From assembly GCA_964479165.1 (NCBI GenBank), contig CAYZJO010000002.1:265493-329492 (forward strand): a DNA stretch of 64,000 nucleotides, written 5' to 3'. The number at the start of each line of letters is the position of its first letter. Within the stretch, counting starts at the first letter, position 1. Made by a program: the position numbers and the translations under genes. The notes below the pieces were generated by a model. It did no database searches and was not told the DNA's origin. It saw nothing but the letters and a program-made list of their open reading frames with translations. Shown one piece after another: positions 1 through 64,000 of the stretch. Origin of the DNA: an uncultured Dehalococcoidaceae bacterium. Lineage in GTDB: Bacteria; Chloroflexota; Dehalococcoidia; UBA2979.

Positions 1-490
1 ACGGCTGTGCGTCTTCGAGCTGCGTATTGTTCCCCAGGCGAGCATCCTCACTGAGCACCGTACCGTTCCCGCGGTCGGTAACCAGCGGCGTCCGGCCCGT
101 GGCCAGCTCGAGGGCGCGCCGCAGTCCTCGACGTGTCCCACGCCACCGATGCAGCTCGAGCGCCTCGCGGATCAGCCGCCCGCGCGCCTCGTGCGAGAGG
201 CGCGCGAACGGCCCCGTCGACTCCTCGCCGAGCCAGTCGCCCAGCAGTTGCTGGAGTGCCGGCGGGGCAATCACGGGGTCGAAGTAGTCGGGGAGCGTCG
301 AAGCCATCTGGCGCACCGGTGTGTGGATGTCCTCGAAGATGCGCAGGAAACGCCCGATGAACGGGTCCTGCTCGTAGATCGAGGGAAGGTAGCGCAGCAA
401 CCGGCTCGGCTCGACGTGGGTCGTCTCGAGGTCGAAGTCGGGCACGTCCGCTCGTGGTGCAGGGCCGGCTCCGGGGGCGATCGTGACCAT
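1..490 (-). CDS. Afp12 / phage tail protein I (gpI)-like baseplate protein, N-terminal part only; gene continues beyond the window start
   Basis: My own translation of the reverse strand from an ATG at 488-490 gives MVTIAPGAGPAPRADVPDFDLETTHVEPSRLLRYLPSIYEQDPFIGRFLRIFEDIHTPVRQ... with no stop down to position 1. The LLRYLPxxY...FLRxFE pattern is typical of the gpI/Afp12 N-terminus. It starts 10 nt after the baseplate J stop. It is absent from the ORF track because it runs off the edge. Confidence 0.55.
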   Translation of the reverse strand, partial: MVTIAPGAGPAPRADVPDFDLETTHVEPSRLLRYLPSIYEQDPFIGRFLRIFEDIHTPVRQMASTLPDYFDPVIAPPALQQLLGDWLGEESTGPFARLSHEARGRLIREALELHRWRGTRRGLRRALELATGRTPLVTDRGNGTVLSEDARLGNNTQLEDAQP

Positions 491-500
491 GGGCCGCCTC

Positions 501-2465
501 CTACTCCACCGTCTCGGCGAGGACGAAGCAACTCCCGAGGACGAGCAGCCCGTTCGCAGGCGCGTCCGCCCGCGACGTCTGCTGGTCGCCGACGCGCATC
601 CGGACCCGCTCGACGAAGGCAACACCCGGCAGGTTCTGCAGCGCGGCCGCGATCTGCGACTCGGTCACGCCCGAGCCGAGCTCCCACCCGCGTCCTCGGG
701 GACCGCCTACGAGCGGATTGAGGAAGCGACGGAGTGCTGCCTCGGCACGGGCGGTCATCTCCTCAGTACCAATCCCCTGCTCCACGAAGAGGTGCGCGTC
801 GATGTCGACGATGGCGTTCGCCGGCCCGACGTACTCGACGGTCGTCCCGAGGATCTTGCGCTCGTCGATGCTGGCGCTGACCTCGCGGATAAGCGCGCGC
901 GAGGGCGTCAGACCTTCCGCTGGCAGCGCGGCCTCGGGATCGCCGACATCAGGCACCACGACCAGCCTCACAACGCCGGGCGCGACGTCGAGGACGCAGT
1001 GCGCGCGGCCGACGCCGGGGATCGTGCTCGCGACGCGCTCGTAGTCGTCCTTGGTGACGACCGTCTCGGTCGTGTGCAGGACGGAAAGCGAGCGAAGTCG
1101 CGCCTCCTCGATGGACTCGCTGTCGAGCCCGCCGGTTGCGGGGCGGTAGTTCATGACCGCGCCGATGTACGGCACGGAGGAGCGCAGCTGCGTGATCGCG
1201 CCCTCACCGACGTTGCCCTCGGCGCCGCCGCCCGTGCGGTACGCCGTCATCACCAGGGTCTCCCCACGTCGCGGCGACGCGCCGAGCGTGCGCAGCGTGC
1301 CGTCGCGGCCTCGCATCGAGGAACCGAAGTGGACAACCCCGTTCTCGTAGTCGAGGACGAAGTGCAGGTCGTCGTCGCGCGACCCGCCGAAGTCGTCGAC
1401 CTCGGTCCATGTGCGCACCTCGGTGTCGCGCGTCCCCTCGATGGTGTGCGGCGTCGGGCTGCGCAGGACCGGGTGATCGCGCAGCTCAAGGACCTGCCCG
1501 GGCTCGCCATCGCCCTGCCCGAGTACCTCACCCTGCGCGAGGTAGGCGTGCCGCGCGCGCACCGTCGCAGCGATCGCGGCGGCTGCGATCGAGATGATGA
1601 CGGGTGACTGCTCATAGGCCTGGCCCGGCTTCAGCGTGTGTCGCACTCGGACCCACGTCGCCTCGACGCCGTCGACCGTCGTGCGTCGCGAGTCGATCGG
1701 GACGTGGAGGTAGAGATCGCCCGCGCGGTTGAGGCCGAGCGTCGGGTCCATGTCGCCCGGAGCGCGACGCCTCCCGGTGCCCGTGCTGTCGAGGAGGGGC
1801 AGCGACCGCCAGTCGCCGCGGTCATCCGACCAGTACTCCCACGACAGCGGCGGGTCGCGCGGATCGATGTGGGTCGCCGCGTGCAGGGCGGCGTCGATGC
1901 GCAGCTGCAGGCTCTGCCCCGCGAGATCGCCCTCGAAGCCGATGTAGAACGCGTCGCCGTCCTGCGGCTCCTCGTTGAAGATCGGCGCCTCGACGCGACC
2001 ACCGGTCGTGTACGGCAGGTAGTTCTCGAAGCCCGAACCCTGCCGCCACGCGCGCTGTGCGATGAGCACAGGCTGATCGATCGTCAGCGGCTCCATCGTC
2101 GCGAAGACAAGTGCCTCGGTGTCCTCGGTGCGGTCGGTCGCGACCTCGGTCTCTGCCGGCACGGTGAATGGACGCTGGAGCGGCGCCGACAGGTAGAAGG
2201 TGACGTCGACCTCGGCCGGAACGGGCGGGTAGCGCTTCACGCCGACCATGTCGAGGAAGCGCTCGTACATCGCGTCCGGCACGCGGTTGATCTGGTACAG
2301 CGTCATCTCGGTCATCCACGCGAATAGCTCGAGCAGCGTGATGCCGGGGTCGCTGACGTTATGGTCTGTCCACTCCGGGCAGTAGCGCGGGATCAAGCGT
2401 CGCGCCTCGTCGACGATGTCCTGGAACTCGCGCAGGTCGAGGGGCCGGTCGGGCGTCGTCACCAC
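501..2465 (-). CDS. baseplate J-like protein (Afp11-like, putative baseplate assembly protein)
   Basis: 654 aa with a GTG start. The N-terminus RYCPEWTDHNVSDPGITLLELFAWMTE matches the WTDHNxSDPGxTLLE signature of the baseplate_J / TIGR02243 family. It follows gp25 directly. Confidence 0.85.
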   Translation of the reverse strand: MVTTPDRPLDLREFQDIVDEARRLIPRYCPEWTDHNVSDPGITLLELFAWMTEMTLYQINRVPDAMYERFLDMVGVKRYPPVPAEVDVTFYLSAPLQRPFTVPAETEVATDRTEDTEALVFATMEPLTIDQPVLIAQRAWRQGSGFENYLPYTTGGRVEAPIFNEEPQDGDAFYIGFEGDLAGQSLQLRIDAALHAATHIDPRDPPLSWEYWSDDRGDWRSLPLLDSTGTGRRRAPGDMDPTLGLNRAGDLYLHVPIDSRRTTVDGVEATWVRVRHTLKPGQAYEQSPVIISIAAAAIAATVRARHAYLAQGEVLGQGDGEPGQVLELRDHPVLRSPTPHTIEGTRDTEVRTWTEVDDFGGSRDDDLHFVLDYENGVVHFGSSMRGRDGTLRTLGASPRRGETLVMTAYRTGGGAEGNVGEGAITQLRSSVPYIGAVMNYRPATGGLDSESIEEARLRSLSVLHTTETVVTKDDYERVASTIPGVGRAHCVLDVAPGVVRLVVVPDVGDPEAALPAEGLTPSRALIREVSASIDERKILGTTVEYVGPANAIVDIDAHLFVEQGIGTEEMTARAEAALRRFLNPLVGGPRGRGWELGSGVTESQIAAALQNLPGVAFVERVRMRVGDQQTSRADAPANGLLVLGSCFVLAETVE

Positions 2466-2489
2466 GGTGATGCCTCGCTCATTCCTCGG

Positions 2490-2954
2490 TTAGTCCTCGC
2501 CGATGAGGTAGAAGGGATAGACGAGCGTCCGGTCGTCCTTCGTCGCGCGGATCTGGTAGCCGATCTCGATGTCCACCCAGCCGTGCGCCGGCGTCGGCAC
2601 GATCTCGATGTTCACCACGTCGATGCGCGGCTCCCAGAACGCGAGCGCCTCTTCGACGTAGCGGCGCATGTATCCGAACGTCGTCGCGTTCAGCGGAGCG
2701 AAGACGAGCTCGTGGATCTGGCAGCCGAACGTCGGCCGCATCCGCCGCTCCCCCGGACGCGTTCCGATGATGATGCGGATGGCCTGCTCGATGTCCGTGT
2801 CGTAGCGCGCCATCGCGATGCCGCCGCGCGCACGGCTCACCGACGTCAGCTCGTAGGGCCTCCGCAGATCGACACGCACCGGGAAATGCCAGCCGACGCC
2901 GACAATCTGCTCCTCGACGTTGCCGTTCCGGCCGTTGCCGTTGCTCATCACCAT
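2490..2954 (-). CDS. GPW/gp25-family baseplate wedge protein (Afp9-like)
   Basis: 154 aa. IEQAIRIIIGTRPGERRMRPTFGCQIHELVFAPLN matches the GPW_gp25 core. Alternative start at 2948. Confidence 0.85.
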   Translation of the reverse strand: MVMSNGNGRNGNVEEQIVGVGWHFPVRVDLRRPYELTSVSRARGGIAMARYDTDIEQAIRIIIGTRPGERRMRPTFGCQIHELVFAPLNATTFGYMRRYVEEALAFWEPRIDVVNIEIVPTPAHGWVDIEIGYQIRATKDDRTLVYPFYLIGED

Positions 2955-2979
2955 CGCGGCGCGCTCCTGATCGCGTTGC

Positions 2980-4722
2980 TCATGGCCCGATCGCCACGTT
3001 GGGCGCCTTCACCTCGGTGCGGCCGCTGGCCTGCAACGTTGCGGTCGCGTTCGCCTTGAGGTTGAGCTGCGTCCCCGCCTCGACGCTCGTGGCGCCGGTC
3101 GAGCTCTTGAACGACAGCGAACCCGTTGCCTCGAGCTTGATGTCGCGGTCCGCCTTCATCTCGATCGATCCCTTGGCCTTGATCGTGACGTCGCCGTCCA
3201 TCTCGATCGTCAGGCTCTTCGCCTGCGTGTCGATCAAGAGCTTGTTGCTGCCGGTCGAGTCGACGATGGTGATGCCCGGCGAACTGCTGCTGTCGTCGAG
3301 GATGAGCGTGTGGCCCGTCCGCGACTTGATGATCCGGCGCTCCACCTGGCCGCCCGCGACGTTCTTCGAGCTCACCTCGGGCGGCTTGTCTCGCTGATTC
3401 CAGAGGCCACCGAGGACGAAGAGCTGATTGACGTCGCTCCCGACGACGAGCACTTCGTCGTCGACCTCGGGGAGGAACTGCACCCCGCGCTCGGCGCCCG
3501 CGCCCGGCGAGACGACGCGGCACCAGTGGCTCTCGACGTCCGCGCCGAGCGTCGGCAACTTCACCTTCACCCGGCCGCGGTCGCCTTCGTCGTCCTTGTT
3601 GTTCGTGACGATGCCGACCAGCATCTGCATCCCACCACCGGATCGCGGCGATAGCAGGCTGAGGACGTCCGTCGGGCGGCGTCCCGAGATGCTGAAGTGG
3701 TTGCGGTAGCCGTCCTGGCCGTAGCTGTGGGTGACGGCCGTGACGAAGTAGCTGCCGCTGAAGCGCTGCCCGGCGTTCTGGATCTTGAGCTCGCTCCCCA
3801 GGCGCAGCCGCGGATCGCCGATCGCCTCGCCCTCGGCGGTGATGAAGGCCTGCTCGAGCTCGTTGAGGGCGGCCTGTGCCAGCGCCGTCGCCTGCGTCAG
3901 GTTCACGATGTGCTCGCGGGCGATGACAACCTTCGCGCTGTCGTTGAACGACTTCTTGGCGGTGTCGCCGCCGGAAGACCGCTCCTCGACCTCGGTGGTC
4001 ACCTCGCCACGCTTCGCGGTTCCGACGATTTCTTCCTTCTTCAAGGGGTCCCAGCCGCGAACCTCGACTTCCTTCACCTGCTCGGACGCCGTGAGTTGGG
4101 CACGGAAGGACAGCAGGTTGTCGCCGTAGGTGAGATCGACCCCCTCCGCCTCAATGCTGGGCGGCGCTTTCATCACGAGCTTCTTGCCCTGCACCTGCAG
4201 CTCGAGGCCGTTGCGCTGGGCGCGGTCCTGCAGGAACTCCCAGTCCGTCCGGTTGTCCTGGAGGACGTAGGCGTGCACCGGCCTCGTGGTGGTGACCTCC
4301 GCGGTCATCCCGCGCTCCTGTGCGATCTTCCGAGCAATGTCCGCGTCGGACATGCTGTTGAAGACGCGCGTCTGGCGTCCGCGGTGCAGGCGGTAGCCCC
4401 GGTCGTAGGCACGCACGACCAGCTGCGCGACGCCGGCCATGTCGTTGTTCAGCTCGATTCCCGTGATCTCGCCGACGAACACCTCCCGACGCAGGTTGTT
4501 GCTGCCGAGTTCGATGGTCAGCTCGGCGCCGATCTTCATCTGCGTCGAGTCCGACCACTCGAAGTCGAGGTCCCCGAACGTCAGCGTGGCCATGTCCGGC
4601 AGGTGCACGCTGCTGTCGACCTCGAGCTCGAGGAGGTCGGCGAGCATCGCGTCAGGAATCGCCGCTCCGTTCGCCTTGATGAAGGCCTGTGCGACCGCGC
4701 GTTCGGCGACGTCACTCGGCAT
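2980..4722 (-). CDS. VgrG / phage late control gene D-like spike protein (Afp8-like) with C-terminal beta-helix repeats
   Basis: The ORF track extends to 4773, but an ATG at 4720-4722 (MPSDVAERAV...) removes the overlap with the upstream LysM gene. The protein has a gpD-like N-terminal region and a C-terminus with gp5-like repetitive beta strands (DGDVTIKAKGSIEMKADRDIKLEATGSLSFKSSTGATSVEAGTQLNLKA). Confidence 0.85.
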   Translation of the reverse strand: MPSDVAERAVAQAFIKANGAAIPDAMLADLLELEVDSSVHLPDMATLTFGDLDFEWSDSTQMKIGAELTIELGSNNLRREVFVGEITGIELNNDMAGVAQLVVRAYDRGYRLHRGRQTRVFNSMSDADIARKIAQERGMTAEVTTTRPVHAYVLQDNRTDWEFLQDRAQRNGLELQVQGKKLVMKAPPSIEAEGVDLTYGDNLLSFRAQLTASEQVKEVEVRGWDPLKKEEIVGTAKRGEVTTEVEERSSGGDTAKKSFNDSAKVVIAREHIVNLTQATALAQAALNELEQAFITAEGEAIGDPRLRLGSELKIQNAGQRFSGSYFVTAVTHSYGQDGYRNHFSISGRRPTDVLSLLSPRSGGGMQMLVGIVTNNKDDEGDRGRVKVKLPTLGADVESHWCRVVSPGAGAERGVQFLPEVDDEVLVVGSDVNQLFVLGGLWNQRDKPPEVSSKNVAGGQVERRIIKSRTGHTLILDDSSSSPGITIVDSTGSNKLLIDTQAKSLTIEMDGDVTIKAKGSIEMKADRDIKLEATGSLSFKSSTGATSVEAGTQLNLKANATATLQASGRTEVKAPNVAIGP

Positions 4723-4724
4723 CG

Positions 4725-5369
4725 CTAGACCACCGGCACAATCGCGAGGCGCTGCCCGGGCCGGAGCGACCACGGGTCATCGAGACCGTTGGTCTCGGCG
4801 ATGTGGTGCCAGCGCGCTGCGTCGCCGAGCTCGCGGTAGGCGATGAGGTCGAGCGTCTCGCCGGGCAGCACGGTATGACTGCGGAGCCCGCGCTCGCCTC
4901 CCGAGGTGGGGTTCTGCCCCGAGGGCTGGTCCGGCACCTCCTCGAGGCTGACCTTCACCTTCGCCCTCGCCGGCCGGCCGTCCGGGTGGAACATCGTGTA
5001 CGTCACGTCGACCGAGCTGACGAGCGACTTGAACAGCGTCTCGTTGCCCCAGCCGAACTTCACGAACTGGGGCCGCGGCTTCTTCGCGGCCCCCTCGGTG
5101 CCGCTGTCCACCATGACCAACTTCTCGAGCTTCGAGACGAAGTCGCGGACATTGCCGTCGTTCTCGTACTCGTCGACGAAGATCTCGAAGGAGAGCTTGC
5201 GCGCCTCACCGCTCTCGAACTCGAGCTTGGGGACGTTCTTGCCCTTCTGCTCGGTGCGCTTGAACTTCACGCGCTTGGCGATGGTGTATTCCTTCGGGTT
5301 GAAGGCGAACTCCACGCGCGTCTTCGCGCCATCGACTCCCTCGATGTAGGCCTTGTCCGGATTCGGCAT
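4725..5369 (-). CDS. LysM-domain tail protein (Afp7 / phage gpX-like)
   Basis: 214 aa. C-terminal LysM segment HTVLPGETLDLIAYRELGDAARWHHIAETNGLDDPWSLRPGQRLAIVP. A strong RBS (GGAGGAGG) lies upstream of the ATG at 5369. Confidence 0.8.
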   Translation of the reverse strand: MPNPDKAYIEGVDGAKTRVEFAFNPKEYTIAKRVKFKRTEQKGKNVPKLEFESGEARKLSFEIFVDEYENDGNVRDFVSKLEKLVMVDSGTEGAAKKPRPQFVKFGWGNETLFKSLVSSVDVTYTMFHPDGRPARAKVKVSLEEVPDQPSGQNPTSGGERGLRSHTVLPGETLDLIAYRELGDAARWHHIAETNGLDDPWSLRPGQRLAIVPVV

Positions 5370-5383
5370 CGCCGGTCCTCCTC

Positions 5384-7789
5384 CTACGTCCAGCGCTCGC
5401 CGCGGCCGGCGCGCTCGCGTTCGACGACGAAGCGGCGTCGCAGCCGCGTGTAGATGGCCTGCGCCAGGCGATCGAGTGCCTGCGCGTCCGGCTCGGCGGG
5501 GGCTTCGGCACCGGTGTCGGAGGCGGGCGTGCTCTCGGGAGGCTCCGCCATCTCCGCGCGCAGGACCGCAACGGGCCCCTCCGACCGTGCCTGCCGGAAG
5601 ACCTCCTCGTCGGCTGCTGGCGCGGTGGTGTGACGGGTTATCGAGGGCTGCTCGGCGCGCCGCACGGCCGCCTCGACGCGGGGGGACGGCGTCAGAGGTG
5701 GCGCACTACGGGGACTCGCCGCCCCGGGCGCAAGTCCGAGCTGCCGCGCAAGCACGTCGGCGTGCACCGTCTGAGGGCGGGCGTCAGCCGGCGCGGGCAT
5801 CGATTCGGGCGCCGGGCGGCGGAAGACGCGACGTACCTCGCTGGGCGCGGGGGCTTCGGCGCGCGGACTTCGGTGCAGCAACGTGGGGGCCGCGGGACTC
5901 GTCGGCTCCGTCACCCGTGCTGCGAGGTCCACCGCAGGCGACGCTGACGCCGGCGCCTCGATGCGAGCCTGCGCGGGCGGCGCAGCGGCCGGGGGGTCGA
6001 ACGGGCGCTCACGAAGAACGAGCTCGGGTGGTGGGGCAGCGGCTGTGCGACGGCTCTGCGGTGCAACATCCCTGATCGGCTCGGCTGGCCCGAGCGACTC
6101 GCTGGGTCGGGCCGCTGCAACCACTTTCGCGCCGGCAACCAGCGCTGCCGTCATGTGTGCTCGCAGCTGCTCAGAGTCTGGCGCGGCGCCTGCATCCATC
6201 CGAGCAGTGAGCTGCAGCGGGATCGGGCCTTCCGCGCGGGCGCGCTCCTCCTGCACCGTCGACTCGCCCGGCGCGATATCTGGTGGGGCCGCAGGTTCAG
6301 CCACAACCTCGTCGAGGTGGAACTCGTGGCGGAGGAGGAGACGCGACTCCAGCATCGGTGGCGAACTCACGGCCCTCTCAGGCTCTGAAGTCGCCGAGGT
6401 TCGCGCAGGCTGCTGTGCTCGAGCCGTCGTAGTTGTCGTCGCGGTGGTGCCTGGCTCCGGGTGTCCCGAGATACGACGAAGAACGCGCCGAACGAGCGAC
6501 GGCCCTGGCGATGCCGGCTGCTCGGACCCGACCGCAGGAGGGGCGGGCGCCGGTCCCGGCCCGAGTGCAGGCGCAGGATCGTCTCTCGCGACGGCTGGCT
6601 GCGTCCCCGGCCCCCCGGCAGCAACCTCGATGCGCGGTGCGACCGGACGAGCCTCCGCGCCCTCGCCCTGATCGAGCGGTCGGGGCACGGGGTCGGCGCT
6701 CACCAAACGCTGCACGCTGACCGCTTCCGCCGGACCAGCCTCGTGGCGCAGCTCAAGACGGACAGGCGGCACGTCGCGCGAAGGCGGCGTCTTGTCCGCA
6801 TCGTCGCGCAACGTGGGAGCACTCGGGCGTTCGTCGCTGGCCGGCCCCTCCATCACGTCCTCCCCAACGACAACGTGCGGGGTCTTCGCGGGAGGCGTGG
6901 GCTCCGAGGCAGGCTCCGCAGCGTCGGACGGAGCCGGTGCTTCGCGGCGAAACACGCGCCGAGCGAACGTGGCCAGCGGCGACGTCGCGCGCGCGGCGGG
7001 TTCCTCGGCGGTCGGATGTTCCGCGTGCTGGGTGGCCGGGGTTGCCGAGGCCGGGGTGGGCTCGACGCTGGGCTGGCGCATCAGCGCGGATGGCGAAGCC
7101 TGGAGCGACGCCTCGTCCTCATGCGCAGGGTGGCGCGCGACGAGTCGCCCCGGTTGTGTCGTGGAAGCGGGCGGCGGAGCCGACGTTCGCGCCTCGGCGA
7201 CGGGCGGAGGCTCGGAGACGACAGGTGACGCGTACCTCGATTCCGCCTCAACCGCCCGCGCGGCCATCGACCGCGGCCGTGGAGGTCGGGCGGACGCGTC
7301 GATGCCCGGCTCGGGACGCGGGTCCAGCAACCGGAAGATGCGCCGCACGAAGGGAACGCGGGGCGCGGGAGTGCTCGTGGTCTGCACCACCGGCGCGTCG
7401 ACGTCGCCGGCCTCGCCCCCGTCCGCGGGACCGAACGGCTGCGCGAGGCGCGCGAGCGACGCTGCCGTCGGCGACTGGATCGTGAGCACGGGGCGCTCCA
7501 GCCGCGTCGCCGGCTTCAACGGCTGGCGGAGCGCGGGATGAGCCTCGGGGGTGGTGAGCGTGCGCGCGACCCTCGTGCGCGCGGGACTGCGCTGCGCCTG
7601 GCGCAGCAGCGCGATGCCGGGCGTACGTCCGAGGCGTGTGCCCATCGTTGGCACGTCAGGGTTGTCGCCCCACGCGCCGGGGATCGTCAGCCCCTCAATG
7701 CGGCGCTCTGCCTCGCCATACCAGTCCCGCGAGGCCAGCCCCTCCGAAGGCGTCTTGGCTGCGCCGTTGGTGGTGTTCACGTTATCCAC
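5384..7789 (-). CDS. Pro/Ala/Arg-rich low-complexity protein; candidate tape-measure / tail length-determination protein (Afp14-like)
   Basis: 801-aa ORF with no stops, tightly packed between the second tube gene (8-nt overlap, GTG start) and the LysM gene. Its position (tube, chaperone-like gene, TMP, gpX, gpD) mirrors phage and eCIS synteny. The composition is highly biased, so the assignment is positional and compositional only. Confidence 0.45.
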   Translation of the reverse strand: MDNVNTTNGAAKTPSEGLASRDWYGEAERRIEGLTIPGAWGDNPDVPTMGTRLGRTPGIALLRQAQRSPARTRVARTLTTPEAHPALRQPLKPATRLERPVLTIQSPTAASLARLAQPFGPADGGEAGDVDAPVVQTTSTPAPRVPFVRRIFRLLDPRPEPGIDASARPPRPRSMAARAVEAESRYASPVVSEPPPVAEARTSAPPPASTTQPGRLVARHPAHEDEASLQASPSALMRQPSVEPTPASATPATQHAEHPTAEEPAARATSPLATFARRVFRREAPAPSDAAEPASEPTPPAKTPHVVVGEDVMEGPASDERPSAPTLRDDADKTPPSRDVPPVRLELRHEAGPAEAVSVQRLVSADPVPRPLDQGEGAEARPVAPRIEVAAGGPGTQPAVARDDPAPALGPGPAPAPPAVGSEQPASPGPSLVRRVLRRISGHPEPGTTATTTTTARAQQPARTSATSEPERAVSSPPMLESRLLLRHEFHLDEVVAEPAAPPDIAPGESTVQEERARAEGPIPLQLTARMDAGAAPDSEQLRAHMTAALVAGAKVVAAARPSESLGPAEPIRDVAPQSRRTAAAPPPELVLRERPFDPPAAAPPAQARIEAPASASPAVDLAARVTEPTSPAAPTLLHRSPRAEAPAPSEVRRVFRRPAPESMPAPADARPQTVHADVLARQLGLAPGAASPRSAPPLTPSPRVEAAVRRAEQPSITRHTTAPAADEEVFRQARSEGPVAVLRAEMAEPPESTPASDTGAEAPAEPDAQALDRLAQAIYTRLRRRFVVERERAGRGERWT

Positions 7790-8237
7790 TCGGGATCAGC
7801 CCCGCGTGTGCGAACTCGAGGGTCTCGATGGCCGCGTCGTTCGACGTGACGTTGAGCGCGGGACCGCTCCACTTCACGGGGAACGCGTCCGAGAAGTCCC
7901 AGCGGCGCACGGTCGCGCCCTCGGAGTCCGCGAGGATGATGCTGATCGGCTTGCGGGCCAACTCCCCGCGCGCCACCTCGAGGAACCAGTCGTACAGCTC
8001 GGTCGAGGCGAACACGGCCTGCTTGAGGCTGATGTTGTCGTAGCTCATACGGCCGGGAAACTGGTGCGCGTGCGTGTTGAGGCCGCCCTCCTCCCACTTC
8101 TCGACGGAGATCGTCGCGGTGAGGCCGCCGCACTCGGTGAAGATGCCCTGCACGCTGCCGTCGATCTCGACCATGAAGCTGAAGCCGAGGCCGATCGCCA
8201 CATCGTCGAGCGACTTGCTGTCGTAGAGGACGGCCAT
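7782..8237 (-). CDS. contractile-tail inner tube protein (Afp5-like, second tube paralogue)
   Basis: 151 aa starting MAVLYDSKSLDDVAIGLGFSFMVEIDG, homologous in pattern to the tube protein at 9137..9601 (MPQLYDSGAVSEDPLLGFAFYLDLES). Confidence 0.85.
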   Translation of the reverse strand: MAVLYDSKSLDDVAIGLGFSFMVEIDGSVQGIFTECGGLTATISVEKWEEGGLNTHAHQFPGRMSYDNISLKQAVFASTELYDWFLEVARGELARKPISIILADSEGATVRRWDFSDAFPVKWSGPALNVTSNDAAIETLEFAHAGLIPSG

Positions 8238-8451
8238 CGCCCGCTACCTCCAGCGCTCGATGCCACCGCCGCGGCGCTCGCGCTGACGCGCGAGGTCCTC
8301 GGCGAGCAGCCGGTAGACGCGCTCGGTGAGCTGGTCGAGGGCGCGCTCGGACAGGGCCGCCGGCTCTGCGGTCGGAGTCCCGGTGTTGGGCGCAGCCTCG
8401 ATGGGCTCGTTCATGCGGTCTCGGTTCCTTCGACGGCGCGGGCGTCGCGAC

Positions 8452-8714
8452 TCACGAACGCCCGGCGTTCATTCGCTCGTTGATGCGGCTGATCTCCTCA
8501 GCCCAGGCGCGGCGCTCCCGGTGCTCGAGGCGCAGCACTTCGTCTCGCGGCCAGTGGAAGTGGTACGAGACGAAGGCTGCCTCCTCCAGCAGTTGCTGCT
8601 CCGGGTAGCCGACGGCGCTCCAGTGCCGGCCGAGCCGCCGCAGCCCGAACTCGCCGAGCTCCTTGCTCAGCGTGTCATCGGCGGCAGGCCCGCCGCCGCG
8701 AGCGCCCGTTCCAG
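8452..8714 (-). CDS. -1 frame extension ORF; candidate transframe C-terminus of the upstream CxxC protein (tail assembly chaperone-like). It has no independent start codon.
   Basis: This -1 frame segment encodes a protein-like sequence (…LSKELGEFGLRRLGRHWSAVGYPEQQLLEEAAFVSYHFHWPRDEVLRLEHRERRAWAEEISRINERMNAGRS). There is no in-frame ATG/GTG/TTG after the stop of ORF 8667..9137. The only in-frame start (GTG 8823) would add a junk-like Arg/Gly N-terminus. Confidence 0.4.
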
Positions 8715-9137
8715 GAAAGGGTTCGGGGCTCCGCCGACCTCCACCGGCGCCGCCTCGGCGGCCGGCAGAGGCAACGGCGCATCGTCCTCCTCGAGCGACA
8801 TCGGGACGAAGTGCTCGCCGCACGCCGGGCAGCGGACGCTGCCGCTGTCGTCCACGAGCTCGTTGCGCTGCCGGTAGAACTCCTGGAGGAACGCGAGGTC
8901 CGTCGTGAACAGCCCCTCGATCACCCCCGTGTCGACCTGCGGCAGCGTGCCGAGCTTCGTGATCACGCGCGCCAGCAGCACCACCGTGTGGTACGCGGGG
9001 TTCTGCCGGACGCGCGGGTCGCGCAGCGGCGTGATCTCGTCCATCGCCGTCGCAAGCCGCATCGTGCCCTTGCGGTGCAGGTTGCCCGCCCGGTCGACGA
9101 AACCTCGCGGCAGGAAGAACTCGAACTCGGTTTGCAT
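8667..9137 (-). CDS. eCIS-associated hypothetical protein with a CxxC motif (RCPACGEHF); candidate tail-assembly chaperone. Zero-frame product is 156 aa.
   Basis: Its start overlaps the upstream tube gene stop (TGATG). It lies between the two tube genes. I recognise no named domain. Confidence 0.6.
   Translation of the reverse strand: MQTEFEFFLPRGFVDRAGNLHRKGTMRLATAMDEITPLRDPRVRQNPAYHTVVLLARVITKLGTLPQVDTGVIEGLFTTDLAFLQEFYRQRNELVDDSGSVRCPACGEHFVPMSLEEDDAPLPLPAAEAAPVEVGGAPNPFLERALAAAGLPPMTR
8715..8721 (-). promoter_or_regulatory. candidate -1 programmed ribosomal frameshift slippery heptamer C CCU UUC (Pro140-Phe141 of ORF 8667..9137)
   Basis: X XXY YYZ pattern in the zero frame. After a -1 slip the reading continues PGTGARGGG...LSKELGEF in the 8452..8823 frame. 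A 7-bp GC hairpin (cggcggc/gccgccg, 8679..8698) lies 16 nt downstream. Confidence 0.35.
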
Positions 9138-9601
9138 CAGCTCACCCTCTTGATGCCCTCATGCACGATGGTGATCTCCTCGACGCCGAATTCATTCGAG
9201 TCGACCTTGAGCGAGGGACCGCTGATCTTCGAGGGCCAGGCGTTCACGAAGTCCCAGCGAGCAACGGGGTTGTACTCGGAGTCCATCATCGTGATGGTCC
9301 CGTTGGTGCGGGCCTCCCTGACCTTGCCCTCGTTGACCTTCTGACGCCAATCCCAGAGTTCCATGTTGCTGGTGATGCCACGCTTGAGCGTGATGTCACC
9401 CCACTTGAGCTTCCCGGGAACCTTGAGAATGACCGCGTTCCCGTCCTTGTCGACGACCTTCTGCTCCACAACCTCGGTCTCGGCGCCGATGCCGGAGACC
9501 TCAGTGAAGAACCCACCGCCGGCGCTTTCGAGGTCGAGGTAGAACGCAAACCCGAGGAGCGGATCTTCCGAGACGGCCCCGGAGTCGTAGAGCTGTGGCA
9601 T
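9137..9601 (-). CDS. contractile-tail inner tube protein (Afp1-like)
   Basis: 154 aa. The pattern LGFAFYLDL...FTEVSGIGAETEVVEQK...PGKLKWGDITLKRG...ELWDW is typical of eCIS / T4 gp19-like tube proteins. Confidence 0.85.
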   Translation of the reverse strand: MPQLYDSGAVSEDPLLGFAFYLDLESAGGGFFTEVSGIGAETEVVEQKVVDKDGNAVILKVPGKLKWGDITLKRGITSNMELWDWRQKVNEGKVREARTNGTITMMDSEYNPVARWDFVNAWPSKISGPSLKVDSNEFGVEEITIVHEGIKRVS

Positions 9602-9656
9602 GTGCTGTTCCTTTCGCGGTCAGACCGCCGAAACGCGTGCGGCTGCGAGCCGGGCG

Positions 9657-11267
9657 CTACTCCTCGGCGCCCGGCGTGATCTGGCTGATGCGGAAGACAA
9701 CGAACTCGGCGGGTTTCACCGGCGCGATGCCGATCTCACAGACGAGGATGCCCGCGTCGATCATGTCCTGCGTGTTCGTCTCCGAGTCGCACTTCACGTA
9801 GAACGCCTCTTGCGGCGTCGCGCCGAAGAGCGCGCCCTGCGTCCACGTGCGGTTGAGGAACGCCGTCACGTCGCGGCGGACCTTCGCCCAGGTGCGCTGG
9901 TCGTTCGGCTCGAAGGGGACCCACTGCGTGCCCTGCTCGATGGAACCCTTGATGTAGTTGAAGAGCCGCCGCACGTTGAGGTAGCGCCACTCCGACGCCG
10001 CCTCGGCGAGCGTGCGCGCGCCCCAGATGCGGATGCCTCGACCCGGGAACGAGCGGATGCAGTTCACGCTCTGCACGTTCAACGTGCCGAGCTCCGCCTG
10101 CGTCAGGCTCGTCTCGAGATCAATGGCGCCCATCACCTCCTCGTTGGCCGGCGCCTTGTGCACGCCGCGCCGCGAGTCCGTGCGCGCCCATACTCCGGCG
10201 ACATGCCCGGACGGCGGGATGAACGACGCCGTCTTCGCTGCCGGGTCGTCGACCTTGATCCACGGGTAGTAGAGGACGCCGTAGCCACTGTCGCTCACGA
10301 GGTTCGCCTGCTTGCGCCAGTTCTCCATCTCCTGCGGAGACAGGCCCGGAGGCGAGTCGATGATCGCGACGCGATCCTCCATGCGCGTGCAGTGCGCGAT
10401 GAGCTGCTTCTGGACGGAGACCACGCCCTCCATGTCGATCAGGCCCTCCTGGAAGGCCTTCCACAGGTCGGGGATGGCGATCATCGTGACGTCGTCGAGC
10501 ACCTCGAGGCCGTCGATGCCCTCGCGGCGGGCGACGTCGCCCTGGAAGTCGGACGGGGAGACGGCGGTGACCGTCTCGGCGCCCTCGGCGAGGTTGTACG
10601 TGCCGACCGGCGGGACGCGGTTCGCGATGCTCACGCCGCGCGGCTGCAGGTCCTCGACGCTGATGAACATCGAGCCGCCGGACTCGGCGTTGATGACGTC
10701 GACGACGTAGCGCGCGTCGCTACGGCTGAGCGACAGGTCCTCGAAGGACTCTGCCGGGTACCCGGGCGCGCGCACGGTGATGCGGAAGCGGCCACCACTC
10801 TCGGATGCCTCGGGCGCCGGAGGCGCGTCCTCAGACGGCGCCCCGTCGCTGCCAGCGGGGGGAGCCGGCGGCGGCGCCGTTGGCTGGTCCTCGATCTCGA
10901 TGCGGACGTCGTTTCCCTGGGTGCCGGTCAGCTTCGAGGTGAAGCGGAGCGACTCCTGGGGCGATGCACGCCCCGGCAGCGCGAGCTGAGCGGGTGTGCT
11001 GTCGCCTTCACCGCCGATGCGGATGACGTAGCAGTTGCCGCCGCCGTTCATGAAGAAGCCGTACACCGCCAGCGGCGTGTACGAGCGGGTGAACCCGCCG
11101 AACGTCTCCTGGTACTGGGTCCAGTTCGTGACTCGGACGGCGCGGCCGACCGGGCCCTTCTCGGTGAACCCGACGAAGGCCGCGACCGACGTGCCGATAC
11201 CCTCGATGGGGCGGCTGCCGCTGGGGACCTCCTGCACGTATACGCCAGGCGCCTGGTAGGTAACCAT
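9657..11267 (-). CDS. contractile tail sheath protein (Afp2/3/4-like)
   Basis: 536 aa starting MVTYQAPGVYVQEVPSG..., the canonical sheath N-terminus. An RBS (GAGGAGAGG) lies upstream. Confidence 0.9.
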   Translation of the reverse strand: MVTYQAPGVYVQEVPSGSRPIEGIGTSVAAFVGFTEKGPVGRAVRVTNWTQYQETFGGFTRSYTPLAVYGFFMNGGGNCYVIRIGGEGDSTPAQLALPGRASPQESLRFTSKLTGTQGNDVRIEIEDQPTAPPPAPPAGSDGAPSEDAPPAPEASESGGRFRITVRAPGYPAESFEDLSLSRSDARYVVDVINAESGGSMFISVEDLQPRGVSIANRVPPVGTYNLAEGAETVTAVSPSDFQGDVARREGIDGLEVLDDVTMIAIPDLWKAFQEGLIDMEGVVSVQKQLIAHCTRMEDRVAIIDSPPGLSPQEMENWRKQANLVSDSGYGVLYYPWIKVDDPAAKTASFIPPSGHVAGVWARTDSRRGVHKAPANEEVMGAIDLETSLTQAELGTLNVQSVNCIRSFPGRGIRIWGARTLAEAASEWRYLNVRRLFNYIKGSIEQGTQWVPFEPNDQRTWAKVRRDVTAFLNRTWTQGALFGATPQEAFYVKCDSETNTQDMIDAGILVCEIGIAPVKPAEFVVFRISQITPGAEE

Positions 11268-11342
11268 GACCTCTCCTCGCTGCTCTCCGCTCGGAGCGCC
11301 GGCGTCCTCGCCGAGGTCTCCGCGCTGCTGCTCCTGATGCCG

Positions 11343-12222
11343 CTAGTCCTCCGACCGCTCCCCTTCGCCTTCGGAGGGTTCGTCGCCCTCCGCAGTCGCG
11401 AGATCGAGCGTGAGCACGCTGCCATCCGCGTACGCGCCGGCGGGTTCTTCCGACGCGAGCCGAAGGATGTCTCCATTGATGGCCACAAGTGCCGCCGTCG
11501 AGCCGCGGCGGACGCCGCGCAGCTCGAACGTGCCGTCCGCGCGGCTGGTCGCCGCTGAGCGATCCATCCGCACCTGCGCGCCAGCGACGGGCTCGCCATC
11601 GCGCACGAGGCGTCCGGTTATGTCGACCGGGATGTCCGGACTGACCGAGACGGGCGGCGGCATGACGATGCGCCGCTCGAGGACGAGCGGGCCCTCGCGC
11701 TGGATCTCGAGCTCGATCGGGATCGTGACCGACACCCGGATCGACGGCCGCAGGTCGTTGTCGAGGACGCTCCAGATGTCCACGATGTCCTTGATGGCCC
11801 CCGGCTGCGCGACCATCATCGGGATCTCGTAGCTCTCGGGAATGACGCCGTCGAAGGCCTCGAGGGGCAGCGTGAGGTGGCGGAAGAAGACGCGCGCCGC
11901 CCCCGTCAGCAGGCGGTGCTCGTCCTCGACCTCGTTGGACCAGGCGGTCACGAGGTACGAGCACTCGACGCGGATCGGGGGCCGCTTGTCGACGAAGCCG
12001 CCGTTCATACGCCCGGTCTCCCAGGGCGCGGGACGCAGCGTCCGGTTCTCCTGCATGTGGTAGAGGAAGAGGTTCAGCGTCGGACGCGTGAGCCTCGACG
12101 TGTTGTCGCGGCTGGGCACGTCGAAGGTAATGTCGAAGCCGCCCGCCTCGATGCGCTCGACGACGGTCGGCATCTCGGTGACGAGCAACGTACGCAGCGC
12201 GCGGTCGAGATCATCGATCATG
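11343..12222 (-). CDS. DUF4255 (Pvc16_N) tail terminator/cap-like protein (Afp16-like)
   Basis: The ORF track extends to 12506, but the conserved family N-terminus MIDDLDRALRTLLV...PTLNLFLYHMQENRTLRP begins at the ATG at 12220-12222. The upstream 95 codons are an Arg/His-rich in-frame artefact. Confidence 0.65.
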
Positions 12223-12316
12223 GCGCGCGCACCGTAGCGGCACGCGATTGCTGAATCGTTGCTTGCTCGTTGATAGGCGGGCTCGCGGCCGCCAACGGTC
12301 GCCACCCGGCCGGCGA

Positions 12317-12646
12317 CTACGTCCCGAGGACCTGCACCTGCCCCGGGTTCGCGATGATCGCCGGTACCCCCGGCGACCCGCCCATGCACAGGCCGATGCT
12401 GCTGGCGAGCAGCACAGGGATGTTGTTCACGAAGGTGCTGACGGCGGGCATCGTCCACTGGATGCTGACGCACGGCGCTGGCGCGCCCGCGATGTTGAAC
12501 ACGCATCCGGCGATCATCGTGACGTCACTCACCACGAGGACCGGGGCACCGCCGATGAGCACGGTCGGGTTGCTCGGCACAGTTGTCGCCTGCCCACCAT
12601 GAGGGCACATGATGGTCGCGGACGCGTTGAGGATCGGCGCCGGCAT
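12317..12646 (-). CDS. PAAR-like spike-tip protein (Afp10-like)
   Basis: 109 aa, Gly/Pro/Ala/Val-rich, with MCPHGGQ...VLIGGAPVLV motifs typical of PAAR-like domains. An alternative start at 12610 would give MCPHGG. Confidence 0.55.
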   Translation of the reverse strand: MPAPILNASATIMCPHGGQATTVPSNPTVLIGGAPVLVVSDVTMIAGCVFNIAGAPAPCVSIQWTMPAVSTFVNNIPVLLASSIGLCMGGSPGVPAIIANPGQVQVLGT

Positions 12647-12675
12647 TGAGGGCGCTCGGAGCTACGGGTTGCGGG

Positions 12676-13488
12676 CTAAGCGCCTGCCGCCGCGCTCGGG
12701 CCGTGCGGGCTCCGGTGCAGCGACATCTGGATACCTTCCTCATCTTCTTCCGGCACGTCTTCCCGGTGGAGCGAGGGTGCGAGCTCGGGCTCCTCTTCCT
12801 CTTCGGGAAGCTCGCGTGCCAGCGTCGAGGACATCTGCAGCTCTTCCTCAGGCAGCTCCTCCCGGGCCAGCGCCGAGGACATCTGGAGTTCCTCCTCCGG
12901 CGCTTCCTCGCGGGCGAGCGAGGTGCTGATGCTCGAGGACGGCGCGGACGCGAGCTCCTTCGAGAACGCCGACGCTTCCTGCTCCGCGGCGTCCTGCGGG
13001 CTGCTCACCCGCATGTCGCTGCCGCCGACTCCACCTTCACCGCCGCGCTGCTGCACGACGTGCGTCAGCTCGTGCGCGAGGAGTTGGTCGCCGCCGCTCG
13101 TGCCGGGCTGGTACTTGCCCTGCCGGAAGAAGATGTCCGACCCCGTCGTGAACGCGTCCGCCGACACGGCGTGGTTGAGCAAGTTCGCCTCGGAGTCGTC
13201 GTGCACGCGCACGTCGCTGAGGTCCGCGCCGAGCGCACCGCCGACACGTCGCTGCACCTCCGTGTCGAGGGAGCGACCGCCGCCCCGCTTCGACTCGATG
13301 GCATCCTCGACAGTCGAGTCGACAGCCGGATGCTCCTCGTCATGCTCGGACCGCAGCAGTCGCTGGACGGCCGCGTTACCGAGGGTCGAGACCAGCGGCG
13401 GCCGCGGGCGCGCTGCCTGGGGGCCGTCGGCCTCCGTCTCGCGCTGCCTCGCCCGTACCTCGTCCGTGAGTTCGTGGTCGAGAGTCAT
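12676..13488 (-). CDS. DUF4157 (eCIS-associated, HExxH zinc-metallopeptidase-like) protein with acidic C-terminal tandem repeats
   Basis: GRSLDTEVQRRVGGALGADLSDVRVHDDSEANLLNHAVSADAFTTGSDIFFRQGKYQPGTSGGDQLLAHELTHVVQQ matches the DUF4157 core. I prefer the start at ATG 13486-13488 (MTLDHELT, RBS AGGAGA) over the 13539 start. N-terminal TLGNAAVQRLL motif. Confidence 0.8.
   Translation of the reverse strand: MTLDHELTDEVRARQRETEADGPQAARPRPPLVSTLGNAAVQRLLRSEHDEEHPAVDSTVEDAIESKRGGGRSLDTEVQRRVGGALGADLSDVRVHDDSEANLLNHAVSADAFTTGSDIFFRQGKYQPGTSGGDQLLAHELTHVVQQRGGEGGVGGSDMRVSSPQDAAEQEASAFSKELASAPSSSISTSLAREEAPEEELQMSSALAREELPEEELQMSSTLARELPEEEEEPELAPSLHREDVPEEDEEGIQMSLHRSPHGPSAAAGA
12800..12945. repeat. 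About three imperfect tandem copies of a 45-nt unit inside the DUF4157 gene
   Basis: The DNA units (…gccagcgtcgaggacatctgcagctcttcctc… / …gccagcgccgaggacatctggagttcctcctc…) encode LAREEAPEEELQMSS / LAREELPEEELQMSS / LARELPEEEEEPE. Confidence 0.6.
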
Positions 13489-13519
13489 GATGTCTCTCCT
13501 CGATTGCCGGTTCCGACGC

Positions 13520-15712
13520 TTAGCGTCGGGCCTCTTCATACCACTCTGCGAAGTCGGCCGTCGTAACGAGGCGGCCGAGCTTCTGATACTCGCGACGCGC
13601 CGCGCGGATCAGGTGGCGCATGCCGATCGGTCCGCCGTCCGCAGCCGCGAGGAACGCCGCCAGCACGGCGATGTTGCGGATGTTGCCGCCGGCCACTCGG
13701 AACTGCCTCGCGGCGAAGTCCAGGTCGAGGTCATCGGCGAGCGGCGCGTTCGTGCGGAAGTTGAGCTCCCAGATGCGGCGGCGGTCGTCCTCGTCCGGCA
13801 CGGGGAAGTCGATGATCGCCTTCAACCGCCGCAGGAACGCGTCGTCAAGGTTGGCCCGCAGATTGCTAGAGAGCACGACGATGCCGTCGTACTCCTCGAT
13901 CTTCTGGAGGAGGTAGCTGACCTCGATGTTGGCGTAGCGGTCGTGCGAGTCGCGCACTTCGGTGCGCTTGCCGAAGACGGCATCCGCCTCGTCGAAGAAG
14001 AGGATGGCGCTCGCGCCGCTGGCCTCGTCGAATACGCGCGCGAGGTTCTTCTCCGTCTCACCGATGTACTTCGAGACCAGGCCCGAGAGGTCGATCTTGT
14101 AGACGTCGAGGCCGAGCTCGCCAGCGATCACCTCGGCGGCCATCGTCTTGCCGGTGCCGGACTCGCCGACGAACAGTGCCGATACGCCACGCCCGAGGGA
14201 CGCCTTGCCCGCAAACCCCCACTCCTCGTAGACCACGTGCCGGTGCAGCACCTGGAGCGCGATCTCTTTGAGTTGAGTGATGCGCTCTTCCGGCAGGACG
14301 ATGTCCTCCCAGCGATAGCGCGCCTCGATGCGCTGTGCCACGTCTGCGAGCCGCGGCTGCGACTGCATCCGCGCCGCCGTCTGCAAGGCCTCGAGGCCCA
14401 CGCTCTCCTCCCCGCGCCACGTACCGAGGCTGCGCGCCATGCGCGCTGCCGACTCGATGTCGGCTGCACCGAGGCGGAACGTGGCCGCGAGCTGGTCGAG
14501 GTCGTCTGTGGCGGCCGCGTCGCCGGCGGCGGCGGCCCAACGCCTGCGGGACTCCTCGTAGGTCGGCTCGTGCACCTCCATCACGAGGTCGAGTACGGGT
14601 TCGCGCGCGGGCGGACGCGGGGCGCGGCCGCCGAAGAGCACCGGCAGGGGGTGATCCTCAAGGGTGCGCGCGATCAGCCGCCCGAACGGCTCGATCGCGC
14701 CGGGCCGCTCGCCGTCGTCGTCCCAGCCCTCGAAGTAGAGCGCGAGCCCGAGGACGCAGGCGTCGCGACGCAGCCGCTGGAGTGCCCGCGGGGCGTCGGC
14801 GGGAGCGCGTTCACGCAGTGCGCCTGTATCGATGCTGGCGAGCCCAAGGCCGAGTTCGGTGCACGCGACACCGATGCGAGCACGCTTCTCCGCGACCCAC
14901 CGCCCTGCGAGGTAGACGCGCGCGTCCATGCGTCCGCGCAGCACCTCGGCGAGCCTTGCGCCGTCCGCAAGGTCCGAGGGATACGGCTCCACCTCGAGCT
15001 CGACCAGTCGTGCAATGCCCTCGAGCCGCGGGTCGAGACTCGGCGTGGCGTCATCCCTGCCGAGCAGCAGCGTCGCGACGTGAGGGTCGAGCTGCACGGC
15101 GTGGGCGAGCAACGACGGCGCGACGGCTGCAGCGTCGTCGGCGGTGGACAGCAGTTCGTACGTGATCAGGGGCGCGTTGGGCTCGAAGAGGCGGCGCAGC
15201 GCCAGCGCCTCGCGCCGCCCATCCGCGATCAGGTCGAGCACGAGCCCGACCGTCGGACGCTTCCTCGTGACATCGTCGTTCACGTAGGCGAAGACCTTCG
15301 CGTACGCCTGGTCGAGGTGCGGCGCGAGCGCGACCACGAGCGCCTGGCGTTCCTCGGGCGAAAGCCCGAACGCGGCCACGAGACGCTCAAGCGGCAACGT
15401 CACCCCGGCTGCCACGGATGTAGCAGCGCGCGCGTCGAGGTCGGCGCGGGAGGCTGCGGCTGCTCGCCGCAGTTCGGCGAGTCCCCCCGGCTGCTCGTCC
15501 GGAACCCCGAGCAGGTCGTCAACCTCCTCGTCCGAGATGTAGAGCCCACGGTAGTCGTCGGCAGGACCGAGCGCGCGACGACGCCGGCCGCGCTCCACCT
15601 CGATGCGCAGGCGGAGCGCGAGCCAGCGCAGCTCCGCCTCGAGCTGGTCGAGCGACGACGCGAAGGGCTCCGGCGCCTCGATCGACAGCGGTGGTTCCGC
15701 GGTGAGCGTCAT
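13520..15712 (-). CDS. AAA+ ATPase of the eCIS (Afp15-like)
   Basis: 730 aa. Walker A GESGTGKT, ILFFDEADAVFGKR and the SSNLRANLDDAFLRRL sensor region at the C-terminus, with a long N-terminal domain as in Afp15/Pvc15. RBS GGAGAGG upstream. Confidence 0.9.
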   Translation of the reverse strand: MTLTAEPPLSIEAPEPFASSLDQLEAELRWLALRLRIEVERGRRRRALGPADDYRGLYISDEEVDDLLGVPDEQPGGLAELRRAAAASRADLDARAATSVAAGVTLPLERLVAAFGLSPEERQALVVALAPHLDQAYAKVFAYVNDDVTRKRPTVGLVLDLIADGRREALALRRLFEPNAPLITYELLSTADDAAAVAPSLLAHAVQLDPHVATLLLGRDDATPSLDPRLEGIARLVELEVEPYPSDLADGARLAEVLRGRMDARVYLAGRWVAEKRARIGVACTELGLGLASIDTGALRERAPADAPRALQRLRRDACVLGLALYFEGWDDDGERPGAIEPFGRLIARTLEDHPLPVLFGGRAPRPPAREPVLDLVMEVHEPTYEESRRRWAAAAGDAAATDDLDQLAATFRLGAADIESAARMARSLGTWRGEESVGLEALQTAARMQSQPRLADVAQRIEARYRWEDIVLPEERITQLKEIALQVLHRHVVYEEWGFAGKASLGRGVSALFVGESGTGKTMAAEVIAGELGLDVYKIDLSGLVSKYIGETEKNLARVFDEASGASAILFFDEADAVFGKRTEVRDSHDRYANIEVSYLLQKIEEYDGIVVLSSNLRANLDDAFLRRLKAIIDFPVPDEDDRRRIWELNFRTNAPLADDLDLDFAARQFRVAGGNIRNIAVLAAFLAAADGGPIGMRHLIRAARREYQKLGRLVTTADFAEWYEEARR

Positions 15713-15760
15713 GCCCTCTCCGAACGCTACCGGCTCAGTGTGCCGGATCGAGGTTGCGAG

Positions 15761-15779
15761 GCGATTGACGCGCGATTGA
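15761..15779. promoter_or_regulatory. direct repeats GCGATTGA-cgc-GCGATTGA (11-bp period), candidate SARP binding site / eCIS operon promoter element
   Basis: Located in the 73-nt gap between the SARP gene stop (15786) and the ATPase start (15712). The SARP family is known to bind direct repeats with 11-bp periodicity. Confidence 0.3.
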
Positions 15780-15785
15780 TGGGCG

Positions 15786-16799
15786 CTAATCGAGCCCGAG
15801 TTCGCTCAGCAGCGCCCGCGTCTCCTCGGACGGCGCAACATCGAACTCGGCGCGGAGGCGCTCCTCGCAGAGGCGGTACTGCCGCATCGCCTGGGCGCGG
15901 TTCCCCAGCATGGCGTGAGCGCGGACCACCCAGCGGTGCGCGGCCTCGTCGAAGGCGTCGCGCAGCACCAGCGTCTGGCCCAGCTGCAGCACTCGCGCCC
16001 ACTCCCCGCTCGCCGCGCCGTACTCGATCAGCCGCGCGACTGCCCACTCGTAGAGATTGCCGAGTGCCAGCCGCGGCTCGCCGGTCCATTCTTCTGTCAA
16101 GTCGGACTCGAGGAAGTCGCCGCCGTACTCCGCAAGTGCCGCATCGAGGCACGCCACCGCCTCGGCCTTCCGGCCCGCCGCGAACTCCGACTTCGCGCGA
16201 CCGACCGCCTCGCGGAACTCGACGGCGTCCACGTGCCACTCGAGCCCGCCATCGAGGCGGTACAGACCCTGCTCGACGAACAGCCCGCGACTTCCGTCGC
16301 CGTCACCCAGCCCCTCGCGAAGCCTCGAGCGGACGTGGTGCACGGCAATGCTGAGGTTGTTCGCACCTCGCGCGGGGTCGGAGTCCGGCCAGAACGTCTC
16401 GATGAGCGTCTCGCGCGCGGTCGGCCGCCCCGGCGTCAGCGCGAGGTAGGCGAGCAACTGGCGCGCCTTGCGGCTGCGCCAGCGATCGACAGGCCGCCCA
16501 TCGATGCTCAACTCGAACGCGCCGAGCAGGCGCACGCGGACCTCGGGAACCGGGGGCGCGGACGCCTCGACCTCGATCACCGGCGCCTGACGGGTGGCTG
16601 CCGCCTCGAGACGCGGAGCCACCAGCGCGAACAACCTCGCCTGCTCGCTGCGCAGTTCCGCGAGCTCGGCCCGCGTCTCGACCATCAGGCTGTGTAGCGC
16701 GTCGAGGCGATCGAAGACCGCGACGGCAGCGACATCGTCGGGCGTGCGGTCGCGCAGGACGAACGGCAATTGCGGTTGAGCGGCGAAGGCGATCCGCAT
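15786..16799 (-). CDS. SARP-family transcriptional regulator (OmpR-type winged helix plus BTAD domain)
   Basis: VRVRLLGAFELSIDGRPV...RKARQLLAYLAL...RETLIETFWPD...ANNLSIAVHHVRSRL followed by a TPR-like BTAD region. Co-oriented with, and immediately upstream of, the eCIS ATPase gene. Confidence 0.8.
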   Translation of the reverse strand: MRIAFAAQPQLPFVLRDRTPDDVAAVAVFDRLDALHSLMVETRAELAELRSEQARLFALVAPRLEAAATRQAPVIEVEASAPPVPEVRVRLLGAFELSIDGRPVDRWRSRKARQLLAYLALTPGRPTARETLIETFWPDSDPARGANNLSIAVHHVRSRLREGLGDGDGSRGLFVEQGLYRLDGGLEWHVDAVEFREAVGRAKSEFAAGRKAEAVACLDAALAEYGGDFLESDLTEEWTGEPRLALGNLYEWAVARLIEYGAASGEWARVLQLGQTLVLRDAFDEAAHRWVVRAHAMLGNRAQAMRQYRLCEERLRAEFDVAPSEETRALLSELGLD

Positions 16800-16933
16800 C
16801 GAGGAGCCTCGGTCGGGGAGACCGCGGACGCCGGCACCGTCTCTGCCTCGTGCTATGGCGGCGGCGGCGAACGCGCGGCATTATACCAACCGCACGGACG
16901 CACACCCTCTTGTCGTCGAACAGGATTCCCTCG

Positions 16934-19159
16934 ATGACTCAGTCTCGCCTCGGCGACCTCGGGACGGGCGGTGGCGGTCTGCCCTGGGGCAAGATCGGGA
17001 TCGGCGCGGGCATTGTGGCGCTGCTGCTCCTCCTGTTCTTCCTCGTCACCAGGGGCGGGGACGACGAGGAGTCGCTGGAGCAGGGACCGCAGTCAGCGGT
17101 GATGTGCCTTCCCGAGGAGGAAGTCGGCGCGTCCGCCGGCACCTCGGTCGCGACGCCCGCAACCACGGGGGCGGGCGTGGGCGTCGAGGGCGCACCACCG
17201 AAGATGGTGGGCGGCGTCGAGCTCTACTTCCAGAACGATCCGCGCTGGGCCAACACGGAGTACGCCTTCTCGACTGCCCTGCCGCAAGGCAAGGACTGGT
17301 GCGGCACCACGATCGGGCAATGCGGCTGCGCAATGACCTCGCTCGCGAACGTCCTCGCCCTCTTCGACATGGTCAGCACCCCGATGGGCGAACCCCTCCA
17401 GCCCGAGAGCTTCAACGGCTGGCTCAACCGCGACGCTCAGTTCCAGGGTCAGTGCTTCATCAGCCCGGGCTACTACTGTGGCGAAGTCATCTGGACCGAC
17501 ATCCAGGCGTTCACGGCTCAGCGGCGACTGCAGGATCCGAGCCTGCCGCTCCTCCGTTTCCGCGGCCGGGGCAACGGCAGCGAGGCCGAGGTGCGCGCGG
17601 AGCTCGAGGCCGGACGGCCGGTCATCCTCGAGGTGCGCGGTCACTTCGTGCTCGCGGCCGGCCTCGAGAATGGCGAGATCGTCATCCAGGACCCGTACTA
17701 CCCCGAGCGCGATCGCTACGAGGACATCGCGCCGATGCTCATCAGCAGCCGCTTGTTCGAGGTGGCCGAGCGCGCGGGCGGCATCGTGGTCATGGCGCAG
17801 GGCGACACGCAGATCACCATCACCGACTCTGACGGCCGGGTCACCGGCACGACGATGGACGCCTCCGGCTCCGGCGAGACGCCGACCCCCGAGCCAGGCG
17901 AAGCAGAGATCCCCGGGTCGAGCGTCAACTTCGAGGACCGCTGGCGCGACCCGACCTGCACCGAGCGCGCGCCGGACCCCGACGACCCGGGCAACGTCCA
18001 GCTGTTCCTGCCGCACGCGGCGTCGGGCGACTACAACATCGACGCCCAGTTCCCCCCGGGCAGCGAACGCTGCATCGCGGTGTACTCCTACGCCGACGAC
18101 GGCACGGTCACGATCGAGATGATCTGCGGGACTGGCACCCTCGACGCAAACATCTCGTACTCCTCGGGCTCCTCAAGGTCGACTCCGACGCCGACACCGA
18201 GTCCGACCGCCACTCCGACCGCGGAAGCGACCGCGACCGCAACGCCGACACCGGAGCCCACGGAGGCACCGGCGACGGCCACCCCGACCCCGGAGCCGCC
18301 CACACCGTCGCCCACGGCCCCTCCGACGGCGACGCAGCCGCCGCGCACGCCGACCGCGGCGCCGACGCCAGTCGCACCAACGATCCAGTCGGTCACCTGC
18401 ACGCCCGCCTCGGTCTCCGTCGCCGCCTCGATTACGTGCCGCGCAACGGTCTCGGGGACGGCGACCTCGTACGCGTGGTCGTCGCAGGGCGTTCCGAGCA
18501 GCGGCGCGCAGGCCACGTTCACCACCAGCTTCCCCACGCCCGGTGCGAAACGCGTCGACTTCCGCGTGTGCAACGGAACGCGCTGCACGACGGGGTCCGC
18601 CAGTGTGACCGTGGTCGCGCCGCTCGATGCCTCGTTCAACTGCACGCCGACCAGCGTGAACGTGAATGCGAACGTGACGTGCACAGCCGCGAGGCAGGGG
18701 CAGGGGGCCTATAGCTGGAACGCAAGCGGCGGAAACCCGGCCAGCGGTGCCGGCACGACGTTTACGACGCGCTTCGGCACGGCAGGCTCCAAGACCGTCA
18801 CCCTCAACGTGTGCAACGCCTCTGGCTGTCAGCCGGCATCGAGGCAGATCACCGTGACGTCGCCGTTCACGGTCACCGCCTTCTGCAACCCGGGCCAGGC
18901 CACGTATGGGGACCCGGTCCACTGCGCAGCGCAGTTCAGCGGCGGCGTTCCGGAGACGTTCCAGTGGATCGTGGCGCCTGCCTCGGCCATCGAGTTCTTT
19001 GGCCAGGACACGCCGTCGTTCACCGTCTACTTCTACTCACTCGGCCAGTACACGGTCGCCGTGAACGTCTGCACCGAGTTCGGTTGTGCTGGAGACAACG
19101 TGATCATCACAGTCATCGAGGATGACTCCGACCCGCCGATCAACGGAACGCCTGACTGA
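16934..19159 (+). CDS. membrane-anchored secreted protein: C39-like (Peptidase_C39_2-type) cysteine peptidase domain, Pro/Thr-rich linker, three Cys-containing Ig/PKD-like repeats
   Basis: Start at ATG 16934 (MTQSRLGDL... then TM GIGAGIVALLLLLFFLV). LYFQNDPRWANTEYAF...CGTTIGQCGCAMTSLANVLALF resembles the C39_2 catalytic region. A linker TPTPTPSPTATPTAEATATATPTPEP follows. Three repeats of about 95 aa, each with CTP..V...TC.A...YSW...G..ASGA.TTFTT.F.T.G.K.V...VCN..GC. Confidence 0.55.
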   Translation: MTQSRLGDLGTGGGGLPWGKIGIGAGIVALLLLLFFLVTRGGDDEESLEQGPQSAVMCLPEEEVGASAGTSVATPATTGAGVGVEGAPPKMVGGVELYFQNDPRWANTEYAFSTALPQGKDWCGTTIGQCGCAMTSLANVLALFDMVSTPMGEPLQPESFNGWLNRDAQFQGQCFISPGYYCGEVIWTDIQAFTAQRRLQDPSLPLLRFRGRGNGSEAEVRAELEAGRPVILEVRGHFVLAAGLENGEIVIQDPYYPERDRYEDIAPMLISSRLFEVAERAGGIVVMAQGDTQITITDSDGRVTGTTMDASGSGETPTPEPGEAEIPGSSVNFEDRWRDPTCTERAPDPDDPGNVQLFLPHAASGDYNIDAQFPPGSERCIAVYSYADDGTVTIEMICGTGTLDANISYSSGSSRSTPTPTPSPTATPTAEATATATPTPEPTEAPATATPTPEPPTPSPTAPPTATQPPRTPTAAPTPVAPTIQSVTCTPASVSVAASITCRATVSGTATSYAWSSQGVPSSGAQATFTTSFPTPGAKRVDFRVCNGTRCTTGSASVTVVAPLDASFNCTPTSVNVNANVTCTAARQGQGAYSWNASGGNPASGAGTTFTTRFGTAGSKTVTLNVCNASGCQPASRQITVTSPFTVTAFCNPGQATYGDPVHCAAQFSGGVPETFQWIVAPASAIEFFGQDTPSFTVYFYSLGQYTVAVNVCTEFGCAGDNVIITVIEDDSDPPINGTPD

Positions 19160-19210
19160 CCGTCACCACCTCGCGCCCGACTCGGGGCTGGCATGGGCCT
19201 GGCTGGCGCG

Positions 19211-20371
19211 TTACGGGACGTTCCCGCCGTCCACTGAGACTTGCGCGGCGGCTTCGTCAGCTGCGATCTGGGAGCGGATACCCTCGGCCGCAGTCAGCGC
19301 TTCCTCCATGTCTTCGTCGCTCGTCCACCAACCGAAGTGGCCCTTCGGAACCACACCCAACGCCTCGAGACGCTCCTCGACGGGTGTGCCCGGCGCCTTG
19401 AAGTAGGTGCTCTCGAAGAAGATGAATGGCCCATCGCCGGGCTTTTCCGTCACCTTGAGCGTTGGCAGCCAATTCGCCCAGATGCCCCGCTCGATCTTGT
19501 CGGCGAGCGATGCCTCGTCCACCGCGGGTGGCTGCTTCATCAGTGGATTGCTCTTCAGCCAGCCGTCGAGCACTGTCTTCACGCTGGGAGGATCGATGTC
19601 GTTGAACTCCGACAACTCCCAGGAGTCGAGCTGGGTCTTTGCCTTGACGATCGTCTGCTTCACCTGACGCCATGCCGCGCTGACCGCATTCTCGATGCTG
19701 TTCTGGTATTCGAGCGGTGCGAGGTTCACCTTCTGCGCGCTCGGCGACAGCGCGGCCGTCGCAACATCGAAGCTCTTCCCTACGGCGGCCTGCAGGGCAT
19801 CTTCGAGCATCCCAGCAGTCTTAGCTCCAATCTTGGGGATGCTCGTCAGCGCCTCGCCCATGCCCCCACTCATCCCGGTTGCGATAGCACTGAACACGCT
19901 CATCACGACTGACAAGTTGAGTGCGTTCACGCGGGCTGAGGCGTTCACGGCGTCCTCGTGACGCCGGTACGCCGTCGAGTACGCGGTTCCGACGCTACGC
20001 GCGTAGATCTCCCACGCCGTCTTGTTGTCCTCGAACTGGTCGCCAGCCGTATCAATGATGCGGTACGTCTTGTTCCTCTTCTGCTCCCACTCGAACTCCT
20101 CAGCAGTGGGTCCGTCCCGCTGGAGCACCCGCGAGGTCACGGATGAGGGTGCAAGCAACCGCTGGACGTACGAGTTGCCGCGCGTCCGTTGGAGGTGTAG
20201 TACGTGCCCTGCTGAACGCCGGACGTCCGGCGGGAGAGGCGGGGTGAGACCGCCCGCGCCGGCGTGATCTCGGAGAGAGACCGCCTCGTCAGACGGTTCG
20301 GACTCGATCGGCAGACTGCGCGCGACCACGTCGGACCGAGCGTCTACGCGCTCCACGGAACCTTCGGCCAT
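19211..20371 (-). CDS. hypothetical protein, candidate eCIS cargo/effector. It carries an N-terminal LHLQRTRGNSYVQRLL motif shared with the DUF4157 protein, and an amphipathic Gly-zipper-like segment.
   Basis: The ORF track extends to 20968, but that upstream part is an Arg/Ser-rich in-frame artefact. The ATG at 20369-20371 gives MAEGSVERV... (386 aa). I recognise no enzymatic motif. The segment LNLSVVMSVFSAIATGMSGGMGEAL is hydrophobic. Confidence 0.5.
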   Translation of the reverse strand: MAEGSVERVDARSDVVARSLPIESEPSDEAVSLRDHAGAGGLTPPLPPDVRRSAGHVLHLQRTRGNSYVQRLLAPSSVTSRVLQRDGPTAEEFEWEQKRNKTYRIIDTAGDQFEDNKTAWEIYARSVGTAYSTAYRRHEDAVNASARVNALNLSVVMSVFSAIATGMSGGMGEALTSIPKIGAKTAGMLEDALQAAVGKSFDVATAALSPSAQKVNLAPLEYQNSIENAVSAAWRQVKQTIVKAKTQLDSWELSEFNDIDPPSVKTVLDGWLKSNPLMKQPPAVDEASLADKIERGIWANWLPTLKVTEKPGDGPFIFFESTYFKAPGTPVEERLEALGVVPKGHFGWWTSDEDMEEALTAAEGIRSQIAADEAAAQVSVDGGNVP

Positions 20372-20534
20372 CCGTCGCCTCCCAACCGGCGGGACGCAGC
20401 GTAGGGAGCCCCGATTGACACTCGGTTGACCGCCGATTGAAGTGAACTCGGCTGGGGCAGTCGATCGTTCGTCGCCGCGCGTCGATCGACGCGTCTTGCT
20501 TCCCAGACCAGGGTCAGGCGCGACTGGAACTCCG

Positions 20535-21674
20535 ATGACGCCAGTGGCGAGTGGTGCAGCTTCCACCTCCAGCGAGGTCCTGAGCACGCGCGCACTCAAC
20601 CGGGCACTGCTCGCACGCCAGATGCTGCTCGAGCGCGTACGGAAGCCAGCGCTCGAGGCTATCGACTTCCTCGTTGGTTTGCAGGCGCAGGAGCCGAAGG
20701 ACCCGTACGTCGGTCTCTGGTCACGGCTCGAGGGGTTCGATCCGGGGGAAGTCGAGTCGCTGCTCCTCGAGCGCCAGGTGGCGCGAGCCCCACTGATGCG
20801 CGGGACGATCCACCTCTCGACGGCGCGCGACTGCCTCGACCTGCGGCCGTTGATGAAGCCCGTGTACGACCGCGGGCTCAAGAGCAACTTCGCGAAACGG
20901 CTGCCCGGCCTGGACCTCGACCAACTCGCCGAGGCGGGTCGCGCGCTGCTGTCGGGCGAGCCGCGCACGTTCGCCGAACTCCGAGGTGAGCTCGGCAGCC
21001 GCTGGCCGGCTGCCGAGCCGCAGGCCCTCGGCTACTCGGTCAGTTACCTCGTGCCTCTAGTGCAGCCGCCGCCTCGAGGACTGTGGCATCGCAGTGGCCA
21101 GACGAAGTGGGCGACCACCGAGCGCTGGTTCGCCAAGCGGATGGCGCGACGGCCCTCGATCGATGCGATGGTGCTGCGCTACCTCGCGGCCTTCGGCCCG
21201 GCGAGCGTCATGGACGTGCAGGCGTGGTGCGGCCTGACCAGGCTGCGCGAGGTCGTCGAGCGGTTGCGGCCGCAACTGGTCACCTTCCGCGACGAGCGCG
21301 GCGTCGAGCTGTTCGATCTGCCGGACGCGCCGCGCCCCGACCCGGAGACGCCTGCACCCGTCCGCTTCCTCCCCCAGTACGACAACGTCTTCCTCTCGCA
21401 TGCGGACCGCGCTCGCATCGCTCCCGAGGAAACGCGCGGCTTCACGATGCGAGAGAACGGCTTCCTCAGCCAGTTCACCCTCGACGGGTTCATCGGGGGG
21501 ACGTGGCGTCTCAAGCGTGAGGGCAAGTCGGCTTTGCTGCGAGTGACCCCGGCCCGGCGCTGGCCCAAGCGAGACCAGAACGCCGTCCTCGCCGAGGCCA
21601 CGCGCCTCATCGAGTTCATGTCCGCCGAGGCAGCCTCGCGCGAGGTGATCCTCGAGCCGCCGATCAGGCAGTGA
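20535..21674 (+). CDS. winged-helix DNA-binding domain protein, YcaQ/DUF1006-like
   Basis: Starts MTPVASGAASTSSEVLSTRALNRALLARQMLLERV.... I recall this pattern from the DUF1006 family only loosely, from memory. Confidence 0.5.
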   Translation: MTPVASGAASTSSEVLSTRALNRALLARQMLLERVRKPALEAIDFLVGLQAQEPKDPYVGLWSRLEGFDPGEVESLLLERQVARAPLMRGTIHLSTARDCLDLRPLMKPVYDRGLKSNFAKRLPGLDLDQLAEAGRALLSGEPRTFAELRGELGSRWPAAEPQALGYSVSYLVPLVQPPPRGLWHRSGQTKWATTERWFAKRMARRPSIDAMVLRYLAAFGPASVMDVQAWCGLTRLREVVERLRPQLVTFRDERGVELFDLPDAPRPDPETPAPVRFLPQYDNVFLSHADRARIAPEETRGFTMRENGFLSQFTLDGFIGGTWRLKREGKSALLRVTPARRWPKRDQNAVLAEATRLIEFMSAEAASREVILEPPIRQ

Positions 21675-21677
21675 CTG

Positions 21678-22085
21678 CTAGCGGTTGCCTGCGGGACCCG
21701 GAGGGCCGGGCGGATGCTCACCGCTGCCCGGGGTTCGCGCAGGCGGCGGCGCCGTCATCTCACCGGCACAGCGCGTGAAGAACGGCGTCATCTGCGGCAG
21801 CTCCGCGGGGAACGCCGCGTTCACCTGCGCGGGTGCACCCGGGATGTAGATGTTCCACGTCGACTGCCGGAGGATGGCGACCACTGCCGCCTCGCATCCG
21901 CTCGCCCGCAGGTCGGTGACCAGCGTCGACGCCGCGGCGGGACCGGAGGTCACAAGGAGGCCGATGCCGCCGACCGGCGGTACCTCGCCCGTGAAGGAGG
22001 GCGTCTGCGCCTCAGCGCGCTCGCTGAGCGCACCTCCGAGGGCGAGCGTCAGGACGAGGATGCCCGTGGCGAACGCGCGTCTCAT
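21678..22085 (-). CDS. small secreted hypothetical protein (signal peptide)
   Basis: MRRAFATGILVLTLALGGALSERAEAQTP.... Last gene of the HerA-like ATPase operon. Confidence 0.4.
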   Translation of the reverse strand: MRRAFATGILVLTLALGGALSERAEAQTPSFTGEVPPVGGIGLLVTSGPAAASTLVTDLRASGCEAAVVAILRQSTWNIYIPGAPAQVNAAFPAELPQMTPFFTRCAGEMTAPPPARTPGSGEHPPGPPGPAGNR

Positions 22086-22116
22086 CGACCCTCCGTTCCC
22101 CTCCAGTGTGCGACTC

Positions 22117-22141
22117 GGCCCCGGTACTCACCACCGGGGCC
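22117..22141. terminator. perfect 9-bp GC hairpin GGCCCCGGT-actcacc-ACCGGGGCC (intergenic; terminator or attenuator candidate, no U-tract)
   Basis: The inverted repeat is seen directly in the sequence, in the 84-nt gap between the 74-aa gene and the 135-aa gene. Confidence 0.35.
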
Positions 22142-22169
22142 GCGCGGGATTCGAACCGGGCATCGCAGG

Positions 22170-22394
22170 CTAGCGGCCGAACATGCCTCCGAGGCCTTCC
22201 TTCAGCTTGTCGGCCATCCCGCCGAAGTCCGCGTTACCGTCGAGCGCGTTGCGCAGTTGACCGGCGATCGGCTCGGGCAGCTTGTCCTGCAGGGCCTCGA
22301 GGACCGCATCGATCGCGTTCTGCGCCTGCGAGGCATCGATGCCTGCTCGCTCAGTCACTTTCTTGATCAGTTCTTCCATCGGATCCTCCTTCAC
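22170..22394 (-). CDS. small conserved-looking hypothetical protein (74 aa, helical, Gly-rich C-terminus)
   Basis: MKEDPMEELIKKVTERAGIDASQAQNAIDAVLEALQDKLP.... Starts 6 nt after the ATPase stop. Confidence 0.4.
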   Translation of the reverse strand: MKEDPMEELIKKVTERAGIDASQAQNAIDAVLEALQDKLPEPIAGQLRNALDGNADFGGMADKLKEGLGGMFGR

Positions 22395-22400
22395 GGACCC

Positions 22401-24857
22401 TCACGCGGTGGGAATCCACGCGAGCGCCACTTCATCCACGCTGACATCATCGCGCTCGAGGCCAACCTCAATTCGCTCAATCCGCGCCGCGATCTCGTCC
22501 CAGTGCTCGACGAGGTCGGCCAGGTCTTCCTGTAGGTCGGCCTCGATCTCCTCGAGCTCCTCGGCGCGGCGTCCGAGCTCGTCCTCCGCGTTCTCGAGAC
22601 GCTGCTTCGTCCTCGACGTCATGCCGCGCCTCGAGGAGATGCCGCCGGCCGAGCGACCCAGCCGCCCCGCGATCGATCCCGCGGACGCCTTGCCCCCGAG
22701 GAACGCGCCCAGCACGGCCCCGATGCCGGAGATGATCTCCTGACCGCGGCGGGACTGCGTGTCCGCCTCGTACTGCTCGACGCGGTCCTCGGCCTTCGCA
22801 ATCGCGGCTCGCACCCGGTCCATCTTCGAGGCGAAGGTGTCGCGCAGCTTCGCTGCGTCGCGGTCGGCCTCGGAGCGCGCAGCATCGAGGCAGCGCTTAC
22901 GGAAGTCCTCCTCCGTCTCGCCGACGCGCGAGTAGAGCTTGAGCTCCTTGTTCGCGAAGACCTCGATGGTCTGCTCGCGCTGGAGGAGCGCCTTGAGATC
23001 GCGCTCGATGTCGCGGAAGAGTGTCGCCGTGCCGAGGTTGACGGGTGGGATGTAGAACACCGTGCCCGCGGGACGCTCGGTGCGGAGGTCGCGGGCATCG
23101 AAGTCGACCGGCCGCGCATTGCTCGCGGCGGTGCCCTCGGCGAGCGGGATGATCGCCTCCCACTCCTCGCGGTGGTCGATGCCGGCCTTCGTGTCGTCGT
23201 AGCGCAGGTGCAGGCGCGCGGCGATGACCGGCTCGAGGCGCGTGCCGCCGGCCACGGCTCCGAACTCAGCCGCCCACGGCGCAGCGGGATCGACGTAGTA
23301 CACGGGTACGCCGGCCGGGGTCGCCGGAGGCACCGGCGACTCGTTCTCGCCCACCGCTGCCGGAGCCGCCTCGGTTGCTGACACGGGCGTCGACGGCGCC
23401 GGTGGCGCCGCAGCCGTGAGGGCTTCGGAGGCTGGCGCGGCGGACGAGCCTGGTGCAGCGCCCGCTGGCGCCGTGTGGTTAGGGAGCTCCGTGAGTTGCT
23501 GGCGTGTGAGCGGGCCGCGGAGGTAGGACATCGCCCAGCGCGCCGAGAACCGACTTGGGCCGCCTCGGTCGTGGGCGTTGTGCATCACGAACTGCCGCCG
23601 GCCGAGGCCGCTGATCGTGCGGTCGATCAACGGGAGGTCGACGTCACCGCCGACGGACGACAGCGCCTCGAGGACGCGCGCCTTGTCGCGCTCCGTCTGG
23701 AGGCGGCCGATCATCCAGGTCCCGGCGTTCGACATCGCCTTGTAGTCGAGGTCCACCGGGTTCTGCGTCGCGAGCACCACGCCGACGCCGTAGGCGCGCG
23801 CCTGCTTGAGCAGCGTGAGCATCGGCCGCTTGGCGGGTGGCTCTGCCGTCGGAGGTACGAAGCCGACGACCTCGTCCATGTACATCAGCGCGCGGAGGTT
23901 GTTCGTGCCGCTCTGCCCGCGCATCCACGTGATCAGCCGCGCCAGCACCAGACTCACGACGAACTGCCGCTCGGCATCGGAGAGGTGGGCGAGGTAGAGG
24001 ATCGACGCCCGCGGGCGGCCGTCCGGGGTGTGGAGCAGCGCACCGATGTCGAGCGGCGCACCCTCGGTCCAGGCGGCGAACGTCGGCGAAGCGACGAGGC
24101 CGTTGAGCCGCATCGCGAGCGCGCGACGGTCGTCCGCCGGGAAGAACGTATCCACCTCGAAGACGCCGAGCTTGCGGAACGGCGGCTCGATGACCTGCGC
24201 GATCAGCGCCGCCAGATCGAGGTCGCGGCCCGCCGACCACGCCGTCTCGACGATGTTCGCGAGCAAGATGTGCTCGCGGCTCGCGAGCGGGTCCGCCGCG
24301 ATGTCGACGAGCGAAAGCAGGCCGCTGACGAGCGTCCCTGCCTCCTCGCGCACGGACTCGAGGTCGCTCGGGTTCGCCGGCGCGCGCAGGTTGCCGATGA
24401 TGTTCAGCGGCACCCCCGCCGTCGAGCCCGGCGTGTACACGGTGAACGCGACGTTCGAGGTGAGCGCGCGCATCTGCTCGGGCGTCACGCCCGCGCCGGC
24501 CAGCCCCTCGCGCCACGTCGTGGCCTGTTCGGTGGCGAAGTCGGAGACGCTCTTGCCGGCGTTACGCGCGTCGCCCTCATTGACCCACGGCTCGAAGTCG
24601 GCGGGCGCGAAGTCCGGGAAGTTCAGCAACAGGTTGGGCATGTCGCCCTTGGGGTCGAGGATGAGCGCCGGGATACCCGAGGCCAGCAACTCCTCGAGCA
24701 GCACCACCGCGAGGCCGGTCTTGCCCGATCCGGTCATGCCGACGATGACGCCGTGCGTCGTCAGGTCGTCGCGGTCGTAGACGAGGCGCTCGCCGGAGTC
24801 CTCGCCCGATCCGAGGTCGAGCCGCTGTCCGAGATACAGGTCCGAGACGCCGGCCAC
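22401..24857 (-). CDS. HerA/FtsK-superfamily P-loop NTPase (DUF87-like ATP-binding protein) with a coiled-coil C-terminal region
   Basis: GTG start. Walker A HGVIVGMTGSGKTGL. LILDPKGD, and a Walker B-like MYMDEVVGFV. Confidence 0.7.
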   Translation of the reverse strand: MAGVSDLYLGQRLDLGSGEDSGERLVYDRDDLTTHGVIVGMTGSGKTGLAVVLLEELLASGIPALILDPKGDMPNLLLNFPDFAPADFEPWVNEGDARNAGKSVSDFATEQATTWREGLAGAGVTPEQMRALTSNVAFTVYTPGSTAGVPLNIIGNLRAPANPSDLESVREEAGTLVSGLLSLVDIAADPLASREHILLANIVETAWSAGRDLDLAALIAQVIEPPFRKLGVFEVDTFFPADDRRALAMRLNGLVASPTFAAWTEGAPLDIGALLHTPDGRPRASILYLAHLSDAERQFVVSLVLARLITWMRGQSGTNNLRALMYMDEVVGFVPPTAEPPAKRPMLTLLKQARAYGVGVVLATQNPVDLDYKAMSNAGTWMIGRLQTERDKARVLEALSSVGGDVDLPLIDRTISGLGRRQFVMHNAHDRGGPSRFSARWAMSYLRGPLTRQQLTELPNHTAPAGAAPGSSAAPASEALTAAAPPAPSTPVSATEAAPAAVGENESPVPPATPAGVPVYYVDPAAPWAAEFGAVAGGTRLEPVIAARLHLRYDDTKAGIDHREEWEAIIPLAEGTAASNARPVDFDARDLRTERPAGTVFYIPPVNLGTATLFRDIERDLKALLQREQTIEVFANKELKLYSRVGETEEDFRKRCLDAARSEADRDAAKLRDTFASKMDRVRAAIAKAEDRVEQYEADTQSRRGQEIISGIGAVLGAFLGGKASAGSIAGRLGRSAGGISSRRGMTSRTKQRLENAEDELGRRAEELEEIEADLQEDLADLVEHWDEIAARIERIEVGLERDDVSVDEVALAWIPTA

Positions 24858-24958
24858 GCGCAGTTCCTCCTCCAGGGCGCACCTCCGCGCCGAGGCACCA
24901 GACTGCCGCTCGGCCTCGCGACTGTCTACCGGCGGGACGCCGGCTGCTCCAGTGCCCG

Positions 24959-25780
24959 CTAGTAGAGGTAGTTGGCCGCGGCGGCCTCGAGGGCGCGGCG
25001 CTCGGCGTCGTCCATCGGCTCGTACGTGCTCGCCGTCGCGACGTTCTCCTCGATGCGCGAGGGGTAGCGCGCGCCGGGGATTGCGACGGAGACGCCGGGG
25101 TTCGAGAAGACGTAGCGGAGGAGGTTGGCAGCCGTGAGGAGCCCCGCGGTCCCCTCGGCGACACGCCCTCGCATCGCGCTGGTGCGGCCGGAACCGCCGA
25201 GCGGACGCATGACGATGACGCCGACATCATGCTCGCGCGCGAGGTCGATCAGCGGCGCGGTGTCGGGGTAGTACGCCGAGTACTCCAGCATCACCGTGTC
25301 GAACTCGCCGGAGACGATGGCCTCGCGCAGCACCTCGAGGGTGTGCGACGACATGCCGATGTGCCCGATCAGCTCGCGGTACTGCGCGACCTTGAGACCG
25401 GAGAGCGCGCCTTCCTCGCTGCGCACTTCCTCGAGGACCTCGAGCGTGCGGATGTCGTGCAGCTGGTAGAGGGGGATGCGCTCGACTCCGAGCATGCTCA
25501 GCGACTTGTCGACGTCGCGCTGTGCGCCGTCCGCGCTGTGGCTGAACGTCTTGGTGGCGATGCACATCCCCTCGACGCCCCGCTCGCGCACGGCCTGGCC
25601 GATGAGGTACTCGCTGCCGGCATATTCGCGCGCGGTGTCGATGAACTCGATGCCGAGGTCGAGGGCCGCGTTCAGGGTGGCCGGACCCTCGTCGGAGGTC
25701 GGGGTGTCCATCGCGCCGAGGCCGAGCTCGGGCACCATGAGGCCGGTGCGCCCGAGTCTGCGCCGCTGCAACTCCGCCAT
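24959..25780 (-). CDS. aldo/keto reductase family oxidoreductase
   Basis: MAELQRRRLGRTGLMVPELGLGAMDT...IEFIDTAREYAGSEYLIGQAV. Confidence 0.85.
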   Translation of the reverse strand: MAELQRRRLGRTGLMVPELGLGAMDTPTSDEGPATLNAALDLGIEFIDTAREYAGSEYLIGQAVRERGVEGMCIATKTFSHSADGAQRDVDKSLSMLGVERIPLYQLHDIRTLEVLEEVRSEEGALSGLKVAQYRELIGHIGMSSHTLEVLREAIVSGEFDTVMLEYSAYYPDTAPLIDLAREHDVGVIVMRPLGGSGRTSAMRGRVAEGTAGLLTAANLLRYVFSNPGVSVAIPGARYPSRIEENVATASTYEPMDDAERRALEAAAANYLY

Positions 25781-25803
25781 CGCCAGCGTCCGATCCAGCC
25801 GGC

Positions 25804-26175
25804 CTAGCCCCCGGCGAGCTTCACGCGGTGGCCGAGCGACTCGAGCTTCGCCTGCAGCCGCTCGCGGTGATCGCCCTGGATCACGAGCACGTTCCCCTCG
25901 AGCGACCCGCCCGCGCCGCAGTGCTGCTTCAGCATCTTGAGCAGCGCATCGAGGTCCCCCTGGCTGCCCGGCAGACCGGTGATGCTCGTCACCGCCTTGC
26001 CGCCGCGACCGTGCTTGCCTCGATGGATGCGCACGACCCCGTCGTCCGGCACGGTGAGCGCGGGCCTGGCGGCCGGGCGCGATGCCTTGCGCCGCGCCGT
26101 TGGCTCCGCGCGGACGCGGCCGGTCGCTTGCGAGCCGTCGGAGGAGTAGACCAGTCGCGAGTCGCCGTCGGGCAC
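25804..26175 (-). CDS. yciH: SUI1/YciH-family translation initiation factor
   Basis: DSRLVYSSDGSQ...DGVVRIHRGKHGRGGKAVTSITGL...GAGGSLEGNVLVIQGDHRERLQAKLESLGHRVKLAGG matches YciH. I chose the GTG start at 26175; the track ORF extends further upstream. Confidence 0.7.
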   Translation of the reverse strand: MPDGDSRLVYSSDGSQATGRVRAEPTARRKASRPAARPALTVPDDGVVRIHRGKHGRGGKAVTSITGLPGSQGDLDALLKMLKQHCGAGGSLEGNVLVIQGDHRERLQAKLESLGHRVKLAGG

Positions 26176-26590
26176 CGAGTCAGCCTCCACTGTGCTGTCG
26201 CTCGACACGTCCACGATACCGCCCGCGGCGATCCCGTCGAGCGCGAGATGCGCTTTCTGAACGCGGAGGGACTCGTGGGCCGGCCCCAAGGGCCGATGCG
26301 AGGTTCATCGTCGGTACCGTCGCACGCGAGAGGACGAAGGTCCCCAGCGCAAGATGGCCAAAGGCCCTGATCGACATGTCGGAGCAACGCTAGGTTCCCC
26401 GCGATCGCAAGCTCCCGTGCCCAACAAGCGTGCTCGGAGGCAATCCACTGAGAGACATGCGGTTCCCCCGTGGCGGGCCCAACGGGTGCACATCGTCGCC
26501 TGACCTCGCTATGTGGCGACCCTCGTGCTGGCCTGCCAGCGTCGCCACCGCGGCACGAAGCCACCCTCGTCCCAACTGCAGGGAGGGGTC

Positions 26591-28627
26591 ATGGAAGCCT
26601 CAACCACGCGAGCCCTCACGCCAGCACGAATCGTCGCTCTCGTCGTCATCGCCGGCCTCGCGGCTTGCCTGGCTTACCTTCGGCTCGCGCCGGGAGGCGC
26701 GGTCACAGTGCCGGAAGGCGCGAAGGCAGGCGACCTGATCCTGACCCCCTGCGAGTTCACTGGCGAAAGCGGTACCTACGCCGCCGACTGCGGGACACTG
26801 GTCGTGGCTGAGAACTCCGGCGACTCGGGTTCGCTGCTGATTGCACTGCCGGTGATTCGCGTCCGCGCCATAACGGACGATCCAAGGGAGCCCGTGTTCT
26901 TCCTCACGGGCGGTCCCGGGCAATCGAATATCGACTACGCGTCCCAGTTCGCCGATCGGTACGTCGCGGCCCGCGACTTTGTCGTGGTCGGCTACCGCGG
27001 GGCGGACGGCTCGGTCCGCCTCGACTGCCCAGAGGTTTCGTCGGCACTCGCGCGTTCGTCGGACATCCTGAGCGAGGCGACGTTCCAAGCCTACGCGGAC
27101 GCGTACGGGGCATGCGCGAGTCGGCTCGCAAGCGAGGGGATCGATGTCACCCGCTACGGCCTCGTCCAACAGGTCGACGACATGGAGACGGCCCGCACCG
27201 CGTTCGGTTATGACCGCATCAATCTGCTGAGCGAGAGCGCGGGGACCCGCACGGCGCTCGTCTACGCCTGGCGGCATCCAGAATCGATCCACCGATCGTT
27301 CATGGTCGGAGTGAACCCGCCCGGCAACTTCCTCTGGGATGCCGCGACGACGGACGAGCAACTCGGACGGTATGCCGCCTACTGCGCCGCCGATGCCGTT
27401 TGCAGCGCGCGGACCAACGACCTGCTGGCCACTTTCCATGAGATCGCCGCTGACGCGCCCGACCGCTGGCTGCTCCTGCCGATCAACGAGTCCAACATCC
27501 GCGTCCTTTCCCTGTTTGGCCTGTTCGAGACGGCGTCCGGTCCCACCTCTGCCCCAGTGCTCATCGATGCGTGGCTGTCGGCAGCTGAAGGCGACTCCAG
27601 CGGGCTCTGGCTGGCTTCGGTCATCGGCGACGTACTCATCTCCGACATGTTCATCGCGGGGCAGCGTGCAGCGGCCGCCAGCATCGACGCAGAGGCCGCG
27701 AGGGAGTACTTCGCGGGTGGGGTCGGTGACCTCTCGAACCTCGGGCGCGCAGCCACCGCCTCCGGCTGGGCGGCCGGCTATTGGATCGACGTCTGGCCGG
27801 TCGCTGCGGAGACGGAGGCGTACCGCCAGGTTCGGCCCTCGGAGACGGAGACGCTCGTCGTGAACGGCGAGCTCGATGTGTCGACTCCACCGCAGATCGC
27901 GACACGACAGCTGATGCCGTTCCTGCCCAACGGTCACGACGTCGTCCTGACCGGAATCGGCCATACCGGCAGCTTCTTCGCAGAACAGGCAGATGCCGGC
28001 ACCCACCTCATCAACACGTTCTTCGAGACGGGCGAAGTCGACGCCTCGCACTATCAGCCGCAGGCGCCTGACTTCACGCCTACGAGGACGTTCGGAGGGA
28101 TCGCGAAAGCCATCGTCAGCACGATGCTCGGGCTGGGGGCGCTCTCCCTGTCATCGCTGGGAGTGATCGCCCTGTGCGTGCATCGCCGGGGCAGCCTTGA
28201 GCCCATGGCCAGCGCGGTGGTGCGGTCGGTCTACTCCGTGGTCCTCGGCCTCGGCGGCTGGTCGCTTGCGGCGCTGGTCGCCCTGGTGACGATGCCCAGT
28301 GTCCGTATCACCAGCGAACTGCTCGTTGTCGTCTCGGTCGCGATGCCGATCGGAATCGCCATCTACTGGGCGTGGGCACACCGGGACTCGCCAGCGAGCA
28401 CCCGGGCAACGGGGTTTGCGGCGGCGACCGGGGGAGCCCTGATCGGTGGGTGGCTTGGCTTCAATGCAACAGACGGACTCGCGAGTCTCGTCACTGCGAT
28501 CGTCGGGGCGTCCCTGGGGGCAAATCTCGACCTGATCGTCCTCGACATCACCATGGCACGACTGGGGCGTCGTCCTGCGGCTCCATCCCTCGGCGTGGAG
28601 CCGGCGCCGAATAGCGCCATCATCTAG
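26591..28627 (+). CDS. secreted alpha/beta hydrolase (TAP/prolyl aminopeptidase-like) with a C-terminal multi-TM domain
   Basis: ATG at 26591 with RBS GGGAGGGG. Signal/TM segment IVALVVIAGLAACLAYL. PVFFLTGGPGQS and LSESAGT nucleophile elbow. C-terminal hydrophobic helices. Confidence 0.7.
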   Translation: MEASTTRALTPARIVALVVIAGLAACLAYLRLAPGGAVTVPEGAKAGDLILTPCEFTGESGTYAADCGTLVVAENSGDSGSLLIALPVIRVRAITDDPREPVFFLTGGPGQSNIDYASQFADRYVAARDFVVVGYRGADGSVRLDCPEVSSALARSSDILSEATFQAYADAYGACASRLASEGIDVTRYGLVQQVDDMETARTAFGYDRINLLSESAGTRTALVYAWRHPESIHRSFMVGVNPPGNFLWDAATTDEQLGRYAAYCAADAVCSARTNDLLATFHEIAADAPDRWLLLPINESNIRVLSLFGLFETASGPTSAPVLIDAWLSAAEGDSSGLWLASVIGDVLISDMFIAGQRAAAASIDAEAAREYFAGGVGDLSNLGRAATASGWAAGYWIDVWPVAAETEAYRQVRPSETETLVVNGELDVSTPPQIATRQLMPFLPNGHDVVLTGIGHTGSFFAEQADAGTHLINTFFETGEVDASHYQPQAPDFTPTRTFGGIAKAIVSTMLGLGALSLSSLGVIALCVHRRGSLEPMASAVVRSVYSVVLGLGGWSLAALVALVTMPSVRITSELLVVVSVAMPIGIAIYWAWAHRDSPASTRATGFAAATGGALIGGWLGFNATDGLASLVTAIVGASLGANLDLIVLDITMARLGRRPAAPSLGVEPAPNSAII

Positions 28628-28752
28628 GTAGTCGGTCGCGACGGACAGCTCGGGACGTCTCCGTACGCCAGTGTCGGGCTAACGACCGACCTCCCTCGAG
28701 AGTGACGACGGCCGGAGTGCGCACACGACGCTCATCGGGTTACGTTCGATGC

Positions 28753-29319
28753 ATGAAGAACTCACTCCGACTCGTTGCTGTGGCTGCCCTCGGCCTCGCG
28801 CTTGCTGCCTGCGGTGGCGACGACGCGCCCTCGGATCCCGCGCCAACCGGCACCGCCGCGGGCGCGACGGCAACGTCGACGCCCGGCGAGCCCGCGACCC
28901 CCGAGGCGCCCCGCACGCCGGTCGCCGGCGAGCCCGATGACTTCGCGACGTCGTGCGGCTCCGCGTTCGCCTGGGGCGAGGTGCTGCCGTTCGACTTCGC
29001 GTGCATCGATGAGCCACGGCCCGCTGTGTTGCTCATCGGTCAGTTCGAGGCACATGGCTACGCCGCGAGCGCCGAGGGCGAACTCATCCTCGAGGTGCGC
29101 GACGCAAACGGGAACCCGCTCGGCTCGCAGACAGTCGAACTCGTGGCAGAGACGCCGGGCGCGCTCGCGCCGTGGGAGGCGACGATGACCGTCCCGAGGA
29201 CCGTGCCGCCGGGACCGGCGATCGTCGCCGTCTACTTCGAGACGCCCGAGGGGCCTTCCGGCGAGGCGACCTCCGAGATCTACGTCGAGCCGGATCTCGG
29301 TCCCGCTCCCGACAGCTAG
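28753..29319 (+). CDS. lipoprotein with an Ig-like (Gmad2-type) domain
   Basis: MKNSLRLVAVAALGLALAAC lipobox. ELILEVRDANGNPLGSQTVELVAETPGALAPWEATMTV. Confidence 0.55.
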   Translation: MKNSLRLVAVAALGLALAACGGDDAPSDPAPTGTAAGATATSTPGEPATPEAPRTPVAGEPDDFATSCGSAFAWGEVLPFDFACIDEPRPAVLLIGQFEAHGYAASAEGELILEVRDANGNPLGSQTVELVAETPGALAPWEATMTVPRTVPPGPAIVAVYFETPEGPSGEATSEIYVEPDLGPAPDS

Positions 29320-29325
29320 AGGCAG

Positions 29326-30069
29326 CTAGAGGTAGCGCTCGAGGAACTCCGCCTGCACCTCGAACGCCTCCGGGCCGTTGTCGACGTGCATGCCGGGGTA
29401 CGCGTGGAGGCGCTTGTCCTCGGAGCCGAGGCGGTCGTACAGGTCGAGCGCGCCGTCTCGGTCGAAGCGCTCGTCGTCCCATTGGATCGTGAACAGCACG
29501 GGCACGGTCACGCGCGGCGCGTACTCCGCAAAGTGCTTGTCGATGCCGCTGCGCGCGACGCTCGAGCCCGTCATGCCCGCCTTGCCGAGGACCGCCGCGA
29601 GGATGCGGTCGTCGCTCGCCACGAACGGCAGGCCGAACATCGTCCCCATCGAGACGCCCCAGTAGCCGACGCGCGCGCTGTCCACCTCGGGCAGCGGAGA
29701 CAACGCATCGAGGGTCGCGCGCCAGTCCTCGATCATCCCGTCGACGGCGCCCTCGCGCTGCCACATCTCGCGGTACGCGGGGGCGGTCGTGTCCTCCAGG
29801 CCGCCGCGGTCCCCGTGCACGGGGCCGTCGATGGCGGCGGCGCACCAGCCGTAGCTGCCGGCGAACAGCTGCCCGAGCATCCGCATCCGGTCGTTGCGCT
29901 TGTGGCCGCTGCCGCCGTGCCCCATCAGCACCAGCGGGAAGGGGCCGGACACGTCCTCGGGACGCCAGAAGACGCCGGGCACCGTCTGCCCATCACGCGT
30001 CACCTCGAAACCGCGCTCGAGGGCGCCGTCCTCGCTCGTCTCGTCGTCCAACCAATGGATCTCGGCCAT
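29326..30069 (-). CDS. alpha/beta hydrolase (dienelactone hydrolase-like)
   Basis: PLVLMGHGGSGHK...GYWGVSMGT nucleophile motif. Confidence 0.7.
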   Translation of the reverse strand: MAEIHWLDDETSEDGALERGFEVTRDGQTVPGVFWRPEDVSGPFPLVLMGHGGSGHKRNDRMRMLGQLFAGSYGWCAAAIDGPVHGDRGGLEDTTAPAYREMWQREGAVDGMIEDWRATLDALSPLPEVDSARVGYWGVSMGTMFGLPFVASDDRILAAVLGKAGMTGSSVARSGIDKHFAEYAPRVTVPVLFTIQWDDERFDRDGALDLYDRLGSEDKRLHAYPGMHVDNGPEAFEVQAEFLERYL

Positions 30070-30192
30070 CGCTCACCTGCCTCCCACGCCGAACACGATA
30101 GCCGCCACCACCAAGCCCACCCAACCGCTCGTCCTGAGTGCTCCCCTGAGCCTGTCGAAGGGTGTCGAAGGACGTTCCGGGCGTTCCGATTC

Positions 30193-30534
30193 TCAGCCGT
30201 CCGCCAGCGGAATCGTGGCCACCACGCACGGTTGATCGCCGTGGACGCGGGTCGTATGGCCGCGCCCGGTGATGTCCTCCACGAGGCGCGCGTCGCCGGG
30301 CCCGAAGACGCGCGTCGTGCCGTCGCCGAAGCCGATCTCGAGCGCGCCCGAGAGGATGATGACGAACTGCCTCCGAGGCGCGGGATGCCAGTCGATGAAG
30401 CGCCCGACCGGGTCCTCGCGGAACACGATGTGCGAGGTCGCAAGACCGGCCGTCCACGCCGGCGTCGAGGCGAGGTCGATCTCCTCGACGCGCGACTCGC
30501 CGCTCTCGTCGGTGAACATGCGGAACCTGCCCAT
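30193..30534 (-). CDS. cupin-domain protein
   Basis: 113 aa with a small beta-barrel pattern (WHPAPRRQFVIILSGALEI...GPGDARLVED). Confidence 0.6.
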   Translation of the reverse strand: MGRFRMFTDESGESRVEEIDLASTPAWTAGLATSHIVFREDPVGRFIDWHPAPRRQFVIILSGALEIGFGDGTTRVFGPGDARLVEDITGRGHTTRVHGDQPCVVATIPLADG

Positions 30535-30569
30535 GCGGCCTCCCTCGGAACGCGCGTGGCCTGAGCCGT

Positions 30570-31646
30570 CTAGGTGAAGTTGAAGTCGAGCCCGAGCTCG
30601 CCCTCGATCTGGCGGAACCAGTCGATCACCTCAGTGTGGTACGGGATGCCCTCCTCGAGGCGCTGGCGCTGCTCCTCGGCCTCGAGCAGGCCGGGGTAGA
30701 CGACGCGCTCGTGGCCCGGCGCGGGCTTCGTCTCCGCGAGGCCGCGCAGGAACTCGTCCATGTCACGCTTGAACTGGTCGGCGTCGATGAACGCGTCGAT
30801 GCGGTACGCCATGAGGTGGTAGCCGGGCTGCCCGGAGATGAAGCCGCCTCCGAGGCCGCTCAGCGTGCTGGCGAGGATGTCGACGACCGCCCCGAGGCCG
30901 TACCCCTTGTGCGACCCGAGCTCGCGCGTGCCGCCGAGCGGGAGCAGGTAGAACTCGTCGGGGAAGTCGATCTCCTCCATCACCGGCGTGCCGTCGAGAG
31001 TGGCGACCCAGCCCGGCGCGATCTTGGCGCCGACTCGCTGCGCCAGCCGCATCTTGTTCATCGCCACCTGCGACGTGCCGATGTCGAAGACGAAGGGGGG
31101 CATCGAGGCGGCGGGCGCGGCCCAGGCGATGGGGTTGGTGCCGAGTCGTGGCTGCGCGCCCCACGTCGGCACGACGATCGGCCGGCCGCTCGTCGACATC
31201 GCGATGCCGATCATGTCGTGCGGGAGCGCCATCATCGCGTGGTAGCCGGCGCCGCCCATGTGCCCGACGTTGTGCACGCAGACCGCACCGAGCCCCATCT
31301 CGCTCGCCTTGGAGATCGCCAGCTCCATGGCCTGTGGCGCGACGTGCAGCCCGAGCCCGCCGCCGCCATCGAGGACGGCCGTCGTTGCCGTCTCCCGCTC
31401 GACGACCACGTTCGGCCGCGCCTCAAGCGCCCCGGAGCGGTAGCCCGCGACGTACGAGCGCAGCATGTTCGACACGCCGTGCGTCTCGACGCCGCGCAGG
31501 TCGTTGAACATCAGGACGTCGGCCGCGCGCCAGGCGTCTCGCTCCCCGAGCCCCATCGCCCCGAAGATGGACTCCGCCGCCGCCCGCATCGACGGCTCAT
31601 CGACGTACACCCGCGCATCCGCTGGCACCTTGAACCGCTCGAGCAT
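30570..31646 (-). CDS. Ldh_2-family (malate/L-lactate/sulfolactate dehydrogenase-type) oxidoreductase
   Basis: NDLRGVETHGVSNMLRSYVAGYRSGALEARPN...CVHNVGHMGGAGYHA. Confidence 0.8.
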   Translation of the reverse strand: MLERFKVPADARVYVDEPSMRAAAESIFGAMGLGERDAWRAADVLMFNDLRGVETHGVSNMLRSYVAGYRSGALEARPNVVVERETATTAVLDGGGGLGLHVAPQAMELAISKASEMGLGAVCVHNVGHMGGAGYHAMMALPHDMIGIAMSTSGRPIVVPTWGAQPRLGTNPIAWAAPAASMPPFVFDIGTSQVAMNKMRLAQRVGAKIAPGWVATLDGTPVMEEIDFPDEFYLLPLGGTRELGSHKGYGLGAVVDILASTLSGLGGGFISGQPGYHLMAYRIDAFIDADQFKRDMDEFLRGLAETKPAPGHERVVYPGLLEAEEQRQRLEEGIPYHTEVIDWFRQIEGELGLDFNFT

Positions 31647-31776
31647 GGCACGCCTCCCCCTCGGCGGTGGAGGGTACTCGGTTCAAGGGGTGGGTGTGGG
31701 CTGATCCCGCGCTGATCGTCCACCAACGTCGCAACGGTCAAGGTACGCGTCACCGAAGCGCGAAAGGCGTCACGCG

Positions 31777-32211
31777 TTAGCGGCGCAGATCGCGCGCGAG
31801 TTCTTCGGGTTCGGGTAGCTCGAGGAAGATGCCGAGCATCCGCATTCGGCCATCGTCGCCCGGACCCCCGCCAGCGATCAGCGCGTCGCAGGCCACCAAC
31901 TGGCGGTGACGGCGCAGGATTGGCTGGTACGCCGCCGCATCGTCGCGCGACAGGTACCCCACCTTGTTTGAGTTGTTGACAAAGACGGCGACGGCGTTGC
32001 GGTCGTACGAGTTCTGCGGTTCAGGGACGAGGACGGCGAACACCTTGGTACGGACCTCGGTCCCGCGGGGAGCGCCTGCCACAGCCCATAATGCATCCTG
32101 GTAGTTGGACTCGCCCACCACGTGAACCGAGAGCGCGTTGTGCGACACGACGTGCGTCGCGGTAATCGTCATCTCTCGCGGCTTTGGCTTCAGAAAGTCG
32201 AGCAAGCCCAT
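31777..32211 (-). CDS. stand-alone HIRAN-domain protein
   Basis: Start at ATG 32209-32211 (MGLLDFLKPK). HVVGESNYQDAL...VPEPQNSYDRNAVAVFVNNSNKVGYL. Confidence 0.55.
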   Translation of the reverse strand: MGLLDFLKPKPREMTITATHVVSHNALSVHVVGESNYQDALWAVAGAPRGTEVRTKVFAVLVPEPQNSYDRNAVAVFVNNSNKVGYLSRDDAAAYQPILRRHRQLVACDALIAGGGPGDDGRMRMLGIFLELPEPEELARDLRR

Positions 32212-32371
32212 AGCGTGCGGGATGCTATCACGATCATTCCCCGCAGCACCTTCACGCGCAGCCACCCGTTGATCCCTTATCGAGTCGCGACGAGTGCGGC
32301 GCTGAGAGCATCGCGCTTCCCCGTCCCGCACGGTTTGACGGGAGGCGGCAAGCGTTTCGTCGCCGCAGCCG

Positions 32372-33418
32372 TCACGGTCCGTCGGCGTACTGCTCAGTCA
32401 ATTGCTCGGAGTGATCAAGGTACGCGTACGCCTCATCGAGCGTGACTACGCCCTCGAGTGCCTCGCTCAGTTCCACATCGGCAGACCTCGCCAACTGGAG
32501 AAAGTACGGGCCACCGAACGGAAATGCTTCGTCCTCGGCCTGCGACAGGTTCGTCAGCAACAAGGACCGCCGCTGTTGCTCGGGCACGATCTCGTTCCAG
32601 TACCGCTCCTCCCCGTAGCGCGCGATGTCAGACTCGACCTGCCTTCGATAGCAAACCGATCCCGGCCCAGAATCAGCCGTTCCGTCGCTGAGCGTCGAGG
32701 TAGCCATCTGGCGAGTCATCGTGACTTGGGCGGCGATCTGCTCGTCGGACGGCTCAAGGCCGCGCCGCTCCGCCTCCGCACGCGGCGCGAGCGACAGGAG
32801 CAGCCCACCCAGCGCTCTAGCTTCGCGCGAATGCCCGGTTTCAAGCCTGTCCATGAATTCCAGAGTCGTCCGTATGTCGGCCGTCTCTGAATGGTCCATG
32901 GTTTCCACCATCTGACGAAGACACACCGTCATCGGGTTCCTCGAGAATTCGCCGGCCAGCGCCTCCTCCCACTCCTCCTCCGTCACGTCGATCCCCTCGA
33001 TGACGGCGACAACACCATCATCCGCCCCACCACCGTCCGAGAACACAGCGAACCCGACGAGGACAGCCACGACCGCGACGAGCGCGCCGGCAGCGAGGCC
33101 CGCGACCTTCAGCGTCGACATCAGTACCTCCTTCGTGCCGCGTCCGAGGAACGGCAGCGCCAGCGCGTGAGCGGCGCGGCGCTCCACCGAGGTGGGGCGG
33201 CCCTCCCATTCGGCGAGGGCACGGCGGTCCGAGGCGCCCGTCTTCGCGAGGATGCTCGAGACGTGGGTGTTCACCGTCGCGACGGAGACGCCGAGCCGCA
33301 CCGCGATCTCGGCGTTGGGCCGTCCCTCGCGGACGTGCTCGAGGACGCGCCACTCGGCGGGAGTCAGCACGTCGGGGTGTGGCGGGCGCCCGCGACGGTG
33401 GCGTTTCATCCAGTGCAC
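32372..33418 (-). CDS. membrane-tethered regulator: N-terminal LuxR-type HTH, one TM helix, C-terminal extracytoplasmic domain of unknown function
   Basis: LTPAEWRVLEHVREGRPNAEIAVRLGVSVATVNTHVSSILAKTG, then MSTLKVAGLAAGALVAVVAVLVGFAVF, then about 230 aa. A single ORF with no stop. Confidence 0.5.
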   Translation of the reverse strand: MHWMKRHRRGRPPHPDVLTPAEWRVLEHVREGRPNAEIAVRLGVSVATVNTHVSSILAKTGASDRRALAEWEGRPTSVERRAAHALALPFLGRGTKEVLMSTLKVAGLAAGALVAVVAVLVGFAVFSDGGGADDGVVAVIEGIDVTEEEWEEALAGEFSRNPMTVCLRQMVETMDHSETADIRTTLEFMDRLETGHSREARALGGLLLSLAPRAEAERRGLEPSDEQIAAQVTMTRQMATSTLSDGTADSGPGSVCYRRQVESDIARYGEERYWNEIVPEQQRRSLLLTNLSQAEDEAFPFGGPYFLQLARSADVELSEALEGVVTLDEAYAYLDHSEQLTEQYADGP

Positions 33419-33570
33419 GAGGCCATGCTACGAGGCAACCCGACCGAATTACCTCATCCCTCCGGACCCCCGCCCCGCGTTACGTCGGCGATACACGAGG
33501 CGCGCCACCATCGAGTGGCGGCAAGCGCCGTGTGTCCTCGGTACGCTGGAGTCGAGCGGAGGTTGGCGGC

Positions 33571-34224
33571 GTGCGCATCCTGGTCGTCGAGGACGAGCGT
33601 GACCTGGCGGATGCGATCGCGCGCGGGCTGCGGCGCGAGGGCATGGCCGTCGATGTCGTGTTCGATGGCAGCGACGGCCTCGAGAAGGCGACCGTCAACG
33701 GGTACGACGTCATCCTGCTCGACCGCGACCTGCCGAGGCTGCACGGAGACGATGTCTGCCGCGAGCTGCTCGCGAGCGGCTCGACGGCGCGCATCCTCAT
33801 GCTCACAGCGGCTTCAGGGACGAGCGACCGCATCGAGGGGCTCGACCTCGGCGCCGACGACTACCTCGGGAAGCCGTTCGACTTCGGCGAGCTGACCGCG
33901 CGCATCCGAGCGCTGGCGCGACGCAGTCAGCCCGCGCGCGAGCCGGTGCTGCGCCGCCTCGACATCACGCTCGACCCCGCGACTCGTCGCGTCGAGCGCG
34001 GCGGGCGGCCGGTCGAGTTGACGCGCAAGGAGTTCGCGGTCCTCGAGGTGCTGCTGCGCGCCGAGGGTGGGGTCGTCAGCGCCGAGGAGCTGCTCGAGCG
34101 CGCGTGGGACGAGGAGGCGGACCCCTTCACGAACGCCGTGCGCATGACCGTCTCCAAGCTGCGCCGTAGCCTCGGCGACCCGCCGGTCATCGAGACGATC
34201 GTCGGCGTGGGGTACCGCCTGTGA
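33571..34224 (+). CDS. OmpR-family response regulator
   Basis: GTG start with RBS GGAGG. VRILVVEDERDLAD...ILLDRDLP...LMLTA...GADDYLGKPF plus a winged-helix C-terminus. Confidence 0.85.
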   Translation: MRILVVEDERDLADAIARGLRREGMAVDVVFDGSDGLEKATVNGYDVILLDRDLPRLHGDDVCRELLASGSTARILMLTAASGTSDRIEGLDLGADDYLGKPFDFGELTARIRALARRSQPAREPVLRRLDITLDPATRRVERGGRPVELTRKEFAVLEVLLRAEGGVVSAEELLERAWDEEADPFTNAVRMTVSKLRRSLGDPPVIETIVGVGYRL

Positions 34225-34243
34225 GCGTCTCGAGGCGCGGCTG

Positions 34244-35518
34244 ATGCAGCGCTGGTCGACGATCCGCGTCCAGCTCACGCTCTGGTACGGCTCGCTGTTC
34301 CTGCTCGCGGGCGCGCTCCTGCTCGGGCTCAACTTCGTCCTCGTCGCGCGCAACTTCCCGACGGGAGAGGGCAACGTGCGCACCGCAGTGCTGGACCGCC
34401 TCGGCCTCCCCGCCGAGCAGTTCGCGCCCGCCACCTCGTTCGAGTTCCGGCCGGTGGACTCGCTCCGCCTGTCGCCGGAGGCCCGCCGCGGCTTCCGCCT
34501 GGCCGACCTCGTCGACAACGTCGCCTTGGAGCTGCGCGCCGACACGCTGCGGCAGCTCGTCGTGCAGTCGCTCATCGCGCTCTTCGCGATGGCCGGCGTG
34601 TCGGTGCTGCTCGGCTGGTGGATGGCGGGCAGGATGCTGCGTCCGCTGCACGAGATCGCGGGCACGATGCGCGAGATCTCCGAGCAGCGCCTCGACCGCC
34701 GCGTCGCCCTCGACGGCCCGCCCGACGAGCTGAAGGAGCTCGCCGACCAGTTCGACGCGATGCTCGACCGCCTCCAGGTGGCGTTCGCCTCGCAGCGCGA
34801 GTTTGTGGCGAACGCCTCGCACGAGCTGCGCACGCCCCTCGCGATCATCCGCACCGAGCTCGACGTCACGCTCGCTGGCGTCGAGAGCGGCGCGAGCACA
34901 CCCGAGGACCTGCGCCACATGGGCGAGGTGGTGCGTCGTGCGATCGGCCGCACCGAGGACCTGATCGAGCGCCTGATGGTGCTCGCCCGGGCCGGCGAAC
35001 CGCTGACCCGTAGCGAGCCGTTCAACCTCGCGCAGGCCGCCGAGCGCGCCCTCGAGGCCCACCGCGCGCGCATCGAGGAGCGCGGCATCGAGACGCAGCT
35101 CGACCTCCAGCGCGCCCGCCTGACCGGCGACCCGGTCCTCCTCGACAGCCTCGTCTCGAACCTCGTGGACAACGCCGTCCGCTACAACGAGGACGGCGGC
35201 CGCCTGGTCGTTGCCACGCGCGAGGAGGCAGGAAGCGCCGTGCTTCGCGTCGAGAACGAGGGCGCCGAGGTCCGCCCCGAGGAAGTCGCGCGCCTCTTCG
35301 AGCGCTTCAGCCGCGGCGACCGCTCGCGCAGCCGCGACACCGGCGGCTACGGCCTCGGACTCGCGATCGTCCAGGCGATCGCCGGCGCCCACCGCGGCAC
35401 CGTCGACGCCCGTCCTCGCGACGGCGGGGGGCTGGTCGTGGAGGTGCGATTGCCCCTTCCTTCCCGCCCTGAGCCTGTCGAAAGGGGGCCCTCTCCCGCA
35501 GGCTCGCAGGCAGAGTGA
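34244..35518 (+). CDS. sensor histidine kinase (2 TM, HAMP, HisKA, HATPase)
   Basis: ANASHELRTPLAIIRTELDV and a C-terminal G-boxes region. Cognate to the regulator upstream. Confidence 0.85.
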   Translation: MQRWSTIRVQLTLWYGSLFLLAGALLLGLNFVLVARNFPTGEGNVRTAVLDRLGLPAEQFAPATSFEFRPVDSLRLSPEARRGFRLADLVDNVALELRADTLRQLVVQSLIALFAMAGVSVLLGWWMAGRMLRPLHEIAGTMREISEQRLDRRVALDGPPDELKELADQFDAMLDRLQVAFASQREFVANASHELRTPLAIIRTELDVTLAGVESGASTPEDLRHMGEVVRRAIGRTEDLIERLMVLARAGEPLTRSEPFNLAQAAERALEAHRARIEERGIETQLDLQRARLTGDPVLLDSLVSNLVDNAVRYNEDGGRLVVATREEAGSAVLRVENEGAEVRPEEVARLFERFSRGDRSRSRDTGGYGLGLAIVQAIAGAHRGTVDARPRDGGGLVVEVRLPLPSRPEPVERGPSPAGSQAE

Positions 35519-35602
35519 AGGGCGTGGTTCGACAGGAGATCCCCACACACAAAGAAGGCGGGCCGCTCGGCCCGCCCTCTCCGTCACCGCCGATGCGTCC
35601 CG

Positions 35603-36346
35603 CTAGAAGATCGGGTTCGCACGCAGCGCCGGGACGACACCCAGCTCGTCGTCATCGCCGACGGCCTGGCGGGCTTGCTCGATAGCCGCGTCCAGCTCCT
35701 CGACGGTCACGCCGAGCGCGTCCGCGAGGGCGGCGCGGTAGGCGTTGCGGCGCTCCTCCATCGCGGCGCGACGGTCCTCGAAGGCGGCGCGGCGTTCCTC
35801 CTGTGCCGCGTCGATGGCGGCCTGGAACTCGTCGGCGGGAATGCCGAGGGCCTCGGCGAGCGCTGCGACCTGCTCGGCGCGGTAGGCCTCGATGGCAGCA
35901 CGCTCCTCGTCGGTGGGCGGAATCGAGAACTCCGGCCGCGTCTCCGGCGGGAACTGCTCTGCGACTGCCTCCAGAGCGGCGCGCAACTCGTCACGGTCGA
36001 TGTCGAACTGCTCCATCACCTCGGGCACGACGAACGGCATCCCCCAGCGGTGCAGCCGCGGGAAGCGGTGTCCGCCGGCGCCCTGGACGAACTCCATCGA
36101 CTCCGCTGGCGCGAAGGTGAAGTCCTCCGCGGCCGCGAACTCGAACGGCCCGAACGGGCCGTGCCCGAACAGGTCGAAGGTGAACTCGTCCTCGGCTGGT
36201 GCGGCCTCCTGCGCGACGTGCTCGGAACCGGCGGTCACCGACGGTTGCCCCGACGCGGCAACCAGCGTGGGCACCGCGACCGCAGCCGTGATCGCAGTGC
36301 CCGCAAGCAGGATCCCGAGTCCTTTGCTGCCTCTGATCTCCAACAT
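35603..36346 (-). CDS. secreted hypothetical protein (signal peptide, helical Ala/Glu-rich)
   Basis: Start at ATG 36344-36346 (MLEIRGSKGLGILLAGTAITAAVA). Confidence 0.4.
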   Translation of the reverse strand: MLEIRGSKGLGILLAGTAITAAVAVPTLVAASGQPSVTAGSEHVAQEAAPAEDEFTFDLFGHGPFGPFEFAAAEDFTFAPAESMEFVQGAGGHRFPRLHRWGMPFVVPEVMEQFDIDRDELRAALEAVAEQFPPETRPEFSIPPTDEERAAIEAYRAEQVAALAEALGIPADEFQAAIDAAQEERRAAFEDRRAAMEERRNAYRAALADALGVTVEELDAAIEQARQAVGDDDELGVVPALRANPIF

Positions 36347-36483
36347 GCATCCTCCTCGTTGAACCGAACGCTCGGTGGGATGCACCGACCGTACGGAGGT
36401 ACGCATAACCTCCCCGTAACGCCGCGCGAACCCGCTACCCTGCCGCGAACGCGATTGGCCGGAGGCGCACCGAGGGGACAGCG

Positions 36484-37347
36484 ATGCGACGGATCAGCGA
36501 GCACGTCTACGCCGAGATCTACTTCTGGGGCTGCAACCCCGGCTTCGTCACCACGTCCGACGGCGTGTTCATGATCGACACGCCACAGCAGCCGCTGAAC
36601 GCCGTGCAGTGGCGCGAGCGGCTGATGGAGCACGGCGTCCCGAAGTACCTCGTGAACACCGAGCCACACGGTGACCACATCTCCGGCAACTCGTACTTCC
36701 CCGGCGTCGAGGTGATCGGGCAGCGCGGGATGGCGGCGCGCTACGAGGAGGCTGTGCCGCGGATGTACTCGGCGGAGCGCGCGGAGACGATGGCCACGAC
36801 CGACCCCGACAGCGTCTGGCTCCTCAACCACCCGATGTACCCGCCGAACCCGCCCACGCGCCTCTTCGACGACGAGCTGACGATCGAGCTCGGGGGCGCG
36901 ACCGTGCGCTGCCTCCACACGCCCGGGCACACCGCGCCGCAAACAGCCGTCGTGCTCGTGGAGGAGGGCGTGGTCTTCACGGGCGACAACGTTTTCAGCC
37001 GCTGCAAGACCTTCATCCAGGAGGCCGACCCCTGGGAGTGGCTCGGGGCGCTGGCGACGATCGGGGCGCTCGACATCGAGACGATCGTTCCCGGGCACGG
37101 CGAGCCCTGCGGCAAGGACTACCTCGCGGAGCAGGCGCGCATCCTCGAGGCGTGGATCGGCGCGGTCGAGGACTTCGTGCGGCGCGGGATGACGGAGGAG
37201 GAGGCGCTGGCGCAGCCGGCGCCGGACGTCGACCCGTATCCCATCGGCCAGCGGCTGTTCCCAGCGGTCGAGCGAGTCAACCGCTCGAACGTCAGCAACC
37301 TCTACAAGCGCATCGTCGCCAGGAACGCCGCGGTCACCGGAGGCTAG
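36484..37347 (+). CDS. MBL-fold metallo-hydrolase
   Basis: HGDHISGN, TPGHT and FTGD motifs. Confidence 0.8.
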   Translation: MRRISEHVYAEIYFWGCNPGFVTTSDGVFMIDTPQQPLNAVQWRERLMEHGVPKYLVNTEPHGDHISGNSYFPGVEVIGQRGMAARYEEAVPRMYSAERAETMATTDPDSVWLLNHPMYPPNPPTRLFDDELTIELGGATVRCLHTPGHTAPQTAVVLVEEGVVFTGDNVFSRCKTFIQEADPWEWLGALATIGALDIETIVPGHGEPCGKDYLAEQARILEAWIGAVEDFVRRGMTEEEALAQPAPDVDPYPIGQRLFPAVERVNRSNVSNLYKRIVARNAAVTGG

Positions 37348-37520
37348 GTCCGGCGCGAGGGATCGTCGGGGTCGCGAGCGCTGCCCTCGGCCCGGCGACG
37401 CTCCTGCTCGGCCTTGGTGCGGCGAGCCCTGGTCCACTCGGCCAGGAACGTCAGCACGGCCATGGCGAGGCGTGCGCGCCAGAACCACACCCCGAGCCGG
37501 AGGAGGCAACCCACCGTGCG

Positions 37521-38690
37521 CTAGTCGTTCGCAGCCGGCGGCTCGTCGACGATGGACGGCCTCGAGCGGCCGTTCGAGCGGATCGCGCGCACCGCGGCGG
37601 CCGTGATCACGGCGCCCGTGACAAGCTTGCGACCCGTCGGCTCCGCTTGGAACTCCGCGATCGCATCATGCGGGACCGCTGAGACGGGCGGCGACATCGG
37701 GCCGGTTCGTTCGTCCTCGGTGATGCGTCTCGGTGTTCCGTAGCCCCCATTCGACGTTGAGCGTGCCCGGTCCACTGCGCGCCCGTCGCGCTGCTCCTCC
37801 TCAGACTCCGCGGGAGCGCCGCGATCGCCGGGGGCGATGCCCGCTTCGGCCGCCTCGTCGGGGTGGTTGTACTGGAAGAGAACTGCGTTCAGCTCCGCAC
37901 CGACCAACAGGATGATGTTGGTGAGATAGAGCCACAGCAGGAGGACGATGACGCCACCGAGCGCCCCGTAAGTCTGGTTGTAGTTCGCGAAGTTCGAGAC
38001 GTAGAAGCCGAATGCCGCGGTTGCGACCAGCCAGCCGATGACGAACAGAACGGCGCCAGGCGAGATCCAGCGGAACGGCAGCTTCGCGTTCGGGGCAGCC
38101 CAGTAGAGGAAGGCCATCCCCACGATCAAGAGCAACACGACGATCGGCCAACGCGCCAACGACAGCACGGTTTGCTGCCAGCCGCCATCGCCGAAGGTCG
38201 TCGCGAGCCGCTCGACAAAGAACTGGCCCACGACGAGCACCAGGAAGCCGCCGATGACGGCGACCGCCATGAGCAGCGTCAGCCCGAGGGCGACGAGGTT
38301 CGCTCGCCAGAACGGCCGCGTCTCCTGTACGTCGTACGCCCGGTTTATGCCCTTGATCACGGCCTTGATGCCGCCCGAGCCAGCCCAGAGCGCGGCGAGG
38401 AGGCCGACGGAGAGCAGGCCAGGCTGTGTGCTCGAGAGCAACGAGTTCAACTGTCCTTCGATGACGCTGCGCGCGTCGGCAGGCAGCGTGTCGAGTCCCA
38501 TCGCCATGAGCTCGGCGGTGGGGTCCTCGACGCCGCTCGCCTGCGCAAACATGCTGCCTGCGGCGGCGATGACGATGAACATCGGGAAGAGCGCGAACAG
38601 GAAGCGATACGACATCTCGGCCGCGAGGCCTGTCACGTCATCCTGCATCGACTCCTGAACGACGCGCTTCCCGATGTCGAGCGCGCTCAT
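37521..38690 (-). CDS. YihY/BrkB-family membrane protein
   Basis: AAEMSYRFLFALFPMFIVIAA... with a multi-TM profile. Confidence 0.8.
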   Translation of the reverse strand: MSALDIGKRVVQESMQDDVTGLAAEMSYRFLFALFPMFIVIAAAGSMFAQASGVEDPTAELMAMGLDTLPADARSVIEGQLNSLLSSTQPGLLSVGLLAALWAGSGGIKAVIKGINRAYDVQETRPFWRANLVALGLTLLMAVAVIGGFLVLVVGQFFVERLATTFGDGGWQQTVLSLARWPIVVLLLIVGMAFLYWAAPNAKLPFRWISPGAVLFVIGWLVATAAFGFYVSNFANYNQTYGALGGVIVLLLWLYLTNIILLVGAELNAVLFQYNHPDEAAEAGIAPGDRGAPAESEEEQRDGRAVDRARSTSNGGYGTPRRITEDERTGPMSPPVSAVPHDAIAEFQAEPTGRKLVTGAVITAAAVRAIRSNGRSRPSIVDEPPAAND

Positions 38691-39268
38691 CAGCCCGCCT
38701 GATCCGGACGCGACGGATCCGAACCACTGGGGCCCGGACGAGCGCCTGCGGCGGCGGGCATCTGGCCTTCGGGGTGCTCCCCGCTCCGCTGAGACTGCCC
38801 GCTGCCGGACAGTCCGGCCAGCGCGGATGAGACGAACTCCTGGAGCTGGTCCTGGATTGGACCGAGGATGGCTACGGTCGCGGGTCCGGTCAGGCGGCTG
38901 ATCATTCCGGAGATGGCGCCATTGCTCGAGCTTTCGTCAGTACGCTGGTGGTTCATGCGCCCATCGTACGGGCCTCGCCCGTCGGACGAGCCATTACCAC
39001 GGATACTGACCGACTCGCTGAGCATGCCCAGCCCGATGCCAGCCGCGAGCCCCGCGGCCACCGTGGTAAGCGGACGCTGCTCCACCTGCCGCTCGATCTG
39101 GTGGCGTCCTGGAAGGCTGTCCACCACCGTGCTCGTGCGCTCGCGCGAGGCAGTTCGGGCCGCGGAGATGTCGTCCTTGACCCGCGCCTCAAGCCGGGTG
39201 AGCTTCTGCTCGATCAGTCGCCGCTGCTCGTGGACGCGCTGCTCGGCCTTGTCTGCTGCCGAAGCCAT
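38690..39268 (-). CDS. DUF3618/YqjD-like membrane-anchored coiled-coil protein
   Basis: N-terminal coiled coil, one TM (LTTVAAGLAAGIGLGML). Confidence 0.45.
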   Translation of the reverse strand: MASAADKAEQRVHEQRRLIEQKLTRLEARVKDDISAARTASRERTSTVVDSLPGRHQIERQVEQRPLTTVAAGLAAGIGLGMLSESVSIRGNGSSDGRGPYDGRMNHQRTDESSSNGAISGMISRLTGPATVAILGPIQDQLQEFVSSALAGLSGSGQSQRSGEHPEGQMPAAAGARPGPSGSDPSRPDQAG

Positions 39269-39711
39269 TTGATGTCCTCTCGCAAGGACCGGGCGGTGCG
39301 AGTGCCCGGGGTGACAATCTTGTTGATGTGAGAACGGCTGAGCATCGCCGCGATACCGCCGAGCAGCAGCAAGACCGCGGTCACGATCAGTGCGGACGCC
39401 CAGAGTTCGAGCACGAGGTCCAGCGCAAGCATCGCGCTCACGGCGACGAAAATGAGGCCCACGTGCCCCAGCAGCGCCGCGGCGCCCCCGAACATCGCGC
39501 CCTTGCTCGCGTGTTCCGCCGCGTCCGCGACTTCCGCGCGCGCAAGCTCCGCCTCGCGCTTCGCGAGTTCCTGCAGGTCACCGGTGATGTCGCCGGCTGC
39601 ACCGAGCAGTCGCTGCGCCTCCACGCGTCCTCGACGGAGGTCAGCACGGATTCCGCCTGTGGCTGCCCGCATGTTCTCCCGTGTGCTGGTGCGGGTTTCG
39701 GTGAGGGCCAT
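39214..39711 (-). CDS. putative Actinobacterial Holin-X-like (holin superfamily III) membrane protein
   Basis: Two TM segments after an N-terminal amphipathic region (LQELAKREAELARAEV). From memory of PF07332. Confidence 0.45.
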   Translation of the reverse strand: MALTETRTSTRENMRAATGGIRADLRRGRVEAQRLLGAAGDITGDLQELAKREAELARAEVADAAEHASKGAMFGGAAALLGHVGLIFVAVSAMLALDLVLELWASALIVTAVLLLLGGIAAMLSRSHINKIVTPGTRTARSLREDIKWLRQQTRPSSASTSSGD

Positions 39712-39716
39712 CTTCG

Positions 39717-40283
39717 CTACCTCAGCACGCGCCCGATGACGAAGCCCGCAACGATGGCTGCGGCGACCCCCTGCATCGGGTGTTCGCGGACGTAGGCCTC
39801 GATGTCGCTGCTCATGTCCGAAGCGCTGTGCTCGCGCAGGTAGCCGGCGGTGCGCTCCATGCTCATCGCGGCCTTTTCCGCCAACTCGCCCGTCGTCCCG
39901 TCGCTGGCGGCACGCTCCCGCAGCTGCTCCGCGACGCTCTCAAGACCGGAAGAGGCCTGCTCGCGCCCACGCTCCTCCATCTCCCGCGCACGCACTCCGA
40001 CGTTTCCCGCGGCTTCCCTGGCCTGGTCGGTCATCTCGTCGGCGCGCTCGCGTGCCTGATCGGCCATCTCGCCGGCCCGCTCGCGAGCCTGATCAGCCAT
40101 GTCGCTCGCCTGCTCGCGGGCCTGGTCCGCCAGGCCGCGTACCTGCTCACCCGTCCCGTCAGCGCCGTTCTGTCTCCCGTCGCGCACCGCCGACGAGTCG
40201 GAGCTGTAGTCGGGCGGGTTCTTCACCTCGTCTTCGAGACGCACGCCGGGCTGCCGTTCCATCGGATCCATCGGCTGAGTCAT
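39717..40283 (-). CDS. ElaB/YqjD/DUF883-like stress protein with (M/T)DQARE(R/Q)A repeats and a C-terminal TM
   Basis: ADQAREQASDMADQARERAGEMADQARERADEMTDQAREAAG. C-terminal MQGVAAAIVAGFVIGRVL. Confidence 0.5.
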   Translation of the reverse strand: MTQPMDPMERQPGVRLEDEVKNPPDYSSDSSAVRDGRQNGADGTGEQVRGLADQAREQASDMADQARERAGEMADQARERADEMTDQAREAAGNVGVRAREMEERGREQASSGLESVAEQLRERAASDGTTGELAEKAAMSMERTAGYLREHSASDMSSDIEAYVREHPMQGVAAAIVAGFVIGRVLR

Positions 40284-40577
40284 CGTCAGTCCTCCTCAGT
40301 CTCGGATTGCCCCGCACGGCGCACGCAACAATCCGCCATGGCCGGGACGAGCTTGAGAGCCTTGCCCCCTGGGTCGGGTATCACCCTATGTCGAGTGGTG
40401 TTGCCATCGAGTAACGCGAGAAAAGCGCCCCCTACGGATTCGTCACAACGCCACGCGCGTACTGCGCGACTGTTTGACGGAAGAGTAGTAACGACGGTCC
40501 CGCCGTTATGCGGGGGCGTCGGGGTGGTGCGTACCGTGCGACCACGACGCGTGCGACCAAGCAGGGAGGCAATCGCG

Positions 40578-41561
40578 ATGGTAAGCATCGGCTACGCGCT
40601 ATCGAGCGAAGAACACACGGCCCCGGATCTCGTCCGCTACGCGAAGGGCGCCGAGGACGCCGGCTTCTCGTTCGCGCTGATCTCCGACCACTTCCACCCA
40701 TGGATCGACCGGCAGGGCCAAAGCCCATTCGTGTGGTCGACCCTCGGCGCTATCGCTCACGCAACGGAGCGTCTGATCGTGGGCACCGGCGTCACTTGTC
40801 CCACGATCCGCACGCACCCTGCCATCATCGCCCAGGCGGCGGCGACGATGGGCCAGTTGATGCCCGGCCGCTTCTTCCTCGGAGTCGGCTCTGGCGAGAA
40901 TCTGAACGAGCACGTTATCGGCGAGTACTGGCCGACCACCGAGGTGCGCCAGGAAATGCTCGACGAGGCGATCGAGGTCATGCGCCTCCTCTGGGAAGGC
41001 GAACTCACGAGTCACCGCGGCGACTACTACGTCGTCGAACAGGCGCGCATCTACAGCCTCCCTGATCACCCCGTGCCGATCATGGTGGCGGCGGGCGGAC
41101 CGAGCGCGGCCGCCCTCGCGGCGCGCTCCGGGGATGGCCTGATAGCGACCTCGCCCTCCGAAGAGACCGTGCAAACGTATCGAGACGAGGGTGGGGACGG
41201 ACCGCGCATCGGCTCGCTGACGCTCTGCTGGGCGGAGACCGAGGCCGCCGCTCGCAAGACCGCCCTCGAGTGGTGGCCGAACGCCGCGATCGGCGGAAAC
41301 CTCGGACAGGAGCTACGCCTGCCGAGTGAGTTCGAAGCCGCGGCGCAACTCGTGAGGGAGGAGGACGTCGCAGAGATCGTTCCCTGTGGTCCGGACCCCG
41401 GGCCCGTCCTCGAAGCGCTCGAGGATTACATCAATGCGGGGTTCGACCACATCTTCATGCACCAGGTCGGCCCCGATCAGGAGGGGTTCTTCCGCTTCTA
41501 CGAGCGTGAGCTGGCGTCTAAGTTGGCGCCCGCCCCGCCGCAGTTGGCCAACGTGGCCTGA
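40578..41561 (+). CDS. LLM-class F420-dependent oxidoreductase
   Basis: ATG 40578 with RBS AGGGAGG. MVSIGYALSSEEH...FSFALISDHFHPW...GVGSGENLNEHV. The track ORF from 39780 is an upstream artefact. Confidence 0.8.
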   Translation: MVSIGYALSSEEHTAPDLVRYAKGAEDAGFSFALISDHFHPWIDRQGQSPFVWSTLGAIAHATERLIVGTGVTCPTIRTHPAIIAQAAATMGQLMPGRFFLGVGSGENLNEHVIGEYWPTTEVRQEMLDEAIEVMRLLWEGELTSHRGDYYVVEQARIYSLPDHPVPIMVAAGGPSAAALAARSGDGLIATSPSEETVQTYRDEGGDGPRIGSLTLCWAETEAAARKTALEWWPNAAIGGNLGQELRLPSEFEAAAQLVREEDVAEIVPCGPDPGPVLEALEDYINAGFDHIFMHQVGPDQEGFFRFYERELASKLAPAPPQLANVA

Positions 41562-41574
41562 CTCGAGCTCCGCG

Positions 41575-42267
41575 CTATTGATCGAGCGCCTCCACGTGGA
41601 GGCGCTCTTCCACTTCGACCACGCCGGGCACGCGAGCAGCGACCTCTTCCGCGGCTTCGACGTCGTGAAGGTCGTCGACGCGACCCTCGAGGATGACTAC
41701 GCCGCGCGCCACGGTGACTTCGATCTGCAGATGAGTGGTCGCGCTATCTTCGAGGAGTTCACGCAGCACGGCGTCGCGAATGGCGCCATCGCCGATCTGG
41801 CCGTCGGTGGAACGGGCGACCTCAACCGAGTCCATGGAACTGAGCTGCAGCCCCCCGATCACCTCGTCGCAGCGGCGGACCGGGTCGATGGGGGGTACAT
41901 AGATGGCCGACCCGTCGGCTACTTTGTCGTCTTCGATGCTGCCGCTCGGACCGACCGCCTCGTCCGGGGAGCGCAGGATTCGCTGATCGGAGAAGTCGCC
42001 CGGCTCGACGGCGTCGTCCGAAAGTGCCGCGCCGAGTTCCGATACTCCTCCACCGAGATCGTCGGGCAGGTCGCCGAGGACCTCGATGGCGTCAACGACC
42101 GCCATCTCGCCCGCCATCGAACGCGCCACATCCAGGGCAGCGACGCGCTGCGCATCGGTGTTGACGATGCCGCTCACGACGACGCCGGCCTCATCCCGCT
42201 GTACCGCAAGGATGAGGCCGGCCACCTCTTCGATCGCGCGAGCGATGGCTTCCGTTGCTTCACTCAC
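41575..42267 (-). CDS. BON-domain protein (two BON domains)
   Basis: 230 aa, acidic, with a duplicated VxVxGxVx.....A.......GV..V pattern. Confidence 0.65.
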   Translation of the reverse strand: MSEATEAIARAIEEVAGLILAVQRDEAGVVVSGIVNTDAQRVAALDVARSMAGEMAVVDAIEVLGDLPDDLGGGVSELGAALSDDAVEPGDFSDQRILRSPDEAVGPSGSIEDDKVADGSAIYVPPIDPVRRCDEVIGGLQLSSMDSVEVARSTDGQIGDGAIRDAVLRELLEDSATTHLQIEVTVARGVVILEGRVDDLHDVEAAEEVAARVPGVVEVEERLHVEALDQ

Positions 42268-42294
42268 CGCGATCTCCGTTCACTCGATGGCGGA

Positions 42295-42927
42295 CTAGAG
42301 GTCCGGCCGCCGGTTCGGGTCGTTGGTGACGCTGCTGCGGTTACCCGTCAGTCCGCCGGGTTCATTGTTCAGCAGGCTGTCGCCGTTCGAGGGATTGCCG
42401 CCCGACCGGGCGCCGCCGGTCGCTTCGGCGTCCTCGAGGCTTCCCTTGCCGCGGGTGTGGCCGCCCGGCGCGTCCGGATTCTCCAGTTCGCCGCGCCAGG
42501 CGCCGGTCTCGCTACCGCGCCCCTCGATGTACTCCTTGAACCGCTCCAGATCGCCGGCGACGCGCCGCTCGACGAATCCGAGGGCGTCCCCAATGTTCTC
42601 CAGGAGACCCTCGGGCTGGTAGCTCATCTCCAAGTGCACCCGCGTCTGTGCATCGTTGATCGGCTCGAAGGTCACCCAGCCCGCGTTCTCCTCGCCGACC
42701 GTGGAATTCCAGACGATCTTCTCGTCCGGCACCTGCTCACGGATTTCGGCTTCCCATTCCTGGACGCGCCCGCCGATATCGGCGCGCCAGAAGAGATGAC
42801 GGTCGTCGAGCTGACGAACTTCCTCGACGCCTTCCATGAACCGTGGGAATTCCTCGAACTGCGTCCACTGGTTGTATGCAGTTCGCACGGGCACATCCAC
42901 AACCATGTCACGAGCAACTCTGGCCAT
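42295..42927 (-). CDS. SRPBCC-family (polyketide cyclase/dehydrase-like) protein
   Basis: VPVRTAYNQWTQFEEFPRFMEGVEEVRQLDDRHLFWRADIGG. Confidence 0.7.
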   Translation of the reverse strand: MARVARDMVVDVPVRTAYNQWTQFEEFPRFMEGVEEVRQLDDRHLFWRADIGGRVQEWEAEIREQVPDEKIVWNSTVGEENAGWVTFEPINDAQTRVHLEMSYQPEGLLENIGDALGFVERRVAGDLERFKEYIEGRGSETGAWRGELENPDAPGGHTRGKGSLEDAEATGGARSGGNPSNGDSLLNNEPGGLTGNRSSVTNDPNRRPDL

Positions 42928-43125
42928 GATTCCCTCCTCCTGGAGTGACCTCGGTGAAATCCGACTACCCGGGCGGCGCGCATGAGGTCGCTGGGGTGAA
43001 GCCGGTTCGCCTTTGGACTTTAGGAATGAGGCCGTAGAGAACGCGCGAAGGGGGTGAAGGGCGCGTTACGGAATCGTAGAGGATCGGGTGCGGAGCCCGA
43101 TCGCGGAGCGCGAAGGGTCCCGCCG

Positions 43126-43485
43126 CTAGTTGTGTTCCGTGAGGGTTCGGACGCGCGCGATCAGCCGGTCGAGGTCGAACGGCTTCTCAAGTGCGGCGTC
43201 GGCGCCCAGTTCGCGCATCGCCTGTCGCGCGCCTACGGCGGATAGCACGAGGACGGGCATCTCCCATCCGCGTTTGCGCACCTCGCGGAACAACTCGCGT
43301 CCGTCCATGACGGGCATGGCGAGGTCAAGGACGAGCGCGTCCGGTTCGAGGCCGTCCTCCAGCAGGTGGAGGGCCTCCAGGCCGTTGTTCGCCACGCTGA
43401 CCGTGAAGTCCTCTTCGCGCAGGGTCTCGGCGACGATGTAACTGACCGCCTTGTCGTCTTCAACGACGAGCACCTTGGCTCCCAT
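43126..43485 (-). CDS. single-domain response regulator (receiver only)
   Basis: Start at ATG 43483-43485. MGAKVLVVEDDKAV...LVLDLAMPVMDG...VLVLSAVG.... Confidence 0.75.
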   Translation of the reverse strand: MGAKVLVVEDDKAVSYIVAETLREEDFTVSVANNGLEALHLLEDGLEPDALVLDLAMPVMDGRELFREVRKRGWEMPVLVLSAVGARQAMRELGADAALEKPFDLDRLIARVRTLTEHN

Positions 43486-43761
43486 GTCCTCCGGCGTTTC
43501 CTTACCCGAATGTTGGGCCGATGGACTTCGTTCCGCATCGCCTCCTGCGAGCGGTGCTCCCTCTGTCTCCGCGCCCCGGGTACGTGCCGGGCTACCCACC
43601 CGCGGAACGCTGCCATTCCGCAGTCGCCCGAACACGGCGCCTCGCGGCCAGACAATTCGATGATTCGCCCGCGAGCGGCCACGGGCGAGCGTGCGAGGTC
43701 GTCCATAAGGCGAGCGCTGGTATCTCCTGACCGGTACTCGCACCACTCCGCCCTTCGCCCT

Positions 43762-44835
43762 TCAGTCTGATCCCTGGCCCGAAGCCGCGAAGACCCCGCG
43801 CGCATCGAGGAACTCGTTCACGGCGGCGAGAAACTCATCCTCGGCGTCGATGAACGGATCTGGCCCGCCCGCGGACAGCTGGTGGGTCTCAACGCTCCGA
43901 GGTGCGGCCGGAACACTGCTGCCGCCGCCCGAGGCGCTCCGGATCACGAGCACGGGGGCCGTGATGCCCTCGGCGCGGCCCTCCAGGTCGAGCGGGCGCC
44001 ACTGCATCACCGCGGCGGCATCCGCTCTTGGCTGCAGTCCCCCACGCACCTCTCGTAGTCGCGCGCCCGCGAGTGACCACAGCGCCCAGTCCGGGGCGGA
44101 GGGCGAGTTGCGCCGCAGGATGTCGACGTACTCCTGTGCCGACCCGAAGACTCGAGTGGCCACGGCCGCCACTTCGCGTTCCGCCCGCGCATCGCGCAGG
44201 CCGCTCGCGACGACGGCGCTTGGCCTGTCACCGTTGGCTGCCGCGTACCCGAGGGCGTGGTGGGCCCCCATCGAATGACCAACGAGGATCGGCCGCTCAA
44301 GCTCGAGTGCATCGATCAGGGCGCCGAGATCCGCGATGTGGTCATCGGCGGAGTATGAGCCTCCCTTGGCGTGCGAGTCGCCATGTCCCCGCTGATCCGG
44401 CGCGATGATGTGGAAACGGCCCTGGAAGTGGGCTGCCACCCGCTGCCAATCCGCGGCGCATCCGCCGAGGCCGTGCAGCAGCACCATCGGTCGCGCACCT
44501 TCGTGCGGCCACTCGAGGTAGTGCATCGTGACGCCGGTCGCGAGCGAGACGTCCCGTTCATGCGGCCGGTCGATCGTGCCCGACTCCGCGACGGCGTCTG
44601 GATCGTCGGAGTCGGTCGCGACGAACGGCCCGGGGGCGATCGGTGTTTCCATCACCAGGCGAAGGTCGCCCTCGGCGTTCTCGCGGGCGTAGCCGTACTT
44701 CGCCTGCAGGAGCGCAACGAGAGCCTCCTGCTCCCCGTGCGTGTCGTCCAGCTCGTCCTCGGAGAGGGCGGGCCAGCGGTTGTGGAGGCGATCACGGACG
44801 GCGGGCCAATCGCTCCGACGCGCTTCGGTGGACAT
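43762..44835 (-). CDS. CsbD-like domain fused to an alpha/beta hydrolase
   Basis: Start at ATG 44833-44835 with RBS GAGGAGGGG. N-terminal WPAVRDRLHNRWPALSEDELDDTHGEQEALVALLQAKYGYARENAEGDL (CsbD-like), then MVLLHGLGG...VGHSMGA. Confidence 0.7.
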   Translation of the reverse strand: MSTEARRSDWPAVRDRLHNRWPALSEDELDDTHGEQEALVALLQAKYGYARENAEGDLRLVMETPIAPGPFVATDSDDPDAVAESGTIDRPHERDVSLATGVTMHYLEWPHEGARPMVLLHGLGGCAADWQRVAAHFQGRFHIIAPDQRGHGDSHAKGGSYSADDHIADLGALIDALELERPILVGHSMGAHHALGYAAANGDRPSAVVASGLRDARAEREVAAVATRVFGSAQEYVDILRRNSPSAPDWALWSLAGARLREVRGGLQPRADAAAVMQWRPLDLEGRAEGITAPVLVIRSASGGGSSVPAAPRSVETHQLSAGGPDPFIDAEDEFLAAVNEFLDARGVFAASGQGSD

Positions 44836-44981
44836 ACGCCATCCCCTCCTCATAGTCCGACGCGCTCTCATAGTCCGACGCGCTCCTCTCCAACGAGCCT
44901 AGATAAGCACGCGCCTTTGCCGCGTAACGCGTCCACAGAGGGGGTTGCAGCCATGTTGCAGAGACACCCACGCCCGCGGGG

Positions 44982-46694
44982 CTAGAGGAGTAGTTCCTGC
45001 CCCTTACGTCGGATCCGCAACCAGCGGTAGCCATAGCCGTCCAGCTCGATCGACGTCGGATCGACCGCCCCCGCGTTGTACACGCGGTTGCCCCACAACT
45101 CGATTACGTCACCCACCGAGCGGTCGACGACGTCCTCGATGCTGACGTTGCGCGGATCGCGGCTGAAGTTGTGCAGGGCGACTACGGCACGACCCTCCCA
45201 GTCGCACTGGTGGGCAAAGACATCGTTGTCGCCGACATCGAGGATCTCTGGCTTACCGAACCCAAACTCGGCGATCTCCTTGCGGCGGCGGATCATTCGT
45301 TCGAGCCAGTTCAGCATCGAAGACTCGTCGCGCCGTTGCGTCGCGACGTTGATGGAGTCTGCGCCGTGCGCGCCCGAGGTCGGCAGGCGACGGAACTCCT
45401 TCAGCGGAGCGGTGGAAAAGCCGGCCTTACGTCCAGACTGCCACTGCATCGGGGTTCGCACGGCAGCGCGGCCCGCGACGTTCAGGTTCTCCACCATCCC
45501 GATCTCTTCGCCGTAGAAGAGCACCGGGACGCCCGGCAGCGAGAACATGCAGCTGTACGCCATGCGGATGCGCGCATCGTCCGCCTCGAGCATGCCGGGC
45601 AGGCGCCGGCGAATGCCGCGTCCGTACAGCCGCATCCCGGGGCGCGGCGCGAAAGCCTCGAAGACCTCGTCCCGCTCGGCGGGGGTGAGCTGATCGAGCG
45701 TCTGCTCATCGTGATTCTTGATGAAGTTCGCCCACTGACAGTAGTCAGGAATCGGCGGTAGGTTCGCGACCGCCTTCCGCAGCGGATCGGGGTCCTCCCT
45801 CGCGAGCGCAAGGTACAGGTATTGGTTGACGTGAAAGTTGAAGACGAGCTGCAGTTCGTCGCCCTCTCCGAAGTAGCGCACCTGCTCCAGCGGCGGGAGG
45901 TTCACCTCACCCACCAGCACCACATCACCTCGCCGCCGATGGGCGAAAGCAGAGAGGTCGCGCAGGAAGTCGTGCGGCGCGAGTTCGCCGCCGCTGCCGG
46001 TCTGCCCGAGCTGGATCAGGAACGGCACCGCATCGACGCGGAACCCAGCGACACCCTGCTGGATCCAGTACGCCATGATCTGGTGCATCTCGCGTCGCAC
46101 CGCAGGCTCATCGGGGTTGAGGTCGGGCTGGTGGTCGTGGAAGTGATGAAAGTAGTACTGGCCCGCCTCGTCGTCGTAGGTCCAATTCGTCGTTTGCTCG
46201 CCGGGGAAGACGATCACCGGCTCGTAGTCCTCGGGCGGCTCGTCCCGCCAGACGTAGAAGTTGCGGTACGGCGAGTCCGGACTGGAGCGCGCGGCCTGGA
46301 ACCACGGATGCTCCGTCGAACTGTGGTTCACCACGAGGTCCACGATCACCTTGATGCCGTGCGCTCTCGCGAGCCGCATGAACTCGGTGAATCCTGCGAT
46401 GTCACCCAGCCGAGGATCCACCCCGTAGTAGTCGAGGATGTCGTAACCATCGTCTCGGTTCGGCGTGGGATAGAACGGCATCAACCAGATGCAGTCCACG
46501 CCGAGCCCGGCGATGTAGTCCACCCGCTCACAGAGCCCGTCGAAATCGCCGACTCCGTCCCCGTTCGCGTCGAGGAACGTCTCAACGTCGAGGCAGTAGA
46601 TCACCGTGTGCTTCCACCACAGATCGCCGGCGGGGTGCTCGGCTCGGATCTGACTCGTCCCGGCGCGTTGCAGCGGCTGCCCGGACTCACTCAT
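44982..46694 (-). CDS. GH13 alpha-amylase-family enzyme, TreS-like (trehalose synthase / maltose glucosylmutase candidate)
   Basis: GDGVGDFDGLCERVDYIAGLGVDCIWLMPFYPTPNRDDGYDI, VNHSSTEHPWF, HQPDLN, GFRVDAVPFL. Confidence 0.7.
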   Translation of the reverse strand: MSESGQPLQRAGTSQIRAEHPAGDLWWKHTVIYCLDVETFLDANGDGVGDFDGLCERVDYIAGLGVDCIWLMPFYPTPNRDDGYDILDYYGVDPRLGDIAGFTEFMRLARAHGIKVIVDLVVNHSSTEHPWFQAARSSPDSPYRNFYVWRDEPPEDYEPVIVFPGEQTTNWTYDDEAGQYYFHHFHDHQPDLNPDEPAVRREMHQIMAYWIQQGVAGFRVDAVPFLIQLGQTGSGGELAPHDFLRDLSAFAHRRRGDVVLVGEVNLPPLEQVRYFGEGDELQLVFNFHVNQYLYLALAREDPDPLRKAVANLPPIPDYCQWANFIKNHDEQTLDQLTPAERDEVFEAFAPRPGMRLYGRGIRRRLPGMLEADDARIRMAYSCMFSLPGVPVLFYGEEIGMVENLNVAGRAAVRTPMQWQSGRKAGFSTAPLKEFRRLPTSGAHGADSINVATQRRDESSMLNWLERMIRRRKEIAEFGFGKPEILDVGDNDVFAHQCDWEGRAVVALHNFSRDPRNVSIEDVVDRSVGDVIELWGNRVYNAGAVDPTSIELDGYGYRWLRIRRKGQELLL

Positions 46695-46700
46695 TCCTCG

Positions 46701-47690
46701 TCACTCCGATCGCACTCCACCACCACCGAACTCGCCATGAACCTGGGGCAGCACTTCTCGCTCGTACATCTCGATGAAGCCGCGCTGGTCGCGCGCGACG
46801 TTGTGGACGTACACCATCTCGAAACCGAGCTCGGCGTCGCGCCGCAACCACTCACGGTGTTGGGCCGGGTCCGCCGAGATGCGCACTGCACTGGCGACGT
46901 CCTCGGGCCGCGCGTTCCTCAGCGCGAGGTCGATGTCTGACGGCCTGCGCAGATCTGCGAGCAGCGGCGCCGGCAGCGCGGAGTTCCGCCAGCGCTCGAA
47001 CGCCTCAGCGAGCGCCTCCTCGTCCGTCGAGGCGTACGACACCTGTACCTGGAGGAACACGGGCTTCCCGGCGCCCCCGCCTCGGCGAAACGCCTCGAGC
47101 ACCTGCGCCATCTCCTCGTGGGGCGCGGCGACGGTCATCAGGCCGTCCGCCCAGCTCCCGGCCCACTCCGCGGTCTTCGCGGAGATCGCCGCGGCGTAGA
47201 GGGGCGGGGGTGGTTCGGCGCGAACGTACAGTCGGGCCTCCTCGACGGTGACCAGCCCTCGATGGGTAACCTCCTCGCCCTCGAGGAGCTCCCGGATCAC
47301 TCGGACGCACTCGAGGAGTCGCTCCATCCGTTCGCGCTTCAACGGCCATGGGTCGCCCGTGACGTACTCGTTCAACTGTTCACCCGAGCCGAGCGCGACC
47401 CAGAAGCGTCCCGGAAACATCTGGCCGAGCGTCGCGATCGCCTGCGCGACGATGACCGGGTGGTAACGCTGCCCGGGCGCGCAGACTGTCCCGAAGCTGA
47501 GCCCCGTGGAGGCCAGTGCCGAACCGAGCCACGACCAGGCGTACCCGCTCTGACCCTGTTGCTCGCTGAATGGTGCGAGGTGGTCCGAACACATCGCTGC
47601 GGCGAACCCGGCACGCTCCGCGAGCCGCACGTATTCGAGTAGCTCGCTCGGGGGGAACTGCTCGTGCGAAGCGTGGTAACCGACCTTCAC
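46701..47690 (-). CDS. LLM-class F420-dependent oxidoreductase (second copy)
   Basis: GTG start. MKVGYHASHEQF...AMCSDHLAPF...ALGSGEQLNEYV. Confidence 0.8.
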   Translation of the reverse strand: MKVGYHASHEQFPPSELLEYVRLAERAGFAAAMCSDHLAPFSEQQGQSGYAWSWLGSALASTGLSFGTVCAPGQRYHPVIVAQAIATLGQMFPGRFWVALGSGEQLNEYVTGDPWPLKRERMERLLECVRVIRELLEGEEVTHRGLVTVEEARLYVRAEPPPPLYAAAISAKTAEWAGSWADGLMTVAAPHEEMAQVLEAFRRGGGAGKPVFLQVQVSYASTDEEALAEAFERWRNSALPAPLLADLRRPSDIDLALRNARPEDVASAVRISADPAQHREWLRRDAELGFEMVYVHNVARDQRGFIEMYEREVLPQVHGEFGGGGVRSE

Positions 47691-47886
47691 CCTCGTACTC
47701 CTCGCGCGCGAGCCACGGAACGACGCGTGGCACGCGCCGTCGAGGCTAAAGCGGGGCGCCGATCAATCTGCGAACGGACACGTGCGAGGTATCACAAACC
47801 CGTAGCACCCGGCCTGAAGCGGAACTGCAAGTCACTCACCGCAGGCGTTACCCCTTGAAGGTGCGCCGCTCCTCTACCGTCGGGCC

Positions 47887-49485
47887 ATGACTGCCTCAGA
47901 CAGCGGGCGACCGTGGTGGAAGACGGCCGTGATCTACCAGGTGTACCCGCGCTCGTTTGCCGACTCGGACGGCGACGGCATCGGCGACCTCGCCGGCATC
48001 ATCGAGCACCTGGACTACCTCGTAGAGCTCGGTGTCGACGCCGTCTGGCTGTCGCCCATCTACCCGTCTCCGATGGCCGACTTCGGGTACGACGTCGCGA
48101 ACTACGTCGAGGTGGACCCGCTCTTCGGAACGCTCGCGGACTTCGACCGTCTCGTCGCGGAGGGACACAGACGCGGACTGCGCATCATCCTCGACTTCGT
48201 TCCCAACCACACTTCGGACCAGCACCCCTGGTTCAAGGAGGCACGGTCATCGCGCGACAACCCGTATCGCGACTGGTACCTGTGGCGCGATCCGGCGCCG
48301 GATGGGGGGCCTCCGAACAACTGGCTGAGCAACTTCGGCGGCAGCGCCTGGGAGTGGGATCCGGCAACGCGGCAGTACTACTACCACGCGTTCCTGCCCG
48401 AGCAGCCCGATCTCAACTGGCGCAACGTCGAGGTGCAGCGTGCCATGTCCGAGGTGCTGCGCTTCTGGCTCGACCGAGGCGTCGACGGCTTCCGCGTCGA
48501 CGTGATCTGGCACCTGGTGAAGGACTCCGAGTTCCGCGACAACCCGCCAAACGAGGACTACACGGCCGACCTGCCCCCCTACAACCGCTTCCGCCCGCTC
48601 TACTCGACGGATCGCCCCGAGGTGCACGAGGTGATCGCCGCGTTGCGGAGGGTGACCGACGAGTACGCGGACCGCGTGCTCCTCGGCGAGATCTACCTCC
48701 CTGTCGAGCGGCTGGTGACGTACTACGGTGCGCAGGGCGAGGGCGTCCACCTTCCGTTCAACTTCCAGCTGGTGCTGCTGCCCTGGGACGCCGAGGTCAT
48801 CGACGACGCCATCCGCGAGTACGAGGCGGCGCTGCCCTCCGTGGGGTGGCCCACCTGGGTCCTGAGCAACCATGACCGACCGCGCATCGCGTCGCGCGTC
48901 GGCGCTGAGCAAGCACGCATCGCCGCGATGCTACTCCTCACACTGCGGGGGACGCCGACGATCTACTACGGCGACGAGATCGGGATGGAGTCGGCCCCGA
49001 TCGCCGAAGAGGACGTCCGCGATCCTTTCGAACAGCGCGTCCCGGGCCTGCAGCTCGGGCGCGACCCATCGCGCACGCCGATGCAGTGGGACGCTTCGAA
49101 GTACGCGGGCTTCTCGACGGTGGAGCCCTGGCTGCCGCTGCCGCCGGACGCTGCGACGCGCAACGTCCAGCAGCAGCTCGCCGATCCGCGATCCATGCTC
49201 GCCCTGCACCGCCGCCTGCTCGCGATCCGGCGCGACCCAGCGCTCGCACTCGGGAGCTTCGAGCCGCTGCCGAGGAGGCGCGGAGTGGTGGCCTACGTCC
49301 GACGACACGGCCAAACGGCCTACGCCGCCATCCTCAATCTCGCTCCGACCCCCGACGTGTACGAACTACCCGACGGCCTTCGAGGCGAGATCGTCCTCAG
49401 CACGGCGCTGGATCGGGCCGAGGAGCCGGCTCGGGAAGAGATCAGGCTTCGGGCAGATGAAGGGGTACTAATCCGCCTCGATTGA
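47887..49485 (+). CDS. GH13 alpha-glucosidase (oligo-1,6-glucosidase / trehalose-6-phosphate hydrolase-like)
   Basis: WWKTAVIYQVYPRSFADSDGDGIGDLAGI...FVPNHTSDQHPWF...GFRVDVI. Confidence 0.85.
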   Translation: MTASDSGRPWWKTAVIYQVYPRSFADSDGDGIGDLAGIIEHLDYLVELGVDAVWLSPIYPSPMADFGYDVANYVEVDPLFGTLADFDRLVAEGHRRGLRIILDFVPNHTSDQHPWFKEARSSRDNPYRDWYLWRDPAPDGGPPNNWLSNFGGSAWEWDPATRQYYYHAFLPEQPDLNWRNVEVQRAMSEVLRFWLDRGVDGFRVDVIWHLVKDSEFRDNPPNEDYTADLPPYNRFRPLYSTDRPEVHEVIAALRRVTDEYADRVLLGEIYLPVERLVTYYGAQGEGVHLPFNFQLVLLPWDAEVIDDAIREYEAALPSVGWPTWVLSNHDRPRIASRVGAEQARIAAMLLLTLRGTPTIYYGDEIGMESAPIAEEDVRDPFEQRVPGLQLGRDPSRTPMQWDASKYAGFSTVEPWLPLPPDAATRNVQQQLADPRSMLALHRRLLAIRRDPALALGSFEPLPRRRGVVAYVRRHGQTAYAAILNLAPTPDVYELPDGLRGEIVLSTALDRAEEPAREEIRLRADEGVLIRLD

Positions 49486-49834
49486 TCGAGGCTACTCCGC
49501 GCCCGTGAGGATGCTGCCGATCGGCTTCGGGGCGACGATGTCGGCGCCCATGGCGGTATCCGTAGTGCCGAGCGATGCGCTCTCCTGCGGCGGGTACAGT
49601 CCCGCGATGCCCCAGGCGAGCAGCAGGAGGAGGACGAAGACCAACAGGGCGTTGGGAAGCGTTGGGGATGCCTCAGTGCGCCCGCGATCGGAATCGCGCC
49701 TCATATGGCCTCGATCCTGTTCCGCGATTCACCCCGTGTGGTGGCGAGAAATGGAGCGCAGGAGCCGGAATCCGGCTCCTGCGCTCTCAGACGTCGACCG
49801 AGCGGAGCTCGTGCGACTGTACTGAGCGAAGTGA

Positions 49835-50137
49835 CTATGCCCGCGGGCGACGCGAGATGGCCCACGCCCCGCCGAGGAGGCTGGCCGCGCCGAGGCCCGC
49901 GGCGATGCCGAGAGCCGTCGCGTTGCCCTGCGACGGGTCCGCGTACCCGCCGGTGCCAGTGTTGGGGGCACCAGGCGCAGCGGTCCCGGTCGTCGTGGGC
50001 GTGGGTGAGGCGGTCGCGGTGCCGGTGGCCTCTGGCGTGGTCGTCGGGGTCTGTGCGTAAGCCGGCGCGGCCGCCACTCCCGCCACGATGAGCCCTGCCA
50101 CAGCCCCTGCACCCAACCGTCTCGCAAATGAACGCAT
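49835..50137 (-). CDS. small secreted Thr/Pro-rich protein with a C-terminal hydrophobic anchor and basic tail
   Basis: Signal peptide ending AYAQTP. ...GAPNTGTGG... then LGIAAGLGAASLLGGAWAISRRPRA. Confidence 0.35.
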   Translation of the reverse strand: MRSFARRLGAGAVAGLIVAGVAAAPAYAQTPTTTPEATGTATASPTPTTTGTAAPGAPNTGTGGYADPSQGNATALGIAAGLGAASLLGGAWAISRRPRA

Positions 50138-50333
50138 GCTCAGCCTCCGGTTCTCCGACCTGTAGGCGCCGAAGGTACGCGTCGGGCAATTGCAGCCGAG
50201 TTACGACCGCCATCGGCGGGTCACGAAACCATCATGAACCACCGCACTGGGACCTCCGCTCAGCCCGCGCGCTGCTGCCTCATGCGACGATGAGTCCCGT
50301 AACCCGAGACAACTGACCAGCGCGGAAGCAAGC

Positions 50334-52277
50334 GTGACGGATACAGAAGCAGGCACCGACACCCTCTCCTCAACACCGCTGAGCAGCGCCGAGTGGACGC
50401 CACACCTCGGCGCCTGGCCAGACGGAACGGGAGTGCGCTTCCGCGTTTGGGCTCCCGATGCCGGCTCCGCGGCGGTTCGACTCGAGGCGTCCTCGGCGTC
50501 CGAGCACCCCCTCGATGCGTCCGGGGAGGGCTACCTCGAGGGCTGGATCGACGGCGTCGCGGCGGGAACGCGCTATCGCTACGTGCTTCGGCGCGGAGAC
50601 GGAGCGGCCGAGTCCTATCCCGACCCAGCGTCGCGATACCAGCCCGAGGGCGTCCACGGGCCATCCGAGGTCATCGACCCCGCCGGGTTCGACTGGACCG
50701 ACGAGGGCTGGCGCGGCATCGATCTGATGACCGGACACGCCTCGACCTACGAGTTGCACATCGGCACGCTGACACCCGAAGGCACCTTCGCCTCAGCGAC
50801 GCTGGCCCTCGAGGAGATCGCGAGCCTCGGCGTGTCGGCCGTTCAGTTGATGCCGCTCGCCGACTTCGCCGGGGAGCGCGGCTGGGGCTACGACGGCGTG
50901 CAGCCGTTCGCCCCCGCGCGCTGCTATGGCCGGCCCGACGACCTCCGCGCGTTCGTCGACCGCGCGCACGCCCTCGGCATCGGCGTCATCCTCGATGTCG
51001 TCTACAACCACTTCGGACCGGACGGCTCGTACCAGCGAGCGTTCGCCGGCGCGTACTTCACCGAGAGACACCAGTCACCATGGGGCGCCGGCATCAACCT
51101 TGACGGGCCGGGGTCACAGCAGGTCCGGGACTACTTCATCGAGAGTGCGCTGCACTGGATGCACGAGTACCACATCGACGGCTTTCGCCTCGATGCGACG
51201 GATACGCTGGTCGACGACAGCCCCGAGCACTTCCTCGCCGAATACCGGCGTCGCCTCCACGCCGCCGCGCCGCCAGAGAAGCACATCGCGATCATCGCCG
51301 AGGACGCACGCAACTTCGTGACGATCGTGCAGCGACCCGAAGAGGGAGGCTACGCGTTCGACGGCGTGCTCGCGGATGACTTTCACCATGAGATCCGCAC
51401 GATCCTCGCCGGAGATCGCCAGGGTTACTACCAGGACTTCCACGCCTCGACCAGGGAGTTGACGGCCATCCTGAAGCAGGGCTGGCTGTACACCGGCCAG
51501 CACTCGGATCACCTCGGCAGACCGCGCGGCAGCGATCCTGCCGGTGTCCCTCTTCCTCGCTTCGTGGTGTGTATCCAGAACCATGATCAGGTGGGGAACC
51601 GCGCGTTCGGGGACCGCCTCACGGACTCCGCAGCGCTGCCCGCCTACCGTGCGGCGAGCGTATTGCTCCTCACCGCTGCACACACGCCGATGCTCTTCAT
51701 GGGCCAGGAGTGGGCAGCCAGCACTCCCTTCCAGTTCTTCACCGATCACCACGAGGAACTCGGGCGCCTCGTCACGGAGGGGCGGCGCAACGAGTTCAAG
51801 GCGTGGGACACGTTCAGCAGCGACGACGTTCCCGACCCGCAGTCGGAGGCCACGTTCCTCCGCAGCAAGCTGGACTGGCCCGAGCGCGAGGTCGAGCCGC
51901 ACGCCTCGACCCTGCAGCTCTACCGCGCGCTCCTCTCACTCCGCCGCACCGAGATGGCCTTCGACTGGTCGGAGCGAGCGGGCCAGCACGCCCACGCACT
52001 CGGGGACGAGGCGGTGGCGCTCTGCCGCGATGGCGGCGGCGCGGCGACACTGGTGATCGCACGTCTCCGCGGCGAAGGCGACCTGTTGATCGAGCACAAC
52101 GCAGACCTGGTGGCGCCGCGCGGCACGCGCTGGGAGCTGGCGCTCACCACCGAAGACGAAGGCCTGGCGACCGATCCAATGCCCATCGAGGTGGACCTCG
52201 GCGAGCCGGAGTCGCCTCCGTCCGTACGCTTCCGACGTGCCGGCGCGATCGTTCTCCGCGCCATCCCGATCTCGTGA
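50334..52277 (+). CDS. treZ: malto-oligosyltrehalose trehalohydrolase
   Basis: GTG start. GVRFRVWAP...YELHIGTLTPEGTF...VILDVVYNHFGPDG. Confidence 0.85.
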   Translation: MTDTEAGTDTLSSTPLSSAEWTPHLGAWPDGTGVRFRVWAPDAGSAAVRLEASSASEHPLDASGEGYLEGWIDGVAAGTRYRYVLRRGDGAAESYPDPASRYQPEGVHGPSEVIDPAGFDWTDEGWRGIDLMTGHASTYELHIGTLTPEGTFASATLALEEIASLGVSAVQLMPLADFAGERGWGYDGVQPFAPARCYGRPDDLRAFVDRAHALGIGVILDVVYNHFGPDGSYQRAFAGAYFTERHQSPWGAGINLDGPGSQQVRDYFIESALHWMHEYHIDGFRLDATDTLVDDSPEHFLAEYRRRLHAAAPPEKHIAIIAEDARNFVTIVQRPEEGGYAFDGVLADDFHHEIRTILAGDRQGYYQDFHASTRELTAILKQGWLYTGQHSDHLGRPRGSDPAGVPLPRFVVCIQNHDQVGNRAFGDRLTDSAALPAYRAASVLLLTAAHTPMLFMGQEWAASTPFQFFTDHHEELGRLVTEGRRNEFKAWDTFSSDDVPDPQSEATFLRSKLDWPEREVEPHASTLQLYRALLSLRRTEMAFDWSERAGQHAHALGDEAVALCRDGGGAATLVIARLRGEGDLLIEHNADLVAPRGTRWELALTTEDEGLATDPMPIEVDLGEPESPPSVRFRRAGAIVLRAIPIS

Positions 52278-54928
52278 CGGCGTCGGAGGAGCGGTCGCAC
52301 CGCATCCCGCGGGCGACCTATCGCCTGCAACTGCACGCGGGCTTCACCTTCGCCGACGTCCGTCGCCTGTTGCCCTACCTCAATGCCCTGGGCTTCAGCG
52401 ACGTGTATCTCTCGCCGATTCTTGCCGCTACGCCGGGCAGCACACACGGCTACGACGTCGTCGACCCAACGACCATCTCGCCGGTCCTCGGCGGCTCGCG
52501 GGAGTTCCGTAGGCTCGCCGCAGATGTCCGGGCACGCGGGATGGGCATTCTCCTCGACATCGTGCCGAATCACCTCGGGATCGCCGGTGAGGCGAACCGC
52601 TGGTGGTTCGACGTGCTGAGGCACGGCGAGGCCTCGCGCTACGCACCGTTCTTCGACATCAACTGGGCCCCCGCGGATCCCGCGCTGCACGGGCGCGTGG
52701 TGCTCCCGGTGCTGGCGGCGGACATCGAGGACGTGCTCCGCCGCGGTGAGCTCACGCTCGAGCATGACGCGGACGGCCTGCACCTCCGCTACTTCGACCG
52801 GCGTTTCCCGGTCGATCCCGCCACCGCCAGCGGGTTGGACGCCCGTGAGATCGAGGCCATCAACGAAGCCCGAACCACGCCAGAGGGTGGTGAGCGCATC
52901 GTTGCCCTGCTCGACGCGCAGCACTACGCGCTCGCGTACTGGCGCACGGGTTCTCACGACGTCAACTACCGGCGCTTCTTCGCCATCGACACGCTCGCCG
53001 GAGTGCGCGTCGAGGACGAGCGCGTTTTCGACACCACGCATCGCACCGTCCTGCGGCTGGTCAAGGACGGAGACGTGACCGGGCTCCGGATCGACCACAT
53101 CGACGGCCTGGCGGACCCGGAGGAGTACCTCGAGCGACTGCACGAGCGCGCGGGGACATACGTCGTCGTCGAGAAGATCCTCGCATTCGACGAGGAACTA
53201 CCGCGTACCTGGAAGGCAGACGGCACGACGGGGTACGAGTTCATGAACGACGTCGCGGGCCTCCTCGTGGCCTCTGAGAACGTGCCGCGCTTCGACGAGA
53301 TCTACCGGACGTTCACCGGGCGGGAAGAGCCGTTCGCGGACATCGCGTATCGGAGCCAGCGCGCTGTCGTCGATGGCCCGCTCGCTCGGCAGGTCGACTC
53401 GGCCGCCACCGAGCTCCACGCTACCGCTGCCCGTACCGAGGCCGGCACAGTGCCGCTCGACGAGTGGATCGAGGCGACGCGCGCTTTGCTGGCGTGCCTG
53501 CCCGTCTACCGTCTCTACACGACAGGGCGCGGGCACGATCCGGAGGCGCGTCGCCTGCTCTCGGTGGCGGTGCGCGACGCTCGCGAGCGTCTCCCCGACC
53601 TGCCCGACCAGGCGCTCGAGGCAGTCGCACAGGCCATCGCCGCGCCGTCCTCGGGGGACGCGACGCGCGCCGTCATGCGGCTCCAGCAGTTGATGCCAGC
53701 GATCCAGGCGAAGGGTGTCGAGGACGCGGCGATCTACCGGCACGTCCCCCTGCTGACGCTCGACGAGGTGGGGAGCGATCCCGAACGGCCGGGGCTTTCG
53801 ATCGCCGAGTTCCACGAGCGCGCCGGCCGTCGCAACGAGGGCTGGCCTGGCAATCTCCTCTCCACGGCGACGCACGACCATAAACGCGGCGAGGACGTGC
53901 GAACGCGCCTCGCCGCGCTCTCGTCGATGCCGGAGGAGTGGGCCCAGACGATCGAGGACTGGTCGGCCGTAACGAACGACCACCTTCCCTCGCCGCCCGG
54001 TCCGGACAGCCCGTCTCGCCACGACGAATACGCGGTGTTCCAGACCATCCTCGGAGTCTGGCCGACCGAGGGCGCCGTGGCCGCCGACCGAGACCATCTT
54101 GTGGAGCGGCTCACCGAGTACGTGGTGAAGGCCATGCGGGAGGCCGGCGAGCGGACGAACTGGCTCGATCCCGACGAGGCTTATGAGGCGGCGCTCGCGG
54201 AGCTTGTACAGGCGGCGGCTCACCCCGCCGTCGCCGGGCCGATCCTCGAGGCAGCCGGCAGCCTTGGGCGGCGAGCCGCATGGCTGGGAGCGCTAAACAG
54301 CCTCGTGCAGGTGCTGCTCAAGCTCACCGCCCCCGGAGTGCCCGACACATACCAGGGCACGGAGCTGTGGGATCTCTCGCTCGTCGACCCGGACAACCGG
54401 CGAGCCGTCGACTACGCCGAGCGCGCCGCGATCCTCGAGCGGCTCGCGCCCTCCCTCGAGGAGTCCCCCGAAGGTGCGAAGCGGCGGGCGGCACTCGTTC
54501 CCGAACTGTTGCGCGAGTGGCGGGACGGCTCGGTGAAGCAGTTCGTCGTTGCCCGCCTGCTCGGGATACGCCGTCGGAACGCCGACCTTTTCGCGACTGG
54601 TCACTACCGGCCGCTCCGCATCGTCGGCGACCACGCGACCGACGCGATCGCCTTCGAGCGGCGAAGCCGCGACGCCTCCCTGATCGCCGTCGCAGCAGTG
54701 CGCTCGGCGAGCGTGCTCTCTCCGGAGGCGCTCGCGCTCGAGGCGTGGGAGCCATCGTGGGGTGCGACCGCCGTGGAACTCCCGGGAGCGGTCAGCGAAC
54801 AGGGGTATGTCGACGTCCTGAGCGGGCGGCCTGTCCCCGCGGCGTCCGGCGTGATCAACCTCGCCGACGTTCTCGGCGCGCTGCCCGTCGCGCTCATCGA
54901 ACCCGCCAAATCCCCAGCCCTGAGGTAA
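52274..54928 (+). CDS. treY: malto-oligosyltrehalose synthase
   Basis: GTG 52274 overlaps the treZ stop (GTGA). ...IPRATYRLQLHAGFTFADVRRLLPYLNALGFSDVYLSPI...DIVPNHLG. The track ORF from 51710 is an upstream artefact. Confidence 0.85.
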   Translation: MTASEERSHRIPRATYRLQLHAGFTFADVRRLLPYLNALGFSDVYLSPILAATPGSTHGYDVVDPTTISPVLGGSREFRRLAADVRARGMGILLDIVPNHLGIAGEANRWWFDVLRHGEASRYAPFFDINWAPADPALHGRVVLPVLAADIEDVLRRGELTLEHDADGLHLRYFDRRFPVDPATASGLDAREIEAINEARTTPEGGERIVALLDAQHYALAYWRTGSHDVNYRRFFAIDTLAGVRVEDERVFDTTHRTVLRLVKDGDVTGLRIDHIDGLADPEEYLERLHERAGTYVVVEKILAFDEELPRTWKADGTTGYEFMNDVAGLLVASENVPRFDEIYRTFTGREEPFADIAYRSQRAVVDGPLARQVDSAATELHATAARTEAGTVPLDEWIEATRALLACLPVYRLYTTGRGHDPEARRLLSVAVRDARERLPDLPDQALEAVAQAIAAPSSGDATRAVMRLQQLMPAIQAKGVEDAAIYRHVPLLTLDEVGSDPERPGLSIAEFHERAGRRNEGWPGNLLSTATHDHKRGEDVRTRLAALSSMPEEWAQTIEDWSAVTNDHLPSPPGPDSPSRHDEYAVFQTILGVWPTEGAVAADRDHLVERLTEYVVKAMREAGERTNWLDPDEAYEAALAELVQAAAHPAVAGPILEAAGSLGRRAAWLGALNSLVQVLLKLTAPGVPDTYQGTELWDLSLVDPDNRRAVDYAERAAILERLAPSLEESPEGAKRRAALVPELLREWRDGSVKQFVVARLLGIRRRNADLFATGHYRPLRIVGDHATDAIAFERRSRDASLIAVAAVRSASVLSPEALALEAWEPSWGATAVELPGAVSEQGYVDVLSGRPVPAASGVINLADVLGALPVALIEPAKSPALR

Positions 54929-55062
54929 TTCCCCGCTTGAGGAGGATCAACGACGGATCCTGCTCTACCCTAGTCTCGCGAGCGCAGGAGTGGCTGCCGG
55001 ACATCGGTTAGGCGCCCCCCGAGTACGGTGCCCGCGAAACGGCCCCGTGTGCAGGAGAGTGA

Positions 55063-56031
55063 ATGGCACCTCGTTACGACGATCGCGCGATGCTGCTCGA
55101 GCTGGAGCCCGTGGCAGCGAAGCTCTACGACCGCCACGACAAGGTGGCACAGGAGTGGTTCCCCCACGAGTACATCCCGTACCGCCTCGGCCGGGACTTC
55201 GACAAGGAACCCTGGACTCCGGACCAGCCTCGGCTGACCGGCGTCGCGCAGACTGCCTTCGAGGTCGGCCTCCTCACCGAGGACAACCTCCCCTCGTACC
55301 ACCGCCTGATTCACAAGATGTTCGCCGGCGGCGACGGCGCCTGGGTGAACTGGGTCGGCCGTTGGACCGCCGAGGAGGGCCGCCACGCGATCGTGTTGCG
55401 GGACTACCTCGTGGTGACGCGCAACGTGGACCCGGTGGCGCTCGAGCGGGCGCGCATGGGGCAGTTGCAGCGGGGCTACGACCACCCCACGCCGAGCATG
55501 CTGCACTCGATCGCCTACGTGACGTTCCAGGAACTGGCGACGCGCATCTCTCACCGCAACACCGGCGTCTACTCGGACGACCCGGTGGCGGACAAGATCA
55601 TGCTCCGCATCGCCACCGACGAGAACCTGCATATGGTGTTCTACCGCGACATCATGAAGGCGGCGCTCGAGATCGACCCATCGAGCGCGGTCGAGGCCAT
55701 CGTCGATGAGGTGCTCGCGTTCGCGATGCCCGGCGCCGGCATCCCCGGCTTCCTGCGCAAGGCGGCACAGATCGCCCGCGCGGGCATCTACGACATCCGC
55801 GTCCACCGGGACGAGGTGCTGCTGCCCGTCCTCAAGTACTGGCGGTTCTTCGATCTGACCGGGCTCGATGACTCCGCTGAGGCCGCACGCCGAAAGCTGA
55901 TCGCCCACCTCGAGGACCTCGACCGGCAGGCGAAGCAGTTCGAGGCGAAGGTCATCGAGTCGGGCGTGCCGCGAGTACGCGCGATCAAGAGCGAGCGCGG
56001 CGCGGAGCTGGCCGGGCGCGACTCGTCCTGA
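55063..56031 (+). CDS. acyl-ACP (stearoyl-ACP) desaturase, DesA1/DesA2-like di-iron enzyme
   Basis: RBS AGGAGAG. TAEEGRHA and DENLHMVFY di-iron motifs. Confidence 0.85.
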   Translation: MAPRYDDRAMLLELEPVAAKLYDRHDKVAQEWFPHEYIPYRLGRDFDKEPWTPDQPRLTGVAQTAFEVGLLTEDNLPSYHRLIHKMFAGGDGAWVNWVGRWTAEEGRHAIVLRDYLVVTRNVDPVALERARMGQLQRGYDHPTPSMLHSIAYVTFQELATRISHRNTGVYSDDPVADKIMLRIATDENLHMVFYRDIMKAALEIDPSSAVEAIVDEVLAFAMPGAGIPGFLRKAAQIARAGIYDIRVHRDEVLLPVLKYWRFFDLTGLDDSAEAARRKLIAHLEDLDRQAKQFEAKVIESGVPRVRAIKSERGAELAGRDSS

Positions 56032-56613
56032 CTAGTTCAGCGTAACCTCGATGCTGACGCTGTAAGCGGAGGGATCGATCGGCCGGTCCGACCGAGGTTC
56101 GGGCAGCAGGTCATAGGCTCGCAGCGTCAGACCATCGACCGTCGCCGTGCCCTCATCGGGCGACAGGACGATGCGCACTTCGCTCGCCGCACCCCCTGCA
56201 GAAGAGGCGGTGAGCACCGCCGTCGCTTCGCCGGCCCACACGCAGACCACGTCCACGCCACAGCGCGAATCGTCCTCGACCGCATCGAGCCGGAGCGTCC
56301 AGCCGCCGGCAGCGTCGGCGGTCTGCCCGATCGCGAGTCGCAGCGTGACCGACGCTTCCGCCGTAGGAGTGACAGTCGGCGTTGCCGGCCGGGGCACCGA
56401 GGTTGGCGTTGATGTCGGCGTCGCAGGCCCCGCTGTCGAAGTCGCCGCGGGCGTCGCGGGCGAGATCGTCGGTGTGGACGTCGCAGGCGGAGTCGTACTC
56501 GCGCTCGCAGTCGGAGTGACCGTCGCGTCGCGGCCCCCTGACTCGCATCCGGCGAGGAGAGCGGCCAGCAGGACCAGTAGTGGTGGCAACAGCCTCGATG
56601 TCACGCGCATCAT
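56032..56613 (-). CDS. lipoprotein (Thr/Pro-rich linker plus a small beta domain)
   Basis: Start at ATG 56611-56613. MMRVTSRLLPPLLVLLAALLAGC lipobox. Confidence 0.5.
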   Translation of the reverse strand: MMRVTSRLLPPLLVLLAALLAGCESGGRDATVTPTASASTTPPATSTPTISPATPAATSTAGPATPTSTPTSVPRPATPTVTPTAEASVTLRLAIGQTADAAGGWTLRLDAVEDDSRCGVDVVCVWAGEATAVLTASSAGGAASEVRIVLSPDEGTATVDGLTLRAYDLLPEPRSDRPIDPSAYSVSIEVTLN

Positions 56614-56656
56614 CGTATGACGCTCGGTCCACGGAGCGGGTCCGAGACTCGACGGG

Positions 56657-57889
56657 CTACGCGGCCAGCCGGGCCTCCGTCGCCAGGCGGCGCCAGGCCT
56701 CGACACGGTGCTCGAGGCCGATCCGTTGGAGGTAGGTCTCGTCGAACAGGGGCGGTGGCGGCTCGCTCGCGTCGTCCTCGAAACGCTCGTGCGCCAGCGC
56801 GTCGGCGACGTGAACGGCCGTGATGAGGTCGAACGAACGGGAGGGCGACATCGAGGGGCGATGATGGAACGCGATCGCCTCGACGATTGGAGCCGGCAGT
56901 CCCCACAGCCCCAGCAGGTACGCGCCGATCTCGCCGTGCTCCGCTCCCAGCGCCTCGACCTCCGTCTGCCAGAGCGCGACGGCGTCCTCAGCAGCCTGGA
57001 GGCGCGCGCGGCCGTACTCGGCCGGAAGGTTCACCGCGAGCAGGATGGCGCCGAGGTCGACCAGCTGGCCCGCGAGACGCGCGTCAGACTGCGTCGCGAG
57101 GTCGGCCCCCTCCGCAGCCGCGATTGAGCGGGCGATCCGGCCCGTCAGAGCGCAGTGATCGCGAATCGCCTCGAGGGAGACGGTGTCGACGTCGCCCTCC
57201 TTGTACGTCGAGAAGACGCTCTCCGACAGAACCAGGTCACGGACGACGTTCAGTCCCAGCAGCAACGTCGCTTCCTGCGCCGAGGCGACGTTGCGCGGGG
57301 TACCGAAGAACGAGGAGTTGACCATCTGCAGCAGCTTCGCGGTCATGCCGATGTCGCGCGCGATGAGATCGCCGACGCGGCGGATCGACGGCTCGGGCGA
57401 CAGCAGTTCCGTGTGCAGCTCGCGATGCAGCTCGGGCAGGCTGGGCAGCGACTGCAGTTGCGTGACGACGCGTCGCAGCGACTCGCGCCCGAGCAGGTCG
57501 CGGAGGTCGCAGGCCCGCGTCAGCGTGGAGCGCAGCGTCTCCGCGTCGCAGGGCTTCGTGAGGAACTGGTGTGTCGGACCGGCCGCGCGGAGGCGTGTCT
57601 CCTGGTCGGATTGCCCCGAGAGCACGACGCGCACCAGGTGAGGGTGCTCGCGAGCGACCCTGTGGAGCAACTCTGCCCCGTCCATGCCGGGCATGCGCAT
57701 GTCCGTGACGATCGCGTCGAACTCGGAACCCGCGAGCACTTCGAGCGCTTCGAGGCCGGATTCGGCGAACTCCATGTCCCAGTCGTCGGCCATGGTGTCG
57801 AGCAGGCGACGCAGCCCGCGCAGCAGCCGCGGGTCGTCGTCGACGAACAGCACCCGGCGTCGTCGTGAGGTCGGAGTGGCGTTGGTCAT
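56657..57889 (-). CDS. response regulator with an HDOD output domain
   Basis: VLFVDDDPRLL...IVTDMRMPGMDG...VVLSGQSD receiver, then an HDOD-like region. Confidence 0.8.
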   Translation of the reverse strand: MTNATPTSRRRRVLFVDDDPRLLRGLRRLLDTMADDWDMEFAESGLEALEVLAGSEFDAIVTDMRMPGMDGAELLHRVAREHPHLVRVVLSGQSDQETRLRAAGPTHQFLTKPCDAETLRSTLTRACDLRDLLGRESLRRVVTQLQSLPSLPELHRELHTELLSPEPSIRRVGDLIARDIGMTAKLLQMVNSSFFGTPRNVASAQEATLLLGLNVVRDLVLSESVFSTYKEGDVDTVSLEAIRDHCALTGRIARSIAAAEGADLATQSDARLAGQLVDLGAILLAVNLPAEYGRARLQAAEDAVALWQTEVEALGAEHGEIGAYLLGLWGLPAPIVEAIAFHHRPSMSPSRSFDLITAVHVADALAHERFEDDASEPPPPLFDETYLQRIGLEHRVEAWRRLATEARLAA

Positions 57890-59490
57890 GCGGCGGCCTG
57901 CTCGACCTCGTGGAGCGGCAGGCGCACGGTGAATACCGTGCCCTCGCCCGGTGTCGACTCGACCTCGATCGTCCCGCCGTGACGCTCCACCACGATCGAA
58001 CGACTGATCGAGAGGCCCTGCCCGGTTCCTCGGCCGACTTCCTTGGTCGTGAAGAACGGGTCGAAGACGCGCTCGCGCACGCCCTCGGGGATGCCGACGC
58101 CGTTGTCAGCCACCGTGATCGCGACGTGCTCGCCATCCAGGTGTGCGCCCACTCGGATCTCGCCCGGGCGCTCGATGCCCTGCGCACGCGCGTCGGCGAT
58201 GGCGTGAACCGCGTTGATCACGAGGTTCAGCAGCACCTGGTTGAGGTCGCCCGGCACGGCGGGAACGAGCGGGAGGTCGGACTCGAAATCGGTGATCACT
58301 TCCCCCACGTGCTTCCACTCGTTGCGGGCGACGGCGATCGTGCTCTCGATGGCCGTTCGGATATCCACCGGGGTGCGATCGGGTGTGCCCGGATGTGCGA
58401 AGACCTTCATCGCTCCCACGATGCGCGCCACCTGCTGCAGCCCGTCGAGTGAATCTTCGACAGCCTCGGGGACGTCGCGCAGGAGCGACTTGAGCCGCGC
58501 CCTCGTCTCCGCAGCCGCCACGGCCTCGACAAGGTCGGGAGCGAGCCCCGCGGTCTTCGCCGCCTCGACGACCGGCTGGTACGCCTCGAGCAGCGCGCGG
58601 AGCTTCTCGAACGCGTCACCGAGGTAGCGCGTGTTGTCCGTGATGAACTGCGTCGGCGTATTGATCTCGTGCGCGATGCCGGCGGCAAGGCGGCCCACCG
58701 ACTCGAGCTTCTGCGCCTGTGCGAGTTGCGACTCCAGCTCGCGGCGCAGGGTCATGTCCCGCGCCATCGCAAGGTAAGCGCTGCCACCGCGCCATGACGT
58801 CGAGACGATGCGAATCTCGACCTTACGCATCGAGCCATCGAACGCCTCGATGTCGACCTCGAACGGCTCGCGGAGGTCGAGCGGGTAGCGGAACGGCTGG
58901 CCGACCGCGTCGCTCGCGGAGAGCCCGAGCATCGCCTCGGCGGCGGGGTTCACGAACTGGATACGACCGAACTCGTCGATCACGATGATCGCGTCTGCGC
59001 TGTTGCGCACGATGCTGAGGTAGTCGCCGTAGATGACATTCGCGGCCCAGAGCTCGCGCGCGTAGGCCGCGATGAGCTGGTGCCGCTCTGCGGCGTACAC
59101 AGCCGCCCGCTCGAGGGTGCGCACCTCGAGATTCGCCTTCGTCAGGCAGTCCTGGGCGCCTTCGCTGAGCGCCTGGACGAAGAAGCGAGACTCGTGGAAG
59201 CCGGTGAGGACCACCACGGGCACCTCCGGCGCCGCGTCGCGGAACGCCCGCAGCGCGGCGAGCGCGTTGCCGTCGGGCAGCGCGACTCCCAGCAGCACCA
59301 GGGCGATGTCGCCCTGTGCGATCCGCTCGATGCCGGCGTCCGCGTGCTCAGCCCACTCGATCTCGAAGTGGACGTCGGAGGCCGCCTTCAGAAGGCGCGC
59401 GATCTCCTCGGCGTCATCCGCCGCGGGCTCCACGAGGACGATGGGCATGCGCAACTTCTGAACCCGGGCACGGTTCGAAACTGCCGTCAT
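57886..59490 (-). CDS. hybrid sensor histidine kinase (N-terminal receiver, PAS, HisKA, HATPase)
   Basis: Start at ATG 59488-59490 or 59446-59448. [14 protein letters not shown]-box. G-boxes GVGIPEGV...GTGQGLSIS. The stop overlaps the HDOD-RR start (ATGA). Confidence 0.8.
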
Positions 59491-59826
59491 GAGCGAACGG
59501 ACGACGCCGTTCACCGATCGCAGCCTCCCTCTGAATCGCCCGGCACCGAACCGGCCCGGCGACCAACCGCACGCTGAGAGTCGTCCGGGATCACACAGTG
59601 GCGCAGGCGCGGCGCTGCGAGGATCGGCGAAACCCCTCGGATACGCCGGCTTCGACGCCGATCCGCCGCCGGCGTCGGCGGGTGTCTCAGCTCTCGGTCG
59701 GGGGATTCTTGAACTCGTGTAGGGACCCGTAACAAATCGTCGAAACTCCCCCATCTTCTGTCTGAGAACCGACCGCCGTTCGAGGCGGTCGAAGGCAACG
59801 TTTGAGGCGGTCGGGGGGAGGGTGCG

Positions 59827-60579
59827 ATGCCGCTGGTTGCGGTCGTCGACGGTAACGAGGCAACTCGGCGCGAGATCGTGGAGACGCTCGCACCGGAGTT
59901 CTCCGTCTCAGAGGCAGCGGATGGACTAGAGGCGGTGCGCCTCGTCTTCGCGGAGCGCCCGGACGCGATTGTGCTCGATCTCCGGGTCCCGGGCATCACG
60001 GGCTTCGAACTGATTCGGGTGCTGCGCGCAGCCTGCGACATCCCGATCATCGCGATCGGTCTGGCTGATGACGCGCAGACCGCGGTCCGGGTGCTGGACA
60101 TCGGTGCGGACGACTTCATCCGGCGCGGAGGTGTGCAAACCGAACTGGTGGCGCGCATCCGAGCGGTCATGCGTCTGTACGAACGGCAGCCCGCAGCGGC
60201 CGCACCCGGCCGGCTCATCCGTACGGGAGCGCTCGCCATCGACCGCGACGCGCGGCTCATCACGAAGCACGGCGTGCCGATTCAACTCACCCGCACAGAG
60301 CACCGACTGATGGAAGCGCTCGCGTCGCGCATCGGCTCAGTCGCACCGCACCGCTTCCTGTTGAGCACCGTATGGGGTGAGGCCTGCGTCGACGACACGC
60401 AGTACCTCCGTGCCTACATCGGGTACCTGCGGAACAAGATCGAGGACGAGCCGTCGCAGCCGCGCTACCTCCTCAACGAGTGGGGCATCGGCTACCGGCT
60501 GGCCAACCTCCCGATTGAGGTCATCGAACAGCCCGAAACCGCCGTCGCGACCGGACGCCTGGCCCTGTCCGCCGTCTAG
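59827..60579 (+). CDS. OmpR-family response regulator with an atypical receiver
   Basis: VAVVDGNE...AIVLDLRVPG (Asp present), PIIAIGLADD (no Thr/Ser), GADDFIRRGG (Lys to Arg). Winged-helix C-terminus ...YLRNKIEDEP...GIGYRL. Confidence 0.7.
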   Translation: MPLVAVVDGNEATRREIVETLAPEFSVSEAADGLEAVRLVFAERPDAIVLDLRVPGITGFELIRVLRAACDIPIIAIGLADDAQTAVRVLDIGADDFIRRGGVQTELVARIRAVMRLYERQPAAAAPGRLIRTGALAIDRDARLITKHGVPIQLTRTEHRLMEALASRIGSVAPHRFLLSTVWGEACVDDTQYLRAYIGYLRNKIEDEPSQPRYLLNEWGIGYRLANLPIEVIEQPETAVATGRLALSAV

Positions 60580-60672
60580 CCACCGGATCCGCGCACTCTG
60601 CCTCGGCGTCGCCCGCTCCCTGACGCCGAGGCAGAGGTACACTTGCGCTCTCCCCTCCCCACGGAGTGTCCG

Positions 60673-61050
60673 ATGCCCGCTCCTGCCTGGTTCGTTCGCA
60701 ATGTCTCTACAGGTCGGTGTGTTGGAGACCAGATCGAGTACGCCCGCAGCCACTGGGCTCGGTTCCGCGGGCTAATGCTGCGCGCCCCGCTCGGAGTGGG
60801 CGGCGGCATGGTGATCGAGCCGTGTTCGTCGATCCAGATGACGTTCATGCGCTTCCCCATAGACGCGGTGTTCTTTGACAAGGACCGTCGCGTTACGCGC
60901 GTCGCCAAGAACGTGCGTCCGTGGATCGGCTTCGCCTCCGGCGGCCGCGGTGCAAAGGGTGTCATCGAGTTGCCCGTGGGGGCGGCCGAAGGCATCGAGG
61001 CCGGCCACGTTCTCGAACTCGTCGAACTGGCGACAGTGAGCCGCGGCTGA
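60673..61050 (+). CDS. DUF192-domain protein
   Basis: ARFRGLMLR...GGGMVIEPCSSIQMTFMRFPIDAVFFDKDRRV...VIELPVGA. Confidence 0.6.
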   Translation: MPAPAWFVRNVSTGRCVGDQIEYARSHWARFRGLMLRAPLGVGGGMVIEPCSSIQMTFMRFPIDAVFFDKDRRVTRVAKNVRPWIGFASGGRGAKGVIELPVGAAEGIEAGHVLELVELATVSRG

Positions 61051-61057
61051 ACGAACC

Positions 61058-62821
61058 CTAACCCAGCTCGGCGCGACGCCGCCGAGCAGTGTCGAGCGGT
61101 TCGGGTTCCGCGGTGCCGCGGCCCACGCGGGCGAGCGCCACCATCGCCTCCACGATGTCACGCAGGTGCTCGGCGTGGGCGTGCAGCTCCTCGAGTGGAC
61201 GCCGCAACTCTTCGACCTCGGTCCTTGTGCTGCGCACGCGGCGCTGTAGCGAGCCTGTCATCTCGAGCAGGTTCGAGAGCGGGCCGCGCAGCTCGTAGGT
61301 GACGAAGTCGATGAACTCGTCGCGAGCGCGCGACGCTGCATCCAGGCCGGCCTGCGCCTCGCGCTGGTCGTGTACGTCGATCGCGATCGTGAGCCAGCGG
61401 TAGATCGTGCCGCCCGCGTCCCGAAGCGGCATCGTCCGTACGCGGTGCAGCCGGTGCTCCCCGCGGCCGATGTCCCAAATGCGGTACTCGCTGTCGAAGG
61501 GCTCACCCTGCGCCAACCCGCGCTCGCGACGGGCAGCGACTACCTCCCGATCGTCGGGGTGCACGAAGGCATCATCCCCGTCGTGGGCGGTCGCGTCACC
61601 TGTGAGGTCACGCCAGTAGGCGTTGCGAACCACGGGCGCCCCGGACGCATCGAGGACAAGCGCGGCAGCCGGAAGCGTGTCCAGCATGGACTGGACGTCG
61701 TACTGCTCCTGTTCGAGGTCGGCCTGGGCGCGCTTGTGAGCGGTGATGTCGACGACCGCGCCCATCCAGCGCTCGGTCCTTCCCGTCGGGCCGACGACGG
61801 GAAGGAGGCTGGCCTCGAGCCAGCGCTCGTCGCCGTCCTGCCCCTCGAGCGGAAACTCGAGGTCCACCGGCTCGCCGACCTCGATCGCGCCGCGAAGCGC
61901 GGCCTCGACCGACGCGCGGTAGTTGGAACGCACGCGCTGCAACAGCGGCCCGATCGTGAGGCGGGAGCCCTCGGCGACGCCCCACAAGGCGGCCAAGTTC
62001 GAGGAGCCTCGTACCTCGCCGGTCGCCGGGTCGCCTTCCCACGTTGCGATCCTGCCGTGGGCAGGCGGGTGATCGCGGAGTCCCTCGGGCCGAGGCAGCT
62101 CGGAAACGCGAAGCTGCTCGCGCTGCGCCGCGACGCGCGCGAGCACGTTCGCGATCTCCTGCTCGCGTGCGGCCGGGCGCGTCGCAGTCACCGGAGTGAG
62201 CTTCGCCTTTGCAGGGAAAGCGGCCGCGAGGCGGGTCAGCGCCCGCTCGTAGATGCCGATCTCCTCAACCCACCCGTGGCGCACCGCCTCGTCGAGGCCG
62301 TACTGGAACTTCCACTCCGCCTCGGCGAGCAGACCGGCCTCCTGGAGTGCTTCGCCTTCGTGCAACCATGCGAGGCGGTCATCTTCCGGAGCGACCCCCG
62401 AGTTGCCGAAGGGCGACACCGGCAGGCGCACTGTAGGCGCGCGCAGCCGCCCGAGGCGTTCTCGTAGACGTTCTCCCATGCCAGCCGGAGGCACGACATC
62501 GGGTCCCTGGTACGGCGGAACGGGTTGTGATGGATGAGTTGTCACGGTCAGCCTTCCTGCTGGCACGCGAACCTTTCGACGGACATTGAGATCTCGTGAA
62601 CGCAAACGTCGCAGCGCTCCCCGCCCCGCGAGGAACACCAACAACCCCAGCGGCAGTGATGCGGCCGCGGCGAGCCCGTTGATCAGCACGTCGCCTTCGA
62701 TTGCGGGCAGCGAAGGCTGGCTCGCAGCCCCACCCTCGAGCGCGTGCGCCGCGAGCGCGGTTTCCGGCACGATGAGCGCCGCCACCCCGATGGCTGCTGT
62801 CAGGAGCAGGTGGCGCTTCAT
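61058..62821 (-). CDS. membrane PAS-domain sensor with a degenerate HisKA-like C-terminus (His to Tyr) and no HATPase domain
   Basis: N-terminal TM helices. PAS-like region around PLLQRVRSNYRASVEAALRGAIEVGEPVDLEFPLEGQDGDERWL. C-terminal FIDFVTYELRGPLSNLLEMTG (canonical SHELRTPL) ends about 65 aa later. Confidence 0.55.
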   Translation of the reverse strand: MKRHLLLTAAIGVAALIVPETALAAHALEGGAASQPSLPAIEGDVLINGLAAAASLPLGLLVFLAGRGALRRLRSRDLNVRRKVRVPAGRLTVTTHPSQPVPPYQGPDVVPPAGMGERLRERLGRLRAPTVRLPVSPFGNSGVAPEDDRLAWLHEGEALQEAGLLAEAEWKFQYGLDEAVRHGWVEEIGIYERALTRLAAAFPAKAKLTPVTATRPAAREQEIANVLARVAAQREQLRVSELPRPEGLRDHPPAHGRIATWEGDPATGEVRGSSNLAALWGVAEGSRLTIGPLLQRVRSNYRASVEAALRGAIEVGEPVDLEFPLEGQDGDERWLEASLLPVVGPTGRTERWMGAVVDITAHKRAQADLEQEQYDVQSMLDTLPAAALVLDASGAPVVRNAYWRDLTGDATAHDGDDAFVHPDDREVVAARRERGLAQGEPFDSEYRIWDIGRGEHRLHRVRTMPLRDAGGTIYRWLTIAIDVHDQREAQAGLDAASRARDEFIDFVTYELRGPLSNLLEMTGSLQRRVRSTRTEVEELRRPLEELHAHAEHLRDIVEAMVALARVGRGTAEPEPLDTARRRRAELG

Positions 62822-62900
62822 CTCGTTCTCTCGCGCCTCCGACGTCGGTTCAAGACGTCACCCGTACCGCGGAACATCAACCAGAATGCCAATCCGCGGA

Positions 62901-63980
62901 TCAATTTGGTGAATCAATCTCAGCATCCGTAGCAACACTATGGTCGGCCCGCGTCTCGGCCCCGCTGCGGGCCTCGAGGGCCTGCCGGCGCTCGGCGACG
63001 TGGGCGAGCGCTTCTTCATAGAGTTGCCGTTCGTCGTCCCACTCGAAGCGCTCCGCCTCCCGCAGGCCCTCCCGGAAGTGTCGTTCGGCGTCATCGAGAA
63101 GGCCGATGCGCAGCGTCTCGGTACCGTGCTTCCACCAGCGCTGGAGGGAGAGCTCACGCCGACGCTCCTCCTCCTTCCGCTGGCGGGATCCGAGCAGCCC
63201 GAGCCGTCGGTTGAGGATATCGAACGGGCCCCCGCCTCGCCGCGATCCGCCGCGTTCGCCAGTAGCCGGCTCCGCGTCCACGGGGGGCGGAGCCACGGAC
63301 GGTCGAGGGGCGCCGCTGGGCCGTGAAGCCGCCATCGGAGAAGAGGTCGCATCGATCGATGCCGACGGAGGTGCTCCGGGAGCGACCGCGGGTTCGATCA
63401 GCGACCGAGTGGGGCGCTCCGGTCGCTGCGGCACCACCGATCTTGGCGCGCGTTCGGCTGGCCTCGATGAGGGACCTCCAACGTAGACGAGCACCGGCTC
63501 GCGCGATGCTTCGGGTTCGGCGCGGGCTGGGCCGCCGAACTTCAGCCGCACCAGGGAACGGAGCACGGCGAACGCGACCGCAAGCGCCATGGCCGTCATG
63601 CTGCCCACGAGGAAGACGAAGGCGACGGTGATCCCGCTCCGAACACCGTTGTTCGTGATTCCGAATCCGGGGAGGCTCTCCCAGCGCTCGCGCACCCAGT
63701 CGAGGAGCGGGTCCCGCTCCTCCGTCTCGACCGGCGCGCGGCGTAGGGGCGCCTGCGTGCTCAGTGGTGGCGCCTCGATGAGGATGATCTGCCCCGTGCT
63801 GACCAGGCTCGCGTCCGGAATCTCGTTCCACTCCACGAGATCCGCGAGCGGCACGCCGTACTCGCTCGCCACCTGATCCAACGTCTGCCCCGCGGTCAGG
63901 ACGTGGGTCCGAGGCGCAGCCGGCGCCACGGCGGTGGCGAGCGTGTCGGGCGACCCTTCGGCAGCAGCGCGGGTCGCCAC
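62901..63980 (-). CDS. LysM-domain membrane protein
   Basis: HVLTAGQTLDQVASEYGVPLADLVEWNEIPDASLVSTGQIILIE LysM. TM ITVAFVFLVGSMTAMALAVAFAVL. Pro-rich middle. The N-terminus may extend beyond the window. Confidence 0.55.
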   Translation of the reverse strand: MATRAAAEGSPDTLATAVAPAAPRTHVLTAGQTLDQVASEYGVPLADLVEWNEIPDASLVSTGQIILIEAPPLSTQAPLRRAPVETEERDPLLDWVRERWESLPGFGITNNGVRSGITVAFVFLVGSMTAMALAVAFAVLRSLVRLKFGGPARAEPEASREPVLVYVGGPSSRPAERAPRSVVPQRPERPTRSLIEPAVAPGAPPSASIDATSSPMAASRPSGAPRPSVAPPPVDAEPATGERGGSRRGGGPFDILNRRLGLLGSRQRKEEERRRELSLQRWWKHGTETLRIGLLDDAERHFREGLREAERFEWDDERQLYEEALAHVAERRQALEARSGAETRADHSVATDAEIDSPN

Positions 63981-64000
63981 GGGAGTCGTGGCGCCGGAGA

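Follow-up and report, generated by a model that had tools for sequence, protein, structure and literature searches.

The locus described here is a new but ordinary member of the Streptomyces-type contractile injection systems (CIS) and, as judged from its genes, probably a chromosomal system of lineage IId, of the same kind as CIS-Sc and SLP, with a cytoplasmic mode of action that we infer from its relatives. In a Pfam profile search of the window (the whole stretch of 64,000 nucleotides that was analyzed), a full complement of CIS parts was found on the minus strand between positions 1 and 16799 (Table 1): a baseplate (Cis7, Cis8, Cis9, Cis11, and Cis12, plus a PAAR-like tip), two tubes, one sheath, a Cis16 cap, and a Cis15 ATPase. 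The original prediction of a CIS that is nearly complete inside the window is supported by these family matches, and all genes that it named were found on the minus strand in their predicted places: the N-terminus of gpI and the J, gp25, VgrG, and LysM genes, the sheath, both tubes, and the cap (Pfam sheath, gp19, and Pvc16_N matches), and the AAA+ ATPase, DUF4157, and SARP genes. Since the gaps between cluster genes measure only 1 to 95 nucleotides, the genes are, as foreseen, tightly packed; their reading frames are backed by GC3 frame plots, the GC content of the window's host being 69%.

Table 1. Features of the CIS locus and its flank, with positions in the window
Feature	Positions	Strand	Evidence
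Cis12/gpI-like baseplate wedge protein, N-terminal 163 aa	1..490	-	Pfam Tail_P2_I, E 5.6e-5
Cis11/baseplate J-like wedge protein, 654 aa	501..2465	-	Pfam Baseplate_J, E 1.8e-23
Cis9/gp25-like sheath initiator, 154 aa	2490..2954	-	Pfam GPW_gp25, E 2.9e-25
Cis8/VgrG-like spike, 580 aa	2980..4722	-	Pfam Phage_GPD + Phage_base_V
Cis7/LysM tube initiator, 214 aa	4725..5369	-	Pfam CIS_tube, E 1.9e-29, + LysM
Pro/Ala/Arg-rich low-complexity protein, 798-801 aa, tape-measure position	5384..7789	-	Position
Cis1b/second tube protein (tube initiator layer), 151 aa	7782..8237	-	Pfam Phage_T4_gp19, E 1e-38
Conserved 56-aa protein	8244..8414	-	Called in all identical contigs
DUF6760 -1-frame extension (predicted)	8452..8721	-	Pfam DUF6760, E 2.7e-17
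Tail-assembly-chaperone-like Zn-ribbon (CxxC) protein, 156 aa, zero-frame product	8667..9137	-	PHROG 508
Slippery heptamer C_CCU_UUC	8715..8721	-	Zero frame AAC CCU UUC = N-P-F
Cis1a/inner tube, 154 aa	9137..9601	-	Pfam Phage_T4_gp19, E 9.3e-36
Cis2/sheath, 536 aa	9657..11267	-	Pfam Phage_sheath_1 + Phage_sheath_1C
Cis16/cap, 292 aa	11343..12221	-	Pfam Pvc16_N (formerly DUF4255), E 2.1e-29
PAAR-like DUF4280 protein, 109 aa	12317..12646	-	Pfam DUF4280, E 3.2e-4, 21.7 bits
DUF4157/eCIS_core protein, 270-287 aa	12676..13488	-	Pfam eCIS_core, E 1.8e-31
Cis15/AAA+ ATPase, N-terminal winged-helix, 730 aa	13520..15712	-	Pfam WHD, E 4.6e-46; AAA, E 7.5e-25
SARP-family regulator, 337 aa	15786..16799	-	Pfam Trans_reg_C + BTAD
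Membrane-anchored Peptidase_C39_2 + PKD protein	16850..19159	+	Pfam
386-aa protein, no family	19211..20371	-	ORF

The starts of the Cis8 and Cis16 genes were taken from gene callers, with longer ORFs reaching 4773 and 12506, respectively, while the longest ORF of the DUF4157 protein spans positions 12676 to 13539. The C-terminus of the cap is CarboxypepD_reg-like. A PAAR gene had also been predicted, and a DUF4280 gene, which we take to be PAAR-like and whose product contains an MCPHGG motif, does occupy that place, but its match lies under the Pfam cut-off of 26.3 bits.

When the sheath, cap, tube 2, LysM, J, and gpI proteins were searched against PDB structures, the top match of all six was a chain of the S. 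coelicolor CIS: 8bky_A for the sheath (E 6.7e-155, residues 2 to 534), 9gts_0A for the cap (E 9.6e-19), 9gtp_a for tube 2 (E 3.3e-20), 9gtp_P for Cis7 (E 5.3e-32), 9gtp_1K for J (E 1.5e-116, full length), and 9gtp_E for gpI (E 2.5e-16). Similarly, the sheath scored 520 bits against the S. coelicolor CIS but 187 and 162 bits against Pvc2 and Afp2, its identity to Streptomyces CIS loci being ~47%. For the sheath, the chaperone, and J, the named homologues that lie nearest come from Dehalococcoidia-, Chloroflexota-, SAR202-, and Thermogemmatispora-labelled records, and with its closest named homologues in Dehalococcoidia/Chloroflexota-labelled MAGs, the locus is placed in lineage IId and not with the Afp/PVC type. 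Thus, the original prediction of an Afp/PVC-like eCIS was right about a contractile injection system but wrong about its sub-type.

The gene order is phage-tail-like, as had been noted, but not special to this locus: from sheath to gpI, it is common to S. clavuligerus, Thermogemmatispora, and Dehalococcoidia-labelled MAGs. Its proposed likeness to P2-type tail modules did not stand. In P2, V-W-J-I and FI-FII-E-T-U-D are separate blocks, and the order is instead, we presume, collinear with Mu-like myovirus tail modules.

Comparison with CIS-Sc/SLP (S. coelicolor/S. lividans, lineage IId, cytoplasmic) revealed a shared set of one sheath, two tubes, Cis15 ATPase, and Cis16 cap, an equal order from sheath to Cis12, and the absence of an Afp13 fibre; both also have a cluster-linked transcription activator and encode, besides a DUF4157 protein, bitopic membrane proteins whose N-terminus is Ig-like. 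However, a comparison with the S. clavuligerus protein in the CisA position yielded no CisA homologue; CisA is needed for firing in S. coelicolor, and the window locus has a Cis13-like/DUF4159 and two Ig-repeat proteins after Cis12 instead. Furthermore, its Pro/Ala-rich long gene follows tube 2, whereas the one in S. clavuligerus precedes it, its DUF6760 lacks a separate start codon, and a PAAR-like DUF4280 gene is present. Further lineage-IId CIS have lately been reported from Roseiflexus, Thermogemmatispora, and Deinococcota (Gaisin et al. 2026, PMC12998442), and the Chloroflexota/Deinococcota clade shares with the window locus its lineage, the lack of a close cisA homologue, and a SARP/BTAD neighbour. 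Nevertheless, J shares only ~40% identity with its Thermogemmatispora counterpart; in that locus, a DUF4157-bearing gene occupies the tape-measure position, Cis12 is fused to FHA, and a kinase-FHA protein replaces the three genes downstream of Cis12. With the lineage Ia eCIS of Serratia (Afp) and Photorhabdus (PVC), the locus shares homologues of Afp1/5, 2, 7, 8, 9, 11, 12, 15, and 16, the run 5-7-8-9-11-12 being collinear. Unlike Afp/PVC, however, it has one sheath gene rather than three, an ATPase and cap upstream of the sheath, and a chaperone with a frameshift, and it is without an Afp13 fibre, an Afp14-type tape measure after the fibre, and Afp17/18-type toxins, in agreement with the prediction that the core holds neither an Afp13-type fibre nor a recognizable toxin domain.

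The CxxC protein, predicted together with a transframe ORF, lies between the two tube genes. On the basis of its match to PHROG 508 ("tail assembly chaperone"; E 2.5e-6) and the top PDB fold match of its structure model, the HK97 tail assembly chaperone (probability 0.87, E 0.1), we assigned it as chaperone-like; its homologues carry the NCBI name "phage tail assembly protein." The transframe ORF was found as well and appears to represent a conserved -1 programmed frameshift, kept by the window locus and about 70 relatives. In 71 of 72 non-redundant loci, DUF6760 is encoded in the -1 frame; 61 of these 71 have a perfect X_XXY_YYZ heptamer, and 46 have no ATG, GTG, or TTG near the junction. Within the last 12 codons, heptamers stand at 7.6% of positions, compared with 0.33% over the remainder of the ORF, a 23-fold enrichment of perfect heptamers at the end of this chaperone gene family. 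In the window, the open frame holding DUF6760 (positions 8452 to 8823) was left uncalled by gene callers, and a codon listing gave no start codon for it between GTG 8823 and GTG 8538; DUF6760 is predicted to be read, through a frameshift, as part of a 228-aa fusion protein. In-frame chaperone-DUF6760 fusions also occur naturally. For the RNA 3' of the slip site, the fold has no clear advantage over shuffled sequence (z -1.6), and since some relatives, S. clavuligerus included, do have a DUF6760 start codon, the frameshift may not be the sole expression route.

This arrangement matches that of the phage chaperones (lambda G/GT, P2 E/E', and HK97) in its two overlapping frames between a tube gene and a long gene in the tape-measure position, in its start-less -1 second frame, and in its heptamer close to where the first frame ends, in addition to the PHROG 508 and HK97-fold matches of the family. 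In contrast to the phage examples, it sits in a CIS and carries a Zn-ribbon in its first frame; moreover, the 56-aa gene and the second tube gene intervene between chaperone and long gene.

That long gene, proposed as a tape-measure candidate, qualifies by position only: its product is Pro/Ala/Arg-rich and of low complexity and has no match in Pfam, PHROGs, NCBIfam, or PDB, tape-measure families included. Its ends are conserved, and a counterpart occupies the same position in related loci L005 and L092 to L094, which also encode homologues of the 56-aa protein. A motif alignment showed that both proteins share the C-terminal motif L[DE]xLAxxVYxxLRxxLxxERERxGxG. The 801-aa protein is unlike a helical tape measure, and the 56-aa gene was absent from the original list.

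The DUF4157 protein contains an HExxH motif as well as a tail of acidic repeats (EEELQMSS) and, following PMC13277306 and PMC11126660, is a candidate cargo adaptor or effector. Upstream of the CIS genes lies the SARP gene, and SARP/BTAD genes likewise adjoin the CIS locus in related loci L091, L093, L094, and L095. The original prediction of a SARP regulator and accessory genes in the flank of the CIS stood, except that the gene divergent from SARP is on the plus strand, the minus-strand ORFs there being shadows. Its product, a C39_2 + PKD protein with a single hydrophobic segment (aa 43 to 71), has a homologue in L093 that is also divergent from SARP (36% identity over 425 aa), and we regard it as a probable accessory gene of the locus. 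The 386-aa protein gave no match in family searches and has no counterpart in L093. Its N-terminus has LQRTRGNSYVQRLL, like GNAAVQRLL in the DUF4157 protein, and in all six frames of the window, motifs of this type were found in these two ORFs only; the pairwise E value between the proteins is only 0.10, and the structure model (pLDDT 46) was unusable. It may be regarded as a weak candidate for cargo.

The Tail_P2_I ORF (positions 2 to 490) is truncated at position 1, and the cluster was expected to continue beyond it. In identical metagenome contigs, it runs on for ~5.1 kb, and extending the sequence there, as had been suggested, recovered the remaining baseplate sequence as well as a fibre-position gene. 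In full, gpI has 206 aa and ends ~130 nucleotides beyond position 1 (L001, 9679 to 10299). Located 3' of Cis12 are three genes that relatives keep at 32 to 57% identity, one for a Cis13-like/DUF4159 protein and two for bitopic membrane proteins with Ig repeats. The N-terminal part of the 371-aa Cis13-like protein matches NCBIfam CIS13_fam (E 2.7e-10) with 40 bits, far under the cut-off of 370; the remainder forms a weak DUF4159-like globular domain rather than a fibre or receptor-binding domain, and the protein has no hydrophobic helix. In each Ig-repeat protein, a ~480-aa N-terminal part that lacks a signal peptide is followed by a single hydrophobic helix and a short tail at the C-terminus, and both are homologous to the bitopic "hydrolase" of the S. 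clavuligerus CIS locus (E 1e-13). The Cis13-like (fibre-like) N-terminal domain after the baseplate genes counts against a cytoplasmic reading and leaves a surface-binding, extracellular mode as a less likely alternative.

A true extracellular injection system with an Afp/PVC-like mode, the particles of which would be freed by lysis and bind other cells via the Cis13-like protein, is unlikely. While the gene content overlaps with that of eCIS, a conserved exported C39-like peptidase + PKD protein adjoins the locus, and the CIS13_fam-like N-terminus corresponds to the baseplate-binding region of Anabaena Cis13 (PMC8894136), the sub-threshold CIS13 match and the globular remainder speak against this mode, a lysis cassette is absent in or beside the locus, and the single sheath gene and lack of terminal toxin genes are unlike Afp/PVC. 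Moreover, studied lineage IId members are cytoplasmic or intracellular (PMC10066040, PMC12237407, PMC12998442), so that the label "extracellular" is not supported here. Even less probable is an anchored system of the type represented by the thylakoid-anchored Anabaena CIS and T6SS subtype iv, in which the Ig-repeat and Cis13-like proteins would keep the baseplate permanently fixed to the cytoplasmic membrane. The three conserved genes directly after Cis12, two of them encoding bitopic proteins, would fit, and Anabaena Cis13 tethers its CIS through a transmembrane helix (PMC8894136); the window protein, however, has neither such a helix nor a helical fibre, the Ig-repeat proteins resemble Streptomyces locus proteins described as effectors, not anchors (PMC10066040), and relatives imaged so far have free-floating particles (PMC12998442).

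We also weighed a defective prophage tail module or R-type tailocin, which we consider highly improbable, even though every part is homologous to myovirus tail proteins and both the chaperone frameshift and the tail-module gene order are phage-style. Cis15 AAA+ ATPase, Pvc16-type cap, and DUF4157 protein are CIS specific, and identity to the best-matching phage sheath is 33.6%, compared to 47% for Streptomyces CIS loci. Capsid and terminase genes in the flanks, which would have pointed to a prophage, were looked for together with portal, integrase, lysis, and tRNA genes; none was found in flanking stretches of ~7 and ~44 kb, nor any tRNA gene in the window, and the flanks on both sides hold ordinary chromosomal genes. 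We therefore rejected prophage identity.

Taking the locus as a cytoplasmic lineage-IId CIS, we propose that there are two forms of the Zn-ribbon chaperone, a 156-aa zero-frame product and a ~228-aa product with the DUF6760 domain, the latter arising from a -1 ribosomal slip at C_CCU_UUC that would mirror phage G/GT or P2 E/E'. With the help of both, the 801-aa Pro/Ala-rich protein, which may be a length ruler, cargo, or both, would be loaded into the growing tube, and so, perhaps, would the 56-aa protein with its shared C-terminal motif. By analogy with characterized relatives, the particles would contract and then kill or lyse the producing cell rather than being released against other cells. 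What the present analysis adds is a predicted phage-style -1 frameshift in a CIS chaperone gene, resembling that of phage G/GT.

At ~69% GC, the window yielded plentiful spurious open reading frames (ORFs) in an ORF scan, and frames were therefore picked by third-position GC before being checked against Pfam. All genes listed in the original prediction were present on the minus strand at 1-16799, each matching its expected family in the Pfam HMM check, and the core set of a contractile injection system (CIS), i.e., Cis1a, Cis1b, Cis2, Cis7, Cis8, Cis9, Cis11, Cis12, Cis15, and Cis16, was found in full. That list had, however, missed a conserved gene encoding a 56-aa protein. Two further long ORFs, one on the plus strand opposite the ATPase gene (12923-16354; 1143 aa) and one on the minus strand (18088-18684), were rejected as antisense shadows of real genes in DNA of 69% GC. 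Within 11200-20500, a promoter scan found no sigma-70-like sites, and terminator-like sites did not outnumber those in shuffled sequence. The C-terminal third of the DUF4157 protein carries acidic tandem repeats (LAREE-PEEELQMSS) in three or four copies.

Genes and domains of the CIS locus and its immediate surroundings
Feature	Position	Strand	Basis or remark
Tail_P2_I (gpI-like/Cis12)	2-490, runs off window	-	Pfam
Baseplate_J (Cis11)	501-2465	-	Pfam
gp25 (Cis9)	2490-2954	-	Pfam
VgrG domains (Cis8)	2980-4773	-	Pfam
CIS_tube + LysM (Cis7)	4725-5369	-	Pfam
801-aa ORF, no family	5384-7789	-	frame plot; tape-measure position
gp19-type tube (tube 2/Cis1b)	7782-8237	-	Pfam
56-aa gene, conserved	8244-8414	-	absent from original list
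DUF6760, in a frame other than that of the CxxC ORF	8452-8823	-	Pfam
CxxC ORF (chaperone)	8667-9137	-	PHROG 508
gp19-type tube (tube 1/Cis1a)	9137-9601	-	Pfam
Sheath (Cis2), single gene	9657-11267	-	Pfam
Pvc16_N cap (Cis16)	11343-12221	-	Pfam
DUF4280	12317-12646	-	Pfam match under cut-off
eCIS_core/DUF4157	12676-13539	-	Pfam
Winged-helix + AAA ATPase (Cis15)	13520-15712	-	Pfam
SARP regulator	15786-16799	-	Pfam
Membrane-anchored C39-like peptidase with PKD domains	16850-19159	+	Pfam
386-aa ORF, no recognizable family	19211-20371	-	searches without match

Among PDB sequences, a chain of the Streptomyces coelicolor CIS was the top solved-structure match for all six structural proteins searched: the sheath (8bky_A; E = 6.7e-155, 520 bits, residues 2-534), baseplate J (9gtp_1K; E = 1.5e-116), the LysM initiator (9gtp_P; E = 5.3e-32), tube 2 (9gtp_a; E = 3.3e-20), the cap (9gts_0A; E = 9.6e-19), and gpI (9gtp_E; E = 2.5e-16). 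The sheath reached 520 and 511 bits with Streptomyces CIS sheaths, compared with 187 bits for Pvc2, 180 for tCIS (Anabaena), 169 for AlgoCIS (Algoriphagus), 162 for Afp2, and 63 for T4 gp18. Likewise, the best sheath matches among plasmids were Streptomyces CIS loci (~47% identity), and the best among phage genomes was Bacillus phage BCD7 (33.6%). In a large protein collection, the sheath relatives following the exact match were metagenomic and 64 to 79% identical, those with names being labeled "Dehalococcoidia bacterium," "Chloroflexi bacterium," or "SAR202"; relatives of the chaperone and of baseplate J carried the same labels, plus Thermoleophilia, Gemmatimonadaceae, and Thermogemmatispora. 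A scan of genome contigs returned a single Dehalococcoidia-labeled MAG (66% sheath identity), and the exact locus proteins also occurred in soil and other metagenome runs. The systems of Streptomyces, Roseiflexus, Thermogemmatispora, and some Deinococcota have been grouped as lineage IId, which is described as assembling in the cytoplasm, without release and without tail fibers, and in Streptomyces as leading to cell death under stress (PMC10066040, PMC10020575, PMC12237407, PMC12998442). On the basis of the S. coelicolor best matches, the named relatives, and this published grouping, we file the locus as a putative member of lineage IId, with sheath bit scores serving as a proxy for a tree.

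The earlier description of the locus as an Afp/PVC-like extracellular CIS consequently holds at the level of the superfamily but not at that of the subtype, given the S. coelicolor best matches, and probably not for the mode of action either. Searches for Afp/PVC hallmarks gave no match to fiber, Afp14, or toxin families, and the sheath is encoded by a single gene without paralogues. Neither the window nor the 7 kb past position 1 gave a family match to an Afp13 tail fiber, apart from a subthreshold N-terminal match to CIS13_fam, so that the core does lack, as had been predicted, a recognizable Afp13-type fiber or toxin domain. In summary, the observation was confirmed and its interpretation partly supported: this is a CIS of the Streptomyces/Chloroflexota type rather than of the Afp/PVC type, and with it a CIS lineage already described and structurally solved gains one more uncultured host of high GC, probably related to Chloroflexota.

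The order sheath, tube 1, chaperone, tube 2, LysM protein, VgrG, gp25, J, gpI was common to the Streptomyces clavuligerus plasmid locus (NZ_CP065235.1), three relatives with 51 to 68% J identity, the Dehalococcoidia-labeled MAG locus L005, and Thermogemmatispora. The place of the long gene varied around tube 2 among these loci, and upstream of the sheath there was some variation in where the genes for the ATPase, the DUF4157 protein, and the cap lie. Since the order from sheath to gpI is shared by the compared loci, the "phage-like order" reads as a trait of the lineage that is not peculiar to the window. Among phage tail modules, the order is closer to the Mu type than to the P2 type with which it had been compared. 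In Thermogemmatispora tikiterensis (locus L095, 12007-16298), FHA domains are fused to the gpI-like protein, and a 1084-aa Ser/Thr kinase containing FHA as well as FixG_C Ig-like domains is encoded after it, an arrangement that suggests control of a related CIS by phosphosignaling.

That the cluster continues beyond position 1 was confirmed on four metagenome contigs (L001 to L004) with an identical baseplate J and a checked sequence identity in the overlap. These carry the end of the gpI-like gene (full-length protein, 206 aa), followed by genes for a 371-aa soluble protein and for a pair of paralogues (558 and 670 aa) and, farther out, genes for a glyoxalase, an LpqB_N-like protein, a DUF5671 protein, an enoyl-CoA hydratase, and an amidase. 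Beyond the opposite end of the locus, the window from 20.4 to 64 kb holds ordinary chromosomal genes, e.g., those for an AlkZ-like glycosylase, a HerA-like ATPase, an aldo-keto reductase, SUI1, two-component systems, alpha-amylase-family enzymes, and a desaturase. A prophage, raised as an alternative in the original prediction, would share the contractile tail genes, as would an R-type tailocin. Neither is supported, since the flanks are chromosomal, no capsid, terminase, portal, or integrase genes were found among them (window and sequence past position 1), no tRNA genes were found in the window, and the Cis15 ATPase is present.

Three other regions of this flank may be recorded here. An 818-aa HerA/DUF87-like P-loop ATPase (22170-24857, minus strand) has a 74-aa DUF2267-like ORF directly downstream. 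At 38690-39711 (minus strand), a Phage_holin_3_6 ("actinobacterial Holin-X") family protein lies beside a 192-aa ORF without a family; the CIS locus is ~20 kb away, and no other phage genes are near. Four alpha-amylase-family genes, one with CBM_48, and luciferase-like monooxygenase genes at 44982-54928 look like ordinary genes of trehalose/glycogen metabolism.

The most informative detail was the "transframe ORF" of the original prediction. Downstream of the stop codon of the CxxC gene, a DUF6760 domain is encoded in the -1 frame, and this frame contains no ATG, GTG, or TTG from 8823, deep in the CxxC gene, to 8538, within the domain; gene callers left a 253-nt gap at this place in every identical contig. 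The zero frame at 8715-8723 reads AAC CCU UUC, placing a canonical slippery heptamer, C_CCU_UUC, at 8715-8721. The predicted product of a slip at this site is a 228-aa chaperone-DUF6760 fusion with the junction ...GGAPNPF-PGTGARGGGPAADD.... A search with this predicted protein mainly retrieved CxxC proteins of 125 to 160 aa, some of which NCBI calls "phage tail assembly protein," and also natural single-frame fusions with DUF6760 (P0227, P0230, and P0248; 163 to 177 aa), so that two-domain proteins of this kind do occur in nature. A metagenome scan gave 80 loci with 72 nonredundant chaperone/DUF6760 junctions, in 71 of which DUF6760 lies in the -1 frame. A perfect X_XXY_YYZ heptamer was present in the overlap of 61 of these 71 loci (G_GGG_GGG, 34; G_GGG_GGA, 11; C_CCG_GGG, 8; C_CCU_UUA, 7; C_CCU_UUC, 1), and in the first frame such heptamers were found at 7.6% of codon positions across the final 12 codons versus 0.33% elsewhere, a 23-fold difference. 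Nearly all of these loci also carry both tube genes and hence represent the same kind of module.

As for the CxxC protein itself, no match was found in Pfam or NCBIfam, and it matched PHROG 508 ("tail assembly chaperone") with an E value of 2.5e-6. Its structural model (mean pLDDT 71, ~80 over the N-terminal domain) had the HK97 tail assembly chaperone as its top, albeit weak, Foldseek match in the PDB (probability 0.87, E = 0.1, TM 0.36/0.49). In phage G/GT, as here, the second ORF lies in the -1 frame, lacks a start of its own, and overlaps the end of the first, with a slippery heptamer in the overlap that is conserved in the window locus and its relatives. Together, the counts of frames, heptamers, and start codons, the PHROG 508 match, and the weak HK97 fold match lead us to read this as a putative phage G/GT (P2 E/E') arrangement kept in an injection system.

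Translational coupling through an ATGA or GTGA overlap would always give a -1 frame too, and a usable DUF6760 start codon does occur in Streptomyces and a few relatives, making coupling possible in Streptomyces, where a GTG overlaps the stop. As the general cause, we rejected it, since no ATG, GTG, or TTG was present near the junction in 46 of the 71 loci and since the frame is still -1 where the called start lies 26 to 41 nt past the stop. In the RNA that follows the slip site, a stem begins after 6 nt, but its energy does not clearly surpass that of shuffles and is not significant (z = -1.6; 11 of 200 shuffles fold as well). In the nearest relatives (L005 and L010 to L015), the slippery site is C_CCU_UUA, one or two codons ahead of the stop. 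The UUA codon should be very rare in genomes so rich in GC (66% in L005), and a slow UUA codon in the A site may promote the slip there. Within its limited coverage, which is no proof of being unpublished, a literature search found nothing relevant on DUF6760 or on frameshifting together with CIS or eCIS.

The 801-aa protein had been listed as a tape-measure candidate. Its position agrees with this, but no tape-measure family was matched, nor any other sequence in Pfam, PHROGs, NCBIfam, or the PDB, and its composition (18% Ala, 16% Pro, 11% Arg, with short repeats such as RRVFRR) speaks against it; set beside a tape measure that is long, mostly helical, and recognized by models, only the position fits. 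Among relatives, only the ends of the protein are conserved, and its last ~30 residues contain the motif L[DE]xLAxxVYxxLRxxLxxERERxGxG. It recurs at the end of the 56-aa protein, of the DUF4157-bearing protein encoded at the corresponding, tape-measure position in Thermogemmatispora, and of a 1383-codon open frame in S. clavuligerus (16786-20937 of the plasmid locus, L091). This frame, which lies between the genes for DUF6760 and the second tube protein, contains more than 20 "VQR(T/A)P" repeats, and its last 71 codons alone are annotated. A long low-complexity gene ending in the motif lies one or two genes downstream of the chaperone gene. S. coelicolor CIS particles have a uniform length although their cluster, according to the authors, contains no tape-measure gene (PMC12237407); other work on actinobacterial CIS describes tape-measure-related effectors paired with DUF4157 proteins. 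We infer that the chaperone pair might help to load the 801-aa protein and that the latter might act as a ruler, as cargo, or as both.

Of the genes past the baseplate, the one encoding the 371-aa protein matches NCBIfam CIS13_fam in its N-terminal part (E = 2.7e-10, far below the cut-off) and is weakly DUF4159-like in its C-terminal part; no meaningful PDB match was found. In Anabaena, the N-terminal domain of Cis13 binds the baseplate (PMC8894136). The 558- and 670-aa paralogues each have Ig-like NPCBM_assoc/FixG_C repeats and no signal peptide, with one hydrophobic helix near residues 485 to 505 followed by a C-terminal tail, and are homologous to a bitopic "hydrolase" of the S. clavuligerus CIS locus (E = 1e-13). 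All three genes are kept directly after gpI in three relatives (32 to 57% identity). In 79% of CIS-positive Streptomyces, a gene for the membrane adaptor CisA follows those of the baseplate; when the downstream proteins were compared by BLASTP with the protein at the CisA position of S. clavuligerus, a 40-residue match (E = 0.011) was obtained and no CisA-like protein was found. For the Roseiflexus system, too, none was reported (PMC12998442). Because the three genes are conserved, because the Ig-repeat proteins share with the reported effectors Sco4256 to Sco4258 a conserved N terminus, one helix, and a variable C terminus, and because CisA was not found, we regard their products as candidates for a membrane-docking or effector step.

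The claim that a SARP regulator and accessory or cargo genes flank the locus was upheld for the most part. A SARP/BTAD gene adjoins the CIS locus in four of the compared loci, and one relative, L093, repeats the divergent arrangement of the SARP and C39-PKD genes, so both are likely, judging by their neighborhoods, to be true accessory genes. The 386-aa protein, in contrast, is a weak cargo candidate only: no family match was found, it is absent from L093, its single-sequence AlphaFold model has a pLDDT of 46, and the leader-like motif that it shares with the DUF4157 protein spans just 11 residues (pairwise E = 0.10).

We tentatively put forward, as a possibility somewhat short of probable, that lineage IId CIS, among them those of Streptomyces that are said to be without a tape-measure gene, have kept the full phage tube-assembly trio. 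The trio would comprise a G/GT-like chaperone extended with DUF6760 through conserved -1 ribosomal frameshifting; in the tape-measure position, a long, disordered, Pro/Ala-rich protein that might set particle length, ride the tube as cargo, or both; and the shared C-terminal motif, by which the long protein and the 56-aa protein would dock to tube or baseplate. As part of the same proposal, the membrane trigger of the Chloroflexota-type branch would be formed, in place of CisA, by the conserved Cis13-like protein together with the two membrane proteins with Ig repeats. The locus bears on the uniform length of S. coelicolor particles in the stated absence of a tape-measure gene (PMC12237407) and on cargo loading: with ~70 relatives, it shows a chaperone gene with a conserved, predicted phage-type frameshift and a long gene downstream, a candidate for both functions that can be tested directly, and it provides three post-baseplate genes as candidates for the membrane trigger in lineages without CisA.

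Follow-up and report, generated by a model that had tools for sequence, protein, structure and literature searches.

A proline-rich, largely disordered protein as a candidate tape-measure-like lumen component of a Chloroflexota contractile injection system

The window, by which we mean the whole 64-kb stretch of DNA analysed here, contains an operon whose predicted products include a sheath protein, two gp19-type tube proteins, a CIS_tube+LysM protein, VgrG, gp25, Baseplate_J, P2_I and Pvc16_N proteins, an AAA+ ATPase and an eCIS_core protein, and which, judged by this gene content, is the operon of a contractile injection system (CIS). Its central part runs in the order sheath, tube 1, a chaperone gene with a -1 frameshift, a 56-aa ORF, tube 2, ORF X, the Afp7-like gene and VgrG (Table 1). 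No ORF of the operon is larger than ORF X, which fills the whole gap between tube 2 and the LysM gene. An earlier inspection of this DNA, the sequence-only reading, had described it as a 2.4-kb ORF with a GTG start overlapping the tube 2 stop, and both its coordinates and its start were verified: the tube-2 gene runs past the GTG at 7787-7789 to its TAA stop at 7782-7784. An alternative GTG at 7778-7780 gives a product of 798 aa, which is the one used by public gene calls, and the strong ribosome-binding site of the next gene, GGAGGAGG, is found 3' of the ORF X stop codon. The composition of the product is dominated by Ala (18.2%), Pro (15.6%) and Arg (11.1%).

Table 1. Position of ORF X, of its internal features and of neighbouring genes in the window.
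Feature	Position	Strand	Description
ORF X	5384..7789	-	801 aa, GTG start; candidate tape-measure-like lumen protein
Conserved N-terminal region of ORF X, aa 1-145	7355..7789	-	dN/dS 0.23-0.27, against up to 0.71 in mid-protein
'RDW' helix, aa ~21-31	7697-7729	-	within the N-terminal region of ORF X
'RPVLTIQS', aa 99-106	7472-7495	-	within the N-terminal region of ORF X
Motif copy 1, VRRIFRL (context PFVRRIFRLLDPRPEPG)	7328..7348	-	hydrophobic moment 0.93, the highest of the protein; conserved in L009
Motif copy 2, ARRVFRR (context TFARRVFRREAPAPSD)	6944..6964	-	VQRVFRR at the aligned position of L009
Motif copy 3, VRRVLRR (context SLVRRVLRRISGHPEPG)	6473..6493	-	core identical in L009
Motif copy 4, VRRVFRR (context SEVRRVFRRPAPES)	5816..5836	-	conserved in L009 and in fragment P0002
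Conserved C-terminal module of ORF X, aa 765-801, PDAQALDRLAQAIYTRLRRRFVVERERAGRGERWT	5387..5497	-	AF2 pLDDT 83-96; proposed baseplate-hub anchor
Predicted C-terminal helix of ORF X, aa 768-792	5414-5488	-	AF2
Tube 2 / tube initiator (Cis5-like)	7782..8237	-	Phage_T4_gp19, 1e-38; directly upstream of ORF X, translationally coupled
Afp7/Cis7-like tube-initiator/hub protein	4725..5369	-	CIS_tube + LysM; directly downstream of ORF X
56-aa small protein (…ALDQLTERVYRLLAEDLARQRERRGGGIERWR)	8244..8414	-	free-standing paralogue of the ORF X C-terminal helix
-1-frame extension ('T-like' domain)	8452..8714	-	PF20546 DUF6760, E 1e-17; no obvious start codon of its own
Slippery heptamer C_CCT_TTC, in phase	8715..8721	-	candidate -1 frameshift site
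Tail assembly chaperone (G-like)	8667..9137	-	156 aa, CPxC motif; phrog_508 'tail assembly chaperone', E 2.5e-6
eCIS_core protein	12676-13539		separate from ORF X

A frame of this kind might be a GC-driven artefact that lies open over non-coding or antisense DNA, in which case just a short gene at the C-terminal end would be real. GC3 is indeed lower in ORF X (0.79) than in the neighbouring genes (0.85-0.95), and in several public assemblies the gene callers report no more than the final 59-131 aa, in some cases also an antisense ORF. Against this, the chance of an open frame of 801 codons at 72% GC is roughly 1e-6, as estimated from base composition, and across the 2.4 kb no second frame stays open. 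In three diverged genomes (44% amino acid divergence), moreover, the frame stays open for 801, 810 and about 990 codons, and all of the many indels are in frame. Frameshifts or stops in orthologous loci, which the sequence-only reading had named as the sign of an artefact, are absent from the frame in L009, whose orthologue is intact, 810 aa long and 56% identical, and the reality of ORF X is settled because this intact orthologue differs by many in-frame indels. The frame is broken in L006 and L007; these breaks are probably assembly frameshifts, since L008, which belongs to the same lineage, is intact.

The genes that flank ORF X are 97-99% identical in the pair formed with L009 (99% for the Afp7-like orthologue), and dN/dS between the window and L009 is 0.40 for ORF X, against 0.011 for Afp7, 0.039 for tube 2 and 0.045 for the sheath. 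The ratio for ORF X is below 1, and different codons encode its conserved peptide islands. We consider the artefact so improbable as to be already refuted in practice: ORF X is a real gene under purifying selection, the conserved termini and motifs of which are islands within a fast-evolving spacer.

The wider family was uncovered through its neighbour, in a scan of genome contigs with an Afp7 alignment of 38 sequences; an alignment of three Afp7 sequences matched none. About 40 related loci, all from Chloroflexota MAGs, were located in this way, and in most of them a single ORF of ~600-2600 aa fills the gap between tube 2 and Afp7. Searches that start from the protein itself return far less. 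A word-indexed search with the whole of ORF X had one match, ORF X itself, and phmmer over 1.8 billion representatives had five, all of which are fragments or C-termini. The C-terminal profile returned only gene calls of 42-131 aa, which indicates that ORF X is under-called in public assemblies. No match was obtained in Pfam (for the N- and C-terminal pieces even at E<=10), NCBIfam or PHROGs, nor with five long ORF X homologues in PHROGs, and PDB searches with profiles of the ORF X C-terminus, the small protein and the chaperone retrieved either nothing or no more than de novo designed helices. A scan of viral contigs yielded two loci only, both irrelevant.

Upstream of tube 2, the locus encodes what is, to judge from its sequence, a conserved chaperone pair of the lambda G/GT type. 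All 11 chaperone orthologues tested match phrog_508 (best E 3.1e-9). An in-phase X_XXY_YYZ heptamer occurs within the last 25 chaperone codons in 20 of 20 loci, where 1.6 would be expected, and the T-like extension lies in the -1 frame relative to the chaperone in the same proportion (20/20). In the window, GC3 switches to the frame of the DUF6760 extension (row 8401 of the GC3 scan), and a fusion product of chaperone and extension is predicted. Beyond the slippery site, the RNA folds no more stably than shuffled sequences do (z -0.61), so that a stimulatory RNA structure is unsupported, and an AF2 model of the chaperone from its single sequence was of low confidence (pLDDT 44).

The pair resembles gpG/gpGT of lambda in its chaperone ORF of ~120-156 aa with a match to phrog_508, in the overlapping -1-frame extension, in the in-phase heptamer towards the 3' end of the first ORF and in its place just after a tube gene. 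It differs from lambda in that it belongs to a CIS locus with an AAA+ ATPase, a Pvc16 cap and eCIS_core, and to no phage, and in that its extension is a Pfam family, DUF6760, listed as of unknown function. In phages, a -1-frameshifting tail assembly chaperone is the hallmark partner of the tape measure, and it is established (lambda gpG/gpGT; Xu, Hendrix and Duda) that frameshifted chaperones of this kind act on that protein. In the literature searched, we found no papers that tie G/GT-type chaperones to CIS.

Within ORF X itself, conservation is concentrated at both ends. The N-terminal region aligns with L009, L014, L015 and L060, and P0003 is 77% identical to residues 1-94. At the opposite end, a helix of the form LAxxVYxxLRRRLxxERERxG closes the ORF 5' of the Afp7-like gene in about 40 loci, and this C-terminal helix is the sole region of ORF X that AF2 predicts with confidence. 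The relationship between the C-terminal module and the 56-aa protein is evident from hhalign (97.7%, E 1.3e-12); searches of Pfam and PDB with the 56-aa protein gave no match. For the remainder of ORF X, the sequence-only reading had suggested an apparently disordered chain, and the model agrees: mean pLDDT is 46, 626 of 800 residues fall below 50, and helices are placed only at 22-31, 538-551, 702-746 and 768-792. The longest Pro-free run is 34 aa, which leaves no possibility of long helices. The term 'disordered' is in part a composition-based call, because the AF2 alignment was very shallow (9 rows).

Gene position and C-terminus together also allow ORF X to be seen as an over-grown spike plug of the Cis6/Afp6 type, of which only the C-terminal helix would be functional, forming a trimer that seals the spike cavity, while the long Pro/Ala-rich N-terminal part would be a tolerated, nearly neutral linker without any measuring function. 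ORF X does stand between the tube initiator gene cis5 and cis7, the position of cis6 in Anabaena, AFP and PVC (Cis6, Afp6 and Pvc6), and in Anabaena the Cis6 trimer (PDB 7B5H, only part of it modelled) plugs the spike cavity and sends a flexible loop into the tube lumen (PMC8894136). The free-standing 56-aa paralogue of the helix, the restriction of family-wide conservation to the C-terminal roughly 40 aa, and the many indels and the dN/dS of up to 0.71 in the spacer would likewise suit a plug.

Profiles of the ORF X C-terminus and of the small protein (A4, A6), searched against all PDB chains, nevertheless match no solved CIS chain at E<=10, and so no Cis6, although 7B5H, which holds Cis6, is expected among the chains searched. 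ORF X further differs from Cis6 in its long N-terminal extension, in which the first 145 aa and the four motifs described below are clearly under constraint, and in the separate helix paralogue, which is encoded before cis5. An ORF of 600-2600 aa is maintained in every lineage, and the chaperone pair needs a client. In view of these points we regard a mere plug as quite unlikely.

Four cores of the form (V/A)RR(V/I)(F/L)R(R/L), hereafter the RR motifs, start at residues 148, 276, 433 and 652 of ORF X. Composition-preserving shuffles never reach four copies (0 of 20,000; the maximum is one), and in a second set the four observed copies compare with a shuffle mean of 0.21 and were reached in 0 of 300 shuffles. 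A relaxed form of the motif occurs exactly four times in the six frames of the window, every time in ORF X, and the four copies are also the strongest cationic amphipathic-helix peaks of the protein by hydrophobic moment. The copies differ in their codons and DNA repeats are absent, for which reason an origin by DNA repetition or recent duplication was rejected. A Tat signal, which 'RRxF' resembles through its twin arginine, was likewise dismissed: every copy lies inside the protein, no hydrophobic h-region accompanies it, and the residues after it are polar and Pro-rich.

The sequence-only reading had located these motifs correctly for copies 1 and 2, whereas its positions for copies 3 and 4 were off by about 18 and 63 nt. 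Its intervals of 130-230 residues correspond well to the 128, 157 and 219 residues that we measured, and all four copies are retained in the L009 orthologue; the irregular spacing does not bear out the description of the motif as periodic. Nor is the motif universal in the family. A strict regular expression matched only the window and L009 and was replaced by a criterion based on the hydrophobic moment; motif-like copies recur in L008, L015, L016 and L060, some of them in a less Pro/Ala-rich background. Several ORF X lineages lack the motif altogether, which makes it clade-specific, and its number scales only loosely, if at all, with length, from 2 copies to 6-7 over about 600 to <=990 aa in seven proteins. 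The motifs probably serve as docking sites for the chaperone or for the tube lumen; docking of sheath subunits, which had also been proposed, is unlikely for a protein that would be expected inside the tube.

Cationic amphipathic helices are typical membrane binders, and the RR motifs are predicted to be helices of this kind. ORF X might be mainly a cargo or effector loaded into the lumen, with no ruler function: its C-terminal helix would tether it to the spike, its disordered body would be injected, and the cationic helices, once delivered, would affect membranes or proteins of the target. Such a protein would be a relative in kind of two CIS effectors related to tape measures, Tme from S. 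davawensis and Sle1 from S. lividans. Tme (BN159_7576) is encoded by the largest ORF, directly 5' of the baseplate genes; about 70% of it is disordered, and it associates with both spike and tube initiator (PMC11126660). ORF X is likewise largely disordered and the largest ORF immediately upstream of tube-initiator and spike genes, the CIS clade of Tme includes Chloroflexota, and the effector-marker domain eCIS_core/DUF4157 is found in Tme as well as in the long ORF X homologues L043 and L036, in a type of locus that has no chaperone. The fast evolution of ORF X is also that of many effectors.

The ORF X of the window, however, is without DUF4157, a transmembrane-length hydrophobic segment, a coiled coil, any nuclease, toxin or other enzymatic or effector domain and any reported tape-measure homology, and it ends in an anchor helix instead of an effector domain. 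The locus has a separate eCIS_core protein, and the conserved G/GT-type chaperone argues for a role in assembly. Sle1, for its part, is helix-rich and its gene adjoins a DUF4157 gene, unlike ORF X. We hold a function primarily as cargo to be unlikely; it would be compatible with a tape-measure role, since phage tape measures are also ejected.

The reading that we prefer, with a probability of roughly 55%, is that ORF X is a length-determining or lumen-scaffold protein of the CIS, a functional analogue of the tape measures of phages and eCIS, which would consist of an intrinsically disordered chain stiffened by prolines and not of long alpha-helices. The sequence-only reading had already proposed a tape-measure candidate, and the parts of this proposal that stand are the slot and the predicted disorder; homology to Afp14/Pvc14 or any other tape-measure family was not found in Pfam, NCBIfam, PHROGs or the PDB. 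The case is strengthened because a -1-frameshift chaperone lies just upstream and because the C-terminal helix is conserved in about 40 loci. A canonical tape-measure gene, which would have pointed elsewhere, is absent from the rest of the locus and from the 10-kb flanks of L001 and L009. Like the tape measures of lambda (gpH), T4 (gp29), P2 (gpT) and the Afp14/Pvc14/Alg14 group, ORF X is the largest ORF of its tail module; it follows tube and frameshifted tail-assembly-chaperone genes and precedes the baseplate hub, as in P2, Mu and pyocins, and it combines a -1-frameshifting chaperone partner with conserved termini around a middle of variable length and with a C-terminal helix that is plausibly lodged in the hub.

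Apart from the lack of sequence homology, the differences concern structure and gene order. Canonical tape measures, including Alg14 of eCIS, are mainly alpha-helical, whereas the AF2 model and the proline content of ORF X give no alpha-helical or coiled-coil rod. In AFP and PVC, the tape-measure gene is placed after afp13, unlike ORF X, and in the window the tube-initiator gene stands between the chaperone and ORF X.

That ORF X lies in the lumen, that it acts as a ruler and which partners its motifs bind are points that we infer, and they can be joined into a possible course of assembly. In solved tails, the C-termini of tape measures and the Cis6 plug are anchored in the hub or spike cavity. 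The amphipathic C-terminal helix of ORF X might be anchored there too, among the Afp7-like protein and VgrG, with the remainder of the chain extending along the tube axis. During assembly, the tail assembly chaperone and its -1-frameshift fusion product would coat ORF X in a G/GT-like manner, for which the four proline-capped RR helices would be the best candidate docking sites; alternatively, these helices may contact an acidic tube lumen. The tube would polymerise around ORF X as far as the N-terminal region, a Pvc16-like cap would then close the particle, and firing would expel ORF X together with the spike.

CIS of lineage II, including those of Streptomyces, have been reported to lack afp14 homologues or a tape-measure gene, and yet particles of S. 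coelicolor are strikingly uniform in length (PMC6899500, PMC10066040, PMC12237407, PMC10286715). ORF X may explain how length is set in "tape-measure-less" systems of this lineage, for which the locus in the window and some 40 related ones supply a specific candidate that can be put to the test: a conserved, unannotated gene that gene callers often overlook, placed where phages have their tape measure and paired with a frameshifting chaperone. An ORF X orthologue at the same position in S. coelicolor was considered and rejected, as Sco4248 (Cis5) and Sco4247 (Cis7) are adjacent; sco4248 and sco4249 are divergently transcribed. Because S. coelicolor has no gene between cis5 and cis7, ORF X does not solve the length problem for lineage II as a whole. 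The fuller proposal, that a disordered, proline-rich family with cationic amphipathic docking helices and a C-terminal anchor helix, together with a -1-frameshift G/GT-type chaperone that carries the DUF6760 extension and binds the RR motifs, is the missing length or lumen-scaffold component of lineage II, is a tentative one, and we would place the odds against it.

In either role, ruler or cargo, ORF X would point to a probable role for the uncharacterised Pfam family DUF6760. If it were a cargo, both its tethering helix and the class of disordered payload that it represents would be new. As a ruler, it would mean that a disordered proline-rich chain can set tail length, which would offer a new way to control length and cargo capacity when CIS delivery particles are engineered, and the relation between nanometres and residues would differ from that of helical tape measures. 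The published eCIS slope of 0.2156 nm/aa, if applied to the 801 aa of this protein, would correspond to about 173 nm.

The minus strand of the window carries a complete contractile injection system (CIS) operon, as judged by Pfam (see the table), and the tube 2 and LysM genes that the sequence-only reading had placed on either side of the 801-aa ORF X are confirmed by the same searches. Taken at its greatest length, the Pvc16_N cap ORF (11343-12506, minus strand) overlaps the DUF4280 PAAR-like ORF by 190 nt; since the cap orthologue on L009, a JGI metagenome contig, is called as 292 aa, the true start probably lies near 12220-12250.

Features of the injection system operon and of ORF X in the window
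Feature	Position (nt)	Strand	Basis or remark
SARP regulator	15786-16799	-	Pfam
WHD+AAA ATPase	13520-15712	-	Pfam
eCIS_core/DUF4157 protein	12676-13539	-	Pfam
DUF4280 (PAAR-like ORF)	12317-12646	-	Pfam
Pvc16_N cap	11343-~12250	-	Pfam
Sheath	9657-11267	-	Pfam
Tube 1	9137-9601	-	Pfam
156-aa ORF	8667-9137	-	tail assembly chaperone match
Chaperone + -1-frame DUF6760 extension	8452-9137	-	
Candidate slippery site C_CCT_TTC	8715-8721	-	in-phase, in chaperone ORF
56-aa ORF	8244-8414	-	
Tube 2	7782-8237	-	Pfam
X	5384-7789	-	
Motif copy 1, VRRIFRL	7328-7348	-	core starts at aa 148
Motif copy 2, ARRVFRR	6944-6964	-	core starts at aa 276
Motif copy 3, VRRVLRR	6473-6493	-	core starts at aa 433
Motif copy 4, VRRVFRR	5816-5836	-	core starts at aa 652
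CIS_tube+LysM (Afp7/Cis7-like)	4725-5369	-	Pfam
VgrG	2980-4773	-	Pfam
gp25	2490-2954	-	Pfam
Baseplate_J	501-2465	-	Pfam
P2_I	2-664	-	Pfam

The 156-aa ORF upstream of X matches phrog_508 ('tail assembly chaperone'), a family matched by 11/11 chaperone orthologues tested (best E 3.1e-9). Directly 3' of it, a highly conserved segment of ~70 aa (…GYPEQQLLEEAAFVSYHFHWPRDEVLRLEHRERRAWAEEISRINERMN) lies in the -1 frame and lacks an evident separate start codon; the GC3 signal changes over to the -1 frame there, and the segment matches Pfam DUF6760 at 1e-17. This -1 relationship is found in every one of the 20 chaperone-bearing loci, and an in-phase X_XXY_YYZ heptamer falls within the final 25 codons of the chaperone ORF in 20/20 loci against 1.6 expected from codon shuffles, the loci being related and therefore not independent trials. 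The heptamers (C_CCT_TTN, C_CCG_GGG or G_GGG_GGN) differ between clades, and only two occur in the other ~2100 codons. A predicted -1 frameshift combined with a chaperone is the hallmark of chaperones of the lambda gpG/gpGT type, which, following Xu, Hendrix and Duda, reportedly act on the tape measure in phages. The arrangement suggests a function for DUF6760, and its prediction in 20/20 loci would mean that this CIS lineage kept the phage G/GT system; a literature search found no paper linking such a -1 frameshift to a CIS. A tail assembly chaperone of this frameshifting kind implies a client resembling a tape measure, and neither the operon nor its flanks contain a candidate other than X. 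As X also occupies the position of the tape measure in P2, Mu and pyocin tails, we read it as a tape-measure or lumen-scaffold analogue, with a probability of roughly 0.55 based on sequence, synteny and prediction.

The GTG start of X (7787-7789) overlaps the last codons of tube 2 (TAA stop 7782-7784), an alternative GTG three codons downstream yields the 798-aa product of public gene calls, and downstream of the stop codon come GGAGGAGG and the next gene's ATG. The X frame has a GC3 of 0.79, below that of neighbouring genes, and sequence homology searches returned one self match and five fragment matches from 1.8 billion representatives. An artefactual origin, which had been considered for this ORF, is rejected, because the matching operon of L009 holds an intact 810-aa ORF at the syntenic position despite 56% identity to X, with 67 gap columns that are all in frame. 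The more distant lineage of L008 likewise has an intact ORF (at most 990 aa; six or seven copies resembling the motif, e.g., LDLVTRVARLLRRPARPP), and on this synteny X is a real gene. In two long-read assemblies of the L008 lineage (L006, L007), X is frameshifted, probably through assembly errors, as is the Afp7-like gene. In several assemblies, public gene calls miss X and take only its last 59-131 codons, sometimes with an antisense ORF over the rest (e.g., L009 7748-10180, L006-L008 and protein calls P0004-P0015), so that the family is nearly invisible in protein databases. Afp7, tube 2 and sheath share 97-99% identity between the window and L009, with dN/dS values of 0.011, 0.039 and 0.045, respectively, and X has a dN/dS of 0.40 (0.23-0.71 along its length). 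Its conserved islands comprise the N-terminal 145 aa, several short hydrophobic stretches, the last ~100 aa and all four copies of the RR motif, (V/A)RR(V/I)(F/L)R(R/L).

The four copies themselves, as well as the ORF, stand as first described: none of 20,000 shuffles of the X protein reached four and the maximum was one, and a relaxed pattern occurs four times in six frames of the 64-kb window, exclusively in X. Two of the four coordinates proposed earlier were right and two were off by 18 and 63 nt, and the description as periodic does not hold, the spacings being 128, 157 and 219 residues. The copies are encoded by different codons, and no DNA repeat was found over them. They form the four highest alpha-helical hydrophobic-moment peaks of X (0.86-0.93), in which positions i, i+1, i+4, i+5 and i+8 are hydrophobic, the opposite face carries arginines and a Pro-rich cap is present. 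By an objective cationic-amphipathic criterion, on whose choice the counts depend, X scores 4 (shuffle mean 0.21; 0/300 shuffles reach 4), L009 4 (810 aa), L008 5 (at most 990 aa), L060 3 (762 aa), L043 8 (2610 aa) and several other lineages of various lengths 0, so that the suggested scaling of motif number with protein length is weak.

X is fairly portrayed as a disordered ruler punctuated by basic-hydrophobic motifs, given these peaks and an AlphaFold2 model, run on a shallow 9-row alignment, with a mean pLDDT of 46 and 626 of 800 residues below 50. The only confident element of this model is a C-terminal helix (aa 768-792, pLDDT 83-96), which coincides with the longest Pro-free stretch (34 aa); prolines are evenly spread (4-12 per 50 residues). 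The composition is 18.2% Ala, 15.6% Pro and 11.1% Arg, and with 94 basic and 99 acidic residues the chain is a polyampholyte.

A search of GTDB representative genomes with a 38-sequence Afp7 alignment gave 41 loci, 39 of which are real relatives (identity to the window Afp7 <=49%), all in Chloroflexota MAGs (Dehalococcoidia, Chloroflexia, Anaerolineae, Caldilineaceae). In most, a single ORF spans the distance from the tube 2 end to the Afp7 start, with lengths of ~600 to ~2600 aa and 9% to 23% Pro across the family. The N-terminal domain and internal short motifs are clade-specific: the RR type belongs to the window's clade (L009, L008, L014-L016, L060), in L060 within a much less Pro/Ala-rich background, and other clades repeat different motifs, e.g., IAxKYxP and hVQR. 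In L020, L023, L031 and L035, which lack the RR motif, the repeats include 'ETIARKYAP', 'LIAAKYDIV', 'IFQKYQPTEYG' and numerous 'h-VQR' tokens. A disordered chain with recurring short linear motifs thus appears to be a family trait, the motif sequence varying by clade.

Searches of the family against Pfam, NCBIfam, PHROGs and PDB sequences gave no match, with the sole exception of eCIS_core/DUF4157 in Caldilineae-type members of 2500-2600 aa. The X-position ORF is 2100-2600 aa long in seven Caldilineaceae/Anaerolineae MAG loci (L036, L041, L043-L046, L052), which lack the chaperone, keep the 56-aa protein and retain the C-terminal motif as EPDWDRLAEKIYPLIxRMLxxERERRPL. The domain lies in the last quarter of these long ORFs (shown for L036 and L043), an architecture that resembles a tape-measure/effector fusion and recalls Tme. 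This domain, together with the fast evolution of X, would suit a Tme/Sle1-like role as tethered cargo or effector, which is compatible with our main reading; however, the window's X has no effector domain and the chaperone is present, and we consider a cargo role unlikely.

The sole universal feature of the family is the motif (P)DxxxLAxxVYxxI/LRRRLxxERERxG, which ends all X-position ORFs. Such restriction of family-wide conservation to the C-terminus, as well as the gene position, could point to an enlarged Cis6-type plug, its long N-terminal part serving as an almost neutral linker, but the N-terminus and motifs are constrained and PDB searches gave no match to the solved Cis6 chain, making this a rather improbable alternative. 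The C-terminal helix of X has a paralogue in the 56-aa ORF (hhalign probability 97.7%, E 1.3e-12), which stands as a separate gene in essentially all related loci, chaperone-less ones included. The 56-aa protein has no match in Pfam, PHROG or PDB, and may itself be the true spike plug or else act as a partner to the anchor helix of X.

As a tape-measure or lumen-scaffold analogue, X would be anchored by its C-terminal helix in the hub or spike cavity, its proline-stiffened disordered body may run along the tube axis with the N-terminal domain at the distal end, and the RR helices might bind the chaperone and/or the tube lumen. An extended chain measures ~0.34-0.36 nm per residue, and by calculation a fully extended X could reach some 270-290 nm; with the slope of 0.2156 nm/aa published for eCIS, 801 aa would translate into ~173 nm. 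Tape-measure C-termini and the Cis6 plug anchor in the hub/spike cavity, and in Anabaena tCIS, AFP and PVC the tube lumen carries negative charge (PMC8894136). Alg14 and other known eCIS tape measures are helical, whereas X is predicted, on the shallow alignment, to be mostly disordered. The clusters of S. coelicolor and S. lividans are said to be without a tape measure, and S. coelicolor particles are uniform in length (PMC6899500; PMC10066040; PMC12237407; PMC10286715); there cis5 (Sco4248) adjoins cis7 (Sco4247), leaving no X at the position that it occupies in the window. Having no family match, X belongs to no described family and is closest to a tape measure by context and probable role.

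Two further ORFs lie beyond the operon. Divergent from the SARP regulator, 16850-19159 (plus strand) encodes a protein that looks secreted and combines a Peptidase_C39-like domain with a Thr/Pro linker and PKD repeats; a similar protein adjoins the X operon of the distant locus L006 (5684-7966, minus strand) and has 'FYPER.RYEDIAP.L.SSRLFE' in common with it, which suggests a conserved association with the CIS. The ORF at 19211-~20200 (minus strand) has no Pfam match and carries 'HVLHLQRTRGNSYVQRLL' in its N-terminal region, presumably akin to the leader of DUF4157/eCIS-associated proteins, followed by a folded-looking domain of ~330 aa, and may represent an orphan effector of the injection system.

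Follow-up and report, generated by a model that had tools for sequence, protein, structure and literature searches.

Does a small gene of an extracellular contractile injection system (eCIS) encode one protein or, by programmed ribosomal frameshifting, two? This question is raised by a locus of an uncultured Dehalococcoidaceae bacterium, which we analysed within a window of 64,000 nucleotides (the whole stretch of DNA under study). In phages, frameshifting in the genes of tail assembly chaperones is textbook knowledge. An earlier note, made from the letters of the window, had proposed a comparable arrangement for a reading frame between two tube genes, here called ORF1. We compared this reading frame and its overlapping -1 frame with related loci and with known frameshift systems.

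The locus is an eCIS, with Pfam matches spanning positions 501-15712. On the minus strand the gene order is sheath, tube, ORF1, a 56-aa ORF, a second tube-like gene, the gene of an 801-aa protein and a CIS_tube+LysM gene (Table 1). ORF1 thus directly follows the sheath and tube genes, and the 801-aa gene lies beyond the 56-aa ORF and the second tube-like gene. Further eCIS parts in the window are Baseplate_J, gp25, a VgrG-like spike, a Pvc16_N cap, a DUF4280/PAAR-like protein, an eCIS_core protein (DUF4157) and a WHD+AAA ATPase. For the second tube-like gene the top NCBIfam match, a CIS5 tube adaptor, was below the cut-off. Pfam and PHROG searches with the 801-aa protein gave no match and no tape-measure profile. 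Its C-terminal 55 aa were found to be similar to the 56-aa ORF.

Table 1. Features of the ORF1 region, with positions in the window or residues of ORF1.
Feature	Position	Strand	Remarks
Sheath gene	9657-11267	minus	
Upstream tube gene (Phage_T4_gp19)	9137-9601	minus	Pfam E 9.3e-36; stop overlaps the ORF1 start
ORF1, short form, 156 aa	8667-9137	minus	Between two Phage_T4_gp19 tube genes
ORF1 N-terminal domain, tail-assembly-chaperone-like	About residues 1-95		
CxxC zinc-ribbon remnant in ORF1	Residues 103-106		CPAC
ORF1 C-terminal tail, 0 frame			LERALAAAGLPPMTR
GGAGG, Shine-Dalgarno-like element	8738..8742	minus	16 nt upstream of the heptamer
Slippery heptamer C CCU UUC	8715..8721	minus	Pro140-Phe141; ORF1 codons AAC CCT TTC
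7-bp GC hairpin	8679..8698	minus	16 nt after the heptamer
-1 frame extension, 87 codons + stop	8452..8715	minus	Stop TGA 8452-8454; reached after a slip only
DUF6760 domain, last 48 codons	8458..8601	minus	Pfam PF20546, E 1.2e-17
56-aa ORF	8244-8414	minus	
Second tube-like gene (Phage_T4_gp19)	7782-8237	minus	Pfam E 1e-38
801-aa Pro/Ala-rich protein, tape-measure position	5384-7789	minus	Just upstream of the CIS_tube+LysM gene
CIS_tube+LysM gene	4725-5369	minus	

Two reading frames and a slippery heptamer

The ORF that overlaps ORF1 (8452..8823) lies in its -1 frame (offset 2 mod 3). The overlap has a GC content of 70%, and the -1 frame is open along the entire ORF1 owing to this GC content alone. 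Its only ATG, GTG or TTG codon is GTG 8823, with none later in that frame, and the first approximately 35 codons from there are Arg/Gly-rich off-frame text of ORF1. The downstream part is of a different kind: it matches DUF6760 with 64 bits at a Pfam cut-off of 27, and from this match we take the -1 frame segment to be truly coding.

A ribosome that changed frame would first translate a Gly-rich linker, then the conserved segment EFGLRRLGRxW and finally the DUF6760 domain. The predicted long form joins 9137..8715 to 8715..8452, i.e. 141 + 87 = 228 aa, with a fusion junction between GAPNPF and PGTGARGG and the junction peptide ...GGAPNPFPGTGAR. The heptamer at which this change may occur is a correctly phased X XXY YYZ sequence 15 codons ahead of the ORF1 stop and the sole in-phase heptamer of the overlap. 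By itself, a lone in-phase heptamer in an overlap of 70% GC is not significant, the background rate being about 0.003 per codon position; its significance comes from its conservation (see below). Up to this point the description agrees with the earlier note, which had reported a 156-aa ORF overlapped in the -1 frame by a real protein, GTG 8823 with its junk-like Arg/Gly N-terminus as the only start, the canonical C CCU UUC heptamer in the overlap and a fusion of about 228 aa: the start codons and the phase of the heptamer were found as described upon re-inspection of the sequence, and translation returned the expected length.

Conservation of the two frames and of the slippery site

A search with the hypothetical fusion returned 4795 homologues, mostly ORF1-only proteins of 125-160 aa, some of which are named 'phage tail assembly protein' by NCBI. 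We compared 80 genome loci, 80 metagenome loci and four close relatives, in which both domains were located by HMMs. The genome loci include Chloroflexi, Firmicutes, Actinobacteria, Myxococcota, Methanosarcina and Halobacteria, some of them from complete genomes and plasmids. Relative to the ORF1 homologue, DUF6760 occupied the -1 frame in all 79 of 79 genome loci and, with the metagenome loci added, in 159 of 160; since the loci are phylogenetically related, these counts do not represent independent events. The arrangement spans at least six bacterial phyla, among them Cyanobacteria, as well as archaea.

These data bear directly on the possibility that the true gene is a single ORF1-DUF6760 frame, which a 1-nt sequencing or assembly indel, or decay to a pseudogene, has broken in the window. 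A few in-frame fusions with DUF6760 do exist in the database (P0094, P0096, P0099, P0110, P0116 and P0117). Several of them read off-frame through the zinc ribbon, as is typical of contig indel errors; P0094, P0099 and P0117 were rejected as true fused proteins, as in these the -1 frame is read across the zinc ribbon or behind it, which makes indel artefacts probable. The only fusion with a clean junction is P0096, encoded at locus L168, which departs from the common arrangement by one extra G only. This natural allele, with its lengthened G-run, encodes exactly the predicted fused product. The window site itself has no long homopolymer, and the 12 loci of the window's own subclade all keep the two frames together with a conserved 0-frame tail after the heptamer. 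Given the -1 frame in 159 of 160 loci, complete genomes, plasmids and many phyla included, an indel or a pseudogene in the window is excluded for practical purposes, and we consider this explanation highly improbable. A single in-frame ORF in the orthologues, which had been named as an observation that would speak against a frameshift, did not occur as the rule, and the two-frame arrangement recurred in homologous loci as anticipated.

A start codon for DUF6760 was sought upstream of the domain, back to where the -1 frame opens or the N-terminal domain ends. No ATG, GTG or TTG was present in 85 of 159 loci, such that a separate gene with its own start, the other arrangement held to argue against frameshifting, is not general. 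All of these 85 start-less loci have a candidate site for a frame change, being an in-phase XXXYYYZ heptamer in 72 and a GGGGG run in 13. In-phase heptamers are approximately 13-fold enriched at the junction (0.0395 per codon position vs 0.0029 in the N-terminal domain). Individual loci confine the site further. In L079 the -1 frame is opened by a stop right before GGG GGA and ORF1 ends right after GAG; with stops on either side the frame change must fall within 7 nt (GGGGGAG). In the Methanosarcina locus L062 the open path for a frame change is 10 nt.

Most family members carry runs of G5-G7 at the junction, with G GGG GAR/GGN sites. Such runs, and the existence of an allele with an extra G, would be compatible with an in-frame message that arises by transcriptional slippage or by slipped-strand variation of the homopolymer. 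This process hardly comes into question for the window, where CCCTTTC has runs of 3 nt only, far too short for polymerase slippage. In the Firmicutes loci the site is A AAU UUU or U UUU UUG/A, and start-like codons are absent from its vicinity; A AAT TTT is a heptamer for tandem slippage, and the 0-frame phasing of the sites matters to ribosomes, not to polymerases. We therefore give polymerase slippage a very low probability and return to ribosomal frameshifting.

Together with L001 and L081-L090 the window forms a subclade of n = 12 loci in which long linkers flank the slip site on either side. Within this subclade CCCTTT, followed by C or A, is found unchanged and correctly phased in all 12 loci, while the flanking linker has accumulated many substitutions and indels. 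The slippery site thus recurs in the relatives, both in the close ones and, as junction enrichment, family-wide. The residue encoded at the heptamer varies between Phe and Leu, and the codons of the motif are rare among the window's genes (CCT for 28 of 234 Pro, TTA for 0 of 161 Leu). Rare codons and a Phe/Leu change at an invariant motif are indicative of a constraint on nucleotides rather than on amino acids.

Conservation also changes frame along the junction. Between heptamer and ORF1 stop the conserved sequence is that of the 0-frame tail, ERALAAAGLP, and the Gly-rich linker is encoded in the -1 frame. From the ORF1 stop to the Pfam domain, i.e. over EFGLRRLGRxW, substitutions are found mainly at third positions of the -1 frame. 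This switch from the 0 frame to the -1 frame is as expected of dual coding for a short and a long product.

A different way to obtain DUF6760 would be separate synthesis by termination-reinitiation at the ORF1 stop, which reads CUGA in the window and GUGA, AUGA or AUA elsewhere; CCCUUU would then be conserved for other reasons. In 38 of 159 loci a canonical start indeed lies exactly over the ORF1 stop, in RefSeq 'DUF6760 family protein' is a gene of its own, which in Nostoc has been given an ATA start, and the conserved -1 frame coding starts near the ORF1 stop. Some members of the family may thus initiate DUF6760 separately. For the window's CUG a weak re-initiation is conceivable in principle; CUG is a very poor bacterial initiator. 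The NTGA sequence at the ORF1 stop of 8 of 12 subclade loci was rejected as a sign of re-initiation, as every TGA stop automatically yields NTG in the -1 frame and the overlap is uninformative. ATA or GTA is the -1 codon that overlies the stop in 103 of 159 loci, a pattern that follows the choice of the stop codon rather than selection for a start. No start-like codon was present at or near the stop in L015, L016, L079, L086 and L088-L090. Within the subclade a canonical start after the heptamer is absent in 7 of 12 loci, and in 4 of 12, three of them among the start-less seven, the ORF1 stop is overlain in the -1 frame by GUA, a codon incapable of initiation. Re-initiation moreover leaves unexplained the invariant, phased CCCUUU of rare codons, the 13-fold enrichment of heptamers and a conserved GG(I/V) that is encoded in the -1 frame upstream of the stop. 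We thus regard it as unlikely, though clearly less so than an indel or polymerase slippage, and favour a slip of the ribosome.

Bacterial slip sites can be assisted by neighbouring elements. In E. coli dnaX a -1 frameshift at A AAA AAG is accompanied by an upstream Shine-Dalgarno stimulator and a downstream hairpin. In the subclade a Shine-Dalgarno-like GGAGG is found 13-16 nt upstream of the heptamer in 11 of 12 loci (background 0.0028 per nt). By analogy with dnaX, which likewise has such an element upstream of its heptamer, this position at a conserved spacing suggests GGAGG as a candidate stimulator of the slip. The two sites differ in the spacing, 13-16 nt here vs about 10 nt in dnaX, in the downstream hairpin, which has no support here, and in the outcome, as the slip would extend the protein instead of truncating it. 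A 7-bp GC hairpin downstream of the heptamer, to which the earlier note had drawn attention, is present, but the stimulator role implied for it is not supported: the folding of 8679-8698 was no better than that of shuffled sequences (z -0.5 and -1.2), and the six closest loci showed neither structural conservation nor covariation (covariation term +1.84). The hairpin was therefore rejected as evidence for a stimulator, GGAGG being the better candidate. No other 3' stimulator was identified at the window site from folding against shuffles and conservation over the six loci.

Kinship with the E/E+E' pair of phage P2

In the record of phage P2 (AF063097) a -1 frameshift is annotated for gpE+E'. 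The gpE+E' extension ...DDLMADVAVIFHWPPSELYPMSLTELITWREKA aligns with ...EEAAFVSYHFHWPRDEVLRLEHRERRAWAEEI of DUF6760, with a common FHWP motif. Comparing an alignment of 158 DUF6760 sequences with P2 gpE+E' by hhalign gave a probability of 86% and an E-value of 5.2e-6 in the E' region; with the smaller DUF6760 alignment A1 the E-value was 1.7e-4. The Pfam family Phage_P2_GpE (PF06528) was matched by 26 of 61 DUF6760 members, all below the Pfam cut-off and at best with E 0.0011. The fused protein P0096 and P2 E' both match one family, phrog_1756, the match of P2 E' being at 7e-28. From these profile comparisons DUF6760 is the counterpart of the P2 E' extension, the relation being one of homology beyond mere analogy. 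Re-initiation is further disfavoured by this kinship, as the P2 homologue E' is made by frameshifting only (AF063097).

The evidence for the N-terminal domain is of another kind. ORF1 matches PHROG 508 'tail assembly chaperone' with E 2.5e-6, the best matches of its structure model in a fold search were chaperone structures, and 2 of 20 ORF1 homologues gave weak matches to Phage_TAC_7, which together with Phage_P2_GpE makes up the Pfam description of the P2 chaperone. A comparison of the N-terminal domain with P2 gpE by hhalign gave no match, and the chaperone assignment of ORF1 consequently rests on PHROG 508 and the fold search. An NCBIfam search returned no family for ORF1 or DUF6760, and no match to the fused protein was obtained by tblastn from 50,697 phage records.

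The likeness to P2 extends to the gene order: a small gene directly after sheath and tube parallels FI-FII-E/E' of P2. Both systems also have a -1 slip site of the X XXY YYZ type (U UUU UUG in P2), placed a few codons ahead of where the short form ends, and a homologous extension with the (I/H)FHWP motif common to DUF6760 and E'. In contrast to P2, the N-terminal domain of ORF1 is far diverged from gpE and contains a CxxC zinc-ribbon element, the slip site of the window is flanked by long linkers on both sides, and the heptamer is C CCU UUC in the window and G GGG GAR/GGN in most relatives. Furthermore, the extension does not overlap the tape-measure gene, the 56-aa ORF and the second tube-like gene being interposed, and the host system is an eCIS with AAA ATPase and Pvc16 cap instead of a virus. 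The parallel drawn earlier to the lambda and P2 chaperones between tube and tape-measure genes therefore stands with regard to P2, where it is strengthened by the homology with E', but is not supported in its positional detail, as ORF1 lies between the tube gene and a second tube-like gene and not right beside the tape-measure-like gene.

For long-tailed phages the frameshift in the tail chaperone gene, with gpG/gpGT of lambda, is reported to be conserved (Xu, Hendrix and Duda 2004); these phages have non-contractile tails. The ORF1 pair differs from gpG/gpGT in that it has no detectable homology to G or T, and the T domain is unrelated to DUF6760.

A frameshift model for the eCIS and its implications

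Taken together, we consider it likely that ORF1 and the -1 frame DUF6760 form an eCIS homologue of P2 gpE/gpE+E' that is expressed by a programmed -1 slip. In this model, which we infer from sequence comparison, the efficiency of the slip would be such that the majority of ribosomes read ORF1 to its stop and produce the 156-aa short form. Some ribosomes would slip back by 1 nt on C CCU UUC, with tRNA-Pro and tRNA-Phe re-pairing on CCC-UUU, and continue in the -1 frame through the Gly-rich linker into the E'-like DUF6760 domain, giving the 228-aa long form. Pairing of the GGAGG 16 nt upstream with 16S rRNA may aid this slip. By analogy with lambda G/GT and P2 E/E+E', both forms together would act as chaperones that hold the 801-aa tape-measure-like protein, their presumed client, and recruit tube subunits during assembly.

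For the family at large we lean, with less confidence than for the window, towards a joint reading in which the -1 frameshift is an ancient and near-universal feature of the E/E+E' homologue, a core eCIS gene not recognised before, and was kept from phage tails in bacteria and in archaea (Methanosarcina, Halobacteria). The slip site of most lineages would be of the unconventional type G GGG GAR or G GGG GGN and lie 0-2 codons before the stop, and some would have drifted to separate initiation or full fusion. As part of the same reading, the long form would be required in eCIS assembly, with DUF6760 as the E'-type domain that couples the chaperone to the tube or tape-measure proteins.

The statement of the earlier note that such frameshifting is not known to be described for eCIS loci is in agreement with our literature search, in which 'DUF6760' occurred in no paper found and no paper was found that links eCIS or CIS with a chaperone frameshift. 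The Streptomyces CIS papers mention no chaperone frameshift; in one of them sco4251, a gene of the sheath operon, is listed without a known function. What is new is thus the eCIS case of a known phage chaperone frameshift and not the mechanism. The moderate surprise lies in its breadth across bacteria and archaea, in the unconventional G GGG GAR-stop sites of most relatives and in the RefSeq mis-annotation.

In RefSeq the pair is divided between the names 'phage tail assembly protein' and 'DUF6760 family protein', and non-canonical starts have sometimes been forced on it. With such split annotation, designs for heterologous expression or knock-outs could silently lose the long form. The gene pair matters as eCIS are being engineered for protein delivery and little is understood of how they assemble and how their length is set; among the standard parts Cis1-16 there is no tail assembly chaperone. 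With the pair recognised as an E/E+E' homologue, a testable role can be assigned to DUF6760, a domain whose function is not stated in Pfam, and eCIS assembly is tied to a well-studied phage paradigm. In addition, the loci enlarge the stock of natural -1 frameshift sites by about 160, among them GC-rich C CCU UUN, G GGG GAR-stop and candidate archaeal cases.

DUF6760 was also considered as the spike plug of the particle. Cis6, Afp6 and Pvc6 are eCIS spike-plug proteins (PMC8894136, PMC12546770). They are small helical proteins that are encoded near the tube genes and required for assembly, features that DUF6760 would share; unlike them, it is tied by its frame to a chaperone domain. Searches of PDB chains with the DUF6760 and fused profiles gave chance matches only (E 0.5 or higher), and as the deposited CIS plugs are presumably among these chains, an identity with the Cis6/Afp6 plug was rejected. 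By position, the 56-aa ORF is a better plug candidate than DUF6760.

The frame change across the family

In most family members, G GGG GAR or G GGG GGN is conserved 0–2 codons upstream of the stop of ORF1, the chaperone-like reading frame, as seen at the junctions between ORF1 and the DUF6760 domain in the related loci L002–L080 and L091–L164. This G-run differs from the textbook X XXY YYZ heptamer and is a candidate unconventional -1 site. The frame change is confined to 7 nt in L079 and to 10 nt in L062 from Methanosarcina; the latter junction represents a candidate archaeal frameshift.

In L165, located on plasmid pn3 of Nostoc sp. UHCC 0926, the DUF6760 coding sequence is annotated in RefSeq with an ATA start, which overlaps the TAG stop of a 'phage tail assembly protein'. 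Such a start shows that a normal one was not detected during automatic annotation. In the soil metagenome locus L168 seven instead of six G's are present, by which both frames become fused. The encoded protein P0096 reads ...ERLGG-VTRYP... and is the exact predicted product of a -1 slip; the extra G may be genuine variation or may come from a homopolymer error. Only a single locus of 160 (L160) had its nearest DUF6760 match outside the -1 frame; this match follows the N-terminal domain at a distance of approximately 450 nt.

An upstream GGAGG in the subclade of the window

In 11 of the 12 loci of the subclade (the window, L001, L081, L082 and L084–L090) a GGAGG is located at an equivalent position, 13–16 nt 5' of the C CCU UUN heptamer, whereas the background rate of this pentamer is 0.0028 per nt. 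The element could serve as an internal Shine-Dalgarno stimulator of the shift.

Positions of the described features
Feature	Sequence	Position (nt)	Strand	Remark
GGAGG	window	8738-8742	-	upstream of C CCU UUC
56-aa ORF	window	8244-8414	-	between chaperone gene and second tube gene
801-aa protein	window	5384-7789	-	tape-measure position
C-terminal part of 801-aa protein	window	5384-5551	-	resembles 56-aa ORF in pairwise comparison
BTAD/Trans_reg_C (SARP-type) regulator	window	15786-16799	-	directly adjoins eCIS AAA ATPase gene
Example junction	L079	3345-3360		G-run motif
Example junction	L062	3345-3357		G-run motif
DUF6760 coding sequence	L165	2860-3030		ATA start
Fused frames (P0096)	L168	411-425		7 G's

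ORF1 and its neighbours

When the ORF1 model was searched with Foldseek against a viral library, the matches included T4-like 'baseplate hub assembly protein' entries with E-values of 7e-3 to 2e-2.

For the 801-aa protein no match was found in Pfam or PHROG. Its translation contains at least four copies of the short motif (V/I)RR(V/I)(F/L)RR within Pro/Ala-rich sequence. The C-terminal 55 aa of this protein are 40% identical to the 56-aa ORF (55 aa aligned, pairwise E 2e-6), with the tail ALDxLxxxxYxxL...ERERxGxGERW being common to both. The 56-aa ORF may be a Cis6-like plug, or it may represent the C-terminus of the tape-measure-like protein as a separate copy. The SARP-type regulator may control the eCIS cluster.
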